The notes under the pieces: model-generated
What the model was told of the DNA's origin: nothing
Database searches by the model: none
The model's input: the letters and a program-made list of their open reading frames with translations, nothing else
Made by a program: the position numbers and the translations under genes
Virus record (IMG/VR): IMGVR_UViG_3300010361_000001
Length of the DNA: 55,539 bases
Reading direction: 5' to 3' (one strand)
From: an uncultured virus (IMG/VR IMGVR_UViG_3300010361_000001)
Taxonomy: Duplodnaviria; Heunggongvirae; Uroviricota; Caudoviricetes
Shown here: positions 1 through 55,539 of the stretch, in pieces
Position numbering within the stretch: position 1 is the stretch's first letter
Layout: every line of letters starts with the position of its first letter

Positions 1-2
1 GG

Positions 3-464
3 AACCTGACGGCGGATGATTTCCGCATGCAGGAGCTAGGTGACCCCAACGACACCACCCCCGAAGAGCGGGACATGATGGTCCAGAACCTGCCCTCCAC
101 GGTGCAGAGCATGGACCGGTTCAACGGGTTCCTGATCAGCCTGTGGGAGTTCGTACAGCAACAGATCCCCCATCGCATGCGGGCTGACCGTCCCATGCTG
201 AAGCGTCTCCAGAGGGCACACAGCCCCCTCTCAGAGGTAACCGTGGTCGACCTGAGGGCGGAAGATCCCCCGCCCAGGCACGTCGACCCGGACCATGTTC
301 CACAGACTGTCCTGTGGACTCATCGCTGGCGGTCCAGGGAACACAAGCGCCGCTGGATCGACAAGCACGGCAACTACAGGGAGACCACCGTCTCCGCATC
401 AGTCAAGGGGCCAGAGCATCTGCCCCTCATAGAGAAAGATCGGATATTCAATGTCAAGCGCTAA
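3..464 (+). CDS. Phage hypothetical protein, 5'-truncated by the window
   Basis: Frame is open from base 3. The C-terminal WTHRWRSREH...VKGPEHLPL resembles a recurrent actinophage motif. Confidence 0.7.
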   Translation, partial: NLTADDFRMQELGDPNDTTPEERDMMVQNLPSTVQSMDRFNGFLISLWEFVQQQIPHRMRADRPMLKRLQRAHSPLSEVTVVDLRAEDPPPRHVDPDHVPQTVLWTHRWRSREHKRRWIDKHGNYRETTVSASVKGPEHLPLIEKDRIFNVKR

Positions 465-672
465 CACACAGATGAAGCAGAAGATCGTGAGCAGGGTGAG
501 GCTGGGCGACAGCCGGGAGGTGCGTATCACGCGCATCCCCAACGGCACCAGCGACGACTACATCAGGGTCGGTATCAACCTGCTCCCCAACGGTGAGAAC
601 ATGAGCGGGGCGGTCTTCCCCGAGTCCGCACTGGACGAGGTCATCGCCGCCCTGAGGAAGGTGCATAGCTGA
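451..672 (+). CDS. Small hypothetical protein, possibly PC4-like ssDNA-binding fold
   Basis: 73 aa, coupled to both neighbours. Beta-strand pattern followed by a C-terminal helix (ALDEVIAALRK). Confidence 0.55.
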   Translation: MSSANTQMKQKIVSRVRLGDSREVRITRIPNGTSDDYIRVGINLLPNGENMSGAVFPESALDEVIAALRKVHS

Positions 673-1058
673 TGGCTAATGAACCCAACGACGAGCTACT
701 GGAGATGAGGTGCCGCTGCTGCGGCGTGTTCATGGGCCACCGACGCCGCATAGGACGGTTCGTTTTTTGGTGCAGCGAGGACTGTGCGGACTCCCCCATG
801 GCTAAGTGGCAGGAGTCCCAGCCCAGGGATGAGGCCATCGTCGCTATGTTCCTAGATGGCAAGGGAATCATGGAAATATCTCGTGATCTTGAGGACTGGC
901 CCTACCAGTACATCCAGCAGACCCTGACCAGGAGGGGCCTCACAGAGCGGCGCCTGGTGGTCAAGGAACACACCAGGCTGGACTCTGAGGGCAAGGAACG
1001 CACGGTCAAGGAGCATGTGCTGGCACCACGCAGGCTGGTGCGTAGCAAGGCGAGCTAA
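672..1058 (+). CDS. Cys-rich (CRCC..CSEDC) putative Zn/HTH DNA-binding protein
   Basis: TGATG coupling. Cys cluster followed by an HTH-like segment (IMEISRDL). Confidence 0.6.
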   Translation: MANEPNDELLEMRCRCCGVFMGHRRRIGRFVFWCSEDCADSPMAKWQESQPRDEAIVAMFLDGKGIMEISRDLEDWPYQYIQQTLTRRGLTERRLVVKEHTRLDSEGKERTVKEHVLAPRRLVRSKAS

Positions 1059-1146
1059 GACCTGATACTGTGATCCACGCCACCTGATCCTTTCCTCCTT
1101 GCGAGTGGGTGTCGGTAGGTCATGGTGTGGTAGCCATGTAGCCATC

Positions 1147-1182
1147 GAGAAGGCCCCCCATCGGGGGGCCTCTCGTATTTTC
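1147..1182. terminator. Intrinsic terminator hairpin between convergent genes
   Basis: GAGAAGGCCCCCC-ATC-GGGGGGCCTCTC followed by GTATTTTC. Confidence 0.75.
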
Positions 1183-1193
1183 TGGCTAAAAAA

Positions 1194-1460
1194 TCAGGCC
1201 AGAGTGCCTACTGGCCCCTCGTTCACCCGCTCATCCATCCCATGGGTACCGATGGCACTGGTGATGGTGTGGATCAGCTTCCCACCCATCGACCCAGCGA
1301 TTTTTCCGAAGGGCATGTCGTTGAAGTCCTTCATCATGCCGCCACCCTCCGCAGCACCACCCGCTTCAGCACCTCCAGCTAGTTCCGGGAGGGCCTCCGC
1401 AGCCACTGCGCCGATGTTGGAGCGGGTCAGGAGCCAGACTGCCAAGAGAATCAGTGCCAT
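1194..1460 (-). CDS. Small protein with hydrophobic N-terminus
   Basis: 88 aa. TACGCT lies 6 nt before the ATG, suggesting a leaderless start. Confidence 0.6.
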   Translation of the reverse strand: MALILLAVWLLTRSNIGAVAAEALPELAGGAEAGGAAEGGGMMKDFNDMPFGKIAGSMGGKLIHTITSAIGTHGMDERVNEGPVGTLA

Positions 1461-1466
1461 AGCAGG

Positions 1467-1512
1467 AGCGTAGTTGGGTGGTCAAGGCCCCCCAGGTGCC
1501 ACGGGTAAGACT
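1467..1512. promoter_or_regulatory. Bidirectional promoter box 1 (GGGTGGTCA-N22-AAGACT)
   Basis: Box at 1476-1484 and -10-like AAGACT at 1507-1512, 6 nt before ATG 1519. A divergent TACGCT precedes ATG 1460. Confidence 0.6.
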
Positions 1513-1518
1513 ATGGAC

Positions 1519-1950
1519 ATGGCAGATGAGCAAGAGCATCCACATCGCAGGTCATCCCACCAGGCTGAGGCCAAAGACGAGGTAACCCCCCCGGAGGAGC
1601 AGCCCGCCCCTCCTGAGGTGGTGGATCCCTACAAGCAAGTCCTCTCCCCGTACGAGCTTCCCGCCAACACCGCTGCCGCTGCCTCCATCGTGGCGACTGG
1701 GAACGTGGCCGTGGATCCGGAGGCGCCCATCTCCGACGAGCGCAAGGCCCAGGCTGAGGCCAACATCCAGGCACACCAGGACGCCGTCCAGGAGGCCATG
1801 GCTGGGGTGACCGACGATCCCCGCCTGGGTGGGAGCGCAGACTTCCAGGAGTACAACCAGTCCCAGGCCAAGGCGGCAGCCGAGAGGGAGGCTCAGAAGG
1901 CTGAGGCTGAGGTGAAGGAGGAGGCAGAGAAGGTAGAGGCCAAGGCTTAA
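1519..1950 (+). CDS. Acidic protein carrying the shared PxELP motif
   Basis: Contains LSPYELPANTAAA, shared with the next three genes. Start at 1519 or 1513. Confidence 0.7.
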   Translation: MADEQEHPHRRSSHQAEAKDEVTPPEEQPAPPEVVDPYKQVLSPYELPANTAAAASIVATGNVAVDPEAPISDERKAQAEANIQAHQDAVQEAMAGVTDDPRLGGSADFQEYNQSQAKAAAEREAQKAEAEVKEEAEKVEAKA

Positions 1951-2387
1951 TGCCTGCGCCGTACCTCCTCAACCCCCTGGAGCTTCCGGTCGCTCAGTCA
2001 GCGGCCCAGGCATTCACCAATGCCTTCCCGGATCAGGTCACCCTGGACGCCACGCTCAACCCTGACCGCACCACCCAGGCGAACTCAGCCCTGGCCTCCA
2101 ATGACCCCCGCAAGGCGGGCCAGGGGACAGCGGCAGGAGCCACAGCCTCCGGAGTGGCCCCGACGTCGGGCGCTCACGGGTCTGCCGTACCCCTCACCAT
2201 CACCGGCACCAACCTGACCACGGCCAGGAAGGTCAACATCGGCAAGGACGCCGCCAAGGTGGTCGTAGTGAGCGCCACCAGCGTCACCTGTACCACCTCA
2301 GCCAGCGTGGCTGCGGGCGCACAGACAGTGAAGATCTCCTTCTCTGACATGTCCACCCTCAACGGCCCCACCTACACGTTCACCTAG
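1950..2387 (+). CDS. IPT/TIG (Ig-like) domain protein, putative virion decoration
   Basis: VAPTSG...LTITGTNL...VVVVSATSVTCT...YTFT is the IPT/TIG pattern. Confidence 0.75.
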   Translation: MPAPYLLNPLELPVAQSAAQAFTNAFPDQVTLDATLNPDRTTQANSALASNDPRKAGQGTAAGATASGVAPTSGAHGSAVPLTITGTNLTTARKVNIGKDAAKVVVVSATSVTCTTSASVAAGAQTVKISFSDMSTLNGPTYTFT

Positions 2388-2394
2388 GAGGATC

Positions 2395-2712
2395 ATGCCC
2401 GCCGCCTACACCGGGCCGTACACGGTCAACCCGCTGGAGATGCCCGCCAACCAGAACGCTGCGGCTCTCTACAGCAAGAACCCCTTCCTCCCCTCCATCG
2501 TGGACACCTCCGGGGCAACGTGGTCCTCGTCCCCCCTGATCCCGAGCGCCAACGGAGCGGGCGGGCAGACCTCCTTCGGTGACGTACCTCCTACGGGGGC
2601 TGTCAGTCGTACGTCCTGCGCCCAGGCTGCCCTGGCTGCTGAGCAGGCCAGGCTCCAGGGTCAGAGCGATCGTCTCAACCGGGACATCACCGTCATCACG
2701 GCCACGCCATGA
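2395..2712 (+). CDS. Paralog consisting of the shared N-terminal domain only
   Basis: AGGAGG RBS; YTVNPLEMPANQNAA motif. Confidence 0.7.
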   Translation: MPAAYTGPYTVNPLEMPANQNAAALYSKNPFLPSIVDTSGATWSSSPLIPSANGAGGQTSFGDVPPTGAVSRTSCAQAALAAEQARLQGQSDRLNRDITVITATP

Positions 2713-3317
2713 CCGCCTACGGCTACGACCCCAACAACGTCACCACCCACCTCTACCCCCAGGAGCTATCGGTCATGCCGGTGGCCCGGTATCAGACCAA
2801 CGCCCCCCAGGACGGGGCTGGGTACAACCACTCCCTGGCTCCCTCGACCCAGCCCACTGGGGGCGTGGCGCTCAGCCCCACTGCCTTCCCTGACGCACCG
2901 GACACAGCGGGACCGGCCAACGCCAACCGCACCGACTGCTCCACCAACACGGTGAACAACGCCAACCTGGGGACAGCGGGTGGCATCAAGCCGAGACTCC
3001 AGGCTGAGCAGACCCTGGTGGGCAACCAGTTAACGGCGGTTGCTGCCTTATTGCCTGCCTCCACGTCCACCTTGACGACGGTGGCCCCGGCCACCGGTCC
3101 AACGGCTGGGGGCACTGCCTTGACCCTGACCGGGACCGGCTTCGCTGCCGGGGCCACCGTCACGGTGGGCGGGCGCGCTGCCTCCAGCGTGGTGGTAGTG
3201 AGTGCCACCTCGATCACCTGTGTGGCTCCTGCTGGGGAGTGCCCAGGCATCCTGGGCGTGTCGGTTTCCGGCCCCAACGGCAACGCCTACAAGGCAGCCA
3301 GCTTCACCTACACCTGA
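2709..3317 (+). CDS. IPT/TIG domain protein
   Basis: VAPATGPTAGGTALTLTGTGF...VVVSATSITCVAP...FTYT. Confidence 0.8.
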   Translation: MTAYGYDPNNVTTHLYPQELSVMPVARYQTNAPQDGAGYNHSLAPSTQPTGGVALSPTAFPDAPDTAGPANANRTDCSTNTVNNANLGTAGGIKPRLQAEQTLVGNQLTAVAALLPASTSTLTTVAPATGPTAGGTALTLTGTGFAAGATVTVGGRAASSVVVVSATSITCVAPAGECPGILGVSVSGPNGNAYKAASFTYT

Positions 3318-3529
3318 TGCTCGCCAGCGTCTGGGACTCCGGGTTCGCCATCAGCACCTACCTCCTGGTGTTCCTCATCTGGGGCTTCGGGATCTTCTGC
3401 GCCTTCATCTGCTTTCGGAAGCGCCACATGCTGTGGTTCATCCTGGGGTTCTTCTTCGTGGTGTGCTGGTACATCGGCGCGCTCCTCCCTGACCGGCGAG
3501 AGGTGGTCGTAGTGGAGAAGCGGGTCTAG
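3317..3529 (+). CDS. Small membrane protein with 2 TM segments
   Basis: TGATG-coupled start at 3317; two hydrophobic stretches. Confidence 0.7.
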   Translation: MLASVWDSGFAISTYLLVFLIWGFGIFCAFICFRKRHMLWFILGFFFVVCWYIGALLPDRREVVVVEKRV

Positions 3530-3732
3530 TGGCGACACAGAAGGGCGTCGTCACCTCCCAGCAGCTACGACCCTCCGGGCGCACCTTCCTCGTGGCTGAC
3601 GCCGGGGAGCTACCGCCCTGCTTCAAGGACCGGTGGGGTGACTGGGTCTGCGGGCATGACCACGACACCTCAGTGCCCCTGGAGGACGCCTACCAGTGGT
3701 TTGAGGGCTGGACTACCCAAAGTCGGCTGTAG
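3529..3732 (+). CDS. Hypothetical protein
   Basis: TAGTG coupling, 67 aa. Confidence 0.55.
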   Translation: MATQKGVVTSQQLRPSGRTFLVADAGELPPCFKDRWGDWVCGHDHDTSVPLEDAYQWFEGWTTQSRL

Positions 3733-3758
3733 CCGGTCACAGGCGGCTGTAGGGGCCT

Positions 3759-4190
3759 CTAGGGGGTGTTTAAGGTGGGAGGTCCAGTGGGTTGGGTGAT
3801 CAGTGGTGGTTCACCGACAGCCCCTCCCCAGGGCGTGCCGTCCGAGTTGTACCACATGCTGGAGACGATGGGGAAAGCTACCTTCACCGACGCCTGGATG
3901 TCAGAGTCAGCGAGCAGGGACTGATCGGGAGGGACGTAGTCAACAGGAGGAGGAGCGGCCCTGCCTCCTCCAGGCTGAGCCTTGCTGATGATGTTGGGAT
4001 CCTGGGCCACGATGCGGATGAAGCCAGTCACAACGTGGGTCGATCCCCGTAGAGCGTCATAGGCACAGTTCTGCTGGTCTGGCTCGTCAGGGATGTCCAG
4101 GTTCTCCTGGCACTCGATCAGGACACAGGCTTCCACCCGTGACTGGAAGATGGCATCCTTGGCAAGATCAGCGATCCCCTGATAGCTCAT
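3759..4190 (-). CDS. Hypothetical protein
   Basis: ATGA-coupled to the upstream gene; last gene of the tail operon. Confidence 0.7.
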   Translation of the reverse strand: MSYQGIADLAKDAIFQSRVEACVLIECQENLDIPDEPDQQNCAYDALRGSTHVVTGFIRIVAQDPNIISKAQPGGGRAAPPPVDYVPPDQSLLADSDIQASVKVAFPIVSSMWYNSDGTPWGGAVGEPPLITQPTGPPTLNTP

Positions 4191-4465
4191 CCCGAGTTCC
4201 TCTCTTCCTCAGCCTGCTGGTTCTCCTGGATCTGGCGGGCGATCTGCTGCTGAAAGCTCATGACAGCCTCCGCAGTCTTGAGACCCTGGAAGTCAGCCGC
4301 CACGTTCATCACCGCTGGATAGACATCCTTGGCCGTCGCCTCGCGCTGGGCCACGAACCGCTGGACAGGGTTCAGAACGACCCTGGAGGAGCCGTCGAGG
4401 TCCACCACCACGATGAACAAGCAGAGAACCTGCTCTGGCTCTGGCTCTGATCCGTTCATACTCAA
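4187..4465 (-). CDS. Hypothetical protein
   Basis: Coupled ORF with a coiled C-terminus. Confidence 0.7.
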   Translation of the reverse strand: MSMNGSEPEPEQVLCLFIVVVDLDGSSRVVLNPVQRFVAQREATAKDVYPAVMNVAADFQGLKTAEAVMSFQQQIARQIQENQQAEEERNSG

Positions 4466-5088
4466 TCGACTTCACCTGGCTGACGGTCATACATGTGGAG
4501 CAGCTTTCGCTGGGCTGTGGTCACTGACGAGGCCACGGGGCAGAAGTCACAAAGGTAGACCTCGCGCCCCTTCCATGTGGAAGGAGTTACCCGGCGCCCG
4601 TCATCGTGCCAGTCAATGCAGTCAGTGCCCTGAGGACGGCGATGGATGTTGTAGCACCGCATCGCATCCTCTTTATAGGTGTCCTTGGTGGCGTAGAACT
4701 CCGGGTGTAGGCCCGTCCAGCGCTCACCCAGGCCCTTCAGGATCTCGTCCTTGTGACCCTCCCAAAAGGTGTGCCGCCCGAAGATCCTGGATCGACCCAG
4801 GCTGGCTCCATTCACTCCCACCATCTGCTTCTCACCGCAGTTGCAGGGATCTTCTGACGCCACCAGGAGAGCAGCGACCTCCGGGTTGATGTCACCATGC
4901 TTCTGGACGTGCTGACGCACCACCCGATCCAGGATGGGATCCTGGGCCTCAAGCTGAGGCGGGCCGTCATAGAGAGGGAGTTGCTCGATGGTCTTGCACT
5001 CCCGGCAGACCAGGAGCCTAGGCAGTGAACCGACCGTCCGGTGTGCGCTTCTCCGGCGCCTCAAAAATCCCGTAGCCACAGTCGCCAC
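4462..5088 (-). CDS. Cys-rich putative Zn-binding protein; true start probably near 5025
   Basis: RLLVCRECKT and YLCDFCPV motifs. Confidence 0.7.
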   Translation of the reverse strand: MATVATGFLRRRRSAHRTVGSLPRLLVCRECKTIEQLPLYDGPPQLEAQDPILDRVVRQHVQKHGDINPEVAALLVASEDPCNCGEKQMVGVNGASLGRSRIFGRHTFWEGHKDEILKGLGERWTGLHPEFYATKDTYKEDAMRCYNIHRRPQGTDCIDWHDDGRRVTPSTWKGREVYLCDFCPVASSVTTAQRKLLHMYDRQPGEVD

Positions 5089-5233
5089 GGTTCAGCGCCA
5101 TTTTGTCAGCCTTCTCCAGGCGAGCATCAGGATCCGGCCAGAGGGAGCGGTTCATGATGAAGCGCTTGTACGTCCCATCCACCGTCCCCTCCAGTAGCTC
5201 TGCGTTCATGCTCCTGTCTTTGTACTGACTCAT
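5018..5233 (-). CDS. Hypothetical protein
   Basis: GAGGA RBS before the ATG at 5233 (MSQYKDRS). Confidence 0.65.
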   Translation of the reverse strand: MSQYKDRSMNAELLEGTVDGTYKRFIMNRSLWPDPDARLEKADKMALNRGDCGYGIFEAPEKRTPDGRFTA

Positions 5234-5240
5234 GGTCCTC

Positions 5241-5663
5241 CTAGAACAGAGTGCCCTGACTTGGGGCGCCGGGGCGAGTATCAGGACCGGCAGGCTGTGG
5301 GGGCCTGCCTGGCTGACCGGGACCACCCCAGGGCCAGGCACCGCCACCACCTGGACCGGGACCGGGTGGCATTGGCCTGGCCCCTCCAGCCTGACCTGGC
5401 TGTGGCCTCCATCTGCCGCCTGTCCTCACGGGCCTGCCTCCACGCACCCCTGCGATGCGGAAGGTCTCAGCGTCGTTGAAGTCCTTGGCCCTCTTCCTGG
5501 CTCCCTGGAGAGCGGTGACAGCCGGGGCACCGACGTCACCGATGAAGTGGAGGGCTGGGATGAGGCCCACCACCCGGCCAGCGTGCGCTCCACCAGGGCC
5601 GATCTCAGCCATGGGGCCGATGCCCTGGGCCGCTCCCGAACTGTGGTGAAACTCCCAGGCCAC
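5241..5663 (-). CDS. Gly/Pro-rich protein ending in QGTLF
   Basis: TAGTG coupling; ends ...GAPSQGTLF*. Confidence 0.65.
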   Translation of the reverse strand: MAWEFHHSSGAAQGIGPMAEIGPGGAHAGRVVGLIPALHFIGDVGAPAVTALQGARKRAKDFNDAETFRIAGVRGGRPVRTGGRWRPQPGQAGGARPMPPGPGPGGGGAWPWGGPGQPGRPPQPAGPDTRPGAPSQGTLF

Positions 5664-6004
5664 TACCAGACCTCCTCAACCCCCACGTTACGCGCCGCCC
5701 CCTGCCAGCCCGAGACCCCGCCCGAGAGGGCGTAGCGCTGGTTCATGAAGTTGCGCTGGGCGTCCAGGCACTCGTCTATGCCCGCCTGGCGCTCCGGGTA
5801 GGTGGGGAAGCCCCACCTGGGTGGGAAGGGGACTCCGAGAGTCGCAATGGGTGGGCGCACCTCAGCCACTAGCTCCTGGCCGGGGATCATGGCCGTCCGC
5901 AGGGCTGCGGTGACCAGTAGCTCCTGGCTGGAATAGTTGGGGCCGAGTTCACGGTAGATGTCCCCACTATTTTGCAGGCGCACAGGGCGGGGGCCGTCGA
6001 TCAC
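5663..6004 (-). CDS. Hypothetical protein
   Basis: In-operon ORF of 113 aa; no gp25-like motif recognised. Confidence 0.65.
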   Translation of the reverse strand: MIDGPRPVRLQNSGDIYRELGPNYSSQELLVTAALRTAMIPGQELVAEVRPPIATLGVPFPPRWGFPTYPERQAGIDECLDAQRNFMNQRYALSGGVSGWQGAARNVGVEEVW

Positions 6005-6013
6005 GTCACAAGC

Positions 6014-6766
6014 CTAACGGGGGAAGCAGACGGTGGCAGTGCCCGCCCCCGGTCCCCTGGCTGAGCTAATCGTCAAGGTACCAGCCCCAGTCGGTGCCCA
6101 TCCCATGCTGAAGGTGTGAGGACCAGGAGTAAGCCCTGTCCACTGGCGAACCCCGAAGATATTCATGACCGTGTTTGCCGCATTGAAGCCATGCCCAGCT
6201 ACGGCATTCCAACCCCCACCATCCACGTTGCCGCCAATGGTGCAATCTATACCCGCAGATGCATAGACGTCCTGGGCTTGATAGAACACATCCACTACAC
6301 CGGAGGGACCGACCGTGACGGTCATCCGCACATTGGCATGGATCTCAGCCCAGCCCCCGGAGTTGGTCACGGTGACAGCCCCTAGCTGGGCACGGCCACC
6401 TGACAGCCCTGCGAAGGGGGTCTGCCAAGAGGCGGCGTAGTTGGCGGCACTGTTCTTGGTCAGCACCTGACCAACAGTGCCTCCCTGAGGCAGGCCAGCG
6501 TCGGGGATCTCGTTGGGTGACCCCAGGTAAGCGGGGAAGGCCGGATCACCACCCTGGAAGATGCACCAGACCATGCTGCCCACCGGAGGCAGGCTCTGCG
6601 AGTTGACCAGGGGCGGCGCCCATATGGGCACCGGGGTGGACCCGAAGATCTGAGGGATGTACAACTGGACGCGTCCCTGGCTCGACGGGTCTCGATTGTT
6701 GTAGACCCTGGCGGCGTAGACGCCTTCGTAGTGCGTGCTGGTTGGCGTGCTAACAGATGTCGACAT
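6014..6766 (-). CDS. Baseplate spike (gpV/Gp5 OB fold) fused to a fibre-like C-terminal domain
   Basis: YEGVYAARVYNNRDPSSQGRVQLYIPQI...PPVGSMVWCIFQGGDPAFP is the gpV OB-fold pattern. Confidence 0.85.
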   Translation of the reverse strand: MSTSVSTPTSTHYEGVYAARVYNNRDPSSQGRVQLYIPQIFGSTPVPIWAPPLVNSQSLPPVGSMVWCIFQGGDPAFPAYLGSPNEIPDAGLPQGGTVGQVLTKNSAANYAASWQTPFAGLSGGRAQLGAVTVTNSGGWAEIHANVRMTVTVGPSGVVDVFYQAQDVYASAGIDCTIGGNVDGGGWNAVAGHGFNAANTVMNIFGVRQWTGLTPGPHTFSMGWAPTGAGTLTISSARGPGAGTATVCFPR

Positions 6767-7952
6767 TGGATGCGGTAGCGGCACGCCAACGCTTGTTGAT
6801 CATGCGAGTGGCCGGGACGTTGGTGACGGTGTAGGTGTAGGGGTTGTTCGGCGTGTAGGCCACTGCTGTCCCCTGGGTGGGGCGATGACCGCTGTCACCT
6901 AGGGAGTCGCGTCCCAGGCATGTGTCCATCGAGTAGCCGTCAGTGCTGATCTTATGGGTGACCTCGTGGACCCACCACATACCGTCCTGGTTGGAGTCAA
7001 TGCCCTGGAGGACGATAGGCATGCCCTGCTTCACCGTGGTCAGCCCAGCCAGGGTGGCCGTGGCCTGGTAGTTGAACCGGTTCGCCTGGGTCATGCCCGC
7101 CAGGATCGCCTGGGCGTGGGACTGGCTGGTCACCACCTGATCGGAGACCTGCTGGCCGAAGAAGGGGTAGACGGTGTTCCTCCCTAACTGACTGGGCAGA
7201 CTGCTGCCATCGTCAGCCCAGCCCACGATGTTGCCGTTCCTGTCCATGCCATTGATGGAGCGGACAGCCTTGGTATGACCGGCGATGGGGAAGGTCTCAC
7301 CCTGGACAGAGTTGAACCTGGAGATGGACTGGTCCCCGAAGTTCACCACGGTGTTGCGGCTGTGGAACACCGGCATGCCAGTCCAGTAGCGCTTCATGCC
7401 CAGGTCGACAGAGGTGAAGCGGATCTGGCTCTTGTTCACAGCCAGGCTGTAGCCCACCTTGGCCGCTAGCGCAGTCAGGAAGCACCAGGCTGAGTCCCCA
7501 GGACTGGTGATCGAGGGCCACTGGACGTCGTCGTCCTCCACCACCGTCGAGAGGAAGTACTTCTGCGCCACCAACTTGACCAGGGTGGAACACTGCACGT
7601 TCGACCAGGCCCCCACGAAGGGATCCTTGAGCGCGTAGCTCACCCCGACGCAGACGACGTCCTCATAGTTGACGCCAGTGGGGATGGCCCGGTCGTAGTG
7701 GTTCTCCACATGGTCGATGTAGCCATAGAACATCTCGGTGTCGAGGGGGAACCAGCCGTAGGGCATCTGCACCGGGGTGCCTGGCTGTAGCTCCGGCACG
7801 TCGAGGGGCACGCCTCTCAAGGTGATGATGGCGATGTCATGCATACCCTCAGTCATGATCACCTTGACCGTGTTCACCGTCTTCTGAGCGTTGATGCCGC
7901 CTGGGTCAAAGAGGGGGTAGGCCCCTGGTGTGTGCTTGAGGGCCTGGGTCAC
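6750..7952 (-). CDS. Baseplate hub protein (gpD/gp27/VgrG-like)
   Basis: Sits between LysM and spike. Motifs MFYGYID, SAWCFL..LA..VGY and DGMWWVHEVTH. Confidence 0.8.
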   Translation of the reverse strand: MTQALKHTPGAYPLFDPGGINAQKTVNTVKVIMTEGMHDIAIITLRGVPLDVPELQPGTPVQMPYGWFPLDTEMFYGYIDHVENHYDRAIPTGVNYEDVVCVGVSYALKDPFVGAWSNVQCSTLVKLVAQKYFLSTVVEDDDVQWPSITSPGDSAWCFLTALAAKVGYSLAVNKSQIRFTSVDLGMKRYWTGMPVFHSRNTVVNFGDQSISRFNSVQGETFPIAGHTKAVRSINGMDRNGNIVGWADDGSSLPSQLGRNTVYPFFGQQVSDQVVTSQSHAQAILAGMTQANRFNYQATATLAGLTTVKQGMPIVLQGIDSNQDGMWWVHEVTHKISTDGYSMDTCLGRDSLGDSGHRPTQGTAVAYTPNNPYTYTVTNVPATRMINKRWRAATASNVDIC

Positions 7953-8224
7953 TGGGGGATCCTAATGATCGTGCCGACGACAAGGCTCTCCGGGTACCAC
8001 ACCTCCGGGTTGGCGTCAGCGATGCGCCACCAGAAAGTGGGCACGCCGTAGATCTTGGCGGCGATGAGGTCGAAGCGGTCTCCGGCCACCACCGTGTAGT
8101 AGACGAAGCCACTCGACAGGACATTGGGATAACCGGAGCGGTACACAGCCTGGGCGCTGTCACCGTTGGCATCGGTCACCGTCACCACCGGATTGCCCAT
8201 GTACCTGGAGCCGTTGACGATCAT
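7949..8224 (-). CDS. LysM-domain baseplate protein (tail X-like)
   Basis: YTVVAGDRFDLIAAKIYG...WWRIADANP...GTIIRIP. Confidence 0.9.
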   Translation of the reverse strand: MIVNGSRYMGNPVVTVTDANGDSAQAVYRSGYPNVLSSGFVYYTVVAGDRFDLIAAKIYGVPTFWWRIADANPEVWYPESLVVGTIIRIPQ

Positions 8225-9759
8225 CCTCTGAATGCCTTCGGGTTGTTGAAGCCAGAGGGCTGGCCTGGGGCGATGATGGTGCCGTACTGACCCTTGTCAC
8301 TGACCAGTGGGTTCATGACGTCGGCGCTCGACAGGTTGGGCAGGTACATCCGCATGATGCCGATGTCGACCGTGGCCTCGATGGGGATCATGTCCTTGGA
8401 GAACAGCGTGTAGGTGTAGTCCAGGGAGGAGATCAGACCCTGGAACTGATAGCCCCAGCCAGGGCTGCCGGGTGGGCTGCCGAAGACCACCTGGATGGGC
8501 AGGGACATGGGTGGCCGGTCACCGGCTCCGTAGGTGCCCAGGCCGGTGATGCCGGTGGCTCCTCCAGGCAGCTTCTGGCCCTTCTTGAGGCCGGGGTACT
8601 GGGACTGAGCGTCGTAGACCCCCATGAGTCGCTCGATCGCCCTGATGTCCCAGCGACAGCCAATGGCAGAGGGACCGGGGCTGCCGTCCTTGGGGTTGTT
8701 GAACCCACCCATGTACACCTCGTACATGCGGTTGAAGATCAGGGTGAAGCTGATGCTCTGGTTCTGCACCCAGTAGGGGCCAGCCTGGAGGGCCGTGGGG
8801 TCGGTCTGAGAGGGGGCCGTCGCGTCGGTGGTGATCGAGCAGTCGGTGGCGATGGACTGCGGGTTCATCATGAAGTAGCAGGCGAAGGGACCACCCTTGC
8901 GCTGCTTCATCGTGGCCTTGAGCGGGTCACCGGACGTGTCGGTGTTGGTGAGTAACTCCATCATCCCGCCCCGCACCAGGATGTCGTTGGGCATGTAGCC
9001 GAACTGAGCGCTGGCGGGCTGGCCGAACTGGTTGCTGGACGCACCACCAGCCACGGTCTTGCCTGCGAAGTGAGGGTCGAAGGGCAGATTGTTGCGGGGG
9101 TCAGGGAGATCCGCCAGGGCGATCTCCATGGCAGCCTGCTTGCCCGCATCCGTACTCAGGTCAGGGAGCGCTCCAGCTACCGGTTTAACGCCAGGGAACG
9201 CCTTATTGGTGCCCGTGGGGACGCCTGGGTTGCTGTTGGCGCCCCCACCCCCACCTCCTCCTCCACCACTGGCCGGACCACCGGCACTACCTCCACCAGT
9301 GGGCCGCTTCACCCCTCTGAACGGCTCAGTGGAGTCACCCACCAGATCCAGGGGGTTCATGCAGACGACTGCACCAGTATGCGGGGCCTCGATGGTCTGC
9401 CCGCCCCCGGCGTACATCTTGACGTGGGCGTACTCTCCGCTGTTCCCCGGCTGGAAGTAGAGGATGAGATCCCCCACCTCCATCTGGCTGGCTAGCTGAT
9501 CCTTGCTGGGCTGACCTGACACCGGCTGAAGGGCGTCGAAGAAGGTGGAGAGCGTGGTCTGGTTGTTCCACTGAGACGTGGTGTCACGTCCGATGTCCAT
9601 GTGCGGCCCCTGGGCGTACGAGTAGCACATGAGGCCCGAGCAGTCGAAGGTGTCCGGTCCCTGGGAGCCGTACACATATGGCTTGTTGAGTTGCTGTTGA
9701 GCGACTGCGTAAGCCGAGTCACCTGGCTTCTGCTGGGGAGCGGAGGAGGCGTCAGGCAC
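8221..9759 (-). CDS. NlpC/P60 peptidoglycan peptidase fused to a tube-initiator-like domain
   Basis: PYVYGSQGPDTFDCSGL...HVKMY..GG..IEAP. The C-terminal half has FMMNP...FQGLISSLDYTYTLF...P. Confidence 0.85.
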   Translation of the reverse strand: MPDASSAPQQKPGDSAYAVAQQQLNKPYVYGSQGPDTFDCSGLMCYSYAQGPHMDIGRDTTSQWNNQTTLSTFFDALQPVSGQPSKDQLASQMEVGDLILYFQPGNSGEYAHVKMYAGGGQTIEAPHTGAVVCMNPLDLVGDSTEPFRGVKRPTGGGSAGGPASGGGGGGGGGANSNPGVPTGTNKAFPGVKPVAGALPDLSTDAGKQAAMEIALADLPDPRNNLPFDPHFAGKTVAGGASSNQFGQPASAQFGYMPNDILVRGGMMELLTNTDTSGDPLKATMKQRKGGPFACYFMMNPQSIATDCSITTDATAPSQTDPTALQAGPYWVQNQSISFTLIFNRMYEVYMGGFNNPKDGSPGPSAIGCRWDIRAIERLMGVYDAQSQYPGLKKGQKLPGGATGITGLGTYGAGDRPPMSLPIQVVFGSPPGSPGWGYQFQGLISSLDYTYTLFSKDMIPIEATVDIGIMRMYLPNLSSADVMNPLVSDKGQYGTIIAPGQPSGFNNPKAFRG

Positions 9760-12700
9760 TAGCTGCTCCTGAGGGCGGCAAGAACTTGGGGCTTGGACAC
9801 GGCGGCGATGAACTGGTTGGCGATGTTCTCCATGTCCTTCTGACTGGAGGTGGCAGGCACCTGGAGGACGATGGCACCCTGCTTGAAGTTGAGGTGGACG
9901 ATGGGACCGCCACCACTACCCGCTGCACCACCCCTGTTGTAGGGGATTGCGGAGTAGTTGTCGGCAGCAGGCACCACGGCCTCACCACGGTGCAGCAAGG
10001 CAAGCTGGGAGCGGGCGATGTACTGGCTACCACGGGCATAGCTGGCACCCTTGGAGGCCAGCACGTTTTGGGCGTACTTGATGCGGTTCGCCATGGCTGG
10101 GATACCGGCACGCTCAAAGCCCTGCTCAAATGCCTGAGCAGCAGAGGACGCGTCGGTCGACTGTTGCAGCATCGCCAGCGCACCCTTCTCGGTGCTGTTC
10201 AGTTGGTACCAAAGAAAATCCAACTGGGTGGAGAGGCTGGTGACGTCACGATTATTTGCCTTGGCCCACGCCTGCAAGGCGGTCGGTGGTGTCCACTGGA
10301 CGACTCCATAACCGCCGCCCCCACCGATCTGCGACTGGTTGGGCTGTACCCCTGACTCCTGAGCCATGTTGCCGACGATGCCCGCTGCCATGTAGTCCTT
10401 CAGACCCTTGCCGATGAAGAAGTTGTACGCCTGCTGGGCGTTACCACTGCCGGTCAGGTTGGTGGGCGTACCAGCCCCGGTACCACCTGAGCCACCAGCC
10501 GCAGGGCTACTGCCACCGGACGATGTCTGGCTGTTGGCGGAAGCCGATGAAGGGGTGGCGAACATGCCGGAGTAGTCAGCAATGTTGGCGGTCGGACGGT
10601 TGTAGCTCCAGACGTAGCCCGATGGGCCTGTGGCCGGTCCCGTTGCCCCTGTCGGGCCACCTGTAGTAGTGGCAGCGGCTGCGGGGGTACCCCCGAAGAA
10701 CTGGGCGTAGTCACTACCCAGGCCCCTGAGTCCACCCAGGATGCTGCCACCAACGCTGCCCAGGAAGCCCTCGATGCCACCCAGGATCCCGCCCTTGTGG
10801 TGCGTGGTCTTCTGCGGCATGGGCGCGTGCTGCTTCGGTGCAGGAGCCTGCTGCTGAGAGGTGAGGACAGGGTGGGGCGCCGCTGGTGCCGCTCCCTTGG
10901 CCGTGATGCTCGCCAGGACAGAGCCTTCAGGAGCAGGGCTGAGCAGTTCACCCAGGGCCGTGTCCTTGATGTCACTCAGCTTGCCCATGAGCAGGGAGGA
11001 GACGAAGTCCTTGCCCTTGCCCAGCGCGCTGCCCAGGCCACCCAAGAGACCGCTACCCAGGTGTTCCGCACCCTTGAAGAGGCCACCGATCCCATGCATG
11101 GCGCTATGGAAGAGGCCACCAGCCTTATGCATGGCTCCATGGACCAGACCACCACCGGCTCCGAAGATGCTGCCACCGAATAGCTCACCCAGGCCGGGGA
11201 TCTCCTTCAGGATGTCCTTGCCGAAGCCCAGGCCCCGGTGGATCCCACCCATGACATCGTGACCAACCCTGCTACCGAAGCCCAGGACATCATCGAGAAC
11301 ATGGCGGGGGATGCTGACAACGTCACCGGCAACCCGACGACCAAAGCCGGTCACGTCACCGACCATGCGATTACCAAAGCCGGTCACGTCACCGAGAATG
11401 TGACGAGGAAAGCCGGTGATGTCACCACCGATGCGACCGAAGAAGCCGCCGATGTTGGGCATGTGGAAGCCCCCGCCTCCTCCTCCCCCGCCGCCTCCAC
11501 CGAAGAGGTGACCCAGCAGCCCGCCGATACCACCACCGAAGAGGCCACCCAGGAGACCGCCGCCTCCCCCGCCGCCTCCTCCACCACAGCTACCTCCCCC
11601 GCCTCCGAAGAGACCGCCGAAGAGATGCTTGAAGATGCCACCGATGCCACCCAGCAGCCCACCCATCATGTGCATGGGGTTGAGGCCACCCAGCATGTTG
11701 CCAATGCCGCCCATCGCTGGGGTCAGGATGCGCTCACCACCATGGACGATGGCGAGCATGGGGTCATTCGCCATGCCGGGGACGATCCCACCGGTCTGGA
11801 AGACGCCACCGATGAGCGACTTGAGGAAGCCACCGATGCCACCACCCATCCCGCCACCGAACATCTTGAGCGGGCTGCTCAGCCCTCCGATCAGGCTGCC
11901 AATCCCACTGCCTAGGGGACTCGCCAGCCTGAGCAGGGCAGCGGCTGCGTCGTTCAAGTTCTTAGCTGCCTCTGCGATGCCTGGCTCAGCCCGTGACTCA
12001 AGCTGGGACTTAGCTGACTGAGCCTGAAGCTGGGCGTAGTAGGGCGTGTCCAGGCCCGCCTGCTTGGCCCCCTTGGAGGTGCCGACGTCGGGCATGTTGG
12101 CGCCCTTGGCCTGCTGGCCCAGCCTGGTGTAGGCGTACTGCATGAAGCCGTAGTACGCGTCACTCCCTGGGGAGATGCCGATGGCCTCCAGGTTCACAGC
12201 ACCAGGGGCACCGGGCTGCATCATGGCGGCGAAGGTCTTGGCGTTGACCTGACCACCCATGGTCAGCCGGTTGAAGATCTGCTGGTACTGCTGCTCCGGT
12301 GTCTGTAGCTGCCCACCTGGGCGCAGGTTGAGGCCCACGGCCAGGGCACGGTTGATCACACCAGGCTGCTGGAGCATGTTCTGCGCCTGCATGGCACCCT
12401 GGCGGGACATGCCTGGAACCAGGGTCATCAACTGGTTGGCGCCCCTTTGGACGGTACTCCAGTTGTTGGTACCGGGAGCCACGCCCATGTTCATCATGGC
12501 GTAGTAGTTGGCCTGGGCGTAGTCCCCGGCGTTCTGCGACAGCGTGCCGCCAGGGATGACGTACAGGCTCCTGGGGTTCACCCCGAAGGCGGGGCCAAGC
12601 ATCTGACCGATGGTGGCGCCCTGGACAGACGTGGAGATCATGCCCCCGCCATAGCCCTGGGGGCCAAGGAACTGGGCGGCTGAGCCAGCAGCACCGGAGA

Positions 12701-13247
12701 CCAGCGGCCCCCAGTTGAAGCCACCCTGGCCTCCACCACCCTGGTTGGGGGTCTGAGTTTGGGTGCGCTTGGCGTTGGCGTCGTTGACGTTGGCGTCCAT
12801 GGGCTGAGGCGTCTGCGATCCAGGGTTGACCCTGGACGCTGAGCCTGGATCCATGGAGGGCGCGCCGGAGGCGAAGGTGCCGTTGGGATCCTGGGCACTA
12901 GGCGGCACCCACAGAGGACCGTTGGAGGTGAGGTTGGTGCCGTTCGGTCCCAGGTTGCCGTTGCCAGGAGGAGGTGCCGATGGCCCCATGCCACGGCCAC
13001 CACCCCCGCCCCCGCCTCCTCCACCAGCCCCTGCTGCCGTCTTTAGCTGGCTCTGAAGGCCGCTCAGCTTGGTGGTCAGGTCGCTGACGGCTGCGGCGAT
13101 GCCAGCGATGGCGCTCTGTGCCTGGGAGCCGAAGGTGGTGAAGCTGGTAGTGACCCCCGTCAGGGCGTCAGAGATCTTGCTAACGGCCTTGCCGAACTCC
13201 TCCGGCCCTGACTTGTCGAAGAGACCTGCGCCGTAGCCCGTCGCCAT
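9759..13247 (-). CDS. Tape measure protein with C-terminal tail-tip lysozyme domain
   Basis: 1162 aa, downstream of the chaperones. AAGIVGNMAQES...GYGVVQWT...FERAG is the phage tail lysozyme pattern. Confidence 0.85.
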   Translation of the reverse strand: MATGYGAGLFDKSGPEEFGKAVSKISDALTGVTTSFTTFGSQAQSAIAGIAAAVSDLTTKLSGLQSQLKTAAGAGGGGGGGGGGRGMGPSAPPPGNGNLGPNGTNLTSNGPLWVPPSAQDPNGTFASGAPSMDPGSASRVNPGSQTPQPMDANVNDANAKRTQTQTPNQGGGGQGGFNWGPLVSGAAGSAAQFLGPQGYGGGMISTSVQGATIGQMLGPAFGVNPRSLYVIPGGTLSQNAGDYAQANYYAMMNMGVAPGTNNWSTVQRGANQLMTLVPGMSRQGAMQAQNMLQQPGVINRALAVGLNLRPGGQLQTPEQQYQQIFNRLTMGGQVNAKTFAAMMQPGAPGAVNLEAIGISPGSDAYYGFMQYAYTRLGQQAKGANMPDVGTSKGAKQAGLDTPYYAQLQAQSAKSQLESRAEPGIAEAAKNLNDAAAALLRLASPLGSGIGSLIGGLSSPLKMFGGGMGGGIGGFLKSLIGGVFQTGGIVPGMANDPMLAIVHGGERILTPAMGGIGNMLGGLNPMHMMGGLLGGIGGIFKHLFGGLFGGGGGSCGGGGGGGGGGLLGGLFGGGIGGLLGHLFGGGGGGGGGGGFHMPNIGGFFGRIGGDITGFPRHILGDVTGFGNRMVGDVTGFGRRVAGDVVSIPRHVLDDVLGFGSRVGHDVMGGIHRGLGFGKDILKEIPGLGELFGGSIFGAGGGLVHGAMHKAGGLFHSAMHGIGGLFKGAEHLGSGLLGGLGSALGKGKDFVSSLLMGKLSDIKDTALGELLSPAPEGSVLASITAKGAAPAAPHPVLTSQQQAPAPKQHAPMPQKTTHHKGGILGGIEGFLGSVGGSILGGLRGLGSDYAQFFGGTPAAAATTTGGPTGATGPATGPSGYVWSYNRPTANIADYSGMFATPSSASANSQTSSGGSSPAAGGSGGTGAGTPTNLTGSGNAQQAYNFFIGKGLKDYMAAGIVGNMAQESGVQPNQSQIGGGGGYGVVQWTPPTALQAWAKANNRDVTSLSTQLDFLWYQLNSTEKGALAMLQQSTDASSAAQAFEQGFERAGIPAMANRIKYAQNVLASKGASYARGSQYIARSQLALLHRGEAVVPAADNYSAIPYNRGGAAGSGGGPIVHLNFKQGAIVLQVPATSSQKDMENIANQFIAAVSKPQVLAALRSS

Positions 13248-13400
13248 TTATTTCTCCTGGTGGAGAACGACCTCTATCCAGTGACGTCGTTCGGGGAAAG
13301 GCATCGACTTGATTTCAGACAGAGACCAGCCAGGGAATCGCTCAGCGATCCTCTGGTACTGGAGGTAGAGAAGGTCGAAGGGGGTGAGGTCGTTAACGAA
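13248..13400 (-). CDS. Tail assembly chaperone, C-terminal frameshift segment
   Basis: GWSLSEIKSMPFPERRHW. No start codon of its own at the junction; lies in the +1 frame relative to the upstream chaperone. Confidence 0.65.
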   Translation of the reverse strand, partial: FVNDLTPFDLLYLQYQRIAERFPGWSLSEIKSMPFPERRHWIEVVLHQEK

Positions 13401-14217
13401 AGAGATCCACCAGGGATACGGTGTAGTCCCCCTCGCGACCGCACTCGGTGCATGTAACCCCCACCTCCTCCATGCGTGGCCCAGGGGCACCATCTGCCAT
13501 GGCCTGGGTGATCTTGCGCCTGTCAGCCATGCTCAGCTTCTGAGCCATGTGGCCCATGACTGGCTGGCCGTCGATCGAGCGGAGGCTGCCGTTGATGGCC
13601 GTGGTGACCTCTTCCGGGCCGGTCCTGTTGCCGTCGCCCACCATCTCAAGCTGGACGGCGCCGGTCAGCAGATGCACCAGGGCGAGGTGGCCGTTGCGTA
13701 GCTGTACCTCCACGTCCTGCACGGTGGGGTTCTCCAGCTTGGAGATCGGGATGCTCTCTAGCTCCACGACACAGCCGAAGGTCTGCCCACAGAACCGGCA
13801 GGGGAAGTCAGGCACCTCCCAATCAGTCCCGAAGGTCAGCATGCGGATCGAGAGCATGAGGTAGGAGCGATCCCCGGCCAGGAGATCGGCCAGCATCTTC
13901 ACGGGCACCGGGTCATAGGTGCCCACCGACAGCACACACCGCTTCAGGATCAGGTCCACCACCCTGGGGACGTTCATGGTGGGGCTGCGTAGCTCCCGAG
14001 CCATGGCCTCCTCGTCGGCACCGTTGATCTCCCGGATCCGGCACTCCGTATGGAGGATGCCATCAGCGTCCAGGAAGCCACCCGGCAGCACCACGGTGTC
14101 TGCCGGGAGCGGCCCCATGAGGGGGATGGGTGGCTTGGTGATCTTCTCGGCCAGGTCGCTGGCAAGCTCCGGCCTCGACGCCGCCTCGATGACTTCTACG
14201 GGGCCGATGTCGGTCAT
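13393..14217 (-). CDS. Tail assembly chaperone (T4 gp26/gp51-like with CxxC pairs)
   Basis: IREINGADEE, GDRSYL, CRFC and CTEC. Lies between tube and TMP. Confidence 0.8.
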   Translation of the reverse strand: MTDIGPVEVIEAASRPELASDLAEKITKPPIPLMGPLPADTVVLPGGFLDADGILHTECRIREINGADEEAMARELRSPTMNVPRVVDLILKRCVLSVGTYDPVPVKMLADLLAGDRSYLMLSIRMLTFGTDWEVPDFPCRFCGQTFGCVVELESIPISKLENPTVQDVEVQLRNGHLALVHLLTGAVQLEMVGDGNRTGPEEVTTAINGSLRSIDGQPVMGHMAQKLSMADRRKITQAMADGAPGPRMEEVGVTCTECGREGDYTVSLVDLFR

Positions 14218-14825
14218 GGCATCTGCGTAGGACCGACGAAGCTCCCCGGATCCTGGTTGGCTGTGATGACGGCCCAGCCCTCATGGGCGAGCGTCAGGTT
14301 CTCGATGAAGACTGCGTTGCCACCGGCCTCCAGGTCGGAGAACGAGTAGCCCATCGGCCAGGCGTTGTAAACGGCGAACCGGGCCTTAATGGGGGGTGGC
14401 TGGTCCCTCCCGGCAGCCATGCCTCCGTTGGTGATGGGATGCTCCAGGACGTCGATGGTCAGCCCCACCCTGAAGTTGGTGGTGGCGCTGCCGAAGCCCG
14501 CCCCGATGGCGACCGAGAAGATCTGCGTGAACCACGTATAGATCTCCTTGGTGCCGATGTTGGACGTGACCCCGTTCTCGATGGGGGCTGCCATGAAGCC
14601 ACGCGTCAAGGTCAGGGGGCCGAAGTCGGACTGCCCTGGCATCTTTCGCGTGGTGGTGTTGTTGCCGCCCTCCCGGTAGGGGATGACCTCGTTGTTGACC
14701 GACAGACCGGAGCAGGCCATGAAGCCCATACGGGCCAGGTTGGAAAGCTGGCTGCTGGGATGGTTGATAGCGACCCGGAACCGGAAGTTCCGCAGAGGGT
14801 CGCTGTTGAGTCCTCGACTGGTCAT
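14214..14825 (-). CDS. Tail tube protein (T4 gp19-like)
   Basis: DPLRNFRF...GF..CSGL...YREGG...KMPG...LTLTRG...NAWP...LAHEG. Confidence 0.95.
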   Translation of the reverse strand: MTSRGLNSDPLRNFRFRVAINHPSSQLSNLARMGFMACSGLSVNNEVIPYREGGNNTTTRKMPGQSDFGPLTLTRGFMAAPIENGVTSNIGTKEIYTWFTQIFSVAIGAGFGSATTNFRVGLTIDVLEHPITNGGMAAGRDQPPPIKARFAVYNAWPMGYSFSDLEAGGNAVFIENLTLAHEGWAVITANQDPGSFVGPTQMP

Positions 14826-14834
14826 GTCTCCTCC

Positions 14835-16439
14835 TTACGTGGTGGCGATGTTGACTGACTGCCCGCCAGCCCACTGGCCGATGCTGATGATCACGAACTC
14901 GGCAGGGAACTGGAGAGCGACACCCACCTCGACGTTGACGATGCCCTGCTGGATCGAGGAGATCGGGTTGTTGCTGGAGTCACACAGCACGTAGTACGCC
15001 TGGGCAGCGCTGACACCCTGAAGTCCCCCGCTCTGCCAGAAGGAGTTCAAGAACTGCGTCAGCACCGACGTGATCTGGTTCCACAGGATGTAGTCGTTCG
15101 GCTCAAAGACGGCGAACTTGGTGAGCGCCACCATCTGAGTGGAAAGGTAAATCAGCGACCTTTCCACCGGCACGTAGCGGGTGATGAGGTACGGCGACAG
15201 CGTGCGCGCTCCCCACACCACCACGCCCGAGCCAGGCACCGAGATGATGGCGTTGATGTTGGCCTGGGTCAGGTTGCCCTGGTCAGTGTTGGTGCAGGAG
15301 TACTCCAGGCCATACGCACCCAGCAGCACTGCACCCAGGCCAGCCGGGGCCTTGGCGACTCCTCGACTGGAGTCAGTGGAGACATACAGCCCAGCCACGA
15401 ACCCACCCGGTGGTACCAGCCTGGTGACGCCTGGGTTGGCCGAGTAGGGGTCGGAGATCTGGATCTGCGGGTAGTACACCGCTGCCTGAGCGCTGGCCGG
15501 GAGGCCCGACGCACCCTGCACCCAGGACACCATGCCAGTGGGGCTGAGACCAGGCGGGCAGTCGACCACCACGAAGCCGTTGCCCCGGTTCTGCGCGTAG
15601 GCGATGACGTTGCCCAGGTCAGCCGCCGTGGTCATCCCCGGCATGTTGATGATGAAGGGCTGATCCGGCAGCGTGTCCAGCCCGCTCTGAAGCTGGGTGA
15701 TGATGTCGCTGGAGGTGATGGGCGAGCCATCAGTGCCACCGGTTAGCTGCACCGACGAGGCCGTGGCCTTGGGGTTGTTGATGGGGGCAGCCGACGTCGA
15801 GGACTGGTCCACCACGCTGATCCAGTTCGACCCGGAGTAAGGGCTGTTGATGACAGCCGGGGCGTAGTTGTTCTGGCCGATGTTGGTCGACCCCGGCACC
15901 ATGGTGACGTCCTGCCAGGTCTCCACCACGTTCTGCGGGGCGTTGCCCATGTACTTCACCACGATGGTGAAGGTCAGGACGTTGCCCAGCGCATCCTTGA
16001 CGGTGCCAGGCAGGATGTCGATCCAGAGGCCACCGTTGGGGTTGGTGGTGGTGCCACTACCCCAGGCACCAGGGTTGTCAGCGTTGATCTTCAGCGTGGC
16101 GATGCCACCTACCGGGGTGGTGGCGCTGTCGTTGAAGACATGGCTGGCCGTGACCGGCCCGCTGGCATCCAGGCGGATGGTCCGGATGACCGTGCAGCTT
16201 GTGCCGCCAGCCGAGAAGTAGGTGAAGACAGCCAGCTTCATGGGTGACGGGGGGTAGGCGGTCTCAAATCCGCCGTACAAGTTGCAGAAATCTCGCCAGC
16301 TATTTATGACTTGAGGGCCTAGGGGACCACGGTTCATCGGCCCACAAAAACATGCCGTCGCTACACCCGGCGTGGCACTGATGTAAGTGGGGAACGATGA
16401 CGTACTCACATAGACGCCGGGGCGCGTTAGAGTGGGCAT
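14835..16439 (-). CDS. Contractile tail sheath protein
   Basis: RPGVY at the N-terminus; KAPAG, VWGARTL, RYVPVERS, FEPND and PAEFVII. Confidence 0.95.
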   Translation of the reverse strand: MPTLTRPGVYVSTSSFPTYISATPGVATACFCGPMNRGPLGPQVINSWRDFCNLYGGFETAYPPSPMKLAVFTYFSAGGTSCTVIRTIRLDASGPVTASHVFNDSATTPVGGIATLKINADNPGAWGSGTTTNPNGGLWIDILPGTVKDALGNVLTFTIVVKYMGNAPQNVVETWQDVTMVPGSTNIGQNNYAPAVINSPYSGSNWISVVDQSSTSAAPINNPKATASSVQLTGGTDGSPITSSDIITQLQSGLDTLPDQPFIINMPGMTTAADLGNVIAYAQNRGNGFVVVDCPPGLSPTGMVSWVQGASGLPASAQAAVYYPQIQISDPYSANPGVTRLVPPGGFVAGLYVSTDSSRGVAKAPAGLGAVLLGAYGLEYSCTNTDQGNLTQANINAIISVPGSGVVVWGARTLSPYLITRYVPVERSLIYLSTQMVALTKFAVFEPNDYILWNQITSVLTQFLNSFWQSGGLQGVSAAQAYYVLCDSSNNPISSIQQGIVNVEVGVALQFPAEFVIISIGQWAGGQSVNIATT

Positions 16440-16442
16440 TTT

Positions 16443-17180
16443 TTACTCCCTTGGTGACACTTGGGATTGGCCGGGGATGAAGTCAGGAAGAACGGTGCCA
16501 GGAACCAGGGCGATGTCGTTCGGTCCCCACACTGTCTCCTGGCTGTACATGTCCTTGATGGTCAGGGCGAGATGCCTCACCCTTGTGTTCAGCAACAAGA
16601 CGGGGTCTTCGATCTCGGTGGAAATACGTAGCTGGTAGATCTGCCGGAAGAGTCGCTTGTCGGACTCCATCCCATTGGTACGCGACACCCCCATCACAGT
16701 GATACGGCGCACCGTTCCGCCTGGGCACGTCATCTGAGCGAACCGGGGATGCAGGCGCCCGAAGGCCAGGGTGGCTGAGATCTGGCTGATGTGCTGGTTG
16801 ACCCGAGCGCTGGCCGTGACGGTGTAGTCGAAGTCCATCGGAATGGGGTACTCGATGCTGGGCGGCGCATTCTGGCTGAGGTCGAAGGGGATGTTCTGGA
16901 GGTAGCGCCAGAACACCGGCACCCAGCCCCGATGCTCACGCTCGTGGGCCACCCGCTCCGAGAGGAAGTTGATCACGATGTTGGGGTACGTGATCCTGCG
17001 CTCCTCCCGCTCCGGATTGTGGAACCACACCGGCACGGGCCTGGGCGTATCCGGGGCGGCGTTGAGGTCGGTAACCGTGACGCCCTGGAGCAGGGTCTTG
17101 AGGCCCATGTCCTCTTCGGTGTAGAGACCCAGGAAGGGAGGGTTGGTGTCGGTGTCATAGGGCGGGTTGACCAGGGTCAC
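16443..17180 (-). CDS. Tail terminator/completion protein (putative)
   Basis: Immediately upstream of the sheath; PVWF.NPE.E...YP.I motif. Confidence 0.6.
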   Translation of the reverse strand: MTLVNPPYDTDTNPPFLGLYTEEDMGLKTLLQGVTVTDLNAAPDTPRPVPVWFHNPEREERRITYPNIVINFLSERVAHEREHRGWVPVFWRYLQNIPFDLSQNAPPSIEYPIPMDFDYTVTASARVNQHISQISATLAFGRLHPRFAQMTCPGGTVRRITVMGVSRTNGMESDKRLFRQIYQLRISTEIEDPVLLLNTRVRHLALTIKDMYSQETVWGPNDIALVPGTVLPDFIPGQSQVSPRE

Positions 17181-17557
17181 ATCGACCCCTCCGCTGCTAG
17201 CTCAGCCAGGAACTTCTCCTCGACGTCCCCGGACTGCTTCGCCAGGTCGATGACCACCTCGTTGAGTTGGTAGAGCTTGTCCATGGCCTCAGCCGCAGGA
17301 GTCAGGCGGCTGTTGGGGGGCAGGCCGACGTAGACGTTCTCCTGGTCAGCGGTCACCCGGAACCTGTCGATCAGGACGTGGAAGTCTCGGATACTGTACT
17401 CGCCCTGCCCGATCCTCTTCATGTTCGCCAGCATGACTTCGCCAGCGGCGCATGCTGCGGGGACCACGGCCTTCGACATCTTCTGGTACTGCGCCGCCAT
17501 GTTACGCACCTGAGCCAGGTCTTGGGCATTGACGCAGTTGAATAAAGAGGAAGGCAT
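17177..17557 (-). CDS. Hypothetical virion/neck protein
   Basis: First gene of the tail operon, coupled to the next gene. Confidence 0.6.
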   Translation of the reverse strand: MPSSLFNCVNAQDLAQVRNMAAQYQKMSKAVVPAACAAGEVMLANMKRIGQGEYSIRDFHVLIDRFRVTADQENVYVGLPPNSRLTPAAEAMDKLYQLNEVVIDLAKQSGDVEEKFLAELAAEGSM

Positions 17558-17626
17558 TTTTCCCCGAATGGATGGGCATTATTTTGGCGGTACTGCTGAC
17601 CGACGTAAGCGGGCCGGTCCACGTCA

Positions 17627-17674
17627 ATGCTAGGTCCGGGTGACGCAGCCCCCCTGACCACCCGGCCATAGCCT
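17627..17674. promoter_or_regulatory. Bidirectional promoter box 2
   Basis: Minus strand: GGGTGGTCA (17663-17655)-N22-TAGCAT. Plus strand: TAGCCT at 17669-17674, 6 nt before GTG 17681. Confidence 0.65.
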
Positions 17675-17680
17675 TGGAGT

Positions 17681-18853
17681 GTGTCGGACGTGCAGCAGTC
17701 GAGCGAAAGCGGGATGGCGGTCCTAGCGACCACCACCTCACCGGCCACCACCAAGGTCTCAGGGCTTCCCAACCCCTACGACATCACGGCAGGGACGCCG
17801 GGGCAGTACCCCGACACCGACCAGGGACTCCCCTATCCACCTGTCAATCCCTCTTCGACACAGAGGATCGCACAGATGGCGAGGCTGCGTCTTCGGGATC
17901 TGCCCCGGCCCTTCCTGGCCCGTCAGACCTGCTCAGGGGCTGCCTGGCGCTTCGAGCTTCCCGTCGAGAACGTGTCGGCCCCCAATCTCCAGGTAGTCCT
18001 CACCGACACGAGCCAGGGAGGTACTACGGCCCTGGTCCTGGGTACTGACTACGTGCTGGACGAACACGGGGGCACCCTGGTCTTCAACACCGCTCCCCCT
18101 GGGGGGCTGCTCATGGTGGCGCAGGGCACCTACTACCGGGATTATCTCCCAGCCGAGATGGATCTCTACGTGAGGACCGCCTACATCCAGCACACCTACG
18201 GGGAGCAGCCTGCGGGTGAGGTTGACACCGGGTACCCGCCACCACCAGGGCCTCCACCCCTGGGCACGACCGGCCAGCCAGTCGCCTATGGCTCTCCGGC
18301 ACCCATGATGGTCAACGAAGTCGAGGAGTACCCGATCTCCATCCTGGTCACCATCATGGCCCTGTGGGACATGGCAGTGGGGCTGGCGCAGCAGCATGAC
18401 GTCCACACACCAGATGGCGTCACCATCCCACTGAGTCAGACCTTCAACCAAGTCACGTCCATGATCGGCCAGCTTCAGCAGCAGTACCTCGCGCTGTCCA
18501 GTGCTTTGGGAGTGGGCCTGTACCGGATCACCCAGTCGAGGCTGCGTCGGGTCTCTCGGACTACCAAGCGGCTCGTTCCCATCTACCGCCCCCAGGAATA
18601 CGACAACCTCGTTTGGCCCCAGCGGGAGATGCCACCCGTCGATGTGGTGCAGCAGATGTACACCTACCAGGGAACCTGGGACTCCACTCGGCCTTATCAG
18701 AAAAACGACCTCATCGACTACGAGAGTCGGCGCTACCTCTGTCTCCAGCCCCATACCAACATCGACCCCACCAGGGATGTAGATCCGACTACCGGCAGTG
18801 GATACTACTGGGCCTGGTCCACCATCAATACCGGCTGGGTGGGGTGGTGGTGA
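17681..18853 (+). CDS. Putative head-tail adaptor/neck protein with C-terminal CBM5/12-like module
   Basis: RLRLRD...LRRVSRTTKRLVPIY. C-terminal WDSTRPYQKNDLIDYESRRYLCLQPH. Confidence 0.6.
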   Translation: MSDVQQSSESGMAVLATTTSPATTKVSGLPNPYDITAGTPGQYPDTDQGLPYPPVNPSSTQRIAQMARLRLRDLPRPFLARQTCSGAAWRFELPVENVSAPNLQVVLTDTSQGGTTALVLGTDYVLDEHGGTLVFNTAPPGGLLMVAQGTYYRDYLPAEMDLYVRTAYIQHTYGEQPAGEVDTGYPPPPGPPPLGTTGQPVAYGSPAPMMVNEVEEYPISILVTIMALWDMAVGLAQQHDVHTPDGVTIPLSQTFNQVTSMIGQLQQQYLALSSALGVGLYRITQSRLRRVSRTTKRLVPIYRPQEYDNLVWPQREMPPVDVVQQMYTYQGTWDSTRPYQKNDLIDYESRRYLCLQPHTNIDPTRDVDPTTGSGYYWAWSTINTGWVGWW

Positions 18854-18854
18854 G

Positions 18855-19553
18855 GTGCCACGTACGCGTCAACGCCGGGTCTCGGATGAAGAGGATGAGG
18901 AATATCCGGACATCCCGCCGACGCCGAGAAGGTATCTCAACAGCACCCAGTTCGCTGGGACCGCTGCCGGTGTCCATCCACACCAGCTAGCCATCCCCGG
19001 CATGGAACACATGTCACATCCCTGGGCCAAGCACCTGGCGCGTGGCTTCATGCTCGACTTCTCCTCCTCCAGGCACACCCACACCCTGAGGGCCATGGAT
19101 GTGGAAGGGTCTGACCCCCGATACGGGCCGGATGAAGCGGCGGAACTGAACTGGGAGAGGGCACACAGCCATGTGCCGGGCGAGATCTCCCATGTGGTCA
19201 ACTACCAGGCTGGTGGCCGGGAGATTCACGGGACGGGCGTAGCCAAGGGCCTGGCCGGTGCGCTCCTGAAGTCAGCCCACCACTGGAACTTCGGCCAGGA
19301 GACCCTGCCCATCCACTCCCCGCTCCGTACCGCAGCCGGGGAGCATTTCGCCACCAAGTACCGCCCCGATCTCAAGCCAGACGTGTTGCGCCCCGCTGAC
19401 AGGGGTGGGAGTCATGTCGAGCGCCGGGTCAGGGACAAGCCTGAGTGGGAGGAGCCGGAGTGGCCCAACGTGGGTGAGCGGTTCCATCCCTTCCAGCAGG
19501 AGGTGGAGAAGCACCATCCGAAGCAGGCCAAAGGACAGGGGACACTCTTCTAA
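18855..19553 (+). CDS. GNAT-like protein with C-terminal QGTLF
   Basis: GEISHV...GVAKGLAGALL..A...PIHSPLRTAAG resembles phage GNAT folds, with a degenerate acetyl-CoA loop. Confidence 0.55.
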   Translation: MPRTRQRRVSDEEDEEYPDIPPTPRRYLNSTQFAGTAAGVHPHQLAIPGMEHMSHPWAKHLARGFMLDFSSSRHTHTLRAMDVEGSDPRYGPDEAAELNWERAHSHVPGEISHVVNYQAGGREIHGTGVAKGLAGALLKSAHHWNFGQETLPIHSPLRTAAGEHFATKYRPDLKPDVLRPADRGGSHVERRVRDKPEWEEPEWPNVGERFHPFQQEVEKHHPKQAKGQGTLF

Positions 19554-20059
19554 TGCCCATCTACGCCGCCGCCTGGGAGAGCAAGAACCAGATGCTCCGC
19601 ATGAACGAGACCATGCGGAACTACCAGCGCTACTGGGGCGAGAACGTGCTGTGGTCTGAGTACAACGCCATGTCCTCCTCCAAGAACAACGTCTACGACG
19701 AGGGGCCGTCGAGGGCCTGGTACCCACCCATCGTGCTGCCGGTGATGTTCCTGGACTTTCGCCAGGACGATCCCATCGACACAGAGGAGGGCTTCTACGT
19801 CCTGTCGACAGCGAGCGTGTGCTTCCAGGTGACTGAGGCCAACGATCGGTTCCGAGTTAGCCCCGCCAACACGGCGGCTCACTTCCGGGATCGCTTCAGC
19901 TACGACAACATCGTGTACCGGGTGACCAAGTACGAGAAGCAAGGTTTCGTCCACGGTCAGTACCTCACCATCTCCGCTCTAGGGGAGCAGGTAAAGGCCG
20001 AAGAGGTGGTTAATGACGTCCAGCAGCAGGACTTCTTCGTCCAGCAGATGGTGTGGTGA
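19553..20059 (+). CDS. Putative head-closure/neck protein
   Basis: YDEG...EGFY...DRFSYDNIVYRV; beta-rich and in the neck block. Confidence 0.55.
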   Translation: MPIYAAAWESKNQMLRMNETMRNYQRYWGENVLWSEYNAMSSSKNNVYDEGPSRAWYPPIVLPVMFLDFRQDDPIDTEEGFYVLSTASVCFQVTEANDRFRVSPANTAAHFRDRFSYDNIVYRVTKYEKQGFVHGQYLTISALGEQVKAEEVVNDVQQQDFFVQQMVW

Positions 20060-20508
20060 TGACTAGCTCCTACGACTTCTACCTGGACTCCGGGGCCGAC
20101 TGGCAGAAGGTCATCCGGATGCGAGACAGCAACACCGGCAACTTGGTCGCACTCCTGAGCGCCGTCATGGAGATCCGCAACCAGAACAATGTCCTGGTGC
20201 TACGGCTGGACGCGCCCAGCGGGCGCTGCCTCATCCTGGAGGACGGCGCCAGCATCCAGCTACACATCACCAGCAACGAGAGCCTCCAGTACTTCCAGTG
20301 GGGCAACTTCCCTGGCTCTGTCCAGGCCGTGGGCTACTGGGGCATCGGGCGCAGCTACCTCTATGACATGTTCGTGACCTACGTCAACGGACCTACCGAC
20401 CGGCTCCTGCGTGGCTTCTTCTACGTCGACCCCAACATCACTGAGCCGTACAACGCTGGTCTCAACCCGATGCTCGCCATCGGACAACGAGGGAGCTACC
20501 CGCAATGA
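20059..20508 (+). CDS. Virion structural protein (BppU/LtfC-like Ig fold)
   Basis: GADW...MEIR...YLYDMFVT...RLLRG.F.V.P pattern. Confidence 0.6.
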   Translation: MTSSYDFYLDSGADWQKVIRMRDSNTGNLVALLSAVMEIRNQNNVLVLRLDAPSGRCLILEDGASIQLHITSNESLQYFQWGNFPGSVQAVGYWGIGRSYLYDMFVTYVNGPTDRLLRGFFYVDPNITEPYNAGLNPMLAIGQRGSYPQ

Positions 20509-21293
20509 GTGACGTCATCGTCGTCAACCCAGCCCCTGACGTCATCGAGATCCTGACACCAGGATTACCAGGGCCTCCCGGCCCGGTCGGACCTACCGGT
20601 GGTGAGGGAGTCCAGGGAATCCCAGGCCCACGGGGCGACGTCGGCCCAGCAGGAGTTCAAGGGCCTCCAGGCGGGTGGAACATCGCCGGAGTAGTGCCCA
20701 ACCAGAGCTACCTGCCAGCCATCCCAGCCGATGATCAGATGGGCATGGTCTGGCTTGTCGGGATCAGCGACTACGTGGTTTATTTCTACGACACACAGAC
20801 GGGCTGGATGACCCTGGACATGGTGCCTGGACCTCAGGGGCCTCCGGGCCAACCGGGTGGCATGGGCTTCCAGGGCGGGCAAGGGGTGCCGGGGCCTGCT
20901 GGACCTCAAGGAGCCACAGGGCCACCGGGACCGCCCGGAAGTATGGGCACTCTGACACGTCCCTCATGGCAGCCGCTGCTGACCTTGGTCTCACCCTGGA
21001 GCGTTACTCCAGGCTCAACATTGCAGTTCATGGTGGACGCGTGGGGTCGATGCCAGCTACAAGGACAGATTTATTTCCAGGGTGGAAACCCTACAGACGA
21101 CTCGCTGATTATGACCTGCCCTCCCAACACGGCACCCTCCCAGGACTTCCATCTGGTGACCCTGGAGAACGTCATCCCGGCACGGGTGTACAGGGTGGAC
21201 GTGCAAGCCGATGGCAATATCTATCTACGGTTCCCTGCATTGAACACCACGGGACAGTTGTACCTCGACAGCATCAGTTGGATCGTCGCCTAA
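20505..21293 (+). CDS. Collagen-like minor tail/fibre protein
   Basis: Two GXY runs followed by a beta-rich C-terminal domain. Confidence 0.8.
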   Translation: MSDVIVVNPAPDVIEILTPGLPGPPGPVGPTGGEGVQGIPGPRGDVGPAGVQGPPGGWNIAGVVPNQSYLPAIPADDQMGMVWLVGISDYVVYFYDTQTGWMTLDMVPGPQGPPGQPGGMGFQGGQGVPGPAGPQGATGPPGPPGSMGTLTRPSWQPLLTLVSPWSVTPGSTLQFMVDAWGRCQLQGQIYFQGGNPTDDSLIMTCPPNTAPSQDFHLVTLENVIPARVYRVDVQADGNIYLRFPALNTTGQLYLDSISWIVA

Positions 21294-21310
21294 TCCTAAG
21301 GAGTTAAACC

Positions 21311-21520
21311 ATGACCGATCTTCCCGCCGACGCACCGGCACCCGACCAGACACCCACCAACGCACCAGGCGAGCCGTCCACTGAGGACGCAGCCAAGCCA
21401 GCCGAGACCCCCGCCCCTGCCGAGTACGACCCAGGTACGGGCGAGCAACTCACTCCTCCTGACGTGGTCGAAGAAGAGGCTGCGGAGCCTGAGGAGGCAG
21501 AGCCGGATGCCGGATCCTGA
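21311..21520 (+). CDS. Small acidic Pro/Glu-rich protein
   Basis: AAGGAG RBS; low complexity. Confidence 0.6.
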   Translation: MTDLPADAPAPDQTPTNAPGEPSTEDAAKPAETPAPAEYDPGTGEQLTPPDVVEEEAAEPEEAEPDAGS

Positions 21521-21695
21521 GGACCAGGAAGTAGAAGAGGAACACCAAGAGGTCGAACCTTCACCAACACCGGACCACGAACCAGCGGATCCTCATCAGG
21601 TTCCATTGGATGACGACGAGGACTCCAAGTTCCTAGAGAGGGGCGACCGCCGTCGCGAGGCAGCGGAGCGCAGGCTCAGTCGGAGAGGTGACTAA
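21507..21695 (+). CDS. Small acidic protein
   Basis: GAGGAGG upstream; TAATG coupling to the endolysin. Confidence 0.55.
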   Translation: MPDPEDQEVEEEHQEVEPSPTPDHEPADPHQVPLDDDEDSKFLERGDRRREAAERRLSRRGD

Positions 21696-22540
21696 TGGCG
21701 CTCAATCGCGTCTGGATCCCATCCCCTAACTACTCCAGCCGTGGTGGGTCTGGAGTCAGGTTGATCGTCTTGCATACGGCTGAGGGCAGCCGTACGTACC
21801 AGTCACTCGGCTCGTATTTCGGGTCTTCTTCCAGCCAAGTGAGTAGCCATGTTGGGATTGACGATACGGCTAACACCGTGGGTGAGTACGTCAGCCGGAG
21901 CAACAAGGCGTGGACGGCTGCCAACGCCAACCCCGTCGCTGTTCAGGCGGAACTCTGTGCCTTTGCCGCCTGGGACAACGCCGAGTGGCACAGGCACCCC
22001 AACATGCTTACCAACACTGCTACATGGATTCGCGAGGAAGCCTCAGCCTTTGGCATCCCCATGGTACGGCTCACCCCCCAGCAAGCTCAGGGAGGAGGAC
22101 GAGGGATATGTCAACACGTTGATCTCGGAAGTTGGGGCGGCGGGCATGTTGACTGTGGCACTGCCTTCCCCATGGACGAGGTCATCGCCCAAGCCGGAGG
22201 ATCAAGCCCGACACCTCCAACCCCGACACCCACTCCTCCCCCTGCCGGAAAAGCCCCACCCTTCCCCCTCCCATCCGGTTACTACTACGGCCCAGCTTCA
22301 GGGCCTACTGAGTCAGTGTCCGGTCAATACCCACCCTACGGTGGGCCGAACGGAGCGGCCGGATTGAAGCAGTGGCAGGGCCAGATGGCAGCCAGGGGCT
22401 GGACGATCAGCGCTGATGGCTTCTATGGAAATCAGACCGCTGGAGTAGCTCGCCAGTTCCAACAGGAGAAGGGTCTCTCGGTGGATGGCCTTATCGGGAT
22501 TTCGACTTGGAACACGGCCTGGACCGCACCTGTGACGTGA
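21695..22540 (+). CDS. Endolysin: N-acetylmuramoyl-L-alanine amidase (Amidase_2) plus PG-binding domain
   Basis: SPNYSSR..IVLHTAEG..SSH..E..GHVDCG; Pro-rich linker; ADGFYG..FQQEKGLSVDGLIG. Confidence 0.92.
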   Translation: MALNRVWIPSPNYSSRGGSGVRLIVLHTAEGSRTYQSLGSYFGSSSSQVSSHVGIDDTANTVGEYVSRSNKAWTAANANPVAVQAELCAFAAWDNAEWHRHPNMLTNTATWIREEASAFGIPMVRLTPQQAQGGGRGICQHVDLGSWGGGHVDCGTAFPMDEVIAQAGGSSPTPPTPTPTPPPAGKAPPFPLPSGYYYGPASGPTESVSGQYPPYGGPNGAAGLKQWQGQMAARGWTISADGFYGNQTAGVARQFQQEKGLSVDGLIGISTWNTAWTAPVT

Positions 22541-22541
22541 C

Positions 22542-23415
<874 letters not shown>

Positions 23416-23416
23416 G

Positions 23417-26400
23417 CTACTCGCTGTCACTGACCAGGCGCGTGGTGAAGATGTCGTCCATGTAGCCGGTGGCGCCCACCATGATCGGGTCTTGTCCCTC
23501 CAGGGCCTGGATCTGATCGAAGAGGCTGGGAGCCTTCCTTCGCACGTCGGCGTCCACCGTCAGCTTGGCCGACACGCTCATCATGACCTGGGCGTAGTGG
23601 TACACCCCCACATCCACTTCCATGTCGGTGGTGGCCGAGAATCCTGGGGCCACGCCGATGATCATCCGAGCGGTGATATTCAGAGATGTTACTGCCACGA
23701 AGTGGATGGTCGCTGTTACCTGGGGGATGACTTGCAGGGAGGCAGTCCCGGACATGCTCACCTGGCCCTGGATGATGCTCCAGGAGCGGGCCACCATGGT
23801 CAGCCCTGCCGTTGCAGCCATGCTGACCACACCCAGGGCTTGGTAGGTCATGGTCAGGGAGGCCGTGACGTTGAAGCTGACCACAGCGTTCTGCTGGACG
23901 TGGACGTTGGTCAGGCTGAGCGTGCTGACCGGCAGCATGCTCACCGTTGACACAGCGATGCGGAGGGCCGTGGCCGTGAGGGTGCCGGTGCCGACAAGGT
24001 TGACCGAAGCAAGCTCTGCCACACCCGCTGCCACCGACAGGCTCGTAATGGCTACTCCGGCGAAGCTAGCGACCTCCTGAACGGCCACCGTTAAGGCCAG
24101 GGAAGCCGTTGAAGCCATGGTCACGAAGCCATAGACGATGGGCGTCACCGACAGGTGGGCCGTAGCTGCCATGGAGACCGACGCAAGCTCTGTCACCAGC
24201 GGCGCCACCGTCAGAGAGCCGGTGCCCGACATCGCAACGACCGCAACGCGTGCCACCGTCGCAGCCACCGTGAGGCTGGACACGGGCACCAGGGCAACGG
24301 ACGCGTTCTCTTGGGTGGTCCCGGCTGTAGTCAGCGTGGTAGTAGCACTGAGGGAGACGCTGGCCTGCTCGACGGTCAGGCCACCTACCGTCATGCTGGC
24401 CGTCGCCCCGTACGGTGAGAGAACCTGGGCGCTGTCGACGTAGTGGACTTCACCTATGGCACTGGCAGCACTGTTGTTGCGCCAGTACACCGCCACATAG
24501 ACAGCACCAGCCGGAGCCACCATTGAGACCGTAGAAAACTGCCAGGTACTGCTGGACTCAGCCACCACACTGCCGAAGGCAGAGCCGACCACCGTGCTGC
24601 CGTTCGCAGCGAAGAAGAGAATCTCAGACTGAACATTGCGAAGATTGGCCCCGCCCATGACCCACATGGAAGCGGTGTAAGTCTGGCCGGGAGTGGCTCC
24701 GTAGTAGGACCACCCACAAGAGGCTGAGCCTCCAGCGGTAGTCGTAGCAGTGATCGCCAAGCAGTAGCTGCCATTGTGCGCTGTGACGGCGTTGGTTCGG
24801 GCCACCGTGTTGTTCTGACCACCCCAGGTGAAGCCCACCCCCGTCTCAAACTCCGAGTCGGCGGCACTCAGGACGTTGGTACCGACGATGGCGTTTTCCT
24901 GGACCGACGTCGCCACCGTCAGACCAGCGGTGGCAGCCATAGCTACCGGACTGAACTGGACCTGGGCACCGAAGACGTTGAGGGTGGTCTGCCCGTTCAT
25001 CGCCACAGAGGCGATCTCTGTGACGGCACTACCCACCGTCAGGGTGGTCCCTGGGGTCATGTTGACCGTGCCGAACCAGAACCCGGCCAGGGACGCGATC
25101 AAGCCAGCCGACCCGGACATCGCCACCGTGGCGTTCTCCTGGGTCATACCAGCAGCGGTCAGGGTGCCCGTGCCCGACAGCGAGATGGTGAAGACGTAGG
25201 TCTCCACCCCGGTGGCAGTCAGGGTGGTGACCGGGGTCATGGTGACAGCGCTGGGCACTATCCGGGTGCCGGTGACCGTCAGGGCAGCCACCCCGGTCTG
25301 CGTGATCGAGGCGTTCTGTTGGACTTGTCCAGCCATGCTGGCCGACGCACTGGCCGACATGGCGACCGACGCCACCTCGATGACGATGAACGTCCCCACC
25401 GTCAAGTTGGTGAGCGAGGCCATGGTGACCGTGCCAGCCGTGAACCCGGCCAGAGAGGCGACCAAGTTCCCCGTGCCAGCCATGGAGACAGCGGCGTACT
25501 GCTGGACCATGGCACCGGCTACAAGGCCACCTGTGCCCACCAAGGGGACGGTGGCGAACTGGGTGCGGCCACCAGTCACCGTCAGCCCTGCGGTCCCTGA
25601 GAGGCCCACAGAGGCCACCTCAGTGACCAGGCTGGTGGTGACACTCAGGGTGGAGTTAGCCGGTCCCAGGGCCACCGAAGCCAGCCAGGTGATGAACCCA
25701 GCCACCGTCGCCGTGCTGGTGGCAGCCATGGAAACTGAGGCGACTTGGGTGACGGCGCCCGTCGAGGCCACCGTCATCCCAGCCGTACCCGACAAGGCGA
25801 CTGTGCCGAACTGCTGACCGGTGGTGGAGAGATTGAGCGAAGCCCCACCAGCCAGGGTGACGTTGGCTAGCTGCTTGACCGATGCCGCCACCGTCATGCC
25901 AGAGGTGGCTGACTGGGCTACCGACGCGACCTCTATGGGCGCACCGGCAACCGTCAAAGACGCTACCGCCCCAGGGGCCTGCTGAGCTACGACCGTATCG
26001 ACGTAGTGGACCTCACTGGTCGCTGTGGCGAGGACCATGACGAAGCAAGCCACGTAGGCCGTGTTGGCGGGAGAGGTCCAGGTTTGAGAGCCTTGGGTCC
26101 AACCAGTAGTGGTGTCGTTGATGTAAACGGAGCCACCGGAGAACAACTGGTTGCCAGCGCTGTCATAGAAGTTGATGCCGATGGATACCTGGCGACCAGT
26201 GGCAGCCGCCCGGACGTAGGCGGTCACGGTGTAGTTCTGGAACGGCACTGCTGGGGCAGCCGAAGCCCCAGTGTGGGCGCTGACGGCTGTGATGTTGCCA
26301 CCGGACGTCGAAGTGAGAGCCAGGCTGTGAGTGCCGGTGTTGGCCTGAGCGGTGGAGGTGGCGATGGTGGTACCCGTCAGTGCGGTCCAACCCCCGACAC

Positions 26401-29400
26401 TGGCCTCAAAGTCACTGGCGTCACCAGTGAGCAGGTTGCCGGTGACGGGGCCGTAGGCCGTGACTGGAGGCGGCAGGTTGAAGTTGTCGAAGGTGGCGGT
26501 CTGCGCCGGAAGGCCAGAGGAGGTCTGCGAGTCAAACTGGATGACGGGCTGCAAATACTGAGGCGGGTAGATCCAGGTGGTGTCGGGGACACTGACAAAG
26601 TTCGACCAGATGTTGCCGTTGGCGCTGTAGTCGAAGTAGGTGGTCCCGGCATGCTCCCGGATCCGCAGCCATTGGTAGGTGGTGGCAACGTAGGCCACGC
26701 GCCCGTTCACTGCTCCAGTTTGATCAACCCAACCAATCTGATTGTTTTGGATCCACCAGCCGAAGTCGTTGCCGTCCTGGTCATACAGCAGAATGGTGAC
26801 CAGAACTTGATGACTGGAGTCGGTCTGGACCCCAGCGTTGCTCACCTGTACAACGGCATAGCTCTCGGTCAGGTCGTAGTAGGTGCCATTCGGCGCAGTG
26901 CCCGTGGAACCGGCATAGACCAGTCCACCATTACCCACAGGTGACCCGGCTGGGAGGCTGATGGTCAGGTTGCCACCGGAGTTAGCAACAGTTCCACCAC
27001 TGGTGGACACGATCCATTTGTTGGTATCCGGAGTGCCTGCTGTAGCGAAGGCGTCTTGAAGCACTGCCATCTTCTGAGCGGCGATCAGGACAGCACTGCC
27101 AAGCGTCAAGCCCGCCGTGGCTGACACTGAGACGGCAGCGATCTCCCGGACAATGGCACCCACCGTCATGCCAGAGGTGCCCACCATACCGATGGCGCCA
27201 GCGGCACCACCGATGTAGATACGGGAGGGCGAGAAGCTGTACCGGCGTCCGGTGATCTGCTGACCGACCACGGTCATGGAGGTGGTCCCCACCAAGTCGG
27301 CCCGGTAGGAGAGCGACACGTTGATACCGGTGGACGCGCTCATGGCTACCGCAGCCGGGATGGTCTGTATGGAGCCGATGGTCATGCCGGTACTACCGGA
27401 CATGGGGACCACACCCTGCTCAGTGGTGATCCCGGCGACGTTCATGGCGGTACTACCACTCAGGAGAAGGGTGGCGTTCTCCTGGACCTTGGCCCCAATG
27501 GTCATCGTGGTAGCACCGTTGAGTGTCGCCCCAATAGCCGGGGTGGCGGTCAGACCAGCAACTGCTCCGGCTGACTGAGAGAAGCTCACTGAGTCGAGGT
27601 AGTGAACCTCACCAGCACCGGCTGGGCTGAAGACATTGAGACTGACACTGAGGTAGGCGGCATTAGGTGGCGATGCCATACCGATAGCGGAGACCATCGT
27701 CCAACCCGTGGTGGTGTCGGTGACACCAGCACTGGAGCCGCCCCAACCACTGATGTAGACACTGCCACTGGTGAGGAAGGAGATATTCCAAGAGCAAGCT
27801 CGCCCAACAGTGGCAGCCCGAACGTATCCAGCAATGTTGTAGTTCTGGCCTCCACCTCCAGCAGGGAGGGCGACCTTGATAGGCCCGATAGAGCAAGTCG
27901 ATGTCGAGGTGCTGGTGATCTGAAGACTGCCATACCCAGCACGGGCCTGGGCCGTGGTCTGCGCCAAGGTACAACTAACAGCACCCCAGTCACCGGTCAG
28001 AGCGGTCTCAAACTCACTGTCGGCAGCGGAGACAAGGTTGGGACCGGGGGCGAAGGTGGTGATCCCAGGCGGCAGGTTGAAGTTGTCGACCGATGCCGTC
28101 GACGCGATGTAGGTGCCCTCACAGACGAGGTCCAGCATGAAGTTAAGCTGCGTACCGGTATTACCAGGGAAGACCGTGGACGTGACTGCCGTGGTGAAGT
28201 TGGTCCAGGCATTGCCATTGGGGCTGTAGTCGTAGTAGATCGTGCCCCCGGCCTCTCGGATCCGCAGCCACTGCATGGCAATGGGATCCCAGTTGGGGCC
28301 GACTCCTCCCACTGTCACAGCCAGACCGGAGGGAGACCCGGCCTTCGTTGCCACGATCATCCCAGCCTGGAGGCTCGTACCTCCCGCATAGCAGCGGAAG
28401 TCGAACTGGATGACGTTGGTGGTGGAGTTGCCAGCCGTGATCCCAGCTAGCTGAAGAATGCAGGAACTACCAATAAGGCAGACTCCACCTGACTGGTTGG
28501 TGACGATGTTGGGACCACTACCATTGGCCGCACCAGCGTTCAGGGTGAGGACCAGTGACCCGCCGACATTGGCGACACTGCCACTGGAGGAGGCGCCCCA
28601 GGTACCGGGGGTCCACTTGGTGGGGTCAGGTGTACCCGCCGTAGCGAAGGCGTCGGTGATCGCTGAGATCAAGGTGGGGATGATGTTCAGGTTGGCGAAC
28701 TGACAGGAGGTGGCCGACGTCTCACTGTTGTATGTCCCCGCCTGGACCCACACACCGAGACCGTTGATGTGGGCGATGTCTGGAGTGCTGGTGTAGTTGG
28801 TCCAGTTGTTCCCATTGGGACTGGTGTCAAAGTAGATCGTGCCAGCCGACTCACGAACCCTGAAGAAGGCGTGGTTGTACGCGCTGTAGGCTGTGTATCC
28901 ACCGATCTGAGAGCGGACACCGTTGACCCACTGCCATGTTGAAATGCTGCCCTGACTGATCAGCCAAAAGACGGCGTTCTTGCCCCCAGTGTTGTAGGTC
29001 TCATCGGTGAGGTAGAGGGGGTACACCTCTAGTGAGGTCAGGGCCTGATTTCCTGCGCTGAGGCAGTTGATCGAGATCGCGTTGTTGGTCAGGTTCCAGT
29101 AGTTGTAGGCGTAGTTGGCGTAGGTGGAGTAAAGCTGATGGTACGCAGTGCTGCTGGCGGGCAAGGTGATCTGAAGCACGTAGGGGTAGCCCGGACCCTG
29201 GACAGTCGCCACGTTGGTGTCACTGACGGTCCACTTGGTGGTATCCACCCCACCGGTTTGGGCGAAGCCGTCTTGCAGATAGTTGATGGGCAGCGTGCCG
29301 GTGAGGCCCATCCCCGACGAGCCGCTCATGGCGACAGCACCGACGTCGACCGGTGTACTGATCGACTTGAACGACACCAGTTTGCCGGTGATGGTGCTGA

Positions 29401-30640
29401 GCTTCATACCATTGTCAGATAGCGTCAGAGAGTCAGCCACCGAGTTACCAGTGGTGATGCCCCAGGCAAAGCGATAGTGGTACAAAACTGACGTTGAGTC
29501 GTTGTTGCCTACGTTGTTAGCGGTGGCGCCATTGTTGAAGGCAACGGTGGTAGTGCAGGTCTCGGCTGTGGTGTGTAGGTCGAACTGCGCCGCTACAACA
29601 AGCTGAGTAGAAGCGGTATCCACCCCTGCCGCTGTGACCGTGGCACCAGAGGTAGCAGTACCAAGCTGATTCGCAAATCGGTCTATGGTGCTGCTCACGC
29701 CAATGCCGCTGAACTCCAGAAGCACAGCAGAGGACGTTATAGCAGTACCGGTGAGCGTAATGGTGGGAGGTGTTTCGTTGGCCCCACAGTTCGCCTTCCA
29801 ATAGACCATCCAGCTATTGCCCGTGGGTTCGTTCGACCAACCGGCAGGCGTACTAGGCGTGCCACCAGTAGAACCTGTGAGGCAGACCAAAAAGCTCCCA
29901 GGCGAAGTCGCCTGACCGTATGTAGGTGACAAGGTGTTGGTGGTTGACGTCGCCACCGTCCCCGCCTTGACCAGATACGGAGTACCCGACGCCGGGGTAG
30001 GCAATACGCTAACAAGAAGGACATCGCAGTTGGTGACGGTGCCGGTGGTGCCGTAGGCAAAGGTGTCAGTTTGAGCGGATGAGTTACCGGTGGTGAACCC
30101 GTAGCCAAAGCTGTAGTGCCCAGTGGTATTAGTAGCGGCGTTATTGGTAGTAGTAGCTGTCGCCCCGTTATTCAGGGTGTGCGTGAAGGTATTAGTGGTA
30201 TTTGCCGTCGAGTATGCAATCGACGCAGCACATATGATGAGGCAGCCAGAGACCGCATCGGGAGCGGCAAGGGTGGGAGTCAATGGGCTTGTGGTGCCAC
30301 TTGCTGGCTGCACTTGCCCGCCACCACCACCGACGCGACAACCGGAGAACTCACCAACTTGGGCCGACTGAGTCTGACCACTTACAGCAGCGAGTGTGGG
30401 GTTGGCGTCCCCACCTGTTGCCATCTTCCAGAAGAGGTTACAGACGTTGAAGGTAGTACCCTCTACACCGGTCCACAGGGTCCAGCCTGCCGGGGTAGTG
30501 GGACCGGTACCACTCCCGCTCCCGCTCTGCCAGAGGACCAGCAGATTGCCTTGGGTGGGAGACTGGGCGAAGGCGGGCGTGACAGCCGCACCGACAGTCC
30601 CGGTGACCGCAGTGCCCATGGCGACTAGGGCGGCAGCCAC
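23417..30640 (-). CDS. Giant (2407 aa) multidomain tail fibre/adhesin with lectin-like and CBM-like repeats
   Basis: Three DxF...W lectin-like units, three xFE...HY(L/V)D CBM4/9-like units, and Thr/Ala/Val-rich stalk repeats. Confidence 0.8.
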   Translation of the reverse strand: MAAALVAMGTAVTGTVGAAVTPAFAQSPTQGNLLVLWQSGSGSGTGPTTPAGWTLWTGVEGTTFNVCNLFWKMATGGDANPTLAAVSGQTQSAQVGEFSGCRVGGGGGQVQPASGTTSPLTPTLAAPDAVSGCLIICAASIAYSTANTTNTFTHTLNNGATATTTNNAATNTTGHYSFGYGFTTGNSSAQTDTFAYGTTGTVTNCDVLLVSVLPTPASGTPYLVKAGTVATSTTNTLSPTYGQATSPGSFLVCLTGSTGGTPSTPAGWSNEPTGNSWMVYWKANCGANETPPTITLTGTAITSSAVLLEFSGIGVSSTIDRFANQLGTATSGATVTAAGVDTASTQLVVAAQFDLHTTAETCTTTVAFNNGATANNVGNNDSTSVLYHYRFAWGITTGNSVADSLTLSDNGMKLSTITGKLVSFKSISTPVDVGAVAMSGSSGMGLTGTLPINYLQDGFAQTGGVDTTKWTVSDTNVATVQGPGYPYVLQITLPASSTAYHQLYSTYANYAYNYWNLTNNAISINCLSAGNQALTSLEVYPLYLTDETYNTGGKNAVFWLISQGSISTWQWVNGVRSQIGGYTAYSAYNHAFFRVRESAGTIYFDTSPNGNNWTNYTSTPDIAHINGLGVWVQAGTYNSETSATSCQFANLNIIPTLISAITDAFATAGTPDPTKWTPGTWGASSSGSVANVGGSLVLTLNAGAANGSGPNIVTNQSGGVCLIGSSCILQLAGITAGNSTTNVIQFDFRCYAGGTSLQAGMIVATKAGSPSGLAVTVGGVGPNWDPIAMQWLRIREAGGTIYYDYSPNGNAWTNFTTAVTSTVFPGNTGTQLNFMLDLVCEGTYIASTASVDNFNLPPGITTFAPGPNLVSAADSEFETALTGDWGAVSCTLAQTTAQARAGYGSLQITSTSTSTCSIGPIKVALPAGGGGQNYNIAGYVRAATVGRACSWNISFLTSGSVYISGWGGSSAGVTDTTTGWTMVSAIGMASPPNAAYLSVSLNVFSPAGAGEVHYLDSVSFSQSAGAVAGLTATPAIGATLNGATTMTIGAKVQENATLLLSGSTAMNVAGITTEQGVVPMSGSTGMTIGSIQTIPAAVAMSASTGINVSLSYRADLVGTTSMTVVGQQITGRRYSFSPSRIYIGGAAGAIGMVGTSGMTVGAIVREIAAVSVSATAGLTLGSAVLIAAQKMAVLQDAFATAGTPDTNKWIVSTSGGTVANSGGNLTISLPAGSPVGNGGLVYAGSTGTAPNGTYYDLTESYAVVQVSNAGVQTDSSHQVLVTILLYDQDGNDFGWWIQNNQIGWVDQTGAVNGRVAYVATTYQWLRIREHAGTTYFDYSANGNIWSNFVSVPDTTWIYPPQYLQPVIQFDSQTSSGLPAQTATFDNFNLPPPVTAYGPVTGNLLTGDASDFEASVGGWTALTGTTIATSTAQANTGTHSLALTSTSGGNITAVSAHTGASAAPAVPFQNYTVTAYVRAAATGRQVSIGINFYDSAGNQLFSGGSVYINDTTTGWTQGSQTWTSPANTAYVACFVMVLATATSEVHYVDTVVAQQAPGAVASLTVAGAPIEVASVAQSATSGMTVAASVKQLANVTLAGGASLNLSTTGQQFGTVALSGTAGMTVASTGAVTQVASVSMAATSTATVAGFITWLASVALGPANSTLSVTTSLVTEVASVGLSGTAGLTVTGGRTQFATVPLVGTGGLVAGAMVQQYAAVSMAGTGNLVASLAGFTAGTVTMASLTNLTVGTFIVIEVASVAMSASASASMAGQVQQNASITQTGVAALTVTGTRIVPSAVTMTPVTTLTATGVETYVFTISLSGTGTLTAAGMTQENATVAMSGSAGLIASLAGFWFGTVNMTPGTTLTVGSAVTEIASVAMNGQTTLNVFGAQVQFSPVAMAATAGLTVATSVQENAIVGTNVLSAADSEFETGVGFTWGGQNNTVARTNAVTAHNGSYCLAITATTTAGGSASCGWSYYGATPGQTYTASMWVMGGANLRNVQSEILFFAANGSTVVGSAFGSVVAESSSTWQFSTVSMVAPAGAVYVAVYWRNNSAASAIGEVHYVDSAQVLSPYGATASMTVGGLTVEQASVSLSATTTLTTAGTTQENASVALVPVSSLTVAATVARVAVVAMSGTGSLTVAPLVTELASVSMAATAHLSVTPIVYGFVTMASTASLALTVAVQEVASFAGVAITSLSVAAGVAELASVNLVGTGTLTATALRIAVSTVSMLPVSTLSLTNVHVQQNAVVSFNVTASLTMTYQALGVVSMAATAGLTMVARSWSIIQGQVSMSGTASLQVIPQVTATIHFVAVTSLNITARMIIGVAPGFSATTDMEVDVGVYHYAQVMMSVSAKLTVDADVRRKAPSLFDQIQALEGQDPIMVGATGYMDDIFTTRLVSDSE

Positions 30641-31152
30641 TACACCCGCCAGACGTTGGGACCAACGCGCTCCAGATCAAGCTGACTGGTGACGGGGGTC
30701 TCAGGGAGAATCAGCAGCGTGCCCTGGGCGCAATGCCCTATGAGGTGACGCTCGACGGCCTCCTCCTGCTCGTCGCTCTTGGCCGGTCGGTACATGTAGA
30801 CCACGTCGGCGTCGAAGGACTCCACGTCACGCAAGTCTGCCACCACGATGGCATCGGCGCGCTCAGGGAGAAGCTCACGGGCGCGAAAGACGTACTCCTG
30901 GTTCCAGTCCAGGCCCGACACCTCCCAGCCCAAGGAGTACATGAGGGCCAGCTTGGTGCCGATCCCACAGCCCACGTCCAGGAACCGACCCTGTGGGACG
31001 AACTGGCCTACCATCTCCACGCTTGCCATGAAGTCAGCCATGGGCCAGGCGTTGTAGTCGTAGAAGTCAGGATCAAGATCCAGGCGCGTGTTCACCAGCC
31101 AGCGCGTCTCCAGGCGACTGAAGGTCTCGTAGATGGCGACATCCCAGTTCAT
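30640..31152 (-). CDS. Class I SAM-dependent methyltransferase
   Basis: FLDVGCGIG motif I, VSGLD, DVVYMY. Confidence 0.85.
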   Translation of the reverse strand: MNWDVAIYETFSRLETRWLVNTRLDLDPDFYDYNAWPMADFMASVEMVGQFVPQGRFLDVGCGIGTKLALMYSLGWEVSGLDWNQEYVFRARELLPERADAIVVADLRDVESFDADVVYMYRPAKSDEQEEAVERHLIGHCAQGTLLILPETPVTSQLDLERVGPNVWRV

Positions 31153-31155
31153 GGC

Positions 31156-31719
31156 TCACCCTGTCCCCATGTAGACACATTCAAAGTGACAATAGAGATT
31201 GCTGGGGGCACCGGCAAAGGCAGCGGAAGCCTGGTGCTGAGTGGTGATCTGATCATTAGCGGCGCAATACAGCAGAGCAGTACTACGAGTAAATACAGCA
31301 GCCGACGCCAAGCTGGTGCTAAAGGAGGCATCATCAGTCTGATTGACATTGTTCAGACGTATCCACCCCTGGTACCAGTGATTGGCGGCAGTAATAGAGC
31401 AAGAAATGTCAAAGCTGACCCTGTAAAAACCGGTTATAGGGATCAAGAACCAGTACGAGGAGGCCCCAACCCACATCCCATAGGTATCCCGCCACACGGT
31501 GTCCCAACCAAAGATACCGGCAGTAGTAGAAGTGGTGAAGGCGGCAGACCGATAGACGCGAGCCTGCAAGACGTCCCTGGGCCGTCGCCACGCCCCACCA
31601 TTGACCCCGTTCTTCGCCACCCACAGTTCGTTGAAGTTGTCAGTGAAGGTCTGGACCGTGGTGCCTGAGGTGACAGGGGGTGGCATGTCCTGTTGGGGGG
31701 CGTAGGTCTGGATGCTCAT
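31156..31719 (-). CDS. Tail fibre tip paralog 3 (C1q-like head)
   Basis: PPPVTSGTTVQTF..WVAKNGV.GG.W; ends YMGTG. Confidence 0.75.
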   Translation of the reverse strand: MSIQTYAPQQDMPPPVTSGTTVQTFTDNFNELWVAKNGVNGGAWRRPRDVLQARVYRSAAFTTSTTAGIFGWDTVWRDTYGMWVGASSYWFLIPITGFYRVSFDISCSITAANHWYQGWIRLNNVNQTDDASFSTSLASAAVFTRSTALLYCAANDQITTQHQASAAFAGAPSNLYCHFECVYMGTG

Positions 31720-32297
31720 CCCGTCCCCCAGTAGCTGATCTCCAGGCGAGTGTTGATAAAGCCGGTCTGCACAGCGTTAGCGGAGTTCATGTAGCCGGTC
31801 AGCCGAGCGGTCTCTCCACCGGCAGCGGGATACCAACCCAGGGTGCGACAGCCGATCCCGCCCCCCGTCAGAGGGCTGGTCTGATTGTCGCAGCACTGAT
31901 TGTTGAAGGTGGTGAGCGCGCCCACACTGTTGACCTGGATGTACATCTGCACATACTGACTGGCAGCAGTGCTGGTCCCGTTCAACTGGCCCATCAGGCG
32001 ATACCACCCAGGCACCGGCAGCAGAAAGCCGTAGTTAGGGCTGCCGGTGAACAGACCCCAGGTGTCCCATTGCCTGGTGTCCAGGGCTATGACAGCGTTA
32101 GCCGTGGCGAAGGTGAGAGCAGCGTTGCGGAAGTAAACGGCGTGGATCTGGTCGCGTGCCTTCCGCCAGGCCCCACCGAAGACGCCGTTCTTGGCTACCC
32201 ACCACTCGCCCCATACATCCTGGAAGGTCTGGATGGTGGTGCCGGTGGTAACTGGGGGCGGCAGGTCGTTGAGGGTGACATAGCTCTGGATGCTCAT
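31716..32297 (-). CDS. Tail fibre tip paralog 2
   Basis: Same N-terminal motif; ends YWGTG. Confidence 0.75.
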   Translation of the reverse strand: MSIQSYVTLNDLPPPVTTGTTIQTFQDVWGEWWVAKNGVFGGAWRKARDQIHAVYFRNAALTFATANAVIALDTRQWDTWGLFTGSPNYGFLLPVPGWYRLMGQLNGTSTAASQYVQMYIQVNSVGALTTFNNQCCDNQTSPLTGGGIGCRTLGWYPAAGGETARLTGYMNSANAVQTGFINTRLEISYWGTG

Positions 32298-32854
32298 CCT
32301 GACCCCAGGTACATGACTTCCAGATGAGTGATGATGCCGACAGTCACGGCGTTAGCCACGCTCTGGTAAGCCTGAAGGTTGATGATGGTGCCTGCGGGCA
32401 TGTAGAGAAGGCACTGGGTGCGCCAGAACAACCCGGTGGCGGCGCTCTGGATCACGTTGTCACTGGATGCACCAACGCCGTTGTAGCAAATCGAACCCTG
32501 GATGTACTGGCTGCCCGCACTGGTGCTACCACAGATGGTGCCCTGGCACAGCCACCAGCCCTGACAACCCAGCGTGAACCCGTTGCTGGCGGGCGTCCAC
32601 ATGCCGTATTGATCGTTGCGTTGCACGTCGTAGGGGAAGACGACCTGGCTGGTGGTCATGGTGTAAGCGGCATTTCGGTAGGCGATGGCATGCATGACAT
32701 CGCGTGCCCGCTTCCAGACGCCGCCGTACACCCCAACCTTGGCGACCCACTGCTCACCGTTGACGTCGATGAAGGTCTGGATGCCAGAGCCACTCGTGAC
32801 CGGGGGTGGCAGGTTATTGACCGGGACACTGGTGGGGGTCTGGATGACGCTCAT
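32294..32854 (-). CDS. Tail fibre tip paralog 1
   Basis: TGATG start at 32854; same motif; ends YLGSG. Confidence 0.75.
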   Translation of the reverse strand: MSVIQTPTSVPVNNLPPPVTSGSGIQTFIDVNGEQWVAKVGVYGGVWKRARDVMHAIAYRNAAYTMTTSQVVFPYDVQRNDQYGMWTPASNGFTLGCQGWWLCQGTICGSTSAGSQYIQGSICYNGVGASSDNVIQSAATGLFWRTQCLLYMPAGTIINLQAYQSVANAVTVGIITHLEVMYLGSG

Positions 32855-34182
32855 CAGCCCGTACCTTGATAAGCGACATGACACCACTGACCCAAACCGC
32901 TGGCGATGGTGTTCATGGCTACTTGGGTCTGAACCCAGCAGGCGAGCGTGTCGCCAGCGGCACAGTAGATCCGATCAGTCACCGTCACGTAGGTGACGTA
33001 GGTGGTCTGACCGGAGTATGAGTTGACCGCAACAGTCGTAGCGTTGTTCTGCCGAATCTGAGCCTGCACGTACTGTCCGGTGGTAGCTGTAGCCAACGCA
33101 CCCGTGTAATAGGTGAGGAGATACCAGCCAGCTATAGGACAGGTGAACGTAGAAGAGGCCCCGGTAGTCCACAAGCCGTAGATGTCTCTCGTTATGGTAT
33201 CGAAGCCATTATTGATAGCAGTTGCCGCCGCACACGCCAGCGCAGCAGCCCGAGTTACCTTGGTTTGAAGCACATCCCTGGCGTCGTACCAGTTGCCTCC
33301 GCTGACGCCGTTCTTGGCAACGTAGACCTGACCGGTGGGAGCGGTATAGCTCTGCACCGTGGTGCCTGAGGTAACCGGGTTCGGAAGGTTAGGTGTGCGG
33401 GCATCCACGTATGCCTTCGGCGCGAGATCCGACGCCAGCACCGGGGTGGCAGCCGGGGCGGCACCATAGATCACCACATTCATGGCGTTGGGAGTGGCTG
33501 CCGTCACCGACACCGAGATCTGGTTGTTGTTGAGGATGTCCACCTGAGCCATGATCAGCATGGTGGTGACGGCATCCCACAGTTGCACCAAGAGGTTCTG
33601 CGTGTTCAGGTTGTGGGTGACGGTGTAGCTCTGGCCTGCGCTCAAGACGGGCACCGTCTGCACCACCACCGGACCACGCGTAAAGGGCCGGGAGTCCGTT
33701 ATGTTGGCCGTGACGATGCTGGTGACCTGAGGGCCAACCAGCACCTGAGCCAGGGTCATGGAGTCAGCAGGGGCCGTAGGAGCTACCTGGGAGCCAGTAG
33801 CGGCAGCCGTGCCAGTGACCGTGGTGAAGATGAAGTCGCTGAAGCCACCCGAGTCCACGAAGGCGTCACGCACCTGGGCGATGACGAGGTCGATGCGTGA
33901 CTGGCCCGCACCAGGAGCCGTGGGGATGGTGACGTTGTCGACAGCGTCCGAGAAGATCTCGTAGTTGCCCTGGTTGGCGATGAAGTTGCCCTGGACCATG
34001 CCCCGCCCAGGTGCGATGTCGAGGACCATGGACGCGCCAGCAGCGTGCTGGGAGACGGCGAACGCACCCGTGCCAGACAGCAGACAGGAGTTGCTGGTGC
34101 CCATTGCATCCATGAGCAACAGGCGATCTAGCTGTGCCGGGTACGTCCCGTTCTGCATCCAGTTCGGGGTGTACCTCGCCAT
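32854..34182 (-). CDS. Minor tail/fibre protein with virion-anchor N-terminus and the same tip module
   Basis: RIDLVIAQVRD...LAQV.V...ITD.R is an actinophage minor-tail motif. C-terminal tip ends YQGTG. Confidence 0.8.
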   Translation of the reverse strand: MARYTPNWMQNGTYPAQLDRLLLMDAMGTSNSCLLSGTGAFAVSQHAAGASMVLDIAPGRGMVQGNFIANQGNYEIFSDAVDNVTIPTAPGAGQSRIDLVIAQVRDAFVDSGGFSDFIFTTVTGTAAATGSQVAPTAPADSMTLAQVLVGPQVTSIVTANITDSRPFTRGPVVVQTVPVLSAGQSYTVTHNLNTQNLLVQLWDAVTTMLIMAQVDILNNNQISVSVTAATPNAMNVVIYGAAPAATPVLASDLAPKAYVDARTPNLPNPVTSGTTVQSYTAPTGQVYVAKNGVSGGNWYDARDVLQTKVTRAAALACAAATAINNGFDTITRDIYGLWTTGASSTFTCPIAGWYLLTYYTGALATATTGQYVQAQIRQNNATTVAVNSYSGQTTYVTYVTVTDRIYCAAGDTLACWVQTQVAMNTIASGLGQWCHVAYQGTG

Positions 34183-34192
34183 GGTGGAGGTA

Positions 34193-34576
34193 CTAGCTCA
34201 GAGTCTTGGTATATGACCCTGAAGCGATAGAGAAGGTGTCGCCAGCGTTGACGGTCTTGGAGGCCGACAGGTTGCCGAACCAGCGTCGAATGGGGGTACC
34301 TGCCGAGTCCCACTCATCGACGCCCGTCACGGTGCAGGCAGGCATGTTCGTGTACGTCAGGGCCACGTTGGACGAGATCGAGCCACCAGACGCAGCAGCG
34401 AAGGTGATGGTCTGGCGGGCGTAGGAGCCACCAGTCACCTCCGTACCCGCCGTGGTGGCCGTACCGGTGGCTGTCACCAACGCCACCTTGATGGGCGTGG
34501 TGGGGTTGGTGTAGGTGGCCTGGCCTGAGGAGGCATTCAGGATGCCGTTGGCTTCGACGGTGACAAGGTTCGCCAT
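34193..34576 (-). CDS. Small phage tail-fibre-associated structural protein
   Basis: GTEVTGGSYARQ...SKTVNAGDTF motif. Confidence 0.75.
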   Translation of the reverse strand: MANLVTVEANGILNASSGQATYTNPTTPIKVALVTATGTATTAGTEVTGGSYARQTITFAAASGGSISSNVALTYTNMPACTVTGVDEWDSAGTPIRRWFGNLSASKTVNAGDTFSIASGSYTKTLS

Positions 34577-34920
34577 TAGGCCGGAGCCTCCTCAGACGTA
34601 GACGGGATCTGGAAGTCCGGTGACTCGGCACCGAACTGCTCAAAAAGCACCTGGAGATGCTCGTGTGGGCGGTTGGTCAGCCACTCCCTCAGGTGGCCGA
34701 GATCAGCCCCGTCCTGGGTGGCCCGACTCACGTCGGTGGTGCAGATGGGGCAGCCGTCCTCAGCACAGCATGTGACATGCTTGGTGACCGAGAGGTCTAC
34801 CCCCATTCCACTGACGGGGTGGTTGAACGCGACGTACTGGACATGGTGCGGCTCAGTGTCGGTGGCTCCGCACTTCGCACAAGTCCGCTCCTCAAGCTGT
34901 GCCGGTGCTGTGTCTGTCAT
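34576..34920 (-). CDS. Cys/His-rich hypothetical protein
   Basis: CAKC..PHH..HVTCC...CPIC. Confidence 0.7.
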   Translation of the reverse strand: MTDTAPAQLEERTCAKCGATDTEPHHVQYVAFNHPVSGMGVDLSVTKHVTCCAEDGCPICTTDVSRATQDGADLGHLREWLTNRPHEHLQVLFEQFGAESPDFQIPSTSEEAPA

Positions 34921-35453
34921 CAGTGGTAAACCACCCCTCTGCTCTCCAACCAGTTGTATAGGTCTCTCGGTACTCGATAACGACGGCCCCGTAGGAAGGT
35001 CAGGGTGTTACCGGCGCCGTAGGTCATCTCTTCGATGTCGCTGTTGACCCTGATGACGCGCCACTCGTCTTCGACTACGACCGGCTCCGGCCCCAGGTCT
35101 TCGACCTCCAGCTTGTTGGCAGGCTGGGGCCTGGGCCGCTGCTGGGTCTCGGTCACCTGGAGATCCTTCATGGGGTCGTAACCAGGCAGGGGGACAGAGG
35201 GATCCAGGATGGGATCGGTCTCCACCGTGACCGGCTGGTTGAGAGCCTCCAGTCGCTCCTGGGCCTCAGGGGACATCTCCACAACCTCACCGGAGGCGGG
35301 ATCCCACACACCCTCCTCCTCGTAGACGATGTCCACCTGATTGACCAGGCCGACTTCCTTCTGGCGCTCAGCCAGTTGGGCGGCGTTCTCCTCAGCCAGG
35401 CGTTGCCGCTCTGAGCCAGTGAAGTCACCCCGCTGTGCAGCACCTCGTGGCAT
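34920..35453 (-). CDS. Hypothetical capsid-associated protein
   Basis: Directly after the MCP; C-terminal F.RG.RYRVP..L..WLE. Confidence 0.7.
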   Translation of the reverse strand: MPRGAAQRGDFTGSERQRLAEENAAQLAERQKEVGLVNQVDIVYEEEGVWDPASGEVVEMSPEAQERLEALNQPVTVETDPILDPSVPLPGYDPMKDLQVTETQQRPRPQPANKLEVEDLGPEPVVVEDEWRVIRVNSDIEEMTYGAGNTLTFLRGRRYRVPRDLYNWLESRGVVYH

Positions 35454-35456
35454 CTC

Positions 35457-36467
35457 TTAGTTTGTCCACGCTTGTACTACACTTTGATCGGTTATCAAAC
35501 CGAATCCCCAAATCGCATACCAGCAGAGCGCGTGTTCACGTCCGAAGTCGAGGACGCCACCGTCACGAAGCTCGACGGGGAGAGCTATGGCGTGGCCGAA
35601 GGCATTGTCGCCCAGGTACAGCGCCCCATGGGTGACGCCAGCGTTGCCCTGGCCGGTGCCGCCAGCGGGGCCTGCACCAGGAGCGTACTGCCGAATCTGA
35701 GTGGTTTCGATGTATACCACGTCATTTAGACGACCTATCTCGCCTATCATGAAGTTTCCCGCAGCAGCGTACTTGGTCATTTCGATGAACTCTGGGTTAT
35801 CTCGTAGCCTTCTGGACTGGTGAGGGTCGATGAAGGATACGTAGGTCTCACCGATGCGGGGGACGTTCTTCGTCGCCAGGGTCTCGACGGCGTCCTTGCT
35901 GACGTTGACGCTCATGTACTGGGTGCCAGCCAGGGCCGCATAGTTCGCTGCCACGGTGCCCTGGTCGTACGGGCTGATCGGCGTGATGGCGCCAGTCGGC
36001 AGGGCGTAGCCGAAGATGGTGGAGGACGACTGGTACAGGGTGTCGCGTGCGGACCCGTCCAGGTACTTCGCCATGTTGCGGCCCAGGAGCCGGGAGGACG
36101 ACGCCATGACGTCATCGAACGAGGCGTTCAGCAGTAGCTCGCTGACGGCCACTGCGTAGCCCTGCTCTGCCACGGTGATGGCGTACTGGGAGGCAGTCAG
36201 CGCAGCGGTCTGCATGCGGACACCTTCCACCAACTGTGTGGCATCGCCCAGGTTGTTGTAACGCATGAAGTTGATCTGGAGACCTGGCTGCACGCCAAGC
36301 TCTGTCTTCTTCACGGCGAACTGTTCAAACCGTAAAACCGGCATGCTCTGGAAGAGGATTTCCTTCGACCAGATGACCTGGATGGCGGGCGAAAGCTGCG
36401 AGTTAGTACCCGGATAACCAGTCGGGCTGGCACTCAGCAGCGGGGTTCCAGTGATGCTAGAAGGCAC
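35457..36467 (-). CDS. Major capsid protein (N4-gp56 family, HK97 fold)
   Basis: LRFEQFA...INFMRY..L..LVEG...GEIGRL..V.YIET...DFGR. Confidence 0.92.
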   Translation of the reverse strand: MPSSITGTPLLSASPTGYPGTNSQLSPAIQVIWSKEILFQSMPVLRFEQFAVKKTELGVQPGLQINFMRYNNLGDATQLVEGVRMQTAALTASQYAITVAEQGYAVAVSELLLNASFDDVMASSSRLLGRNMAKYLDGSARDTLYQSSSTIFGYALPTGAITPISPYDQGTVAANYAALAGTQYMSVNVSKDAVETLATKNVPRIGETYVSFIDPHQSRRLRDNPEFIEMTKYAAAGNFMIGEIGRLNDVVYIETTQIRQYAPGAGPAGGTGQGNAGVTHGALYLGDNAFGHAIALPVELRDGGVLDFGREHALCWYAIWGFGLITDQSVVQAWTN

Positions 36468-36498
36468 AGTGCCTACCTCCGTTTTAGGGTACTACCTC

Positions 36499-37293
36499 TT
36501 ATTGCCTGCGACTCTGAGAGGCCGCTCGCAGCAAGTTGTCTCGTTCAGCAGCGTACTCTTCGGGGGTCATCGCCTTGAGTTCATCCGCCGTATACGTACG
36601 TGACGTCTGCGACGTTTCCATAGGGCCAACTGGGGGCGCTGTGACACCCACCATGGGACGGCCCGCATTGATGTTCCGAAAAGCATTGACGGCATTTTGT
36701 TGGATCAGAGCGGATTTTTGAATAAGAAGCTCGATGCTGGCATCAATCTCTTGCTCAGTATTTCCGCTGACTAGATCCCGAAGTTCGGGAGATATTTCCT
36801 CACTGTGTTCAGCCATACGCTGAGCTAGGTACGTCTGGAGACCGGCGTGATGACGCTCTTGCTCAAGCAGAGCAAAGGCTCTTTCCCTCTCCTGGCGCTC
36901 CTCAGCGAGACGAGCCTCCCACTCCTCATCCTTCTTCTGGATGAGGTCGCGTAGCTCCATCTCCTCCTCTTCTTTTTTCTTCGTAGCCCGTGCAGCCTCA
37001 CGTTGGGCCTTGGTCTCGGCAGCAATCCGATCCTCGTCAGCCTTGCGGTACTGGGCGAGTTGGTTCTCCAGGTCATCCGCACGCTGCTGCTCTGTGGAGT
37101 AGCGGGCACGCTCTTCCTGGCGGATGCGCTCGACATCCTCCTGGGTGAACGCCTGGGGCGGCTCACCCGTACGCTGGGTACGAGGTGGCTGAGCCGGTGG
37201 CTCAGGCGGGGTGACTGGCACCGTGATGGTGGTGCCATCGTCAGGCGGCTGCGGTGGGTCGCCTTGGGTGGGGTCTGGTTCGGTGGCGGTCAT
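36499..37293 (-). CDS. Capsid scaffolding protein
   Basis: FTQEDVERIRQEE, coiled coil and terminal M..EEYAA.R..L; lies upstream of the MCP. Confidence 0.85.
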   Translation of the reverse strand: MTATEPDPTQGDPPQPPDDGTTITVPVTPPEPPAQPPRTQRTGEPPQAFTQEDVERIRQEERARYSTEQQRADDLENQLAQYRKADEDRIAAETKAQREAARATKKKEEEEMELRDLIQKKDEEWEARLAEERQERERAFALLEQERHHAGLQTYLAQRMAEHSEEISPELRDLVSGNTEQEIDASIELLIQKSALIQQNAVNAFRNINAGRPMVGVTAPPVGPMETSQTSRTYTADELKAMTPEEYAAERDNLLRAASQSRRQ

Positions 37294-38261
37294 GTCCTCT
37301 TCTTCCTCCTGGCTAGCTGTTGCTTGTAGCGAGTCACGGCCTTGCGCCGTAGCTGGGCGTGTTCCTTGCGGCCCTGGTTCCTCCGGGCTGCCTGGTAGTC
37401 CTCGACGTCGGCCCGCTTGCGCTCCTCCGCACCCGACTCACTGAGTTGTGGGTCGTAGCCAGGCATGGTCTTGGGCGTGGTGCCCCGGAACCCATAGGTC
37501 TGCCGCTGGATGTTGAACCCAGTGCGCCGCTGGTTGCGGGGATCGTTCTGGAAGTGCTGGAGCATGAACCGATCGGCGGCACCTTCGGTCTTGCCCACCC
37601 CGGTGCGGCTCTTGAGGTAGCGCGTGGTGCGCTCCGGCGTCATCTCGCGTGACGAACCCACCGGGAACCGGGTGGTGAAGTCGACGTGGTGGCCGATCTC
37701 GTGCATGAGGCCAGCATCAAACCGGGGTAATGCCCGCTTCAGAGAGGTGGGCTTGCCCCTCCCTCCCGTGATGCTCGTGACCACCCCACCCTTGGGGCCT
37801 TTAACCGACAGGTCGCCCTTGAGGGGGTACATGTTGATCTGCCGGTTGGCAGGCTCATAGTCCCCCATGACCGATGGCGTGCCGGTCACATACTGCATAC
37901 CCGAGTGGAGGTGGATCCCACTCAGATCCTTCAGCTTGGTCACATCCATCGAGGACCGGGCGATGGCCTCCTGGACCAGGCGCCTGCCATGGGGCGCGTT
38001 GTAGGGGCTGTCCAATGTGGAGCCAGTCAGGGTGTGGCTATAGGGCTGATCCCCTCCAGTAATGACCGGGCCATGCTCCTTTACGGCAGCCATGCGCTCC
38101 GGGCTGTAGCCCCTGGGCCAGCGGGCTGGCGTCTGCGGCTTGCCCTCCTGGAAGAGCTTCCCCTGGGTGGGCTGGGCGCGCTTCTCCGGGCTACCACGGT
38201 GCGGGTAGTACGGCTTCATGGGACCGAACTGGGAGTCGTTGAGGTTCTCCGGTTCGGTCAT
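37290..38261 (-). CDS. HExxH zinc metallopeptidase-like protein
   Basis: GDY..ANRQINM, LMHEIGHHVD and a downstream EGAAD; internal QGKLF. Confidence 0.7.
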   Translation of the reverse strand: MTEPENLNDSQFGPMKPYYPHRGSPEKRAQPTQGKLFQEGKPQTPARWPRGYSPERMAAVKEHGPVITGGDQPYSHTLTGSTLDSPYNAPHGRRLVQEAIARSSMDVTKLKDLSGIHLHSGMQYVTGTPSVMGDYEPANRQINMYPLKGDLSVKGPKGGVVTSITGGRGKPTSLKRALPRFDAGLMHEIGHHVDFTTRFPVGSSREMTPERTTRYLKSRTGVGKTEGAADRFMLQHFQNDPRNQRRTGFNIQRQTYGFRGTTPKTMPGYDPQLSESGAEERKRADVEDYQAARRNQGRKEHAQLRRKAVTRYKQQLARRKKRT

Positions 38262-40021
38262 GACTGCTCGTCTTCTTCAGGCACCCGGCGCTGCGGGATG
38301 GTGGTGCCATGCGCCAACGACACGATGCGCTGGAACATCTTCGCCACGTCGGCGTTGTCCTTCAGGTCCAGGCCCGGTGCGCTGGCGATCTTGGCCGTAG
38401 GCGCCGTGTTGACCTGAGGGCCACCGGCAGACTTCACATCACTGCTGCCGTTCTTCTTGTCGCCATTGCCATTGCCGTTGGCCGGTGGAGGTGGCATGGG
38501 CTGTGGCCCCTCCGGGGACACCATGCCGGTCATGTTGACGATGAGAGAGGACACCTGGGCGCGCAGCATCTCCAGCGCAGCCTGTTGCTCAGCGTCGTCC
38601 AGTAGCTCCTTGAAAAGCTCCTGGAGCTTCTCGTCGGGGAACTCCTCACCAAGCTCCTGGAGGGCGCCCCGCTTGGACTCCAGCCCGAGCGCCATCTTGA
38701 CCTGTAGCTCGTTGAGCAGCACCAGTTGGTCGACCGGCAGAGGCGGCTGAAAGTGGACGGTGTTCTCGTAGGTCACCGGATCCATCGGATCCAGCATCGG
38801 TAGCTGGTCATCCCGGAGCGGGGGATCCCACTCCGGGTTGTAGACCAGCGTCTCAGGCTCCTTCATGAAGAGCGTCTTCAGTGCCAGCCGGTTGACCTCA
38901 GCAAAGCCTTCCCCATACTGGGTGGCCTTGAGATGGAACCTGTTCATGAGTGGCTGGTACTGGATCGCCAGAGCCACGCCACTCGTGTTGGAGATCGCCT
39001 GCTCCTCGCCCAGGGCGGTCACCGGCACACCGGTCATCTCGTGCATGGCGCGCTTGAGGACGTCGAGCAGCTTGATGGCCTCCTCGATGCCCCGTGGGTC
39101 GAAGAGCAGGTTCTCTACCTTGGCCTCCTTGTTCGGGATCGACCATGTCTGGTGCGACCCCTTCTCCAGGTTGGAGGCCCTGGCCCCGATCACCACCGTT
39201 ACCGGAGCGGCGTGGTAGTTCACTATGTCGGTGATGTCGGTTGCCACCTCGTTGTAGGTGCGGTTCAGCACCGTCACGTCCTGGATGTCAGGCATGCCCC
39301 AGGGCGAGCTAGCGATGGGCAGGTTGGAGATATGCACGATGGGGATCTCACCCAGTGGGTTCTCCCGAGAGTCGATCAGTTCGTCGTTGACGTACTCCTC
39401 GATCTGATTCTCGGTGAGCAACTCGGTGTAAGTGAAGACCTGGCGAGTGCCCTCCATCGTGGTGCCCCAAAAGCGGTACTTCAGCTTGAAGCGGATGAGC
39501 CGCTTGCGGTCGTGGGGATGCCACTCCGGGAAACAGAACGCTGAGTTCAGGGGCAGAACCCGCACTCTGCCGGGATGTGGCATCCCCGCTGGATCGGTCC
39601 AGGGTTCCTCGTAGGCAACCTTTACGAAGCTATCCCCCGTGACCGAACCCATGGACCCCATCTCCCACAGGAGGGAGTCCTTCCGGTTGTCCTTCTCCCA
39701 AATGCGCTGGAGGCGCGTGGGAACGATGGCGGCAGTGGCGTCTGGTGATCGGAAGCCGACGCCCTTACCGAAGACGAAGTTAGTGGTGAAGTCCGACAGT
39801 GCCCGCACGTAGTTAAACGTGAGTTGCGGCTCCCCCAGGTCCGGGCGCTGCGCCCAGTGGTAGCCCAGGTAGAAGGCCCAGTTCATGGCGTAGCGGTTGA
39901 GCCTGGGGCCGTGGACCTCAAACTCTTCGTCCGCTAGCTCCACCAGCCCGAGCGGGCTTATCTGGATCGTAAGATCCGATGACGCCGCTCTATAGCTGGG
40001 GGACTGGAACTGGATGGACAT
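38258..40021 (-). CDS. Portal protein
   Basis: FNY..A..DF, TGDSFVKV, NPLGEIP.VH..N, SNTSGVAL. Confidence 0.9.
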   Translation of the reverse strand: MSIQFQSPSYRAASSDLTIQISPLGLVELADEEFEVHGPRLNRYAMNWAFYLGYHWAQRPDLGEPQLTFNYVRALSDFTTNFVFGKGVGFRSPDATAAIVPTRLQRIWEKDNRKDSLLWEMGSMGSVTGDSFVKVAYEEPWTDPAGMPHPGRVRVLPLNSAFCFPEWHPHDRKRLIRFKLKYRFWGTTMEGTRQVFTYTELLTENQIEEYVNDELIDSRENPLGEIPIVHISNLPIASSPWGMPDIQDVTVLNRTYNEVATDITDIVNYHAAPVTVVIGARASNLEKGSHQTWSIPNKEAKVENLLFDPRGIEEAIKLLDVLKRAMHEMTGVPVTALGEEQAISNTSGVALAIQYQPLMNRFHLKATQYGEGFAEVNRLALKTLFMKEPETLVYNPEWDPPLRDDQLPMLDPMDPVTYENTVHFQPPLPVDQLVLLNELQVKMALGLESKRGALQELGEEFPDEKLQELFKELLDDAEQQAALEMLRAQVSSLIVNMTGMVSPEGPQPMPPPPANGNGNGDKKNGSSDVKSAGGPQVNTAPTAKIASAPGLDLKDNADVAKMFQRIVSLAHGTTIPQRRVPEEDEQS

Positions 40022-40237
40022 CTACTTCTTGGCCTGCCCTGGTGCCTGCCGACTCTGGTTGTAGAAGTCGACCTGAGTGACCGGTAGCGACCTGCGGTAC
40101 TGGACGCGCATCTGCGCGTGGGCGGTCTGACGGTCCAGTTGCTTCGACTTGGACAGCGCTGCCACCCCAACCTGGCGGGGCCGGGTGAAGGTGTAGGTGA
40201 GCCGGGATGACGCCAGGATGGTGGGCGGCGCAGCCAC
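40022..40237 (-). CDS. Small basic hypothetical protein
   Basis: Coupled ORF in the head operon. Confidence 0.55.
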   Translation of the reverse strand: MAAPPTILASSRLTYTFTRPRQVGVAALSKSKQLDRQTAHAQMRVQYRRSLPVTQVDFYNQSRQAPGQAKK

Positions 40238-40437
40238 TACTCGTCGCCAGCCCGGTGCGTCGGTGACCCCCGGAAGACCTGCTCCACCAGACCACCAAGC
40301 TGACTGGGGTTGGGCGCACGGCCCATCCTCCTGGGCGAGGACGACATGGGATTGGCGTGGGGGTCACGCCGGTCGTTCCACAGCGTCTGCACATCCATGT
40401 ACTCGACGGGTACGCCTTTGACTTTGGGCTGCTTCAT
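40237..40437 (-). CDS. Small hypothetical protein
   Basis: TGATG-coupled ORF. Confidence 0.55.
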   Translation of the reverse strand: MKQPKVKGVPVEYMDVQTLWNDRRDPHANPMSSSPRRMGRAPNPSQLGGLVEQVFRGSPTHRAGDE

Positions 40438-41891
40438 CAGAACAACGTCCCTTGGTGATGGCCGAACTGGACCGGGTGGGCGATGGGCGGGTATGACTGG
40501 GCCTCTGAGGGCAACTGAGACTTGAGCCGAGCGATCGGCTCCTTCTCGTGACGCTGGATCTGCTCCTCACCCCACTGCGCCGCCTGGCCCTGCCTTAAAC
40601 GGCGGATCCCCCGTTTTTCCATGGCCTGGCGAGCGGCGTAGTCAGCCATGGCGTGCCAGCCCGAGACCTCCATGGCCTCCTCGCGCTCAGCCTTCTCAGC
40701 CATGGGTCTGCCGGTCTTGGGGTTGATCACCACATTGCCCTGCTCATCCCGGCGCAGGGGCTGCTCGTGGCCCAGGTGAGGCAGCATGCCGCCACCCCCC
40801 GAGTGGATGTCGGAGACGAAGTAGTCAGGGTGCCCTGGCAGCCAGGAGTTGTGGTACGCCGCCGTCTTGGGGCCGAAGCCCGACTTCTCACCACCGTGGT
40901 GGGCGTAGGTCTCTGGCACGGTCTTGCCTCCGAAGATGACCTGATGCGCCCGCCGTGCCGCCTTGTACATGTTGGCGTTGATGACGCTGCGGGCCTTACC
41001 AGCCAGGCCCGTCTTGGTCACCTTGTTGGGGTCCACGCCAGCCTGGACCTGCTTGACCACATGGTGAGCCAGTTCGGCATTGGGGTAGGAGACCTGGCCT
41101 GCCTTGCTCACGAACCGGAAGGTCATCTTCGGGGACGTGTCCGCATTGGCCGACGCGATCAAGCCCATGGGCACCTGGGACTCAGCAGCGTGGCCGTGCA
41201 GTACAGACCCGGCCTCACCGTGAGGGTGGTAGAAGGTCATGGCGAACGGCTCCTTGGCCCCGACCCGGCGCGCCCGCAAGTACGCCTGGTCAAGCTGGGC
41301 GCCGAAGTCCCTGGTCATGGTGTCCAGGGTCGCCCCCGATGCCGCCTTGACCCGACGCTGGATGTCCTCCTGCTGCTTGGGGCTGTGATCCTCCCACCGC
41401 TTGGGTGTCGCCAGGGCATGGGGATCCTCCATGCCCGGTAGCTGCTGCTCCCCGATACCAGGCCCCTCCGGGTGCTGCTCAAACCCGTAGTGGGCGTACG
41501 CCTGGGCGTGGGTCAGCTTGAGCCGCTTCTGCTTGGTCAGCCCCAGTTCTGGACGCTCCTCAGCCAGCTTGTTGTGCTGTTCGGTGGCGTAGTCCACGAT
41601 GTCACGGGAGCGGGCCTGGCCCGCCTTGGACCGCTCCCAGTTCCGGCGCCGCCTGGTCATCTTCTCGGTCTTGGCCTTCTGCTCCGACGCCCTGGCCTGA
41701 CGTCGAGACTCGGCTTCCGCCTTCGACTGGGCTATCTCTTCCTTGCTCCGGCGTGCCTTGGGCGCCGGGGCTGACTCAGTGGCTCCAGGCTGGGTGCTGC
41801 CGCCGAACTGACGGCCAGCGTTCCGGGCGCGCCGAACGACGGGAGGGGGCGCCTCGTTGACATCCCAGCCAGGCTCCTGGACCGCAGCCAC
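40437..41891 (-). CDS. DUF7178-like / HhH DNA-glycosylase-like protein ending in QGTLF
   Basis: A..SP...N...GPKTAAY.N...SDIH...Y.A...G...Q.QA..W pattern. Confidence 0.6.
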   Translation of the reverse strand: MAAVQEPGWDVNEAPPPVVRRARNAGRQFGGSTQPGATESAPAPKARRSKEEIAQSKAEAESRRQARASEQKAKTEKMTRRRRNWERSKAGQARSRDIVDYATEQHNKLAEERPELGLTKQKRLKLTHAQAYAHYGFEQHPEGPGIGEQQLPGMEDPHALATPKRWEDHSPKQQEDIQRRVKAASGATLDTMTRDFGAQLDQAYLRARRVGAKEPFAMTFYHPHGEAGSVLHGHAAESQVPMGLIASANADTSPKMTFRFVSKAGQVSYPNAELAHHVVKQVQAGVDPNKVTKTGLAGKARSVINANMYKAARRAHQVIFGGKTVPETYAHHGGEKSGFGPKTAAYHNSWLPGHPDYFVSDIHSGGGGMLPHLGHEQPLRRDEQGNVVINPKTGRPMAEKAEREEAMEVSGWHAMADYAARQAMEKRGIRRLRQGQAAQWGEEQIQRHEKEPIARLKSQLPSEAQSYPPIAHPVQFGHHQGTLF

Positions 41892-41893
41892 GA

Positions 41894-42295
41894 TCAGTCA
41901 GTGACAACCTCAGGGGAGCGGCGCTTCTGGATGCCCCCGCTCCGAACCACTTCCTCGTACCTGACTTCGGCCTGGTCGGTGAAGGAGCCATGAGCGAACT
42001 CACCCAGCATTGTGGGGGCGTCGATCCAGGCAGCCGAGCCGACATGGGCGCGCTCCTGGATGGTCTCCTCCGGCATCTTGAACTGGGTCTGTGGGTCCAC
42101 CCTGTTGATCCGGCCAGGGGCCGAGATCATGAACTCGATCATGCCCCGGCTGAAATCTGAAGGGATGTCCGTATCGGTGGACAGGCCCTCCTCAAAGCGC
42201 AGAGGCCCACGGCCTCCAGGGGCGTTCGGCCCCTGGGTGACGTCGTACTGGTACCGTCCCCGCTCCGGGAACGTCGGCTCAGGGCCAAGAGACAT
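41894..42295 (-). CDS. Hypothetical protein of the head operon
   Basis: GGAGGA RBS before the ATG at 42295; GPLRFEEGL.TDTD. Confidence 0.75.
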   Translation of the reverse strand: MSLGPEPTFPERGRYQYDVTQGPNAPGGRGPLRFEEGLSTDTDIPSDFSRGMIEFMISAPGRINRVDPQTQFKMPEETIQERAHVGSAAWIDAPTMLGEFAHGSFTDQAEVRYEEVVRSGGIQKRRSPEVVTD

Positions 42296-42327
42296 AGCGA
42301 TTCCTCCCATCGCAGGGGTTACGTCCA

Positions 42328-42372
42328 AGGCTAGGTTCGGTGCCCAGGCCCCCCGTGACCACCCAGTACCCT
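42328..42372. promoter_or_regulatory. Bidirectional promoter box 3
   Basis: Minus strand: GGGTGGTCA (42364-42356)-N22-TAGCCT. Plus strand: TACCCT 6 nt before GTG 42379. Confidence 0.6.
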
Positions 42373-42448
42373 GGAACCGTGAGCATCTCGGAGCAGTGGG
42401 CGCACAACACCTCCATGGAGCGGGCCACCGGCTCTCAGGTGGGGACGC

Positions 42449-44092
42449 CTATGCCGAGCGGCGGCTTCGGCTCTGACGATGATGAGCAGAGCGCGCCCTC
42501 TTCACCGACGACGCCCACGGGGTCGACGTCATCTCCACCTCCGGGACCATCATCACCTGGCTCATGATGGTGGCGCAGGACAAGCTGTCCACATAATCAT
42601 CATGGACACCAGCCTCGTTCGGGGCGGCAATAACCAGATGGGCGCCCTTGTAGCTCTTCTCCACGTCCACCATCTGCTGGCGGAATCGGCGCCAGGTCTT
42701 GGTCCGCTTGGCCTTGGGATGGGCGGGCCAGCTAAGGAGACCTCGTTGCAATAGCTGCTGGAGGTGCTTCCAGCGCATGGACTGGTCAGCGATCTGTGAC
42801 GACAGCGGCTCCACCTGGATCTTCGGCAGCAGCCGCTTGAGCCGGTCAGCAGCTACATCACCCACGCCTTGGGCGTCTACGCCGCACGCCACGATGGAGT
42901 AGTTGCTGAAGAAGTCCACGATCCGCCAGTACTGGTCCTCCCACTCCTCCCCGTGCATCTCCAGCCAGTTCAGGATCCGATGATCGTATAGACCCAGTTC
43001 GTCGGGGCGATCCCAGTCGACCCACACGATGGTGGCAACTGTACTGTCCATCTTCCGGGCAAAGTCGATACCTGCCACCAGCGGGGAACGCCAGTATCCC
43101 TGGACGATGGGCATGGTCGGATCACCGAGTTCATCCATACGGGTCTCGGTGATGAGCATCCCTCGTTCCAGGAGCCACTCCAGCCGGTAGTTGAGTCGAA
43201 ACTCATCGCTATCCTCCCCGATCCTGCTGGCCTCACCCCGGATGTAGGCGGCGTAGTTCTTGTTAAATCGGGCACAGTAGTGCCAGTCGAACCGGAAGTG
43301 ATTTTTCCGGCCACCCCGGCGTAGCTCCTGGCGGCGGTTGTGCTGGATGGTCTTGTAGAAGACGCCCTTCACGATGTCGGGCGTCCCCGTCATGACCATG
43401 GTCGCCAGGTAGAAGGCACCCATGGGGGTGATGCTCTTGTTGAGGACGTACTCGTCCACCGACTGGGACTCGTCCACGAAGATGACGTGGTAGCTCTTGG
43501 ACTCGATCTTGGCACGAGGGTTAGCCGTCTGCATGGCGCAGAAGCTCTGGCACTTCTTGAGCCTTACCTTCCGGCTGCCGGGGCGCACCTGATCGTCAAT
43601 CTCAGGATCCTCCAGCATCTCCAACGCCCGCTCGCTGGTCAAACGGTCCACTACGCGACCAAATAAAGTCTCAACCTGTTGCTCGACTGGAGCAAAACAC
43701 CCGATCATTACCCCCTTGATAAACTTCTTAAGAGGCTCAAACTCCGGGAACATCTCAGCCAGGCGGGGCAGTAGGATCATGAGAGAGGCAGCGACGTTCG
43801 CCACCACCTCCGTCTTGCCCGACTGCCGGGACAACTCCCCGGTGATGGTGGCGCCGTCGCCAGAGATCACCGACTCGATGATCCGGCGCCCGAGAGCCTC
43901 CTGGTAGGGGAACATCTCCACGCCCGAGAAGATCACCGTGAAGTCCCACACCTTATCCACAAGCCTGTCCACAAACTGCTGTGAACTGGGATCTAGCGGC
44001 TCCGGGGCGTAGCGCTCCAGGTCTTCGGACAGTTCGGAGTCGTCCTCAGCGTACTCCTCGTCCTCCAGGGCAGGGTCACCAACGTAGGTCAT
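42449..44092 (-). CDS. terL: Terminase large subunit
   Basis: SRQSGKT Walker A, IFVDESQ Walker B, MTGTP, AGIDFA and HDDYVDS nuclease motifs. Confidence 0.95.
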   Translation of the reverse strand: MTYVGDPALEDEEYAEDDSELSEDLERYAPEPLDPSSQQFVDRLVDKVWDFTVIFSGVEMFPYQEALGRRIIESVISGDGATITGELSRQSGKTEVVANVAASLMILLPRLAEMFPEFEPLKKFIKGVMIGCFAPVEQQVETLFGRVVDRLTSERALEMLEDPEIDDQVRPGSRKVRLKKCQSFCAMQTANPRAKIESKSYHVIFVDESQSVDEYVLNKSITPMGAFYLATMVMTGTPDIVKGVFYKTIQHNRRQELRRGGRKNHFRFDWHYCARFNKNYAAYIRGEASRIGEDSDEFRLNYRLEWLLERGMLITETRMDELGDPTMPIVQGYWRSPLVAGIDFARKMDSTVATIVWVDWDRPDELGLYDHRILNWLEMHGEEWEDQYWRIVDFFSNYSIVACGVDAQGVGDVAADRLKRLLPKIQVEPLSSQIADQSMRWKHLQQLLQRGLLSWPAHPKAKRTKTWRRFRQQMVDVEKSYKGAHLVIAAPNEAGVHDDYVDSLSCATIMSQVMMVPEVEMTSTPWASSVKRARSAHHRQSRSRRSA

Positions 44093-44282
44093 CGTTCACC
44101 AAAAATCCACTTGATCTTAGCCACACGAAGTACTAGACATTTTCTCACGGCGGTCTCGTGACCAACTACACCTCTGTGCGGCTGTGTGGAACTGTGTGGA
44201 CAGGCGCGCCTTTGTAGTTGATCACGGTCTTACCTTCACCTCGATAGGTAACAAATCCTCCCGGAGATAATCGCCCATTGGG

Positions 44283-44312
44283 TTGACATCCACGCTAGCC
44301 GGGGGGCAGACT
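44283..44312 (+). promoter_or_regulatory. SigA/HrdB-like promoter of the replication operon
   Basis: TTGACA-N18-CAGACT. Confidence 0.55.
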
Positions 44313-44393
44313 CCCTCCTTACCGCCGCCCTCCGGGGCGACGGCTGGAACATAGGAGCCTGGCTCGACACGACGGGCTGGGGATGCCGGGAGG

Positions 44394-45128
44394 GTGAGTA
44401 TGGAACAAGGCTTGGATCCTCCATGCCTGGAACTAGGTGACAGCCCCGAACACAGGTCACTGACGTGGGCCGGGAGGAACACGGGACGGCAGGGACTCGT
44501 CCTGATCGGGGTCGACAAGCTGGAGTACAGGATGGGGCGGGAGGTGCCGGATGCGGGGGCTGCTCTCCTGCATCTGGAAGACGGCGGATGGATCGAGAAG
44601 GTTCGGATCGGGGAGAGCTACCGCTACCGTGTGCTGGTCTTCTGCACTTGTTGCGGAGATGATCGCCCAAAGTCCCCCGCCAGCGGCGGGCGCGAGTCTA
44701 TCTTGGCGCGAAGCGCCGGGATGGACGAGCGGGTTGGTTTTGGTTCTGGTGTTTCTAATGGGGTTAAGTCGGAGTCTGTCCAAAATCCAGTCAGCCTCCT
44801 GGCGTTCGATTTCGCCCAGGTGGTGGGCGTGGATCCCGCTCAGTGCAAGCCAGAAGCCCTGGCTCACAACCTCAAGACCTGGAAGCGCCAGTACGGGATC
44901 GGTCTCGATACCCTCCGGCTGATGATGGAGGAGTTCGCTCGTCACCCGGACTGGTGGCGCCGGTCAGACAAGCCGCCCTGGCGCGTGTTCCTGGCCCGGA
45001 GGGACGAACTGACAACCTTGATCGCCAAGCGCCAGCGACGTGACCCGTCCAGAAGAGAACCGGGTGAGCGCAAGGGCCGGGACTACTGGCTTGGCCGTCA
45101 CACCACCACCTCATACTCCACGGCGTGA
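44394..45128 (+). CDS. Putative replication initiator (wHTH-like N-terminus)
   Basis: ALLHLEDGGWIEK is wHTH-like; first gene of the operon that contains DnaC/DnaB. Confidence 0.5.
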   Translation: MSMEQGLDPPCLELGDSPEHRSLTWAGRNTGRQGLVLIGVDKLEYRMGREVPDAGAALLHLEDGGWIEKVRIGESYRYRVLVFCTCCGDDRPKSPASGGRESILARSAGMDERVGFGSGVSNGVKSESVQNPVSLLAFDFAQVVGVDPAQCKPEALAHNLKTWKRQYGIGLDTLRLMMEEFARHPDWWRRSDKPPWRVFLARRDELTTLIAKRQRRDPSRREPGERKGRDYWLGRHTTTSYSTA

Positions 45129-45625
45129 CCAGGCGTACCCCGCTGTGGGTCGGTATCCGGCCCACGGCTGACTTCCTTGACGACCCCCGACGTGGGTGCA
45201 TGACCCCCAACGGCAGGGTCAACAACCTGTTCTTCGGTGAGGCCATCGAAGACCTGGCGGCATGCCAGGCGATCTGCGTGCGGTGCCCGGTGTTCCGGGA
45301 CTGCACCCGGTGGACGCTCGCCAACTACGACGCGTTGGAGTTCGGCATCTTCGCTGGCCTCAACGAACACCTCCGGGAGCGGCTGCACGCCGGAGTGGAG
45401 CAGTACTACGACTGGCGCCAGGACTGGATCCGGAAGTACTACTCCACTGCACGGGCCAAGCGACTGCTCCGGGCGGGCCTGGGTAAGCGCGCCCAGGCCA
45501 AGGAAGAGATGCCCCCATGTCCCCGCTGCGGCGCCGAGAGCGTCGTCAGGAACGGACGCCAGGGCCGCTACCAGCGCTACCACTGCCACGGCTGTAACCG
45601 AAACTTCCAAGGAGAAAGACTTTGA
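45125..45625 (+). CDS. whiB: WhiB-family transcription factor with C-terminal zinc ribbon
   Basis: C...FF...CxxCPVxxxC...GIFAG; then CPRC...RNG...QRYHCHGC. Confidence 0.85.
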   Translation: MTRRTPLWVGIRPTADFLDDPRRGCMTPNGRVNNLFFGEAIEDLAACQAICVRCPVFRDCTRWTLANYDALEFGIFAGLNEHLRERLHAGVEQYYDWRQDWIRKYYSTARAKRLLRAGLGKRAQAKEEMPPCPRCGAESVVRNGRQGRYQRYHCHGCNRNFQGERL

Positions 45626-46197
45626 ACAAGGTATTTCCACGCTACGCCGAGAAGTCCCTGGAGGACTTCCAGATCATCGACCCCAGCCACGAGGAGGCCC
45701 TTCAGACCGCCAAGGACTACATGCTCCGACTTCCCGAGTGTCGGGTCAAGGGGATCGGTCTCACCATCCTGGGGCCTGCCGGGGTGGGCAAGACCTTCCT
45801 GGCCTCCATGATCATGAAGTGCGCCAAGGAGGAGGGCGACAGTATCGAGTGCATCGAGGCCAGCACCTACATCGAGATGCACCAGCAGCGCATGATCCTG
45901 GATGGTGAGGATGAGCTTGAGGTCCATCAGCACATCCGACGCATTCAGAGGGTGAAGTTGCTCCTCCTGGATGACATCGGGCGCGAACACGTAGGTGACA
46001 GCGGCTGGGCCAACACCATCATCTTCAATACCCTGCGATTCCGCTACAACCGCTGTCTGCCCTTCCTGGTAACCGCCAACCTGTCCCTGGACGGGCTGAC
46101 CGACCGCTACAGCCAGGGCTTGACCAGCATTCTGCATGAGGTCACCGAGTTCATCGTCATCGAGGGAGAGGACGCCCGGTGCAGAAAGGACAGCTAG
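45622..46197 (+). CDS. DnaC/IstB-like AAA+ helicase loader
   Basis: GPAGVGKT, LLLLDDIG, TAN, G.D.R. Confidence 0.9.
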   Translation: MNKVFPRYAEKSLEDFQIIDPSHEEALQTAKDYMLRLPECRVKGIGLTILGPAGVGKTFLASMIMKCAKEEGDSIECIEASTYIEMHQQRMILDGEDELEVHQHIRRIQRVKLLLLDDIGREHVGDSGWANTIIFNTLRFRYNRCLPFLVTANLSLDGLTDRYSQGLTSILHEVTEFIVIEGEDARCRKDS

Positions 46198-46631
46198 GAA
46201 CTGAAGGCGAACGGCGCATCATTTTCATATGGGAGGGCGCCGTCGCCAGGCTCCCGGACCACCAGATGGTCCGTACCTGGGAGCGGGTTAAGTGCAACCT
46301 GGGCCTTTACGGGCAGGCCCTGGGCTACTGGGAGGTCTCCGAGCGGGGCCTCAACATGATGTGGACCCTCCTGGCCCGAACCCAGTACCGGATCGACCTG
46401 TGTGTCACCACCAGGCCGGAGGGTTTTGCACAGGCTGTGGCTAAACGTGTGGAAAACGAGAACTGGCCGGTGCGCTATGTTTTCCAGTCGGCCCCACAGG
46501 ATCTCGGTCGCAGACTGCCGTCCATGCCTGACGTAGACAGGATCTACTTCGGGCTGGACGAGCAGCGATGGGCCTACGGGCCACACGGTACCTGCATCCA
46601 GCCTGACCAGCCGGTGCCCTGGAGTGCCTGA
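46179..46631 (+). CDS. Hypothetical protein, possibly degenerate HAD-like
   Basis: In-operon ORF; IIFIWEG. Confidence 0.65.
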   Translation: MQKGQLGTEGERRIIFIWEGAVARLPDHQMVRTWERVKCNLGLYGQALGYWEVSERGLNMMWTLLARTQYRIDLCVTTRPEGFAQAVAKRVENENWPVRYVFQSAPQDLGRRLPSMPDVDRIYFGLDEQRWAYGPHGTCIQPDQPVPWSA

Positions 46632-47892
46632 CATCCAGGAGGAGACCCTCTCGTGTTGCATCCGGGTCAGGGGGTTCCAGGCTCTAGCTGAGGCCCGGAT
46701 CACCAGCGAGTACTTCACAGAGGACAACGCTGCCGTCTTCGACTGGATGCGTGAGCATTGGTCCAAGTACGGGGAGTCACCCAGCCAGGCAGCGTATGAC
46801 CGGGCCTACCCGGACGATCCCCTGGTGCCCACCGCTGAGCCGCTGGCCTACTACATAGACGAGCTACGCGAGGCGTACCGCTACGTCCGCATCAGCGCCA
46901 TGCTCGATGGCATCAAGGATCCACTTCAGAACCATGACACCGGCATTGTGCTGAAGCTCATGGCCGCTGGCCTTGAGAGCATCCACACAGACGTCGCAGA
47001 TCTCGTGGACAACGTCATCAACGACACCGACGCCATGGAGCAACGCTTGACTTACTACGACAACCTGACCACAAAGCGTGGACTCCTGGGTCTGCCCACC
47101 GGGTTCCCAAGCATGGACCAGGCCACGGCGGGCCTCCAGAAGGGCCAGTTGGTCACCCTGGTCGGCCTCCAGAAGGTAAAGAAATCCATGCTGCTGATGT
47201 GCATGATGATCGCTGCCAGCCAGGCCGACGCCAGCACCATGTTCGTCAGCTTTGAGATGAACGACACCGAGCAGACCACCCGTCATGACGCCCTCCGAGC
47301 CAACATCAGCCTGACTCGGCTCCAGCGGGGGGAGTACACCCCCGATGAGCGCAAGCGACTCGTACGAATGATGCATGAAGCAGATGAGCGGCCACCCGTC
47401 ACCCTGATTCATGATCCCACCAGCACCACCACCGTGTCAGCCATCGCCGCAAAAATAGCAGCCAAGAAACCCGACGTAGTTTTTATCGACGGCACCTACA
47501 TGCTGGACGCTGAGGGCGTGAGCGCTGATCCGGGCACCCCCCAGGCCCTGACCAACATCACCAGGAGTCTGAAGCGGCTGGCCCAACGGGCTGACATCCC
47601 CATCGTCCAGACCACCCAGGCTCTGTCCTGGAAGGCCAGGAAGCACCTGACCCTGGACAGCATCGGATATTCCTCCAGTTTTGCCCAGGACTCTGATGTT
47701 ATTTTTGGTGTAGAGGAGGTGAAGGAGGCCGATGGCACCATCAGCGAGCATGAGCTACTACTGCGGATCATCGCCAGCCGGAACTGCCCCAAGAGGGACG
47801 TACGCCTGGGTACCGACCTGGACTACGGCTCCATCACCGAGCTAGATGACTACCAGTACGAGTCGGACGTAGACGACAACACGAATGATTGA
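46624..47892 (+). CDS. dnaB: DnaB-like replicative helicase
   Basis: LPTGF..D..T.GLQ.GQL, SFEM, VFIDG, SF.QDSD. Confidence 0.9.
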   Translation: MPDIQEETLSCCIRVRGFQALAEARITSEYFTEDNAAVFDWMREHWSKYGESPSQAAYDRAYPDDPLVPTAEPLAYYIDELREAYRYVRISAMLDGIKDPLQNHDTGIVLKLMAAGLESIHTDVADLVDNVINDTDAMEQRLTYYDNLTTKRGLLGLPTGFPSMDQATAGLQKGQLVTLVGLQKVKKSMLLMCMMIAASQADASTMFVSFEMNDTEQTTRHDALRANISLTRLQRGEYTPDERKRLVRMMHEADERPPVTLIHDPTSTTTVSAIAAKIAAKKPDVVFIDGTYMLDAEGVSADPGTPQALTNITRSLKRLAQRADIPIVQTTQALSWKARKHLTLDSIGYSSSFAQDSDVIFGVEEVKEADGTISEHELLLRIIASRNCPKRDVRLGTDLDYGSITELDDYQYESDVDDNTND

Positions 47893-48769
47893 AGACCTGC
47901 TGGAACACATCGGGGTGGAGGACATCCGAAGCCTGGGCGATGAGGTCCAGGCCCGGTGTCCCCTGCACGAGAAGCGCACGGGCGAGCGGGAGCGTCGGCC
48001 AGACCACTGGTCCATCAACCGGCGCTCCGGCGCCCACCACTGCTTCTCCTGTGAGTACTCCGGCAGCCTGACGCGCCTCATCATGGACGTGACCAAGATG
48101 GGGGTGTGGGAGGCCCACCGGCTCATCCGGGAGTACGAGGTCGACCTCTCTGACATCGCTGAGGCGCCCTGGGAGCCACCCGTGGGGGCCGTGGTCAAGA
48201 GCCGCCTGGAGGACTTCGGGCCTCCCCCACCCAGGGCTGCTGAGCGCCGTCACCTGACTCCTGAGAGCATCGACCGCTACCAGATCCGCTGGGACTACGA
48301 GGAGTCAGCCTGGATCATCCCCATCTACTCCCCCACCGGGGAGAACTGGGGCTGGCAGGCCAAGGCCCCCGACGAGGTGAGGAACCACCCACCCGGCCTC
48401 AAGAAGGGGCGCACCCTGTTCGGCCTCCACGTCCTGCGGGCCAGCGCGTGGGTGGTGCTGGTGGAGTCGAGCCTCGACGTGGTGTACCTCGACACCCTGG
48501 GCGTGCCCGCCGTGGCCGCTTTCGGCTGCGATGTTAACGACCACCAGATGAAACTCCTGATAGAGCGGTGTGACAGTGTGGTCTTAGCATTGGACGCTGA
48601 TAAAGCCGGGATCCGGGCCACCCGGCGCCTGCTCCAGGACAAGTGGCACCACCGGATCCCCATCTCGGTGTTCAACTACGCCGGGATGAGGGGCAAGGAT
48701 CCGGGGGAGTTAACGGCGCCGGAGGTGTTTAAGGGGCTGGACACGGCGGTCCTAGCCTCGTTCTGGTGA
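47885..48769 (+). CDS. DNA primase (Zn-binding plus TOPRIM)
   Basis: CPLH...HCFSC; LVES..D; LALDADKAG; KDPGE. Confidence 0.9.
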   Translation: MIEDLLEHIGVEDIRSLGDEVQARCPLHEKRTGERERRPDHWSINRRSGAHHCFSCEYSGSLTRLIMDVTKMGVWEAHRLIREYEVDLSDIAEAPWEPPVGAVVKSRLEDFGPPPPRAAERRHLTPESIDRYQIRWDYEESAWIIPIYSPTGENWGWQAKAPDEVRNHPPGLKKGRTLFGLHVLRASAWVVLVESSLDVVYLDTLGVPAVAAFGCDVNDHQMKLLIERCDSVVLALDADKAGIRATRRLLQDKWHHRIPISVFNYAGMRGKDPGELTAPEVFKGLDTAVLASFW

Positions 48770-50322
48770 GCTTCAAGGGCACCCTGTACCCCTTCCAGGA
48801 GGAAGCGGTGCAGAAGATGATCGAGATGCAGAAGCTCCTCGTGGCCTACGAGATGGGCCTGGGGAAGACCGTCATCACCATCGCCGCCTGCGAGCAGTTG
48901 ATCGAGGAGGGGCTGATCGGCGGAGTGTTGATCTTGGCCCCTGCCTCGATCAAGCTCCAATGGAAGCACATGATCGAGGAGTTCTCACCCGACGCGAGCG
49001 TCATCGTCGTCAATGGGGATGCCCGCAAGCGGGAGGAGCAGTATCGGCGCTACAACCAGCACCAGGCCGAGTACCTCATCCTCAATCCCGAGCAGATGGT
49101 CAACGACTGGGAGATCGTGAGCAAGCTCCCCCGTGACGTCATCGTGGCCGACGAGGTGACGTGGGCGAAGAACTTCCGCCCGCACCGGTCGAAGAAGCTC
49201 AAGCGGCTCCGGGCCACCTACCAGTGGGGCCTCACCGGGCAGCCCATCGAGAACCGGGCTGAGGAACTTTTTTCGATCATGCAGTGGATCGACCCAAGCG
49301 TGCTGGGCAACTTCAAGACCTTCGATGCCGCCTTCATCAAGCGGGACCACTTCGGGCGGGTGCGTATGTACCGGAACCTGCCCACCCTGCATCGCCTGGT
49401 GGTCGATCACATGGTGCGCCGCACCAGGGCTGAAGTGGCAGATCAACTGCCAAAGGTGGTCGAGCCACCACCGCTCCTCATCGACGCCGATCCAGGTACC
49501 TCTGCCCTGTACCGACGCATGGTGCATGACCTGGAGTCCGAACTCGCTGAGGCCATCAACACCTGGGGCAACTTCTCCCTGTCGGGGTTCTACCACGGGG
49601 AGGATCAGGGCGAAGCTCGTGGCCGGATCATGAGCAAGCTGGTGTGCATGAGGATGCTGTGCGACCACCCGGACCTCCTTCGGTTGTCGGCGGCGCACTA
49701 TCGAGGGGTGCTTCCTGGTAACCGACAGGGCAGTGAGTATGCCCAGGAGCTACACGCCCTGGGCAAGCTGGAGGCCCTCAAGAAGGCCCCCAAGCTGGAT
49801 GCTGCCGTCGAGTTGGTCAAGGACATCCTGGAGGCTGATGATTCCAACAAGGTGGTGCTGTTCTCCTTCTTCCGGGACATGCTCGATCTCATACAGGAGG
49901 CCACCAGGGACGTGACCAAGTCGGTGCTGTTCACGGGCGCCATCTCCACCGTGGCCCGTGACCGGGCGAAGCAGGAGTTCGCTACCGATCCGGAAACTCG
50001 TCTCTTCCTCTCAAGCGATGCTGGCGGTATCGGACTGGACCTACCGGTAGCGAACTACCTGATCAGCTATGACCTACCCTGGTCCGCAGGGGCCTACGCA
50101 CAACGCCAGAGCCGAATCATACGTTTATCATCTGTCTGGCCCAGGGTGACCCTGCTCACCCTCCAGGTCACCGACAGCATCGAGGAGTACCAGTACCGGC
50201 TCCTGGGCCAGAAGAAGCGGGTGGCTGACGCCGTGGTGGACGGCACCGGCATCAGCCCCAAGGGGCGCCTGACCATGGATCTCCAGTCCCTGTCCGAATG
50301 GCTCCAGAGCCACGTCGTATGA
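48766..50322 (+). CDS. SNF2-family helicase
   Basis: EMGLGKT, ADE, LTGQPIEN, GIGLDL, QRQSRIIR. Confidence 0.9.
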   Translation: MSFKGTLYPFQEEAVQKMIEMQKLLVAYEMGLGKTVITIAACEQLIEEGLIGGVLILAPASIKLQWKHMIEEFSPDASVIVVNGDARKREEQYRRYNQHQAEYLILNPEQMVNDWEIVSKLPRDVIVADEVTWAKNFRPHRSKKLKRLRATYQWGLTGQPIENRAEELFSIMQWIDPSVLGNFKTFDAAFIKRDHFGRVRMYRNLPTLHRLVVDHMVRRTRAEVADQLPKVVEPPPLLIDADPGTSALYRRMVHDLESELAEAINTWGNFSLSGFYHGEDQGEARGRIMSKLVCMRMLCDHPDLLRLSAAHYRGVLPGNRQGSEYAQELHALGKLEALKKAPKLDAAVELVKDILEADDSNKVVLFSFFRDMLDLIQEATRDVTKSVLFTGAISTVARDRAKQEFATDPETRLFLSSDAGGIGLDLPVANYLISYDLPWSAGAYAQRQSRIIRLSSVWPRVTLLTLQVTDSIEEYQYRLLGQKKRVADAVVDGTGISPKGRLTMDLQSLSEWLQSHVV

Positions 50323-50660
50323 CCGATGGCCCTCAGTACCTCTTCTGTGGCTCCCGGCTGACCGACGACACCTACGTCCTCCGGCTCCTTCTGGAGGGCC
50401 TCAACACCTGGGCACGCCAGTGGCAGGAGCGCATCTTCATCCAGGACGACGGCAGCCTCCGGGATCTGGAGTTTGAGGTGGAGCAGTTCAAGTACATCCA
50501 CCATCGCCGGGTGGACGGCTGGGAGGATCCCAACGTCGTCTTCTGCTTCATGGACCGCATGAGCCACAATCGCGCCTCTGAGCGGCTGCTGGCGGTTGCT
50601 GCGAAACACCACCGGCCCGCCTTCATAATCAGCGGAGACAATCGCCCACCGGAGGGGTAA
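50319..50660 (+). CDS. Hypothetical protein with SLOG/YspA-like N-terminus
   Basis: YLFCGSR; ATGA coupling. Confidence 0.55.
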   Translation: MTDGPQYLFCGSRLTDDTYVLRLLLEGLNTWARQWQERIFIQDDGSLRDLEFEVEQFKYIHHRRVDGWEDPNVVFCFMDRMSHNRASERLLAVAAKHHRPAFIISGDNRPPEG

Positions 50661-50689
50661 CGGTCACACCCCCTCTGTAGCCTTGTTGC

Positions 50690-51154
50690 ATGGCACGTCT
50701 GGTACGTACGCAGTCCCTGGACCTGGCCGCTCTACGGCAAGGGGTGAGCGACTGGTTTGCCCTTAAGCGCCAGTCCAACCTGCTGGCTGAGAAGCTGGAC
50801 CAGGGCACCAAGAACCTGAAAGGGATCCTGCAAAAATACGGTGAGAAGGATCCCTCAGATGGCTCCCTTTATCTGGACCTGGGTGACCCCATAGGTGAGG
50901 AGCGGATCGCCTGGATGAAGAACCTGATGGTGTCCTCCAAGCGCATGAATGAGGAGGTGTGTGAGGAGATCCTCACCGAGAAGGGCATGTGGGAGGACAT
51001 GACCGAAGTGATCCGGGTTCCGGACGAGTCCCGGATCCTGGCGGCGTACTACGACAAGCGCATAACGGATGACGAACTGGCCCGCATGTTCCCTCAGGTG
51101 GACAGCTACCGATTCTTCCTCCTGAACGACGAAAGGAAGCCGGTGCGGGCATGA
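50690..51154 (+). CDS. Hypothetical protein
   Basis: TAGCCT lies 6 nt before the ATG, suggesting a leaderless start. Confidence 0.75.
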   Translation: MARLVRTQSLDLAALRQGVSDWFALKRQSNLLAEKLDQGTKNLKGILQKYGEKDPSDGSLYLDLGDPIGEERIAWMKNLMVSSKRMNEEVCEEILTEKGMWEDMTEVIRVPDESRILAAYYDKRITDDELARMFPQVDSYRFFLLNDERKPVRA

Positions 51155-51612
51155 CAGATCTCATGAGAGAGTTTGAACCACTCCAGGACGAGTTCTATCC
51201 GGGATCGAAGCAGCGGCGCCGGGAGTCCCTGGAGATGCGCCGGGAGCGCACGCTGGCTGAGCGGCGCCAGGAGCGCGAGGACGAGCCATGGGACACCAGG
51301 CCCATCATGATCTGGTACCAGGGCGTCGAGTACGAGATGTTTCGCATCGGGGCGCTCGCCAAGGCCCTGAACAAGGACAGCGTCACCATCCGGGCCTGGA
51401 TGCGAAAGGGTTGGCTACCACGCAACAGCTTCCAGACCCGCCCGATCCCAGGAACGCTGGGGGATGCGGGTCGGAAGCTGTGGACGCGTCGCCAGATCGA
51501 GGGGATCGTGCAGATCGCCAGAGAGGAGGGCCTCCTAGAGGACAAACCACCACGTATAACCGCCACCGACTTCACCAAGCGGGTCACCGCAGCCTGGAGA
51601 TCGTGGCGATGA
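51151..51612 (+). CDS. MerR-like HTH DNA-binding protein
   Basis: FRIGALAKALNKDSVTIRAWMRKGWLP...RKLWT. Confidence 0.8.
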   Translation: MTDLMREFEPLQDEFYPGSKQRRRESLEMRRERTLAERRQEREDEPWDTRPIMIWYQGVEYEMFRIGALAKALNKDSVTIRAWMRKGWLPRNSFQTRPIPGTLGDAGRKLWTRRQIEGIVQIAREEGLLEDKPPRITATDFTKRVTAAWRSWR

Positions 51613-51989
51613 AGCTGACGAAGAACATCAGGTACTTAGTCCGGGTCCGGGACTATGAGACCGTCCACGTCGAGGTCGGTGCTGAGGCCGATCACCACGA
51701 CCTGGGGATGGATGACCGGGCCTGGGCTGAGCTATCCCCTACCCAGCGAGCCACCAACACCGACTTCCTGGAACTACTTGTCATTGATGAAGTCGAGAGA
51801 CTTGCACGCGACGAGCTTTCCCGCATCGCTCGATGGAGCGAAATCGAACCCAACCTTGCCGAAGACTTCCTGTCCACTACCCCCATGCCAAGGAGCAACC
51901 ATGCCAGAAACCCGCAGACTGGTCCGCAACCCCAAGCCAGCCGAAGAGTACGACGAGGAGGAGGTGCCACAGCGTCGGCTACGGCGTGA
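51609..51989 (+). CDS. Hypothetical protein
   Basis: ATGA start (MKLTKNIRY...YETVHVEVG); its 3' end overlaps the SSB gene. Confidence 0.6.
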   Translation: MKLTKNIRYLVRVRDYETVHVEVGAEADHHDLGMDDRAWAELSPTQRATNTDFLELLVIDEVERLARDELSRIARWSEIEPNLAEDFLSTTPMPRSNHARNPQTGPQPQASRRVRRGGGATASATA

Positions 51990-52596
51990 CGAGCCAGAAG
52001 AGAAGGACACGCCCCGGCGCAGCGACATGGCCGTCGCCAAGGGGTGGAGCGGCTACAGGCGTACCAAGGCCAACGCCCCGTCCCCCTGGACGAAGCTGTA
52101 CAAGGTGGCCGACGAAGAGAAAATCATCATGTTCCTGGAGGATGGGCCGTACGCATCTTTTCTCCAGCACTGGTGCGAGTGGGTGCCCAGGGGCACCAAG
52201 CAGAGCTATGTGTGCCTCCAGGATGACTGCCCCCTGGACGAGGTGGATCCCAAGCCCCAGGCCAGGGTCCGGTTCAACATCCTCGACTGCCAGGGCGACG
52301 TCCCCACCCACGTCACGTTTGAGACGGGGGTCTCGGTCACCGAGATGCTGGAGGAGTACTCTGAGGATGAGCCTCTGAGTGGGCGGTACTTCGCCGTAGC
52401 CATGAAGGGGCCGAAGAACAGCCGCCGCACACAGATTCGCCCTATCAAGAACCGAGACCTCCAAGAGGACTGGGATTTTGAGCCGCTGTCCAGGGCTGAC
52501 ATCGCCAAGTTCGATGCCAAGCTCCTGGATGATTCATCGTTGGAAATCAATAGCAGGAGTGACCTCCGCAAGGTGGCCGACTCCTTCAACGAGTAG
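51901..52596 (+). CDS. Single-stranded DNA-binding protein (gp32-like)
   Basis: AAGGAG RBS; FLED.P...QHW...YVC...CPL; located before the polymerase. Confidence 0.7.
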   Translation: MPETRRLVRNPKPAEEYDEEEVPQRRLRRDEPEEKDTPRRSDMAVAKGWSGYRRTKANAPSPWTKLYKVADEEKIIMFLEDGPYASFLQHWCEWVPRGTKQSYVCLQDDCPLDEVDPKPQARVRFNILDCQGDVPTHVTFETGVSVTEMLEEYSEDEPLSGRYFAVAMKGPKNSRRTQIRPIKNRDLQEDWDFEPLSRADIAKFDAKLLDDSSLEINSRSDLRKVADSFNE

Positions 52597-52610
52597 AGGT
52601 CCGTACGGGG

Positions 52611-54794
52611 GTGCCGGGTCAACCCGCCGCCGTGTCGGAAAGGGAGGGAGACCGGAACCGTCGCTGGTCTCCCTCCTCCAACTATCCCCAGTGTCTGGTG
52701 GTGGTGCCCTCGATCCGCACGCGCCAGGGCCGTACCTTCCTTGAGCGGTCATGGCGATGCATCCTCTGCGAGGGCCATGACGGCGCCCACGATCTCGGTG
52801 GCACCAAGAAGCAGAAGCTCTACACCGACAAGGACATCGAGGCCATCGAGCAGGAGGCTGAGGAGCGGGGGCTGGCTGAGCTAACCCCGGCTCCGGTGCG
52901 CCCGGTGCCCACCATGGCTATCGACGCCATCCTCACCACCCGCCAGCTAAATGAGGTGCTGTACGCCTACTCCAAGTTCAACCGATTTTCCTTCGACGTC
53001 GAGACGCGTGCCAACCGGGCACTGCGCCGGGTCAACGGCAGCGCCAAGATCAAGGACAAGCCGCCCCTGGACGCCCGGACCAACGAGGTCTGGAGTATGG
53101 CCCTCGCTGGCCCGGATCGTTCCGATGTCATACCCATGGGGCACCCTCTCGGACCCAGGCAGTTAACGCCGGAACAGGTGTTTACGACCCTGGAACCGCT
53201 GTTCTTTTCTGAGCGCCGGAAGATCAACCAGAACGTCGGCTTCGACCTGCTGAGCATCGCCAAGTACTACGACGGGCAGATCCCGCCACCCCCCTACGGC
53301 GACGTCATGACCCTGGCCTTCCTCCTCGATGAGAACCTGGGCCGGTACAACCTGGGCGCCCTGACCCAGGTGTACCACGGCTTCATCTACAGCGAGAAGC
53401 TGGGTGAGAAGGCGTACACCAGCCCCTACCGGGAGGCCATCGACTACAACCACACCGACGCCAAGTGGGCCTACATGCTGTGGTGGCACCTCCACCGCTT
53501 CATCCGCAAGCCAGGCCGGGAGAAGCTCTGGCGGCTCTTCAACCTGGAGATGGACGTGCTGGAGGTACTCCTCGACATGCGCCGCACCGGGGCCTACGTC
53601 GACCTGGAGGGCTTCCACGAGCTACAGCCGGTCCTGACCGCCCAGGTCAATGATTTGGTCACCGAGATCCAGCAGATGGTGGGCTGGGACGACGGCTGCC
53701 AGTGCAGCAAGTACAGGACCAGCATCAACCTCAACAGCCCGGATCAGATAGGGCACTGGCTCTACGACGAACTGGGCCTGCGCGTGCCCAAGCTGACCGA
53801 CACCGGCAAGCGCTCCACCGACGCCGACACCCTCAAGGTGCTGGCACGGCGCCGGAAGGAACCCCGCAAGCTCCTGGAGTACAAGGACATCAACAAGCTG
53901 CTGTCCACCTACGTGATCGGGTTCATCCCCACCATCGACAGCGACAGCCGGATCCGGGCCAGCTTCAACCAGGCGGTCGCCAAGACCGGGCGCCTCTCCT
54001 GCTCAGAGCCGAACCTCCAGAACATCCCCGCCCGATGGAAGGAGGGCTTTGAGTCCACCATGATCCGCAAGCTGTTCATTGCCCCTTTGGGCAAGGTGCT
54101 GATCGTGGCCGACTACAGCCAGATCGAGCTACGGATCCTGGCCCACCAGACCCAGGATCCCAAGCTGCTCTATGCCTATACCCACGGGGAGGATCTCCAC
54201 CGGCTGACGGCCAGCCTCATCTGGCGCGTCCCCATGGATCAGGTGACCACTGAGCAGCGGGCGATCGCCAAGAACAGCAACTTCAACTTCGCATTTGAGG
54301 GCGGGCCTGGCCGGGTGGTGGCGATGTCAGGGATCTCCCTGGAGGACGCCCAGGACGTCTACGACGGGTGGCACCGGGCCTATCCAGGGGTCAAGCGGTG
54401 GGGCAAGCAGGTCAAGCGGGACTGCCTGCGCCAGGGCTGGGTGGAGACCCTGTACGGGCGCAAGCGGCGCCTGGAGGAGATCCGGTCCTCTGACATGCGG
54501 GAGCGCTCCTATGCCGAGCGCCAGGCCGTCAACCATCCCATCCAGGGGACGGCTGCCGACATCGCCAAGGTGGCCCTGGTGGAGGTCCGTAGGGTACTAC
54601 GTGCCTTCGACGCCCACCTGACCCTCCAGGTCCACGATGAGTTCGTCATTGAATGCTCCAAGCGCCAGGTGGACGACGTCATACCCTTGATAAAGGAAGC
54701 GATGGAAAACATCCAGCTAGACGGGCATCCGGTGCTGCGCGTCCCCCTGGAAGTGAACATCGGCGTGGGGTCGAACTGGTCGGAGGCCAAGTGA
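52611..54794 (+). CDS. polA: Family A DNA polymerase with 3'-5' exonuclease; start uncertain (52611-52914)
   Basis: FDVET, NVGFD and YNHTD exo motifs; TGRLSC.EPNLQNIP, ADYSQIELR, QGTAAD, QVHDE. Confidence 0.95.
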   Translation: MPGQPAAVSEREGDRNRRWSPSSNYPQCLVVVPSIRTRQGRTFLERSWRCILCEGHDGAHDLGGTKKQKLYTDKDIEAIEQEAEERGLAELTPAPVRPVPTMAIDAILTTRQLNEVLYAYSKFNRFSFDVETRANRALRRVNGSAKIKDKPPLDARTNEVWSMALAGPDRSDVIPMGHPLGPRQLTPEQVFTTLEPLFFSERRKINQNVGFDLLSIAKYYDGQIPPPPYGDVMTLAFLLDENLGRYNLGALTQVYHGFIYSEKLGEKAYTSPYREAIDYNHTDAKWAYMLWWHLHRFIRKPGREKLWRLFNLEMDVLEVLLDMRRTGAYVDLEGFHELQPVLTAQVNDLVTEIQQMVGWDDGCQCSKYRTSINLNSPDQIGHWLYDELGLRVPKLTDTGKRSTDADTLKVLARRRKEPRKLLEYKDINKLLSTYVIGFIPTIDSDSRIRASFNQAVAKTGRLSCSEPNLQNIPARWKEGFESTMIRKLFIAPLGKVLIVADYSQIELRILAHQTQDPKLLYAYTHGEDLHRLTASLIWRVPMDQVTTEQRAIAKNSNFNFAFEGGPGRVVAMSGISLEDAQDVYDGWHRAYPGVKRWGKQVKRDCLRQGWVETLYGRKRRLEEIRSSDMRERSYAERQAVNHPIQGTAADIAKVALVEVRRVLRAFDAHLTLQVHDEFVIECSKRQVDDVIPLIKEAMENIQLDGHPVLRVPLEVNIGVGSNWSEAK
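52643..52676 (+). terminator. Strong hairpin after the SSB gene (terminator or attenuator)
   Basis: GGAGGGAGACC...GGTCTCCCTCC perfect 11-bp stem with no U-tract. Confidence 0.55.
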
Positions 54795-55297
54795 TGAGCG
54801 ATGTGAGTTGGTGGGAGCGTCAGCTATCAAAGGTAGTACCCCAACGCCCTACAGCCCCAGTACCCTCTCAGCCTGTCGGCTACCCGCAGAAAGCGGTGCG
54901 CTGGCAGCCCCAGTACCCTCCGACTGGGCCTCGCCAGGAGGTGGAAGAGAGCTACCAGTCGGAGGGCGATCCAGACGATAACTGGCATCGCGTCCGACGC
55001 CAGGGATTCATCGCCAAGGCGCCCAGCCACGCCACCAAGGACACCCACTGCCCTCAGTGTGGCGGGAGCAGCTATTTCCATCGCCGGGTGGGCAGCACCG
55101 AAGCCGCCCCCCTCTGCACCGAGTGTGGCTACAACGGCAACCTGTGGGAGCAGTCAGGCACCACGTTGAACGGGGCCGGGATCAAGTCGTCTGGCCCCTT
55201 GCAGTTCGCCCGCTCAGACAACCCTGATCACCAGCCCCGGTTCGGGGTGGATCCTACGCTTAACGGTACGGACTTCAGTTGGTCAAGTGTGAGGTGA
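54794..55297 (+). CDS. Zn-ribbon protein (CPQC...CTEC)
   Basis: TGATG coupling; starts MSDVSWW. Confidence 0.75.
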   Translation: MSDVSWWERQLSKVVPQRPTAPVPSQPVGYPQKAVRWQPQYPPTGPRQEVEESYQSEGDPDDNWHRVRRQGFIAKAPSHATKDTHCPQCGGSSYFHRRVGSTEAAPLCTECGYNGNLWEQSGTTLNGAGIKSSGPLQFARSDNPDHQPRFGVDPTLNGTDFSWSSVR

Positions 55298-55300
55298 GAT

Positions 55301-55539
55301 ATGCCAGGAGGAAAAGACCCCGGTCCCTCTATCAAAAAACCCGACAGCTATGAAGCTCTGAAGGAGAAGGGATTTTCCAAGAGCAAGGCGGCTGCCATCT
55401 CCAACGCTCAGGCTCAAGGCCAGGGCAGGCGCCACGCCATGGGCGTCGAGGGAGCCAAGACGCGAGAGAACCCCAAGGCCAAGGCCATGACCAAGGGTGG
55501 TGAAGCCCACCCGCAGAAGGCAACCAAGCGCTACAACAA
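55301..55539 (+). CDS. DUF7218-like small basic protein, 3'-truncated
   Basis: PGPSIKKPDSYEALKEKGFSKSKAAAISN matches an actinobacterial motif. Absent from the ORF track because it is truncated. Confidence 0.7.
   Translation, partial: MPGGKDPGPSIKKPDSYEALKEKGFSKSKAAAISNAQAQGQGRRHAMGVEGAKTRENPKAKAMTKGGEAHPQKATKRYN

Follow-up and report, generated by a model that had tools for sequence, protein, structure and literature searches.

A probable host clamp-binding motif and a candidate capsid address on unrelated late proteins of a BRock-like phage

What could read a five-residue motif carried by four unrelated proteins of a single phage? A preliminary description of this DNA had pointed to three open reading frames (ORFs) that end in QGTLF followed by a stop, in differing codons, and to a fourth with QGKLF near its start, and had read the motif as a hook for the host beta-clamp, DnaN. 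The window, that is, the whole 55,539-nucleotide stretch that was analyzed, comes from a BRock-like actinobacterial myophage, uncultured, of soil-type actinobacteria. Its portal is 54-55% identical to those of the Streptomyces phages BRock and GiJojo. This likeness to BRock, together with a WhiB gene, suggests Actinobacteria as the host phylum; two scans of genome contigs turned up no related prophage and gave no host by that route. The relevant features are as follows.

5241..5663, minus strand: small protein, 140 aa, with a Gly/Pro-rich tail ending in QGTLF, after the tail genes
5244-5258, minus strand: QGTLF-stop, C-terminal end of the 5241-5663 protein
18855..19553, plus strand: GNAT-fold protein, 232 aa, with LNSTQF, QLAIPG and a terminal QGTLF, in the plus-strand late block
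18936..19001, plus strand: LNSTQF (candidate capsid tag), then HPHQLAIPG (hexamer-like motif)
19536-19550, plus strand: QGTLF, clamp-binding-type motif, C-terminal end of the GNAT-like protein
35457..44092, minus strand: head-gene block (capsid, scaffold, portal, terminase) of a BRock/GiJojo-like phage
35457-36467, minus strand: major capsid gene (PHROGs and Pfam)
36499-37293, minus strand: scaffold gene (PHROGs and Pfam)
37290..38261, minus strand: zincin-like metallopeptidase, 323 aa, HEIGH at 37689-37703, between portal and scaffold
38151..38243, minus strand: zincin N-terminal arm, with LNDSQF at aa 7-12 and QGKLF at aa 33-37
38151-38165, minus strand: QGKLF (aa 33 of 323) of the zincin-like protein
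38258-40021, minus strand: portal gene (PHROGs and Pfam)
40437..41891, minus strand: HhH-GPD glycosylase-like protein, 484 aa, DUF7178-related, between terminase and portal
40440-40454, minus strand: QGTLF, clamp-binding-type motif, in the glycosylase-like protein's disordered C-terminus
40464..40478, minus strand: HPVQF, a relaxed L[NS]xxQF form just upstream of QGTLF
42449-44092, minus strand: terminase gene (PHROGs and Pfam)

The observations that opened the question hold. The three QGTLF-stop endings were recovered with the coordinates and codons first reported, the QGKLF of the fourth ORF lies where the list places it, and the additional QLAIPG and QQLPG on two carriers were found at 18984-19001(+) and 41433-41447(-). 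The carriers are unrelated, as had been claimed, since the four proteins fall into four distinct blastp families, and Pfam and PHROGs match none of the four. They are spread over three transcription blocks amid virion genes, the late setting proposed for them, and carrier genes alternate with the terminase, portal and scaffold genes and show translational coupling to them.

QGTLF is terminal in 3 of 62 genes, and for these 62 hand-picked genes of the window the chance of any one terminal pentamer recurring unchanged in three genes is about 7e-8. At any position in the same genes, QGxLF occurs 4 times (0.19 expected); plain QxxLF, with 4 observed and 2.0 expected, is unremarkable alone. A general enrichment of QxxLF across the clade was rejected (32 versus 26.5 expected); comparisons across the clade used relatives' genomes and contigs in place of the complete genome of the window. 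A count of terminal motifs against shuffled sequences, suggested at the outset, came out divided: in the clade there is enrichment, limited to the terminal and QGxLF forms, but four distant relatives have 3 terminal QxxLF motifs versus 0.54, with a shuffle maximum of 3, which is no clear excess.

The early guess that the 40437-41891 protein has a glycosylase-like fold gains moderate support. The model has a pLDDT of 91, which drops below 50 at residues 479-484, indicating that the QGTLF tail is disordered. In structural comparison the best match, with Z 7.9, rmsd 4.0 and 185 aligned residues, is to an 8-oxoG glycosylase, and the top 20 matches are without exception glycosylases or enzymes of queuine salvage; Foldseek found nothing at E<=0.001, and an Atlas structure search added no information. 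Residues K342, D361 and H363 are invariant in 75 sequences of the family, of which 2 match DUF7178, and K342/D361 presumably correspond to the catalytic Lys/Asp pair of endonuclease III. Besides its C-terminal HPVQF and QGTLF, the protein carries NAGRQF near the N-terminus and QQLPG at aa 149. Among its homologues, 57 of 83 have the pentamer motif within the last 45 aa (2.1 in shuffled tails) and 10 of the remaining 26 have the hexamer QxxLxF (0.92 expected), while 12/83 have no motif. At the HPVQF site, homologues have LNSGQF, LNSEQF, LNQEQF or INQRQF instead.

The GNAT-like fold proposed for 18855-19553 is likewise moderately supported. In this case the pLDDT is 63, falling below 50 at residues 224-232, again the disordered QGTLF tail; the best structural match has Z 5.8, rmsd 3.5 and 92 aligned residues, and acyltransferases make up nearly all of the 50 structural matches. 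Pfam matched none of 21 family members. QxxLF is present in the last 20 aa of 19/22 homologues, L[NS]xxQF in 16/22 and QLA[IL]PG in 15/22, and the six homologues without L[NS]xxQF are gene calls from later starts.

The product of 37290-38261, first guessed to be a Zn-protease, is predicted to be a Zn-metallopeptidase of the zincin type, an assignment with moderate support. HExGH is kept in 12/12 homologues, and H187, E188, H191 and the downstream E226 are invariant in the 12 sequences, the HExxH-plus-Glu arrangement. Weak Pfam matches occur among the 12 (Peptidase_M78 in 2, M66 in 1), and structural neighbours in the Atlas include LPD1 polyvalent proteins, below the naming threshold. QG[KT]LF is found in 11/12 homologues, and strict [LV][NS]xxQF, at either terminus, in 7/12. 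The gene is an optional insert, occupying the portal-scaffold gap of 7/40 close-clade loci (duplicates included, counted by eye), and its candidacy as a prohead protease was rejected for this reason.

Conservation of the motif, which had been posed as a critical property, is thus seen in three of the four families, where Q, L and F are retained; Q1 and a hydrophobic pair at positions 4 and 5/6 are kept in 71/83, 19/22 and 11/12 homologues of the glycosylase-like, GNAT-like and zincin-like proteins, respectively. The 5241-5663 family fails in this regard. It is conserved by position, after the tail genes, but 0/42 representatives have the QGTLF tail, and across 18 syntenic loci the tail is confined to two that are near-identical to the window phage. 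Here the tail is a recent gain, specific to the lineage of the window phage.

Is this a clamp motif? Known beta-clamp motifs are a pentamer, Q-phi-x-[LM]-[FL], or a hexamer, Q-phi-x-[LM]-x-[FL], and switching between the two is typical (excerpt of PMC11139829). The switch is present in DinB controls too. Relatives whose capsids are 55-70% identical have QLNLF, QESLF, QFSLF or QFTLF in place of QGTLF, and the canonical QLSLF appears in 3 homologues. A search of IMG/VR for QG[T/K/N]LF-stop in a single codon version gave 21 loci, with 8 Mor/MuC-like activators, several of them near-duplicates, and 1 integrase among them (Mor matches in 7 at E<=0.1, 2 above cut-off). Mor/MuC-like activators were found with a terminal QGKLF, the same ending as the motif in the zincin arm, and in MuC the motif at the C-terminus binds the clamp (excerpt of PMC12867686). 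The modelling that had been proposed as a check was run for the GNAT-like tail: a complex with Streptomyces coelicolor DnaN, a stand-in clamp, reached 0.67 versus 0.02 for the best control, a value that the model may owe to known structures of clamp-peptide complexes, the mark being reached by 116/157 solved pairs and 2/215 mismatched pairs. Contacts agree between runs to 73% or more, the pLDDT of the partner is no lower than 47, and the interface consists of partner residues 224-232; the pocket was identified from approximate residue numbers relative to E. coli.

In several respects the phage motifs resemble those of known clamp clients, with fixed Q1, L4 and F5, free positions 2 and 3, a disordered terminus, pentamer and hexamer forms and, in the model, a place in the same pocket; they differ in having Gly at position 2, frequent K/R at position 3 and basic flanks (excerpt of PMC11139829). 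Gly2 is seen in 49/77 phage motifs versus 3/37 DinB motifs, K/R at position 3 in 43/77 versus 1/37, and the flanks are net basic (+0.9). Thus, the rule of an aliphatic position 2 and a neutral or acidic position 3 does not hold for the phage set, and it seems to be a preference rather than a requirement, since Gly2 also occurs in the 3 DinB motifs and in Mor-like proteins. The surround of the clamp pocket is positively charged and Gly2 reduces affinity (excerpt of PMC11139829), so weak binding is predicted from Gly2 and a basic position 3. Some tails have lost Q1 (HPTLF, HPSLF, HQxLF). Taken together, the conservation pattern, the canonical variants, the natural positive controls and the model support the clamp reading well, and QG[T/K]LF is probably a binding motif for host DnaN, likely of modest affinity.

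A second tag, L[NS]xxQF, was missed in the preliminary description and is new here. It stands at the N-terminus of 25/1280 clade proteins versus 0.79 in shuffles, the zincin and the GNAT-like protein included, and in four more distant relatives 8/504 proteins have it (0.2 expected). Its codons vary among carriers, which indicates retention at the peptide level. In the clade it is borne by GNAT and ParB-like proteins, and an ADP-ribosyltransferase of a relative ends in QGKLF. The proteins tagged with L[NS]xxQF are low in Cys (0.2% versus 1.3%). A DNA scan with the N-terminal-tag pattern found 8 loci on 6 contigs, 5 of which carry the clade's portal, a restriction partly by design because the pattern was built from the clade. 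The T4 internal proteins, diverse and variable small proteins, share an N-terminal capsid targeting sequence (excerpt of PMC3012670), and L[NS]xxQF resembles it as a short N-terminal tag on diverse, variable small accessory proteins; it differs in sequence and occurs near C-termini too. As a packaging signal, a role once suggested for QGTLF, L[NS]xxQF is the better candidate, and the chances are slightly in favour of its being an address, specific to the clade, by which accessory enzymes enter the prohead. Cultured GiJojo has L[NS]xxQF in 0/174 proteins and also lacks the QGxLF tag, and therefore offers no virion proteome for comparison.

The explanation that best accommodates both tags, though it falls just short of an even chance, is that of packaged effectors with two addresses, first the capsid and, after injection, the host clamp. 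The glycosylase-like, GNAT-like and zincin-like proteins would be made late and loaded into the prohead by L[NS]xxQF; after ejection into the next cell, the clamp hook would concentrate the enzymes on clamp-loaded DNA, most likely at host replication forks. There they might nick DNA or excise bases, or modify proteins of the replisome or of host defence by acetylation or cleavage. The cargo would also be a competitor for the clamp pocket, and the phage would meanwhile replicate with its own PolA and helicase. Packaging and recruitment upon injection are proposed from the gene context, the domain types and the L[NS]xxQF tag. A broader version, in which interchangeable enzymes (glycosylase, acetyltransferase, protease, ADP-ribosyltransferase) strike the host replisome before phage gene expression, is more tentative; a related DpdA-like guanine modification might then shield phage DNA from the glycosylase. 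If correct, a hook of five residues would direct injected phage proteins to a defined hub of the host, the clamp would be a landing site for virion-linked effector domains with mostly unknown targets, and an actinobacterial phage family would have a six-residue capsid-loading tag.

Parts of this scheme have precedents. Zincin, GNAT, ART and ParB-like domains are characteristic of polyvalent proteins that are late and linked to the virion (excerpt of PMC5512222), and here too they lie beside virion genes; polyvalent proteins are fused and multi-domain, whereas these are separate small single-domain genes united by tags. PMC5512222 does not use the words 'clamp' or 'sliding', and literature searches found no description of these two tags or of clamp-targeted virion cargo. 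The usual bearers of clamp motifs are replication, repair and transposition proteins, in contrast to the late accessory enzymes seen here. As targets for halting host replication, clamps are also met by SocB, the toxin of a toxin-antitoxin system and a clamp inhibitor (excerpt of PMC9690074), and by phage Twort Gp168 (PMC8565349), which obstructs the DNA channel of the clamp; neither is a tagged enzyme set.

Alternatively, QGxLF could bind host DnaN while the proteins act late in the producing cell, unpackaged, to shut off host replication or to process phage DNA on which host clamps are loaded, with L[NS]xxQF serving another role. Late-expressed or late-acting clamp binders such as MuC exist, and Mu MuC/Mor are likewise phage proteins with a terminal QxxLF on the host clamp, but they are one activator family working in the producing cell, unlike the several unrelated and probably packaged folds described here (excerpt of PMC12867686). 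The 5241-5663 protein, which has no L[NS]xxQF tag, gained its QGTLF tail without the second tag, as such action would allow. Coupling of the genes to terminase, portal and scaffold argues for packaging, as do domain types described for virion-delivered effectors (excerpt of PMC5512222) and an N-terminal tag on diverse small proteins in the T4 internal-protein pattern (excerpt of PMC3012670); action in the producing cell is rather unlikely.

Also unlikely is a single extended tag, [LVI][NSH]PxQ[FLMG]x[LI][FP], borne whole or halved and recognized by one phage reader (prohead interior, portal or scaffold) for packaging only, its resemblance to clamp motifs being incidental. The tags do overlap, merge (VNPNQFKLF, VHPHQLAIPG) or adjoin in many homologues, and they co-occur (p 8e-6; p 9e-4 within one family, kinship ignored), yet co-occurrence is not the substitution expected of tag halves. 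It is late accessory genes that carry the motifs, with none at the ends of the window phage's replication proteins, and Gly2 with a basic position 3 is atypical of clamp clients; a single receptor leaves unexplained the switch between pentamer and hexamer, the shift towards exactly canonical motifs (capsids 55-100% identical) and the presence of QGKLF in Mor-like activators, which are unrelated. In other clades the scaffold ends in GLFG (e.g., SGQGKGLFG), but such tails have no conserved Q and this clade's scaffold, ending in RRQ, has no LF tail, and scaffold-tail mimicry was rated low on these grounds; the excerpts of the 80alpha gp44 paper do not mention such a motif.

A divergent phage-encoded clamp beyond the window is a much less probable target. 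T4 gp43 bears a C-terminal motif for gp45, and gp33 and gp55 do as well. The latter two are documented in the cited excerpt (PMC9690074). The T4 proteins thus share a short C-terminal clamp hook among unrelated proteins of one phage, but the T4 clamp serves replication and late transcription, whereas here no phage clamp was found and the motif is absent from the family-A polymerase. The window is less than half of a 117.6-kb contig, and very divergent clamps can evade Pfam. Nevertheless, searches of five relatives each (two and four near-complete) detected positive controls and no DnaN domain, and none is annotated in GiJojo; a gp45 search matched nothing, controls included.

Least probable are chance, given the probability above, a DNA-level repeat, given that codons and upstream DNA differ among carriers, and protease cleavage sites, which the recurrence of QF in the tags would favour but which a terminal QGTLF, with no residue beyond it to remove, and a head block whose sole protease-like gene is optional do not. 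In T4, capsid tags are linked to cleavage by the prohead protease, which removes the targeting sequence. Pfam, PHROGs and locus comparison identified no conserved prohead protease gene in this head block. The proteins tagged with L[NS]xxQF are low in Cys (0.2% versus 1.3%).

The QGxLF pentamer, a beta-clamp (DnaN)-type motif, is present in four proteins of the window. Its positions are those given in the preliminary description, the codons differ between copies, and the carriers are indeed unrelated, with no homology among them:

5241-5663, minus strand: 140-residue protein, member of a positionally conserved family
18855-19553, plus strand: 232-residue GNAT-like protein (fold Z 5.8, model pLDDT 63)
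37290-38261, minus strand: 323-residue zincin-like protein (HExGH in 12/12 homologues, plus an invariant downstream Glu)
40437-41891, minus strand: 484-residue glycosylase-like protein (fold model pLDDT 91)

The QGxLF observation is real. QGTLF closes three of 62 hand-picked window genes (probability ~7e-8 that any three have an identical terminal pentamer), and QGxLF is found 4 times, with 0.19 expected. Within the 1280 proteins of the window and ten relatives, QGxLF occurs 17 times vs 2.4 in shuffles; QxxLF overall is not enriched (32 vs 26.5). The count of terminal motifs in relatives proposed in the preliminary description gives 10 near-terminal QxxLF vs 1.5 shuffled in the same genomes.

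In structure, the glycosylase-like protein comes closest to an 8-oxoguanine glycosylase (Z 7.9, rmsd 4.0, 185 aligned); its best 20 matches are all glycosylases or queuine-salvage enzymes. Of 83 homologues found, 75 were aligned, and K342, D361, and H363 do not vary among them; K342 and D361 probably correspond to the catalytic pair of endonuclease III. The GNAT-like fold of the 232-residue protein is predicted with modest confidence. Only 7 of the 40 close-clade loci (duplicates counted) have the zincin-like gene at its place between the portal and scaffold genes, and thus it is accessory. Small clade-conserved genes of no known family adjoin tagged genes (~5018-5233, 40022-40437, and 41894-42328, all minus strand); possibly, they encode core virion proteins.

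Conservation of the motif, which the preliminary description had made a test of its idea, holds for three of the four families. Tails of the glycosylase-like family contain the pentamer Qxx[LM][FLW] in 57/83 homologues vs 2.1 in shuffles (maximum 8, 500 shuffles); of the remaining 26, 10 have the hexamer QxxLxF (0.92 expected; maximum 6, 1000 shuffles), 4 a relaxed pentamer, and 12 no motif. The variants include QLSLF, QMKLF, and QFKLF, as well as QLNLF, QESLF, and QFSLF in phages whose capsids are 55-70% identical. QxxLF is kept in 19/22 GNAT homologues and QG[KT]LF in 11/12 zincins. The QGTLF tail of the 5241-5663 protein, in contrast, is seen in only 2 near-identical loci among 18 and in 0/42 family representatives, and is a recent gain. 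The clamp motif, by its published definition, comprises pentamer and hexamer forms with a fixed Q and terminal hydrophobics (PMC11139829; bioRxiv 10.64898/2026.05.27.728225; PMC4549789).

A second tag, L[NS]xxQF, is a candidate capsid-loading address. With our own codon-model gene calls on the window and ten relatives, [LIV][NSH]xxQF lies within the first 25 residues of 25/1280 proteins vs 0.79 in shuffles (maximum 5, 200 shuffles), frequently as MSHRAL[NS]xEQF with varied codons. More distant relatives have it in 8/504 proteins (0.2 shuffled), and GiJojo, a cultured Streptomyces phage, in 0/174. In the window, the zincin contains LNDSQF, the GNAT LNSTQF, and the glycosylase-like protein the relaxed forms NAGRQF and HPVQF. 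In relatives, GNATs and ParB-like proteins are among those that carry the tag, and a relative's VIP2-type ADP-ribosyltransferase ends in QGKLF; such domains have been described as effectors that are expressed late and linked to the virion (PMC5512222). The tagged proteins are rich in His and poor in Cys. At one locus (L326:412-2890), two tandem unassigned proteins each have an LxxxQF start, an internal QxKLF, and a QGTLF end, and a third has NPQGQF near its start. Residues ~45-51 of the capsid protein (35457-36467, minus strand), LRFEQFA, resemble the tag form LNPEQFA; this segment is equally conserved in tag-bearing and tag-free clades.

The likeliest reading, held tentatively, is that the glycosylase-like, GNAT-like, and zincin-like carriers are packaged cargo: synthesized late, they would be loaded through L[NS]xxQF, ejected, and docked on host DnaN via QGxLF, bringing glycosylase, acetyltransferase, and protease to clamp-loaded DNA. 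T4 loads its internal proteins in this way, by an N-terminal tag common to small proteins of diverse kinds (PMC3012670). Clamp binding without packaging is unlikely, if the best of the alternatives. Somewhat behind it, and also unlikely, is the reading of both tags by a single phage-internal receptor. The two tags co-occur in 6/26 cases (p 8e-6) and within one family (p 9e-4), kin not being independent in either figure; their spacing is variable, and some merge via a common Gln.

How well QGxLF would bind a clamp was weighed against high-GC DinB genes from metagenomes (80 loci of at least 120; 57 complete, one non-DinB reading removed). A clamp motif is present in 37/57, with position 2 Leu in 23/37 and Gly in 3/37, and position 3 K/R in 1/37; phage motifs have Gly2 in 49/77 and K/R3 in 43/77, with net basic flanks. 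Because Gly2 reduces clamp affinity, albeit not as much as losing the Gln does, and the surroundings of the pocket are positively charged (PMC11139829), these features together are the main result counting against strong clamp binding. A DNA scan for a single codon form of QG[T/K/N]LF-stop gave 21 loci in IMG/VR: 8 Mor/MuC-like activators, several near-duplicates (7 with a Mor match at E<=0.1, 2 above cut-off; the other assigned by likeness), 1 integrase, 2 tagged proteins of the present kind, and 10 short, unassigned, or doubtful ORFs. The QGKLF or QGNLF ends on the activators and the integrase belong to unrelated phages (L327, L329-L331, L334, L340-L342, L335). Mutational tests are reported to show clamp binding by the terminal motifs of MuC (PMC12867686), and so Gly2/Lys3 forms stand where the clamp motif does in a family of verified clients.

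The complex of S. coelicolor DnaN, a stand-in clamp, with GNAT-like residues 200-232 was modeled, as the preliminary description had suggested for actinobacterial DnaN. The score is 0.67 (best control 0.02); the pass mark was attained by 116/157 solved complexes and 2/215 mismatched pairs; contact agreement between runs is at least 73% and partner pLDDT at least 47. Partner residues 224-232 contact clamp residues 169-174, 245-250, 280-282, 322, 348, and 368-375, mostly near E. coli pocket residues when compared by numbering. Since the solved structures include many clamp-peptide complexes, the model shows likeness, not binding.

Each search for a DnaN domain covered five relatives (2 and 4 at least 90% complete; controls positive in 10-11/14 genomes) and found none. 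The GiJojo annotation lists none either, and the motif is absent from PolA, DnaB, and the SSB-like protein of the window. Thus, if QGxLF is read by a clamp, this is most likely that of the host; a cryptic phage-encoded clamp is improbable. Loose matches, all internal, are present in the window's primase, SNF2 helicase, and loader. Least probable of all is that the motif is a cleavage site or chance. Clamp-like motifs (QLSLPL, QQQLF, and QGELF) also begin a few genes outside virion blocks (G013 33017-33301; G002 32179-32382; L138 ~18202, minus strand); these are isolated cases and may be due to chance.

The window is a portion of a contractile-tailed phage and includes genes for terminase, portal, scaffold, capsid, sheath, tube, PolA, and DnaB. 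The portal shares 54-55% identity with its counterparts in Streptomyces phages BRock and GiJojo, and WhiB is encoded as well, which makes an actinobacterium the most likely host:

45125-45625, plus strand: WhiB with Zn-ribbon tail
45622-46197, plus strand: DnaC/IstB-like loader, next after the WhiB gene

The late genes at 17681-23415 (plus strand), which encode a head-tail protein, collagen-like proteins, and an amidase endolysin, form a block that runs opposite to the head and tail genes on either side.

Precedents exist separately for clamp motifs, a phage protein that uses the host clamp (MuC), clamp tails common to several proteins (T4; PMC9690074), clamp inhibitors (PMC8565349), and capsid tags; in the open-access literature searched, neither the L[NS]xxQF tag nor virion cargo with clamp hooks was found described. 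In several other clades, and in GiJojo among them, the scaffolds (L050-L088) end in GLFG or similar; no glycosylase-like gene was seen in these loci, many of them short. Outside the window's region, a gene of relative G002 (27953-29425; L090:8953-10425) shares 32% identity with the GiJojo gene annotated as a DpdA-like transglycosylase and comes after the tagged-gene cluster there and in G003; the phage family may modify guanine in its own DNA.
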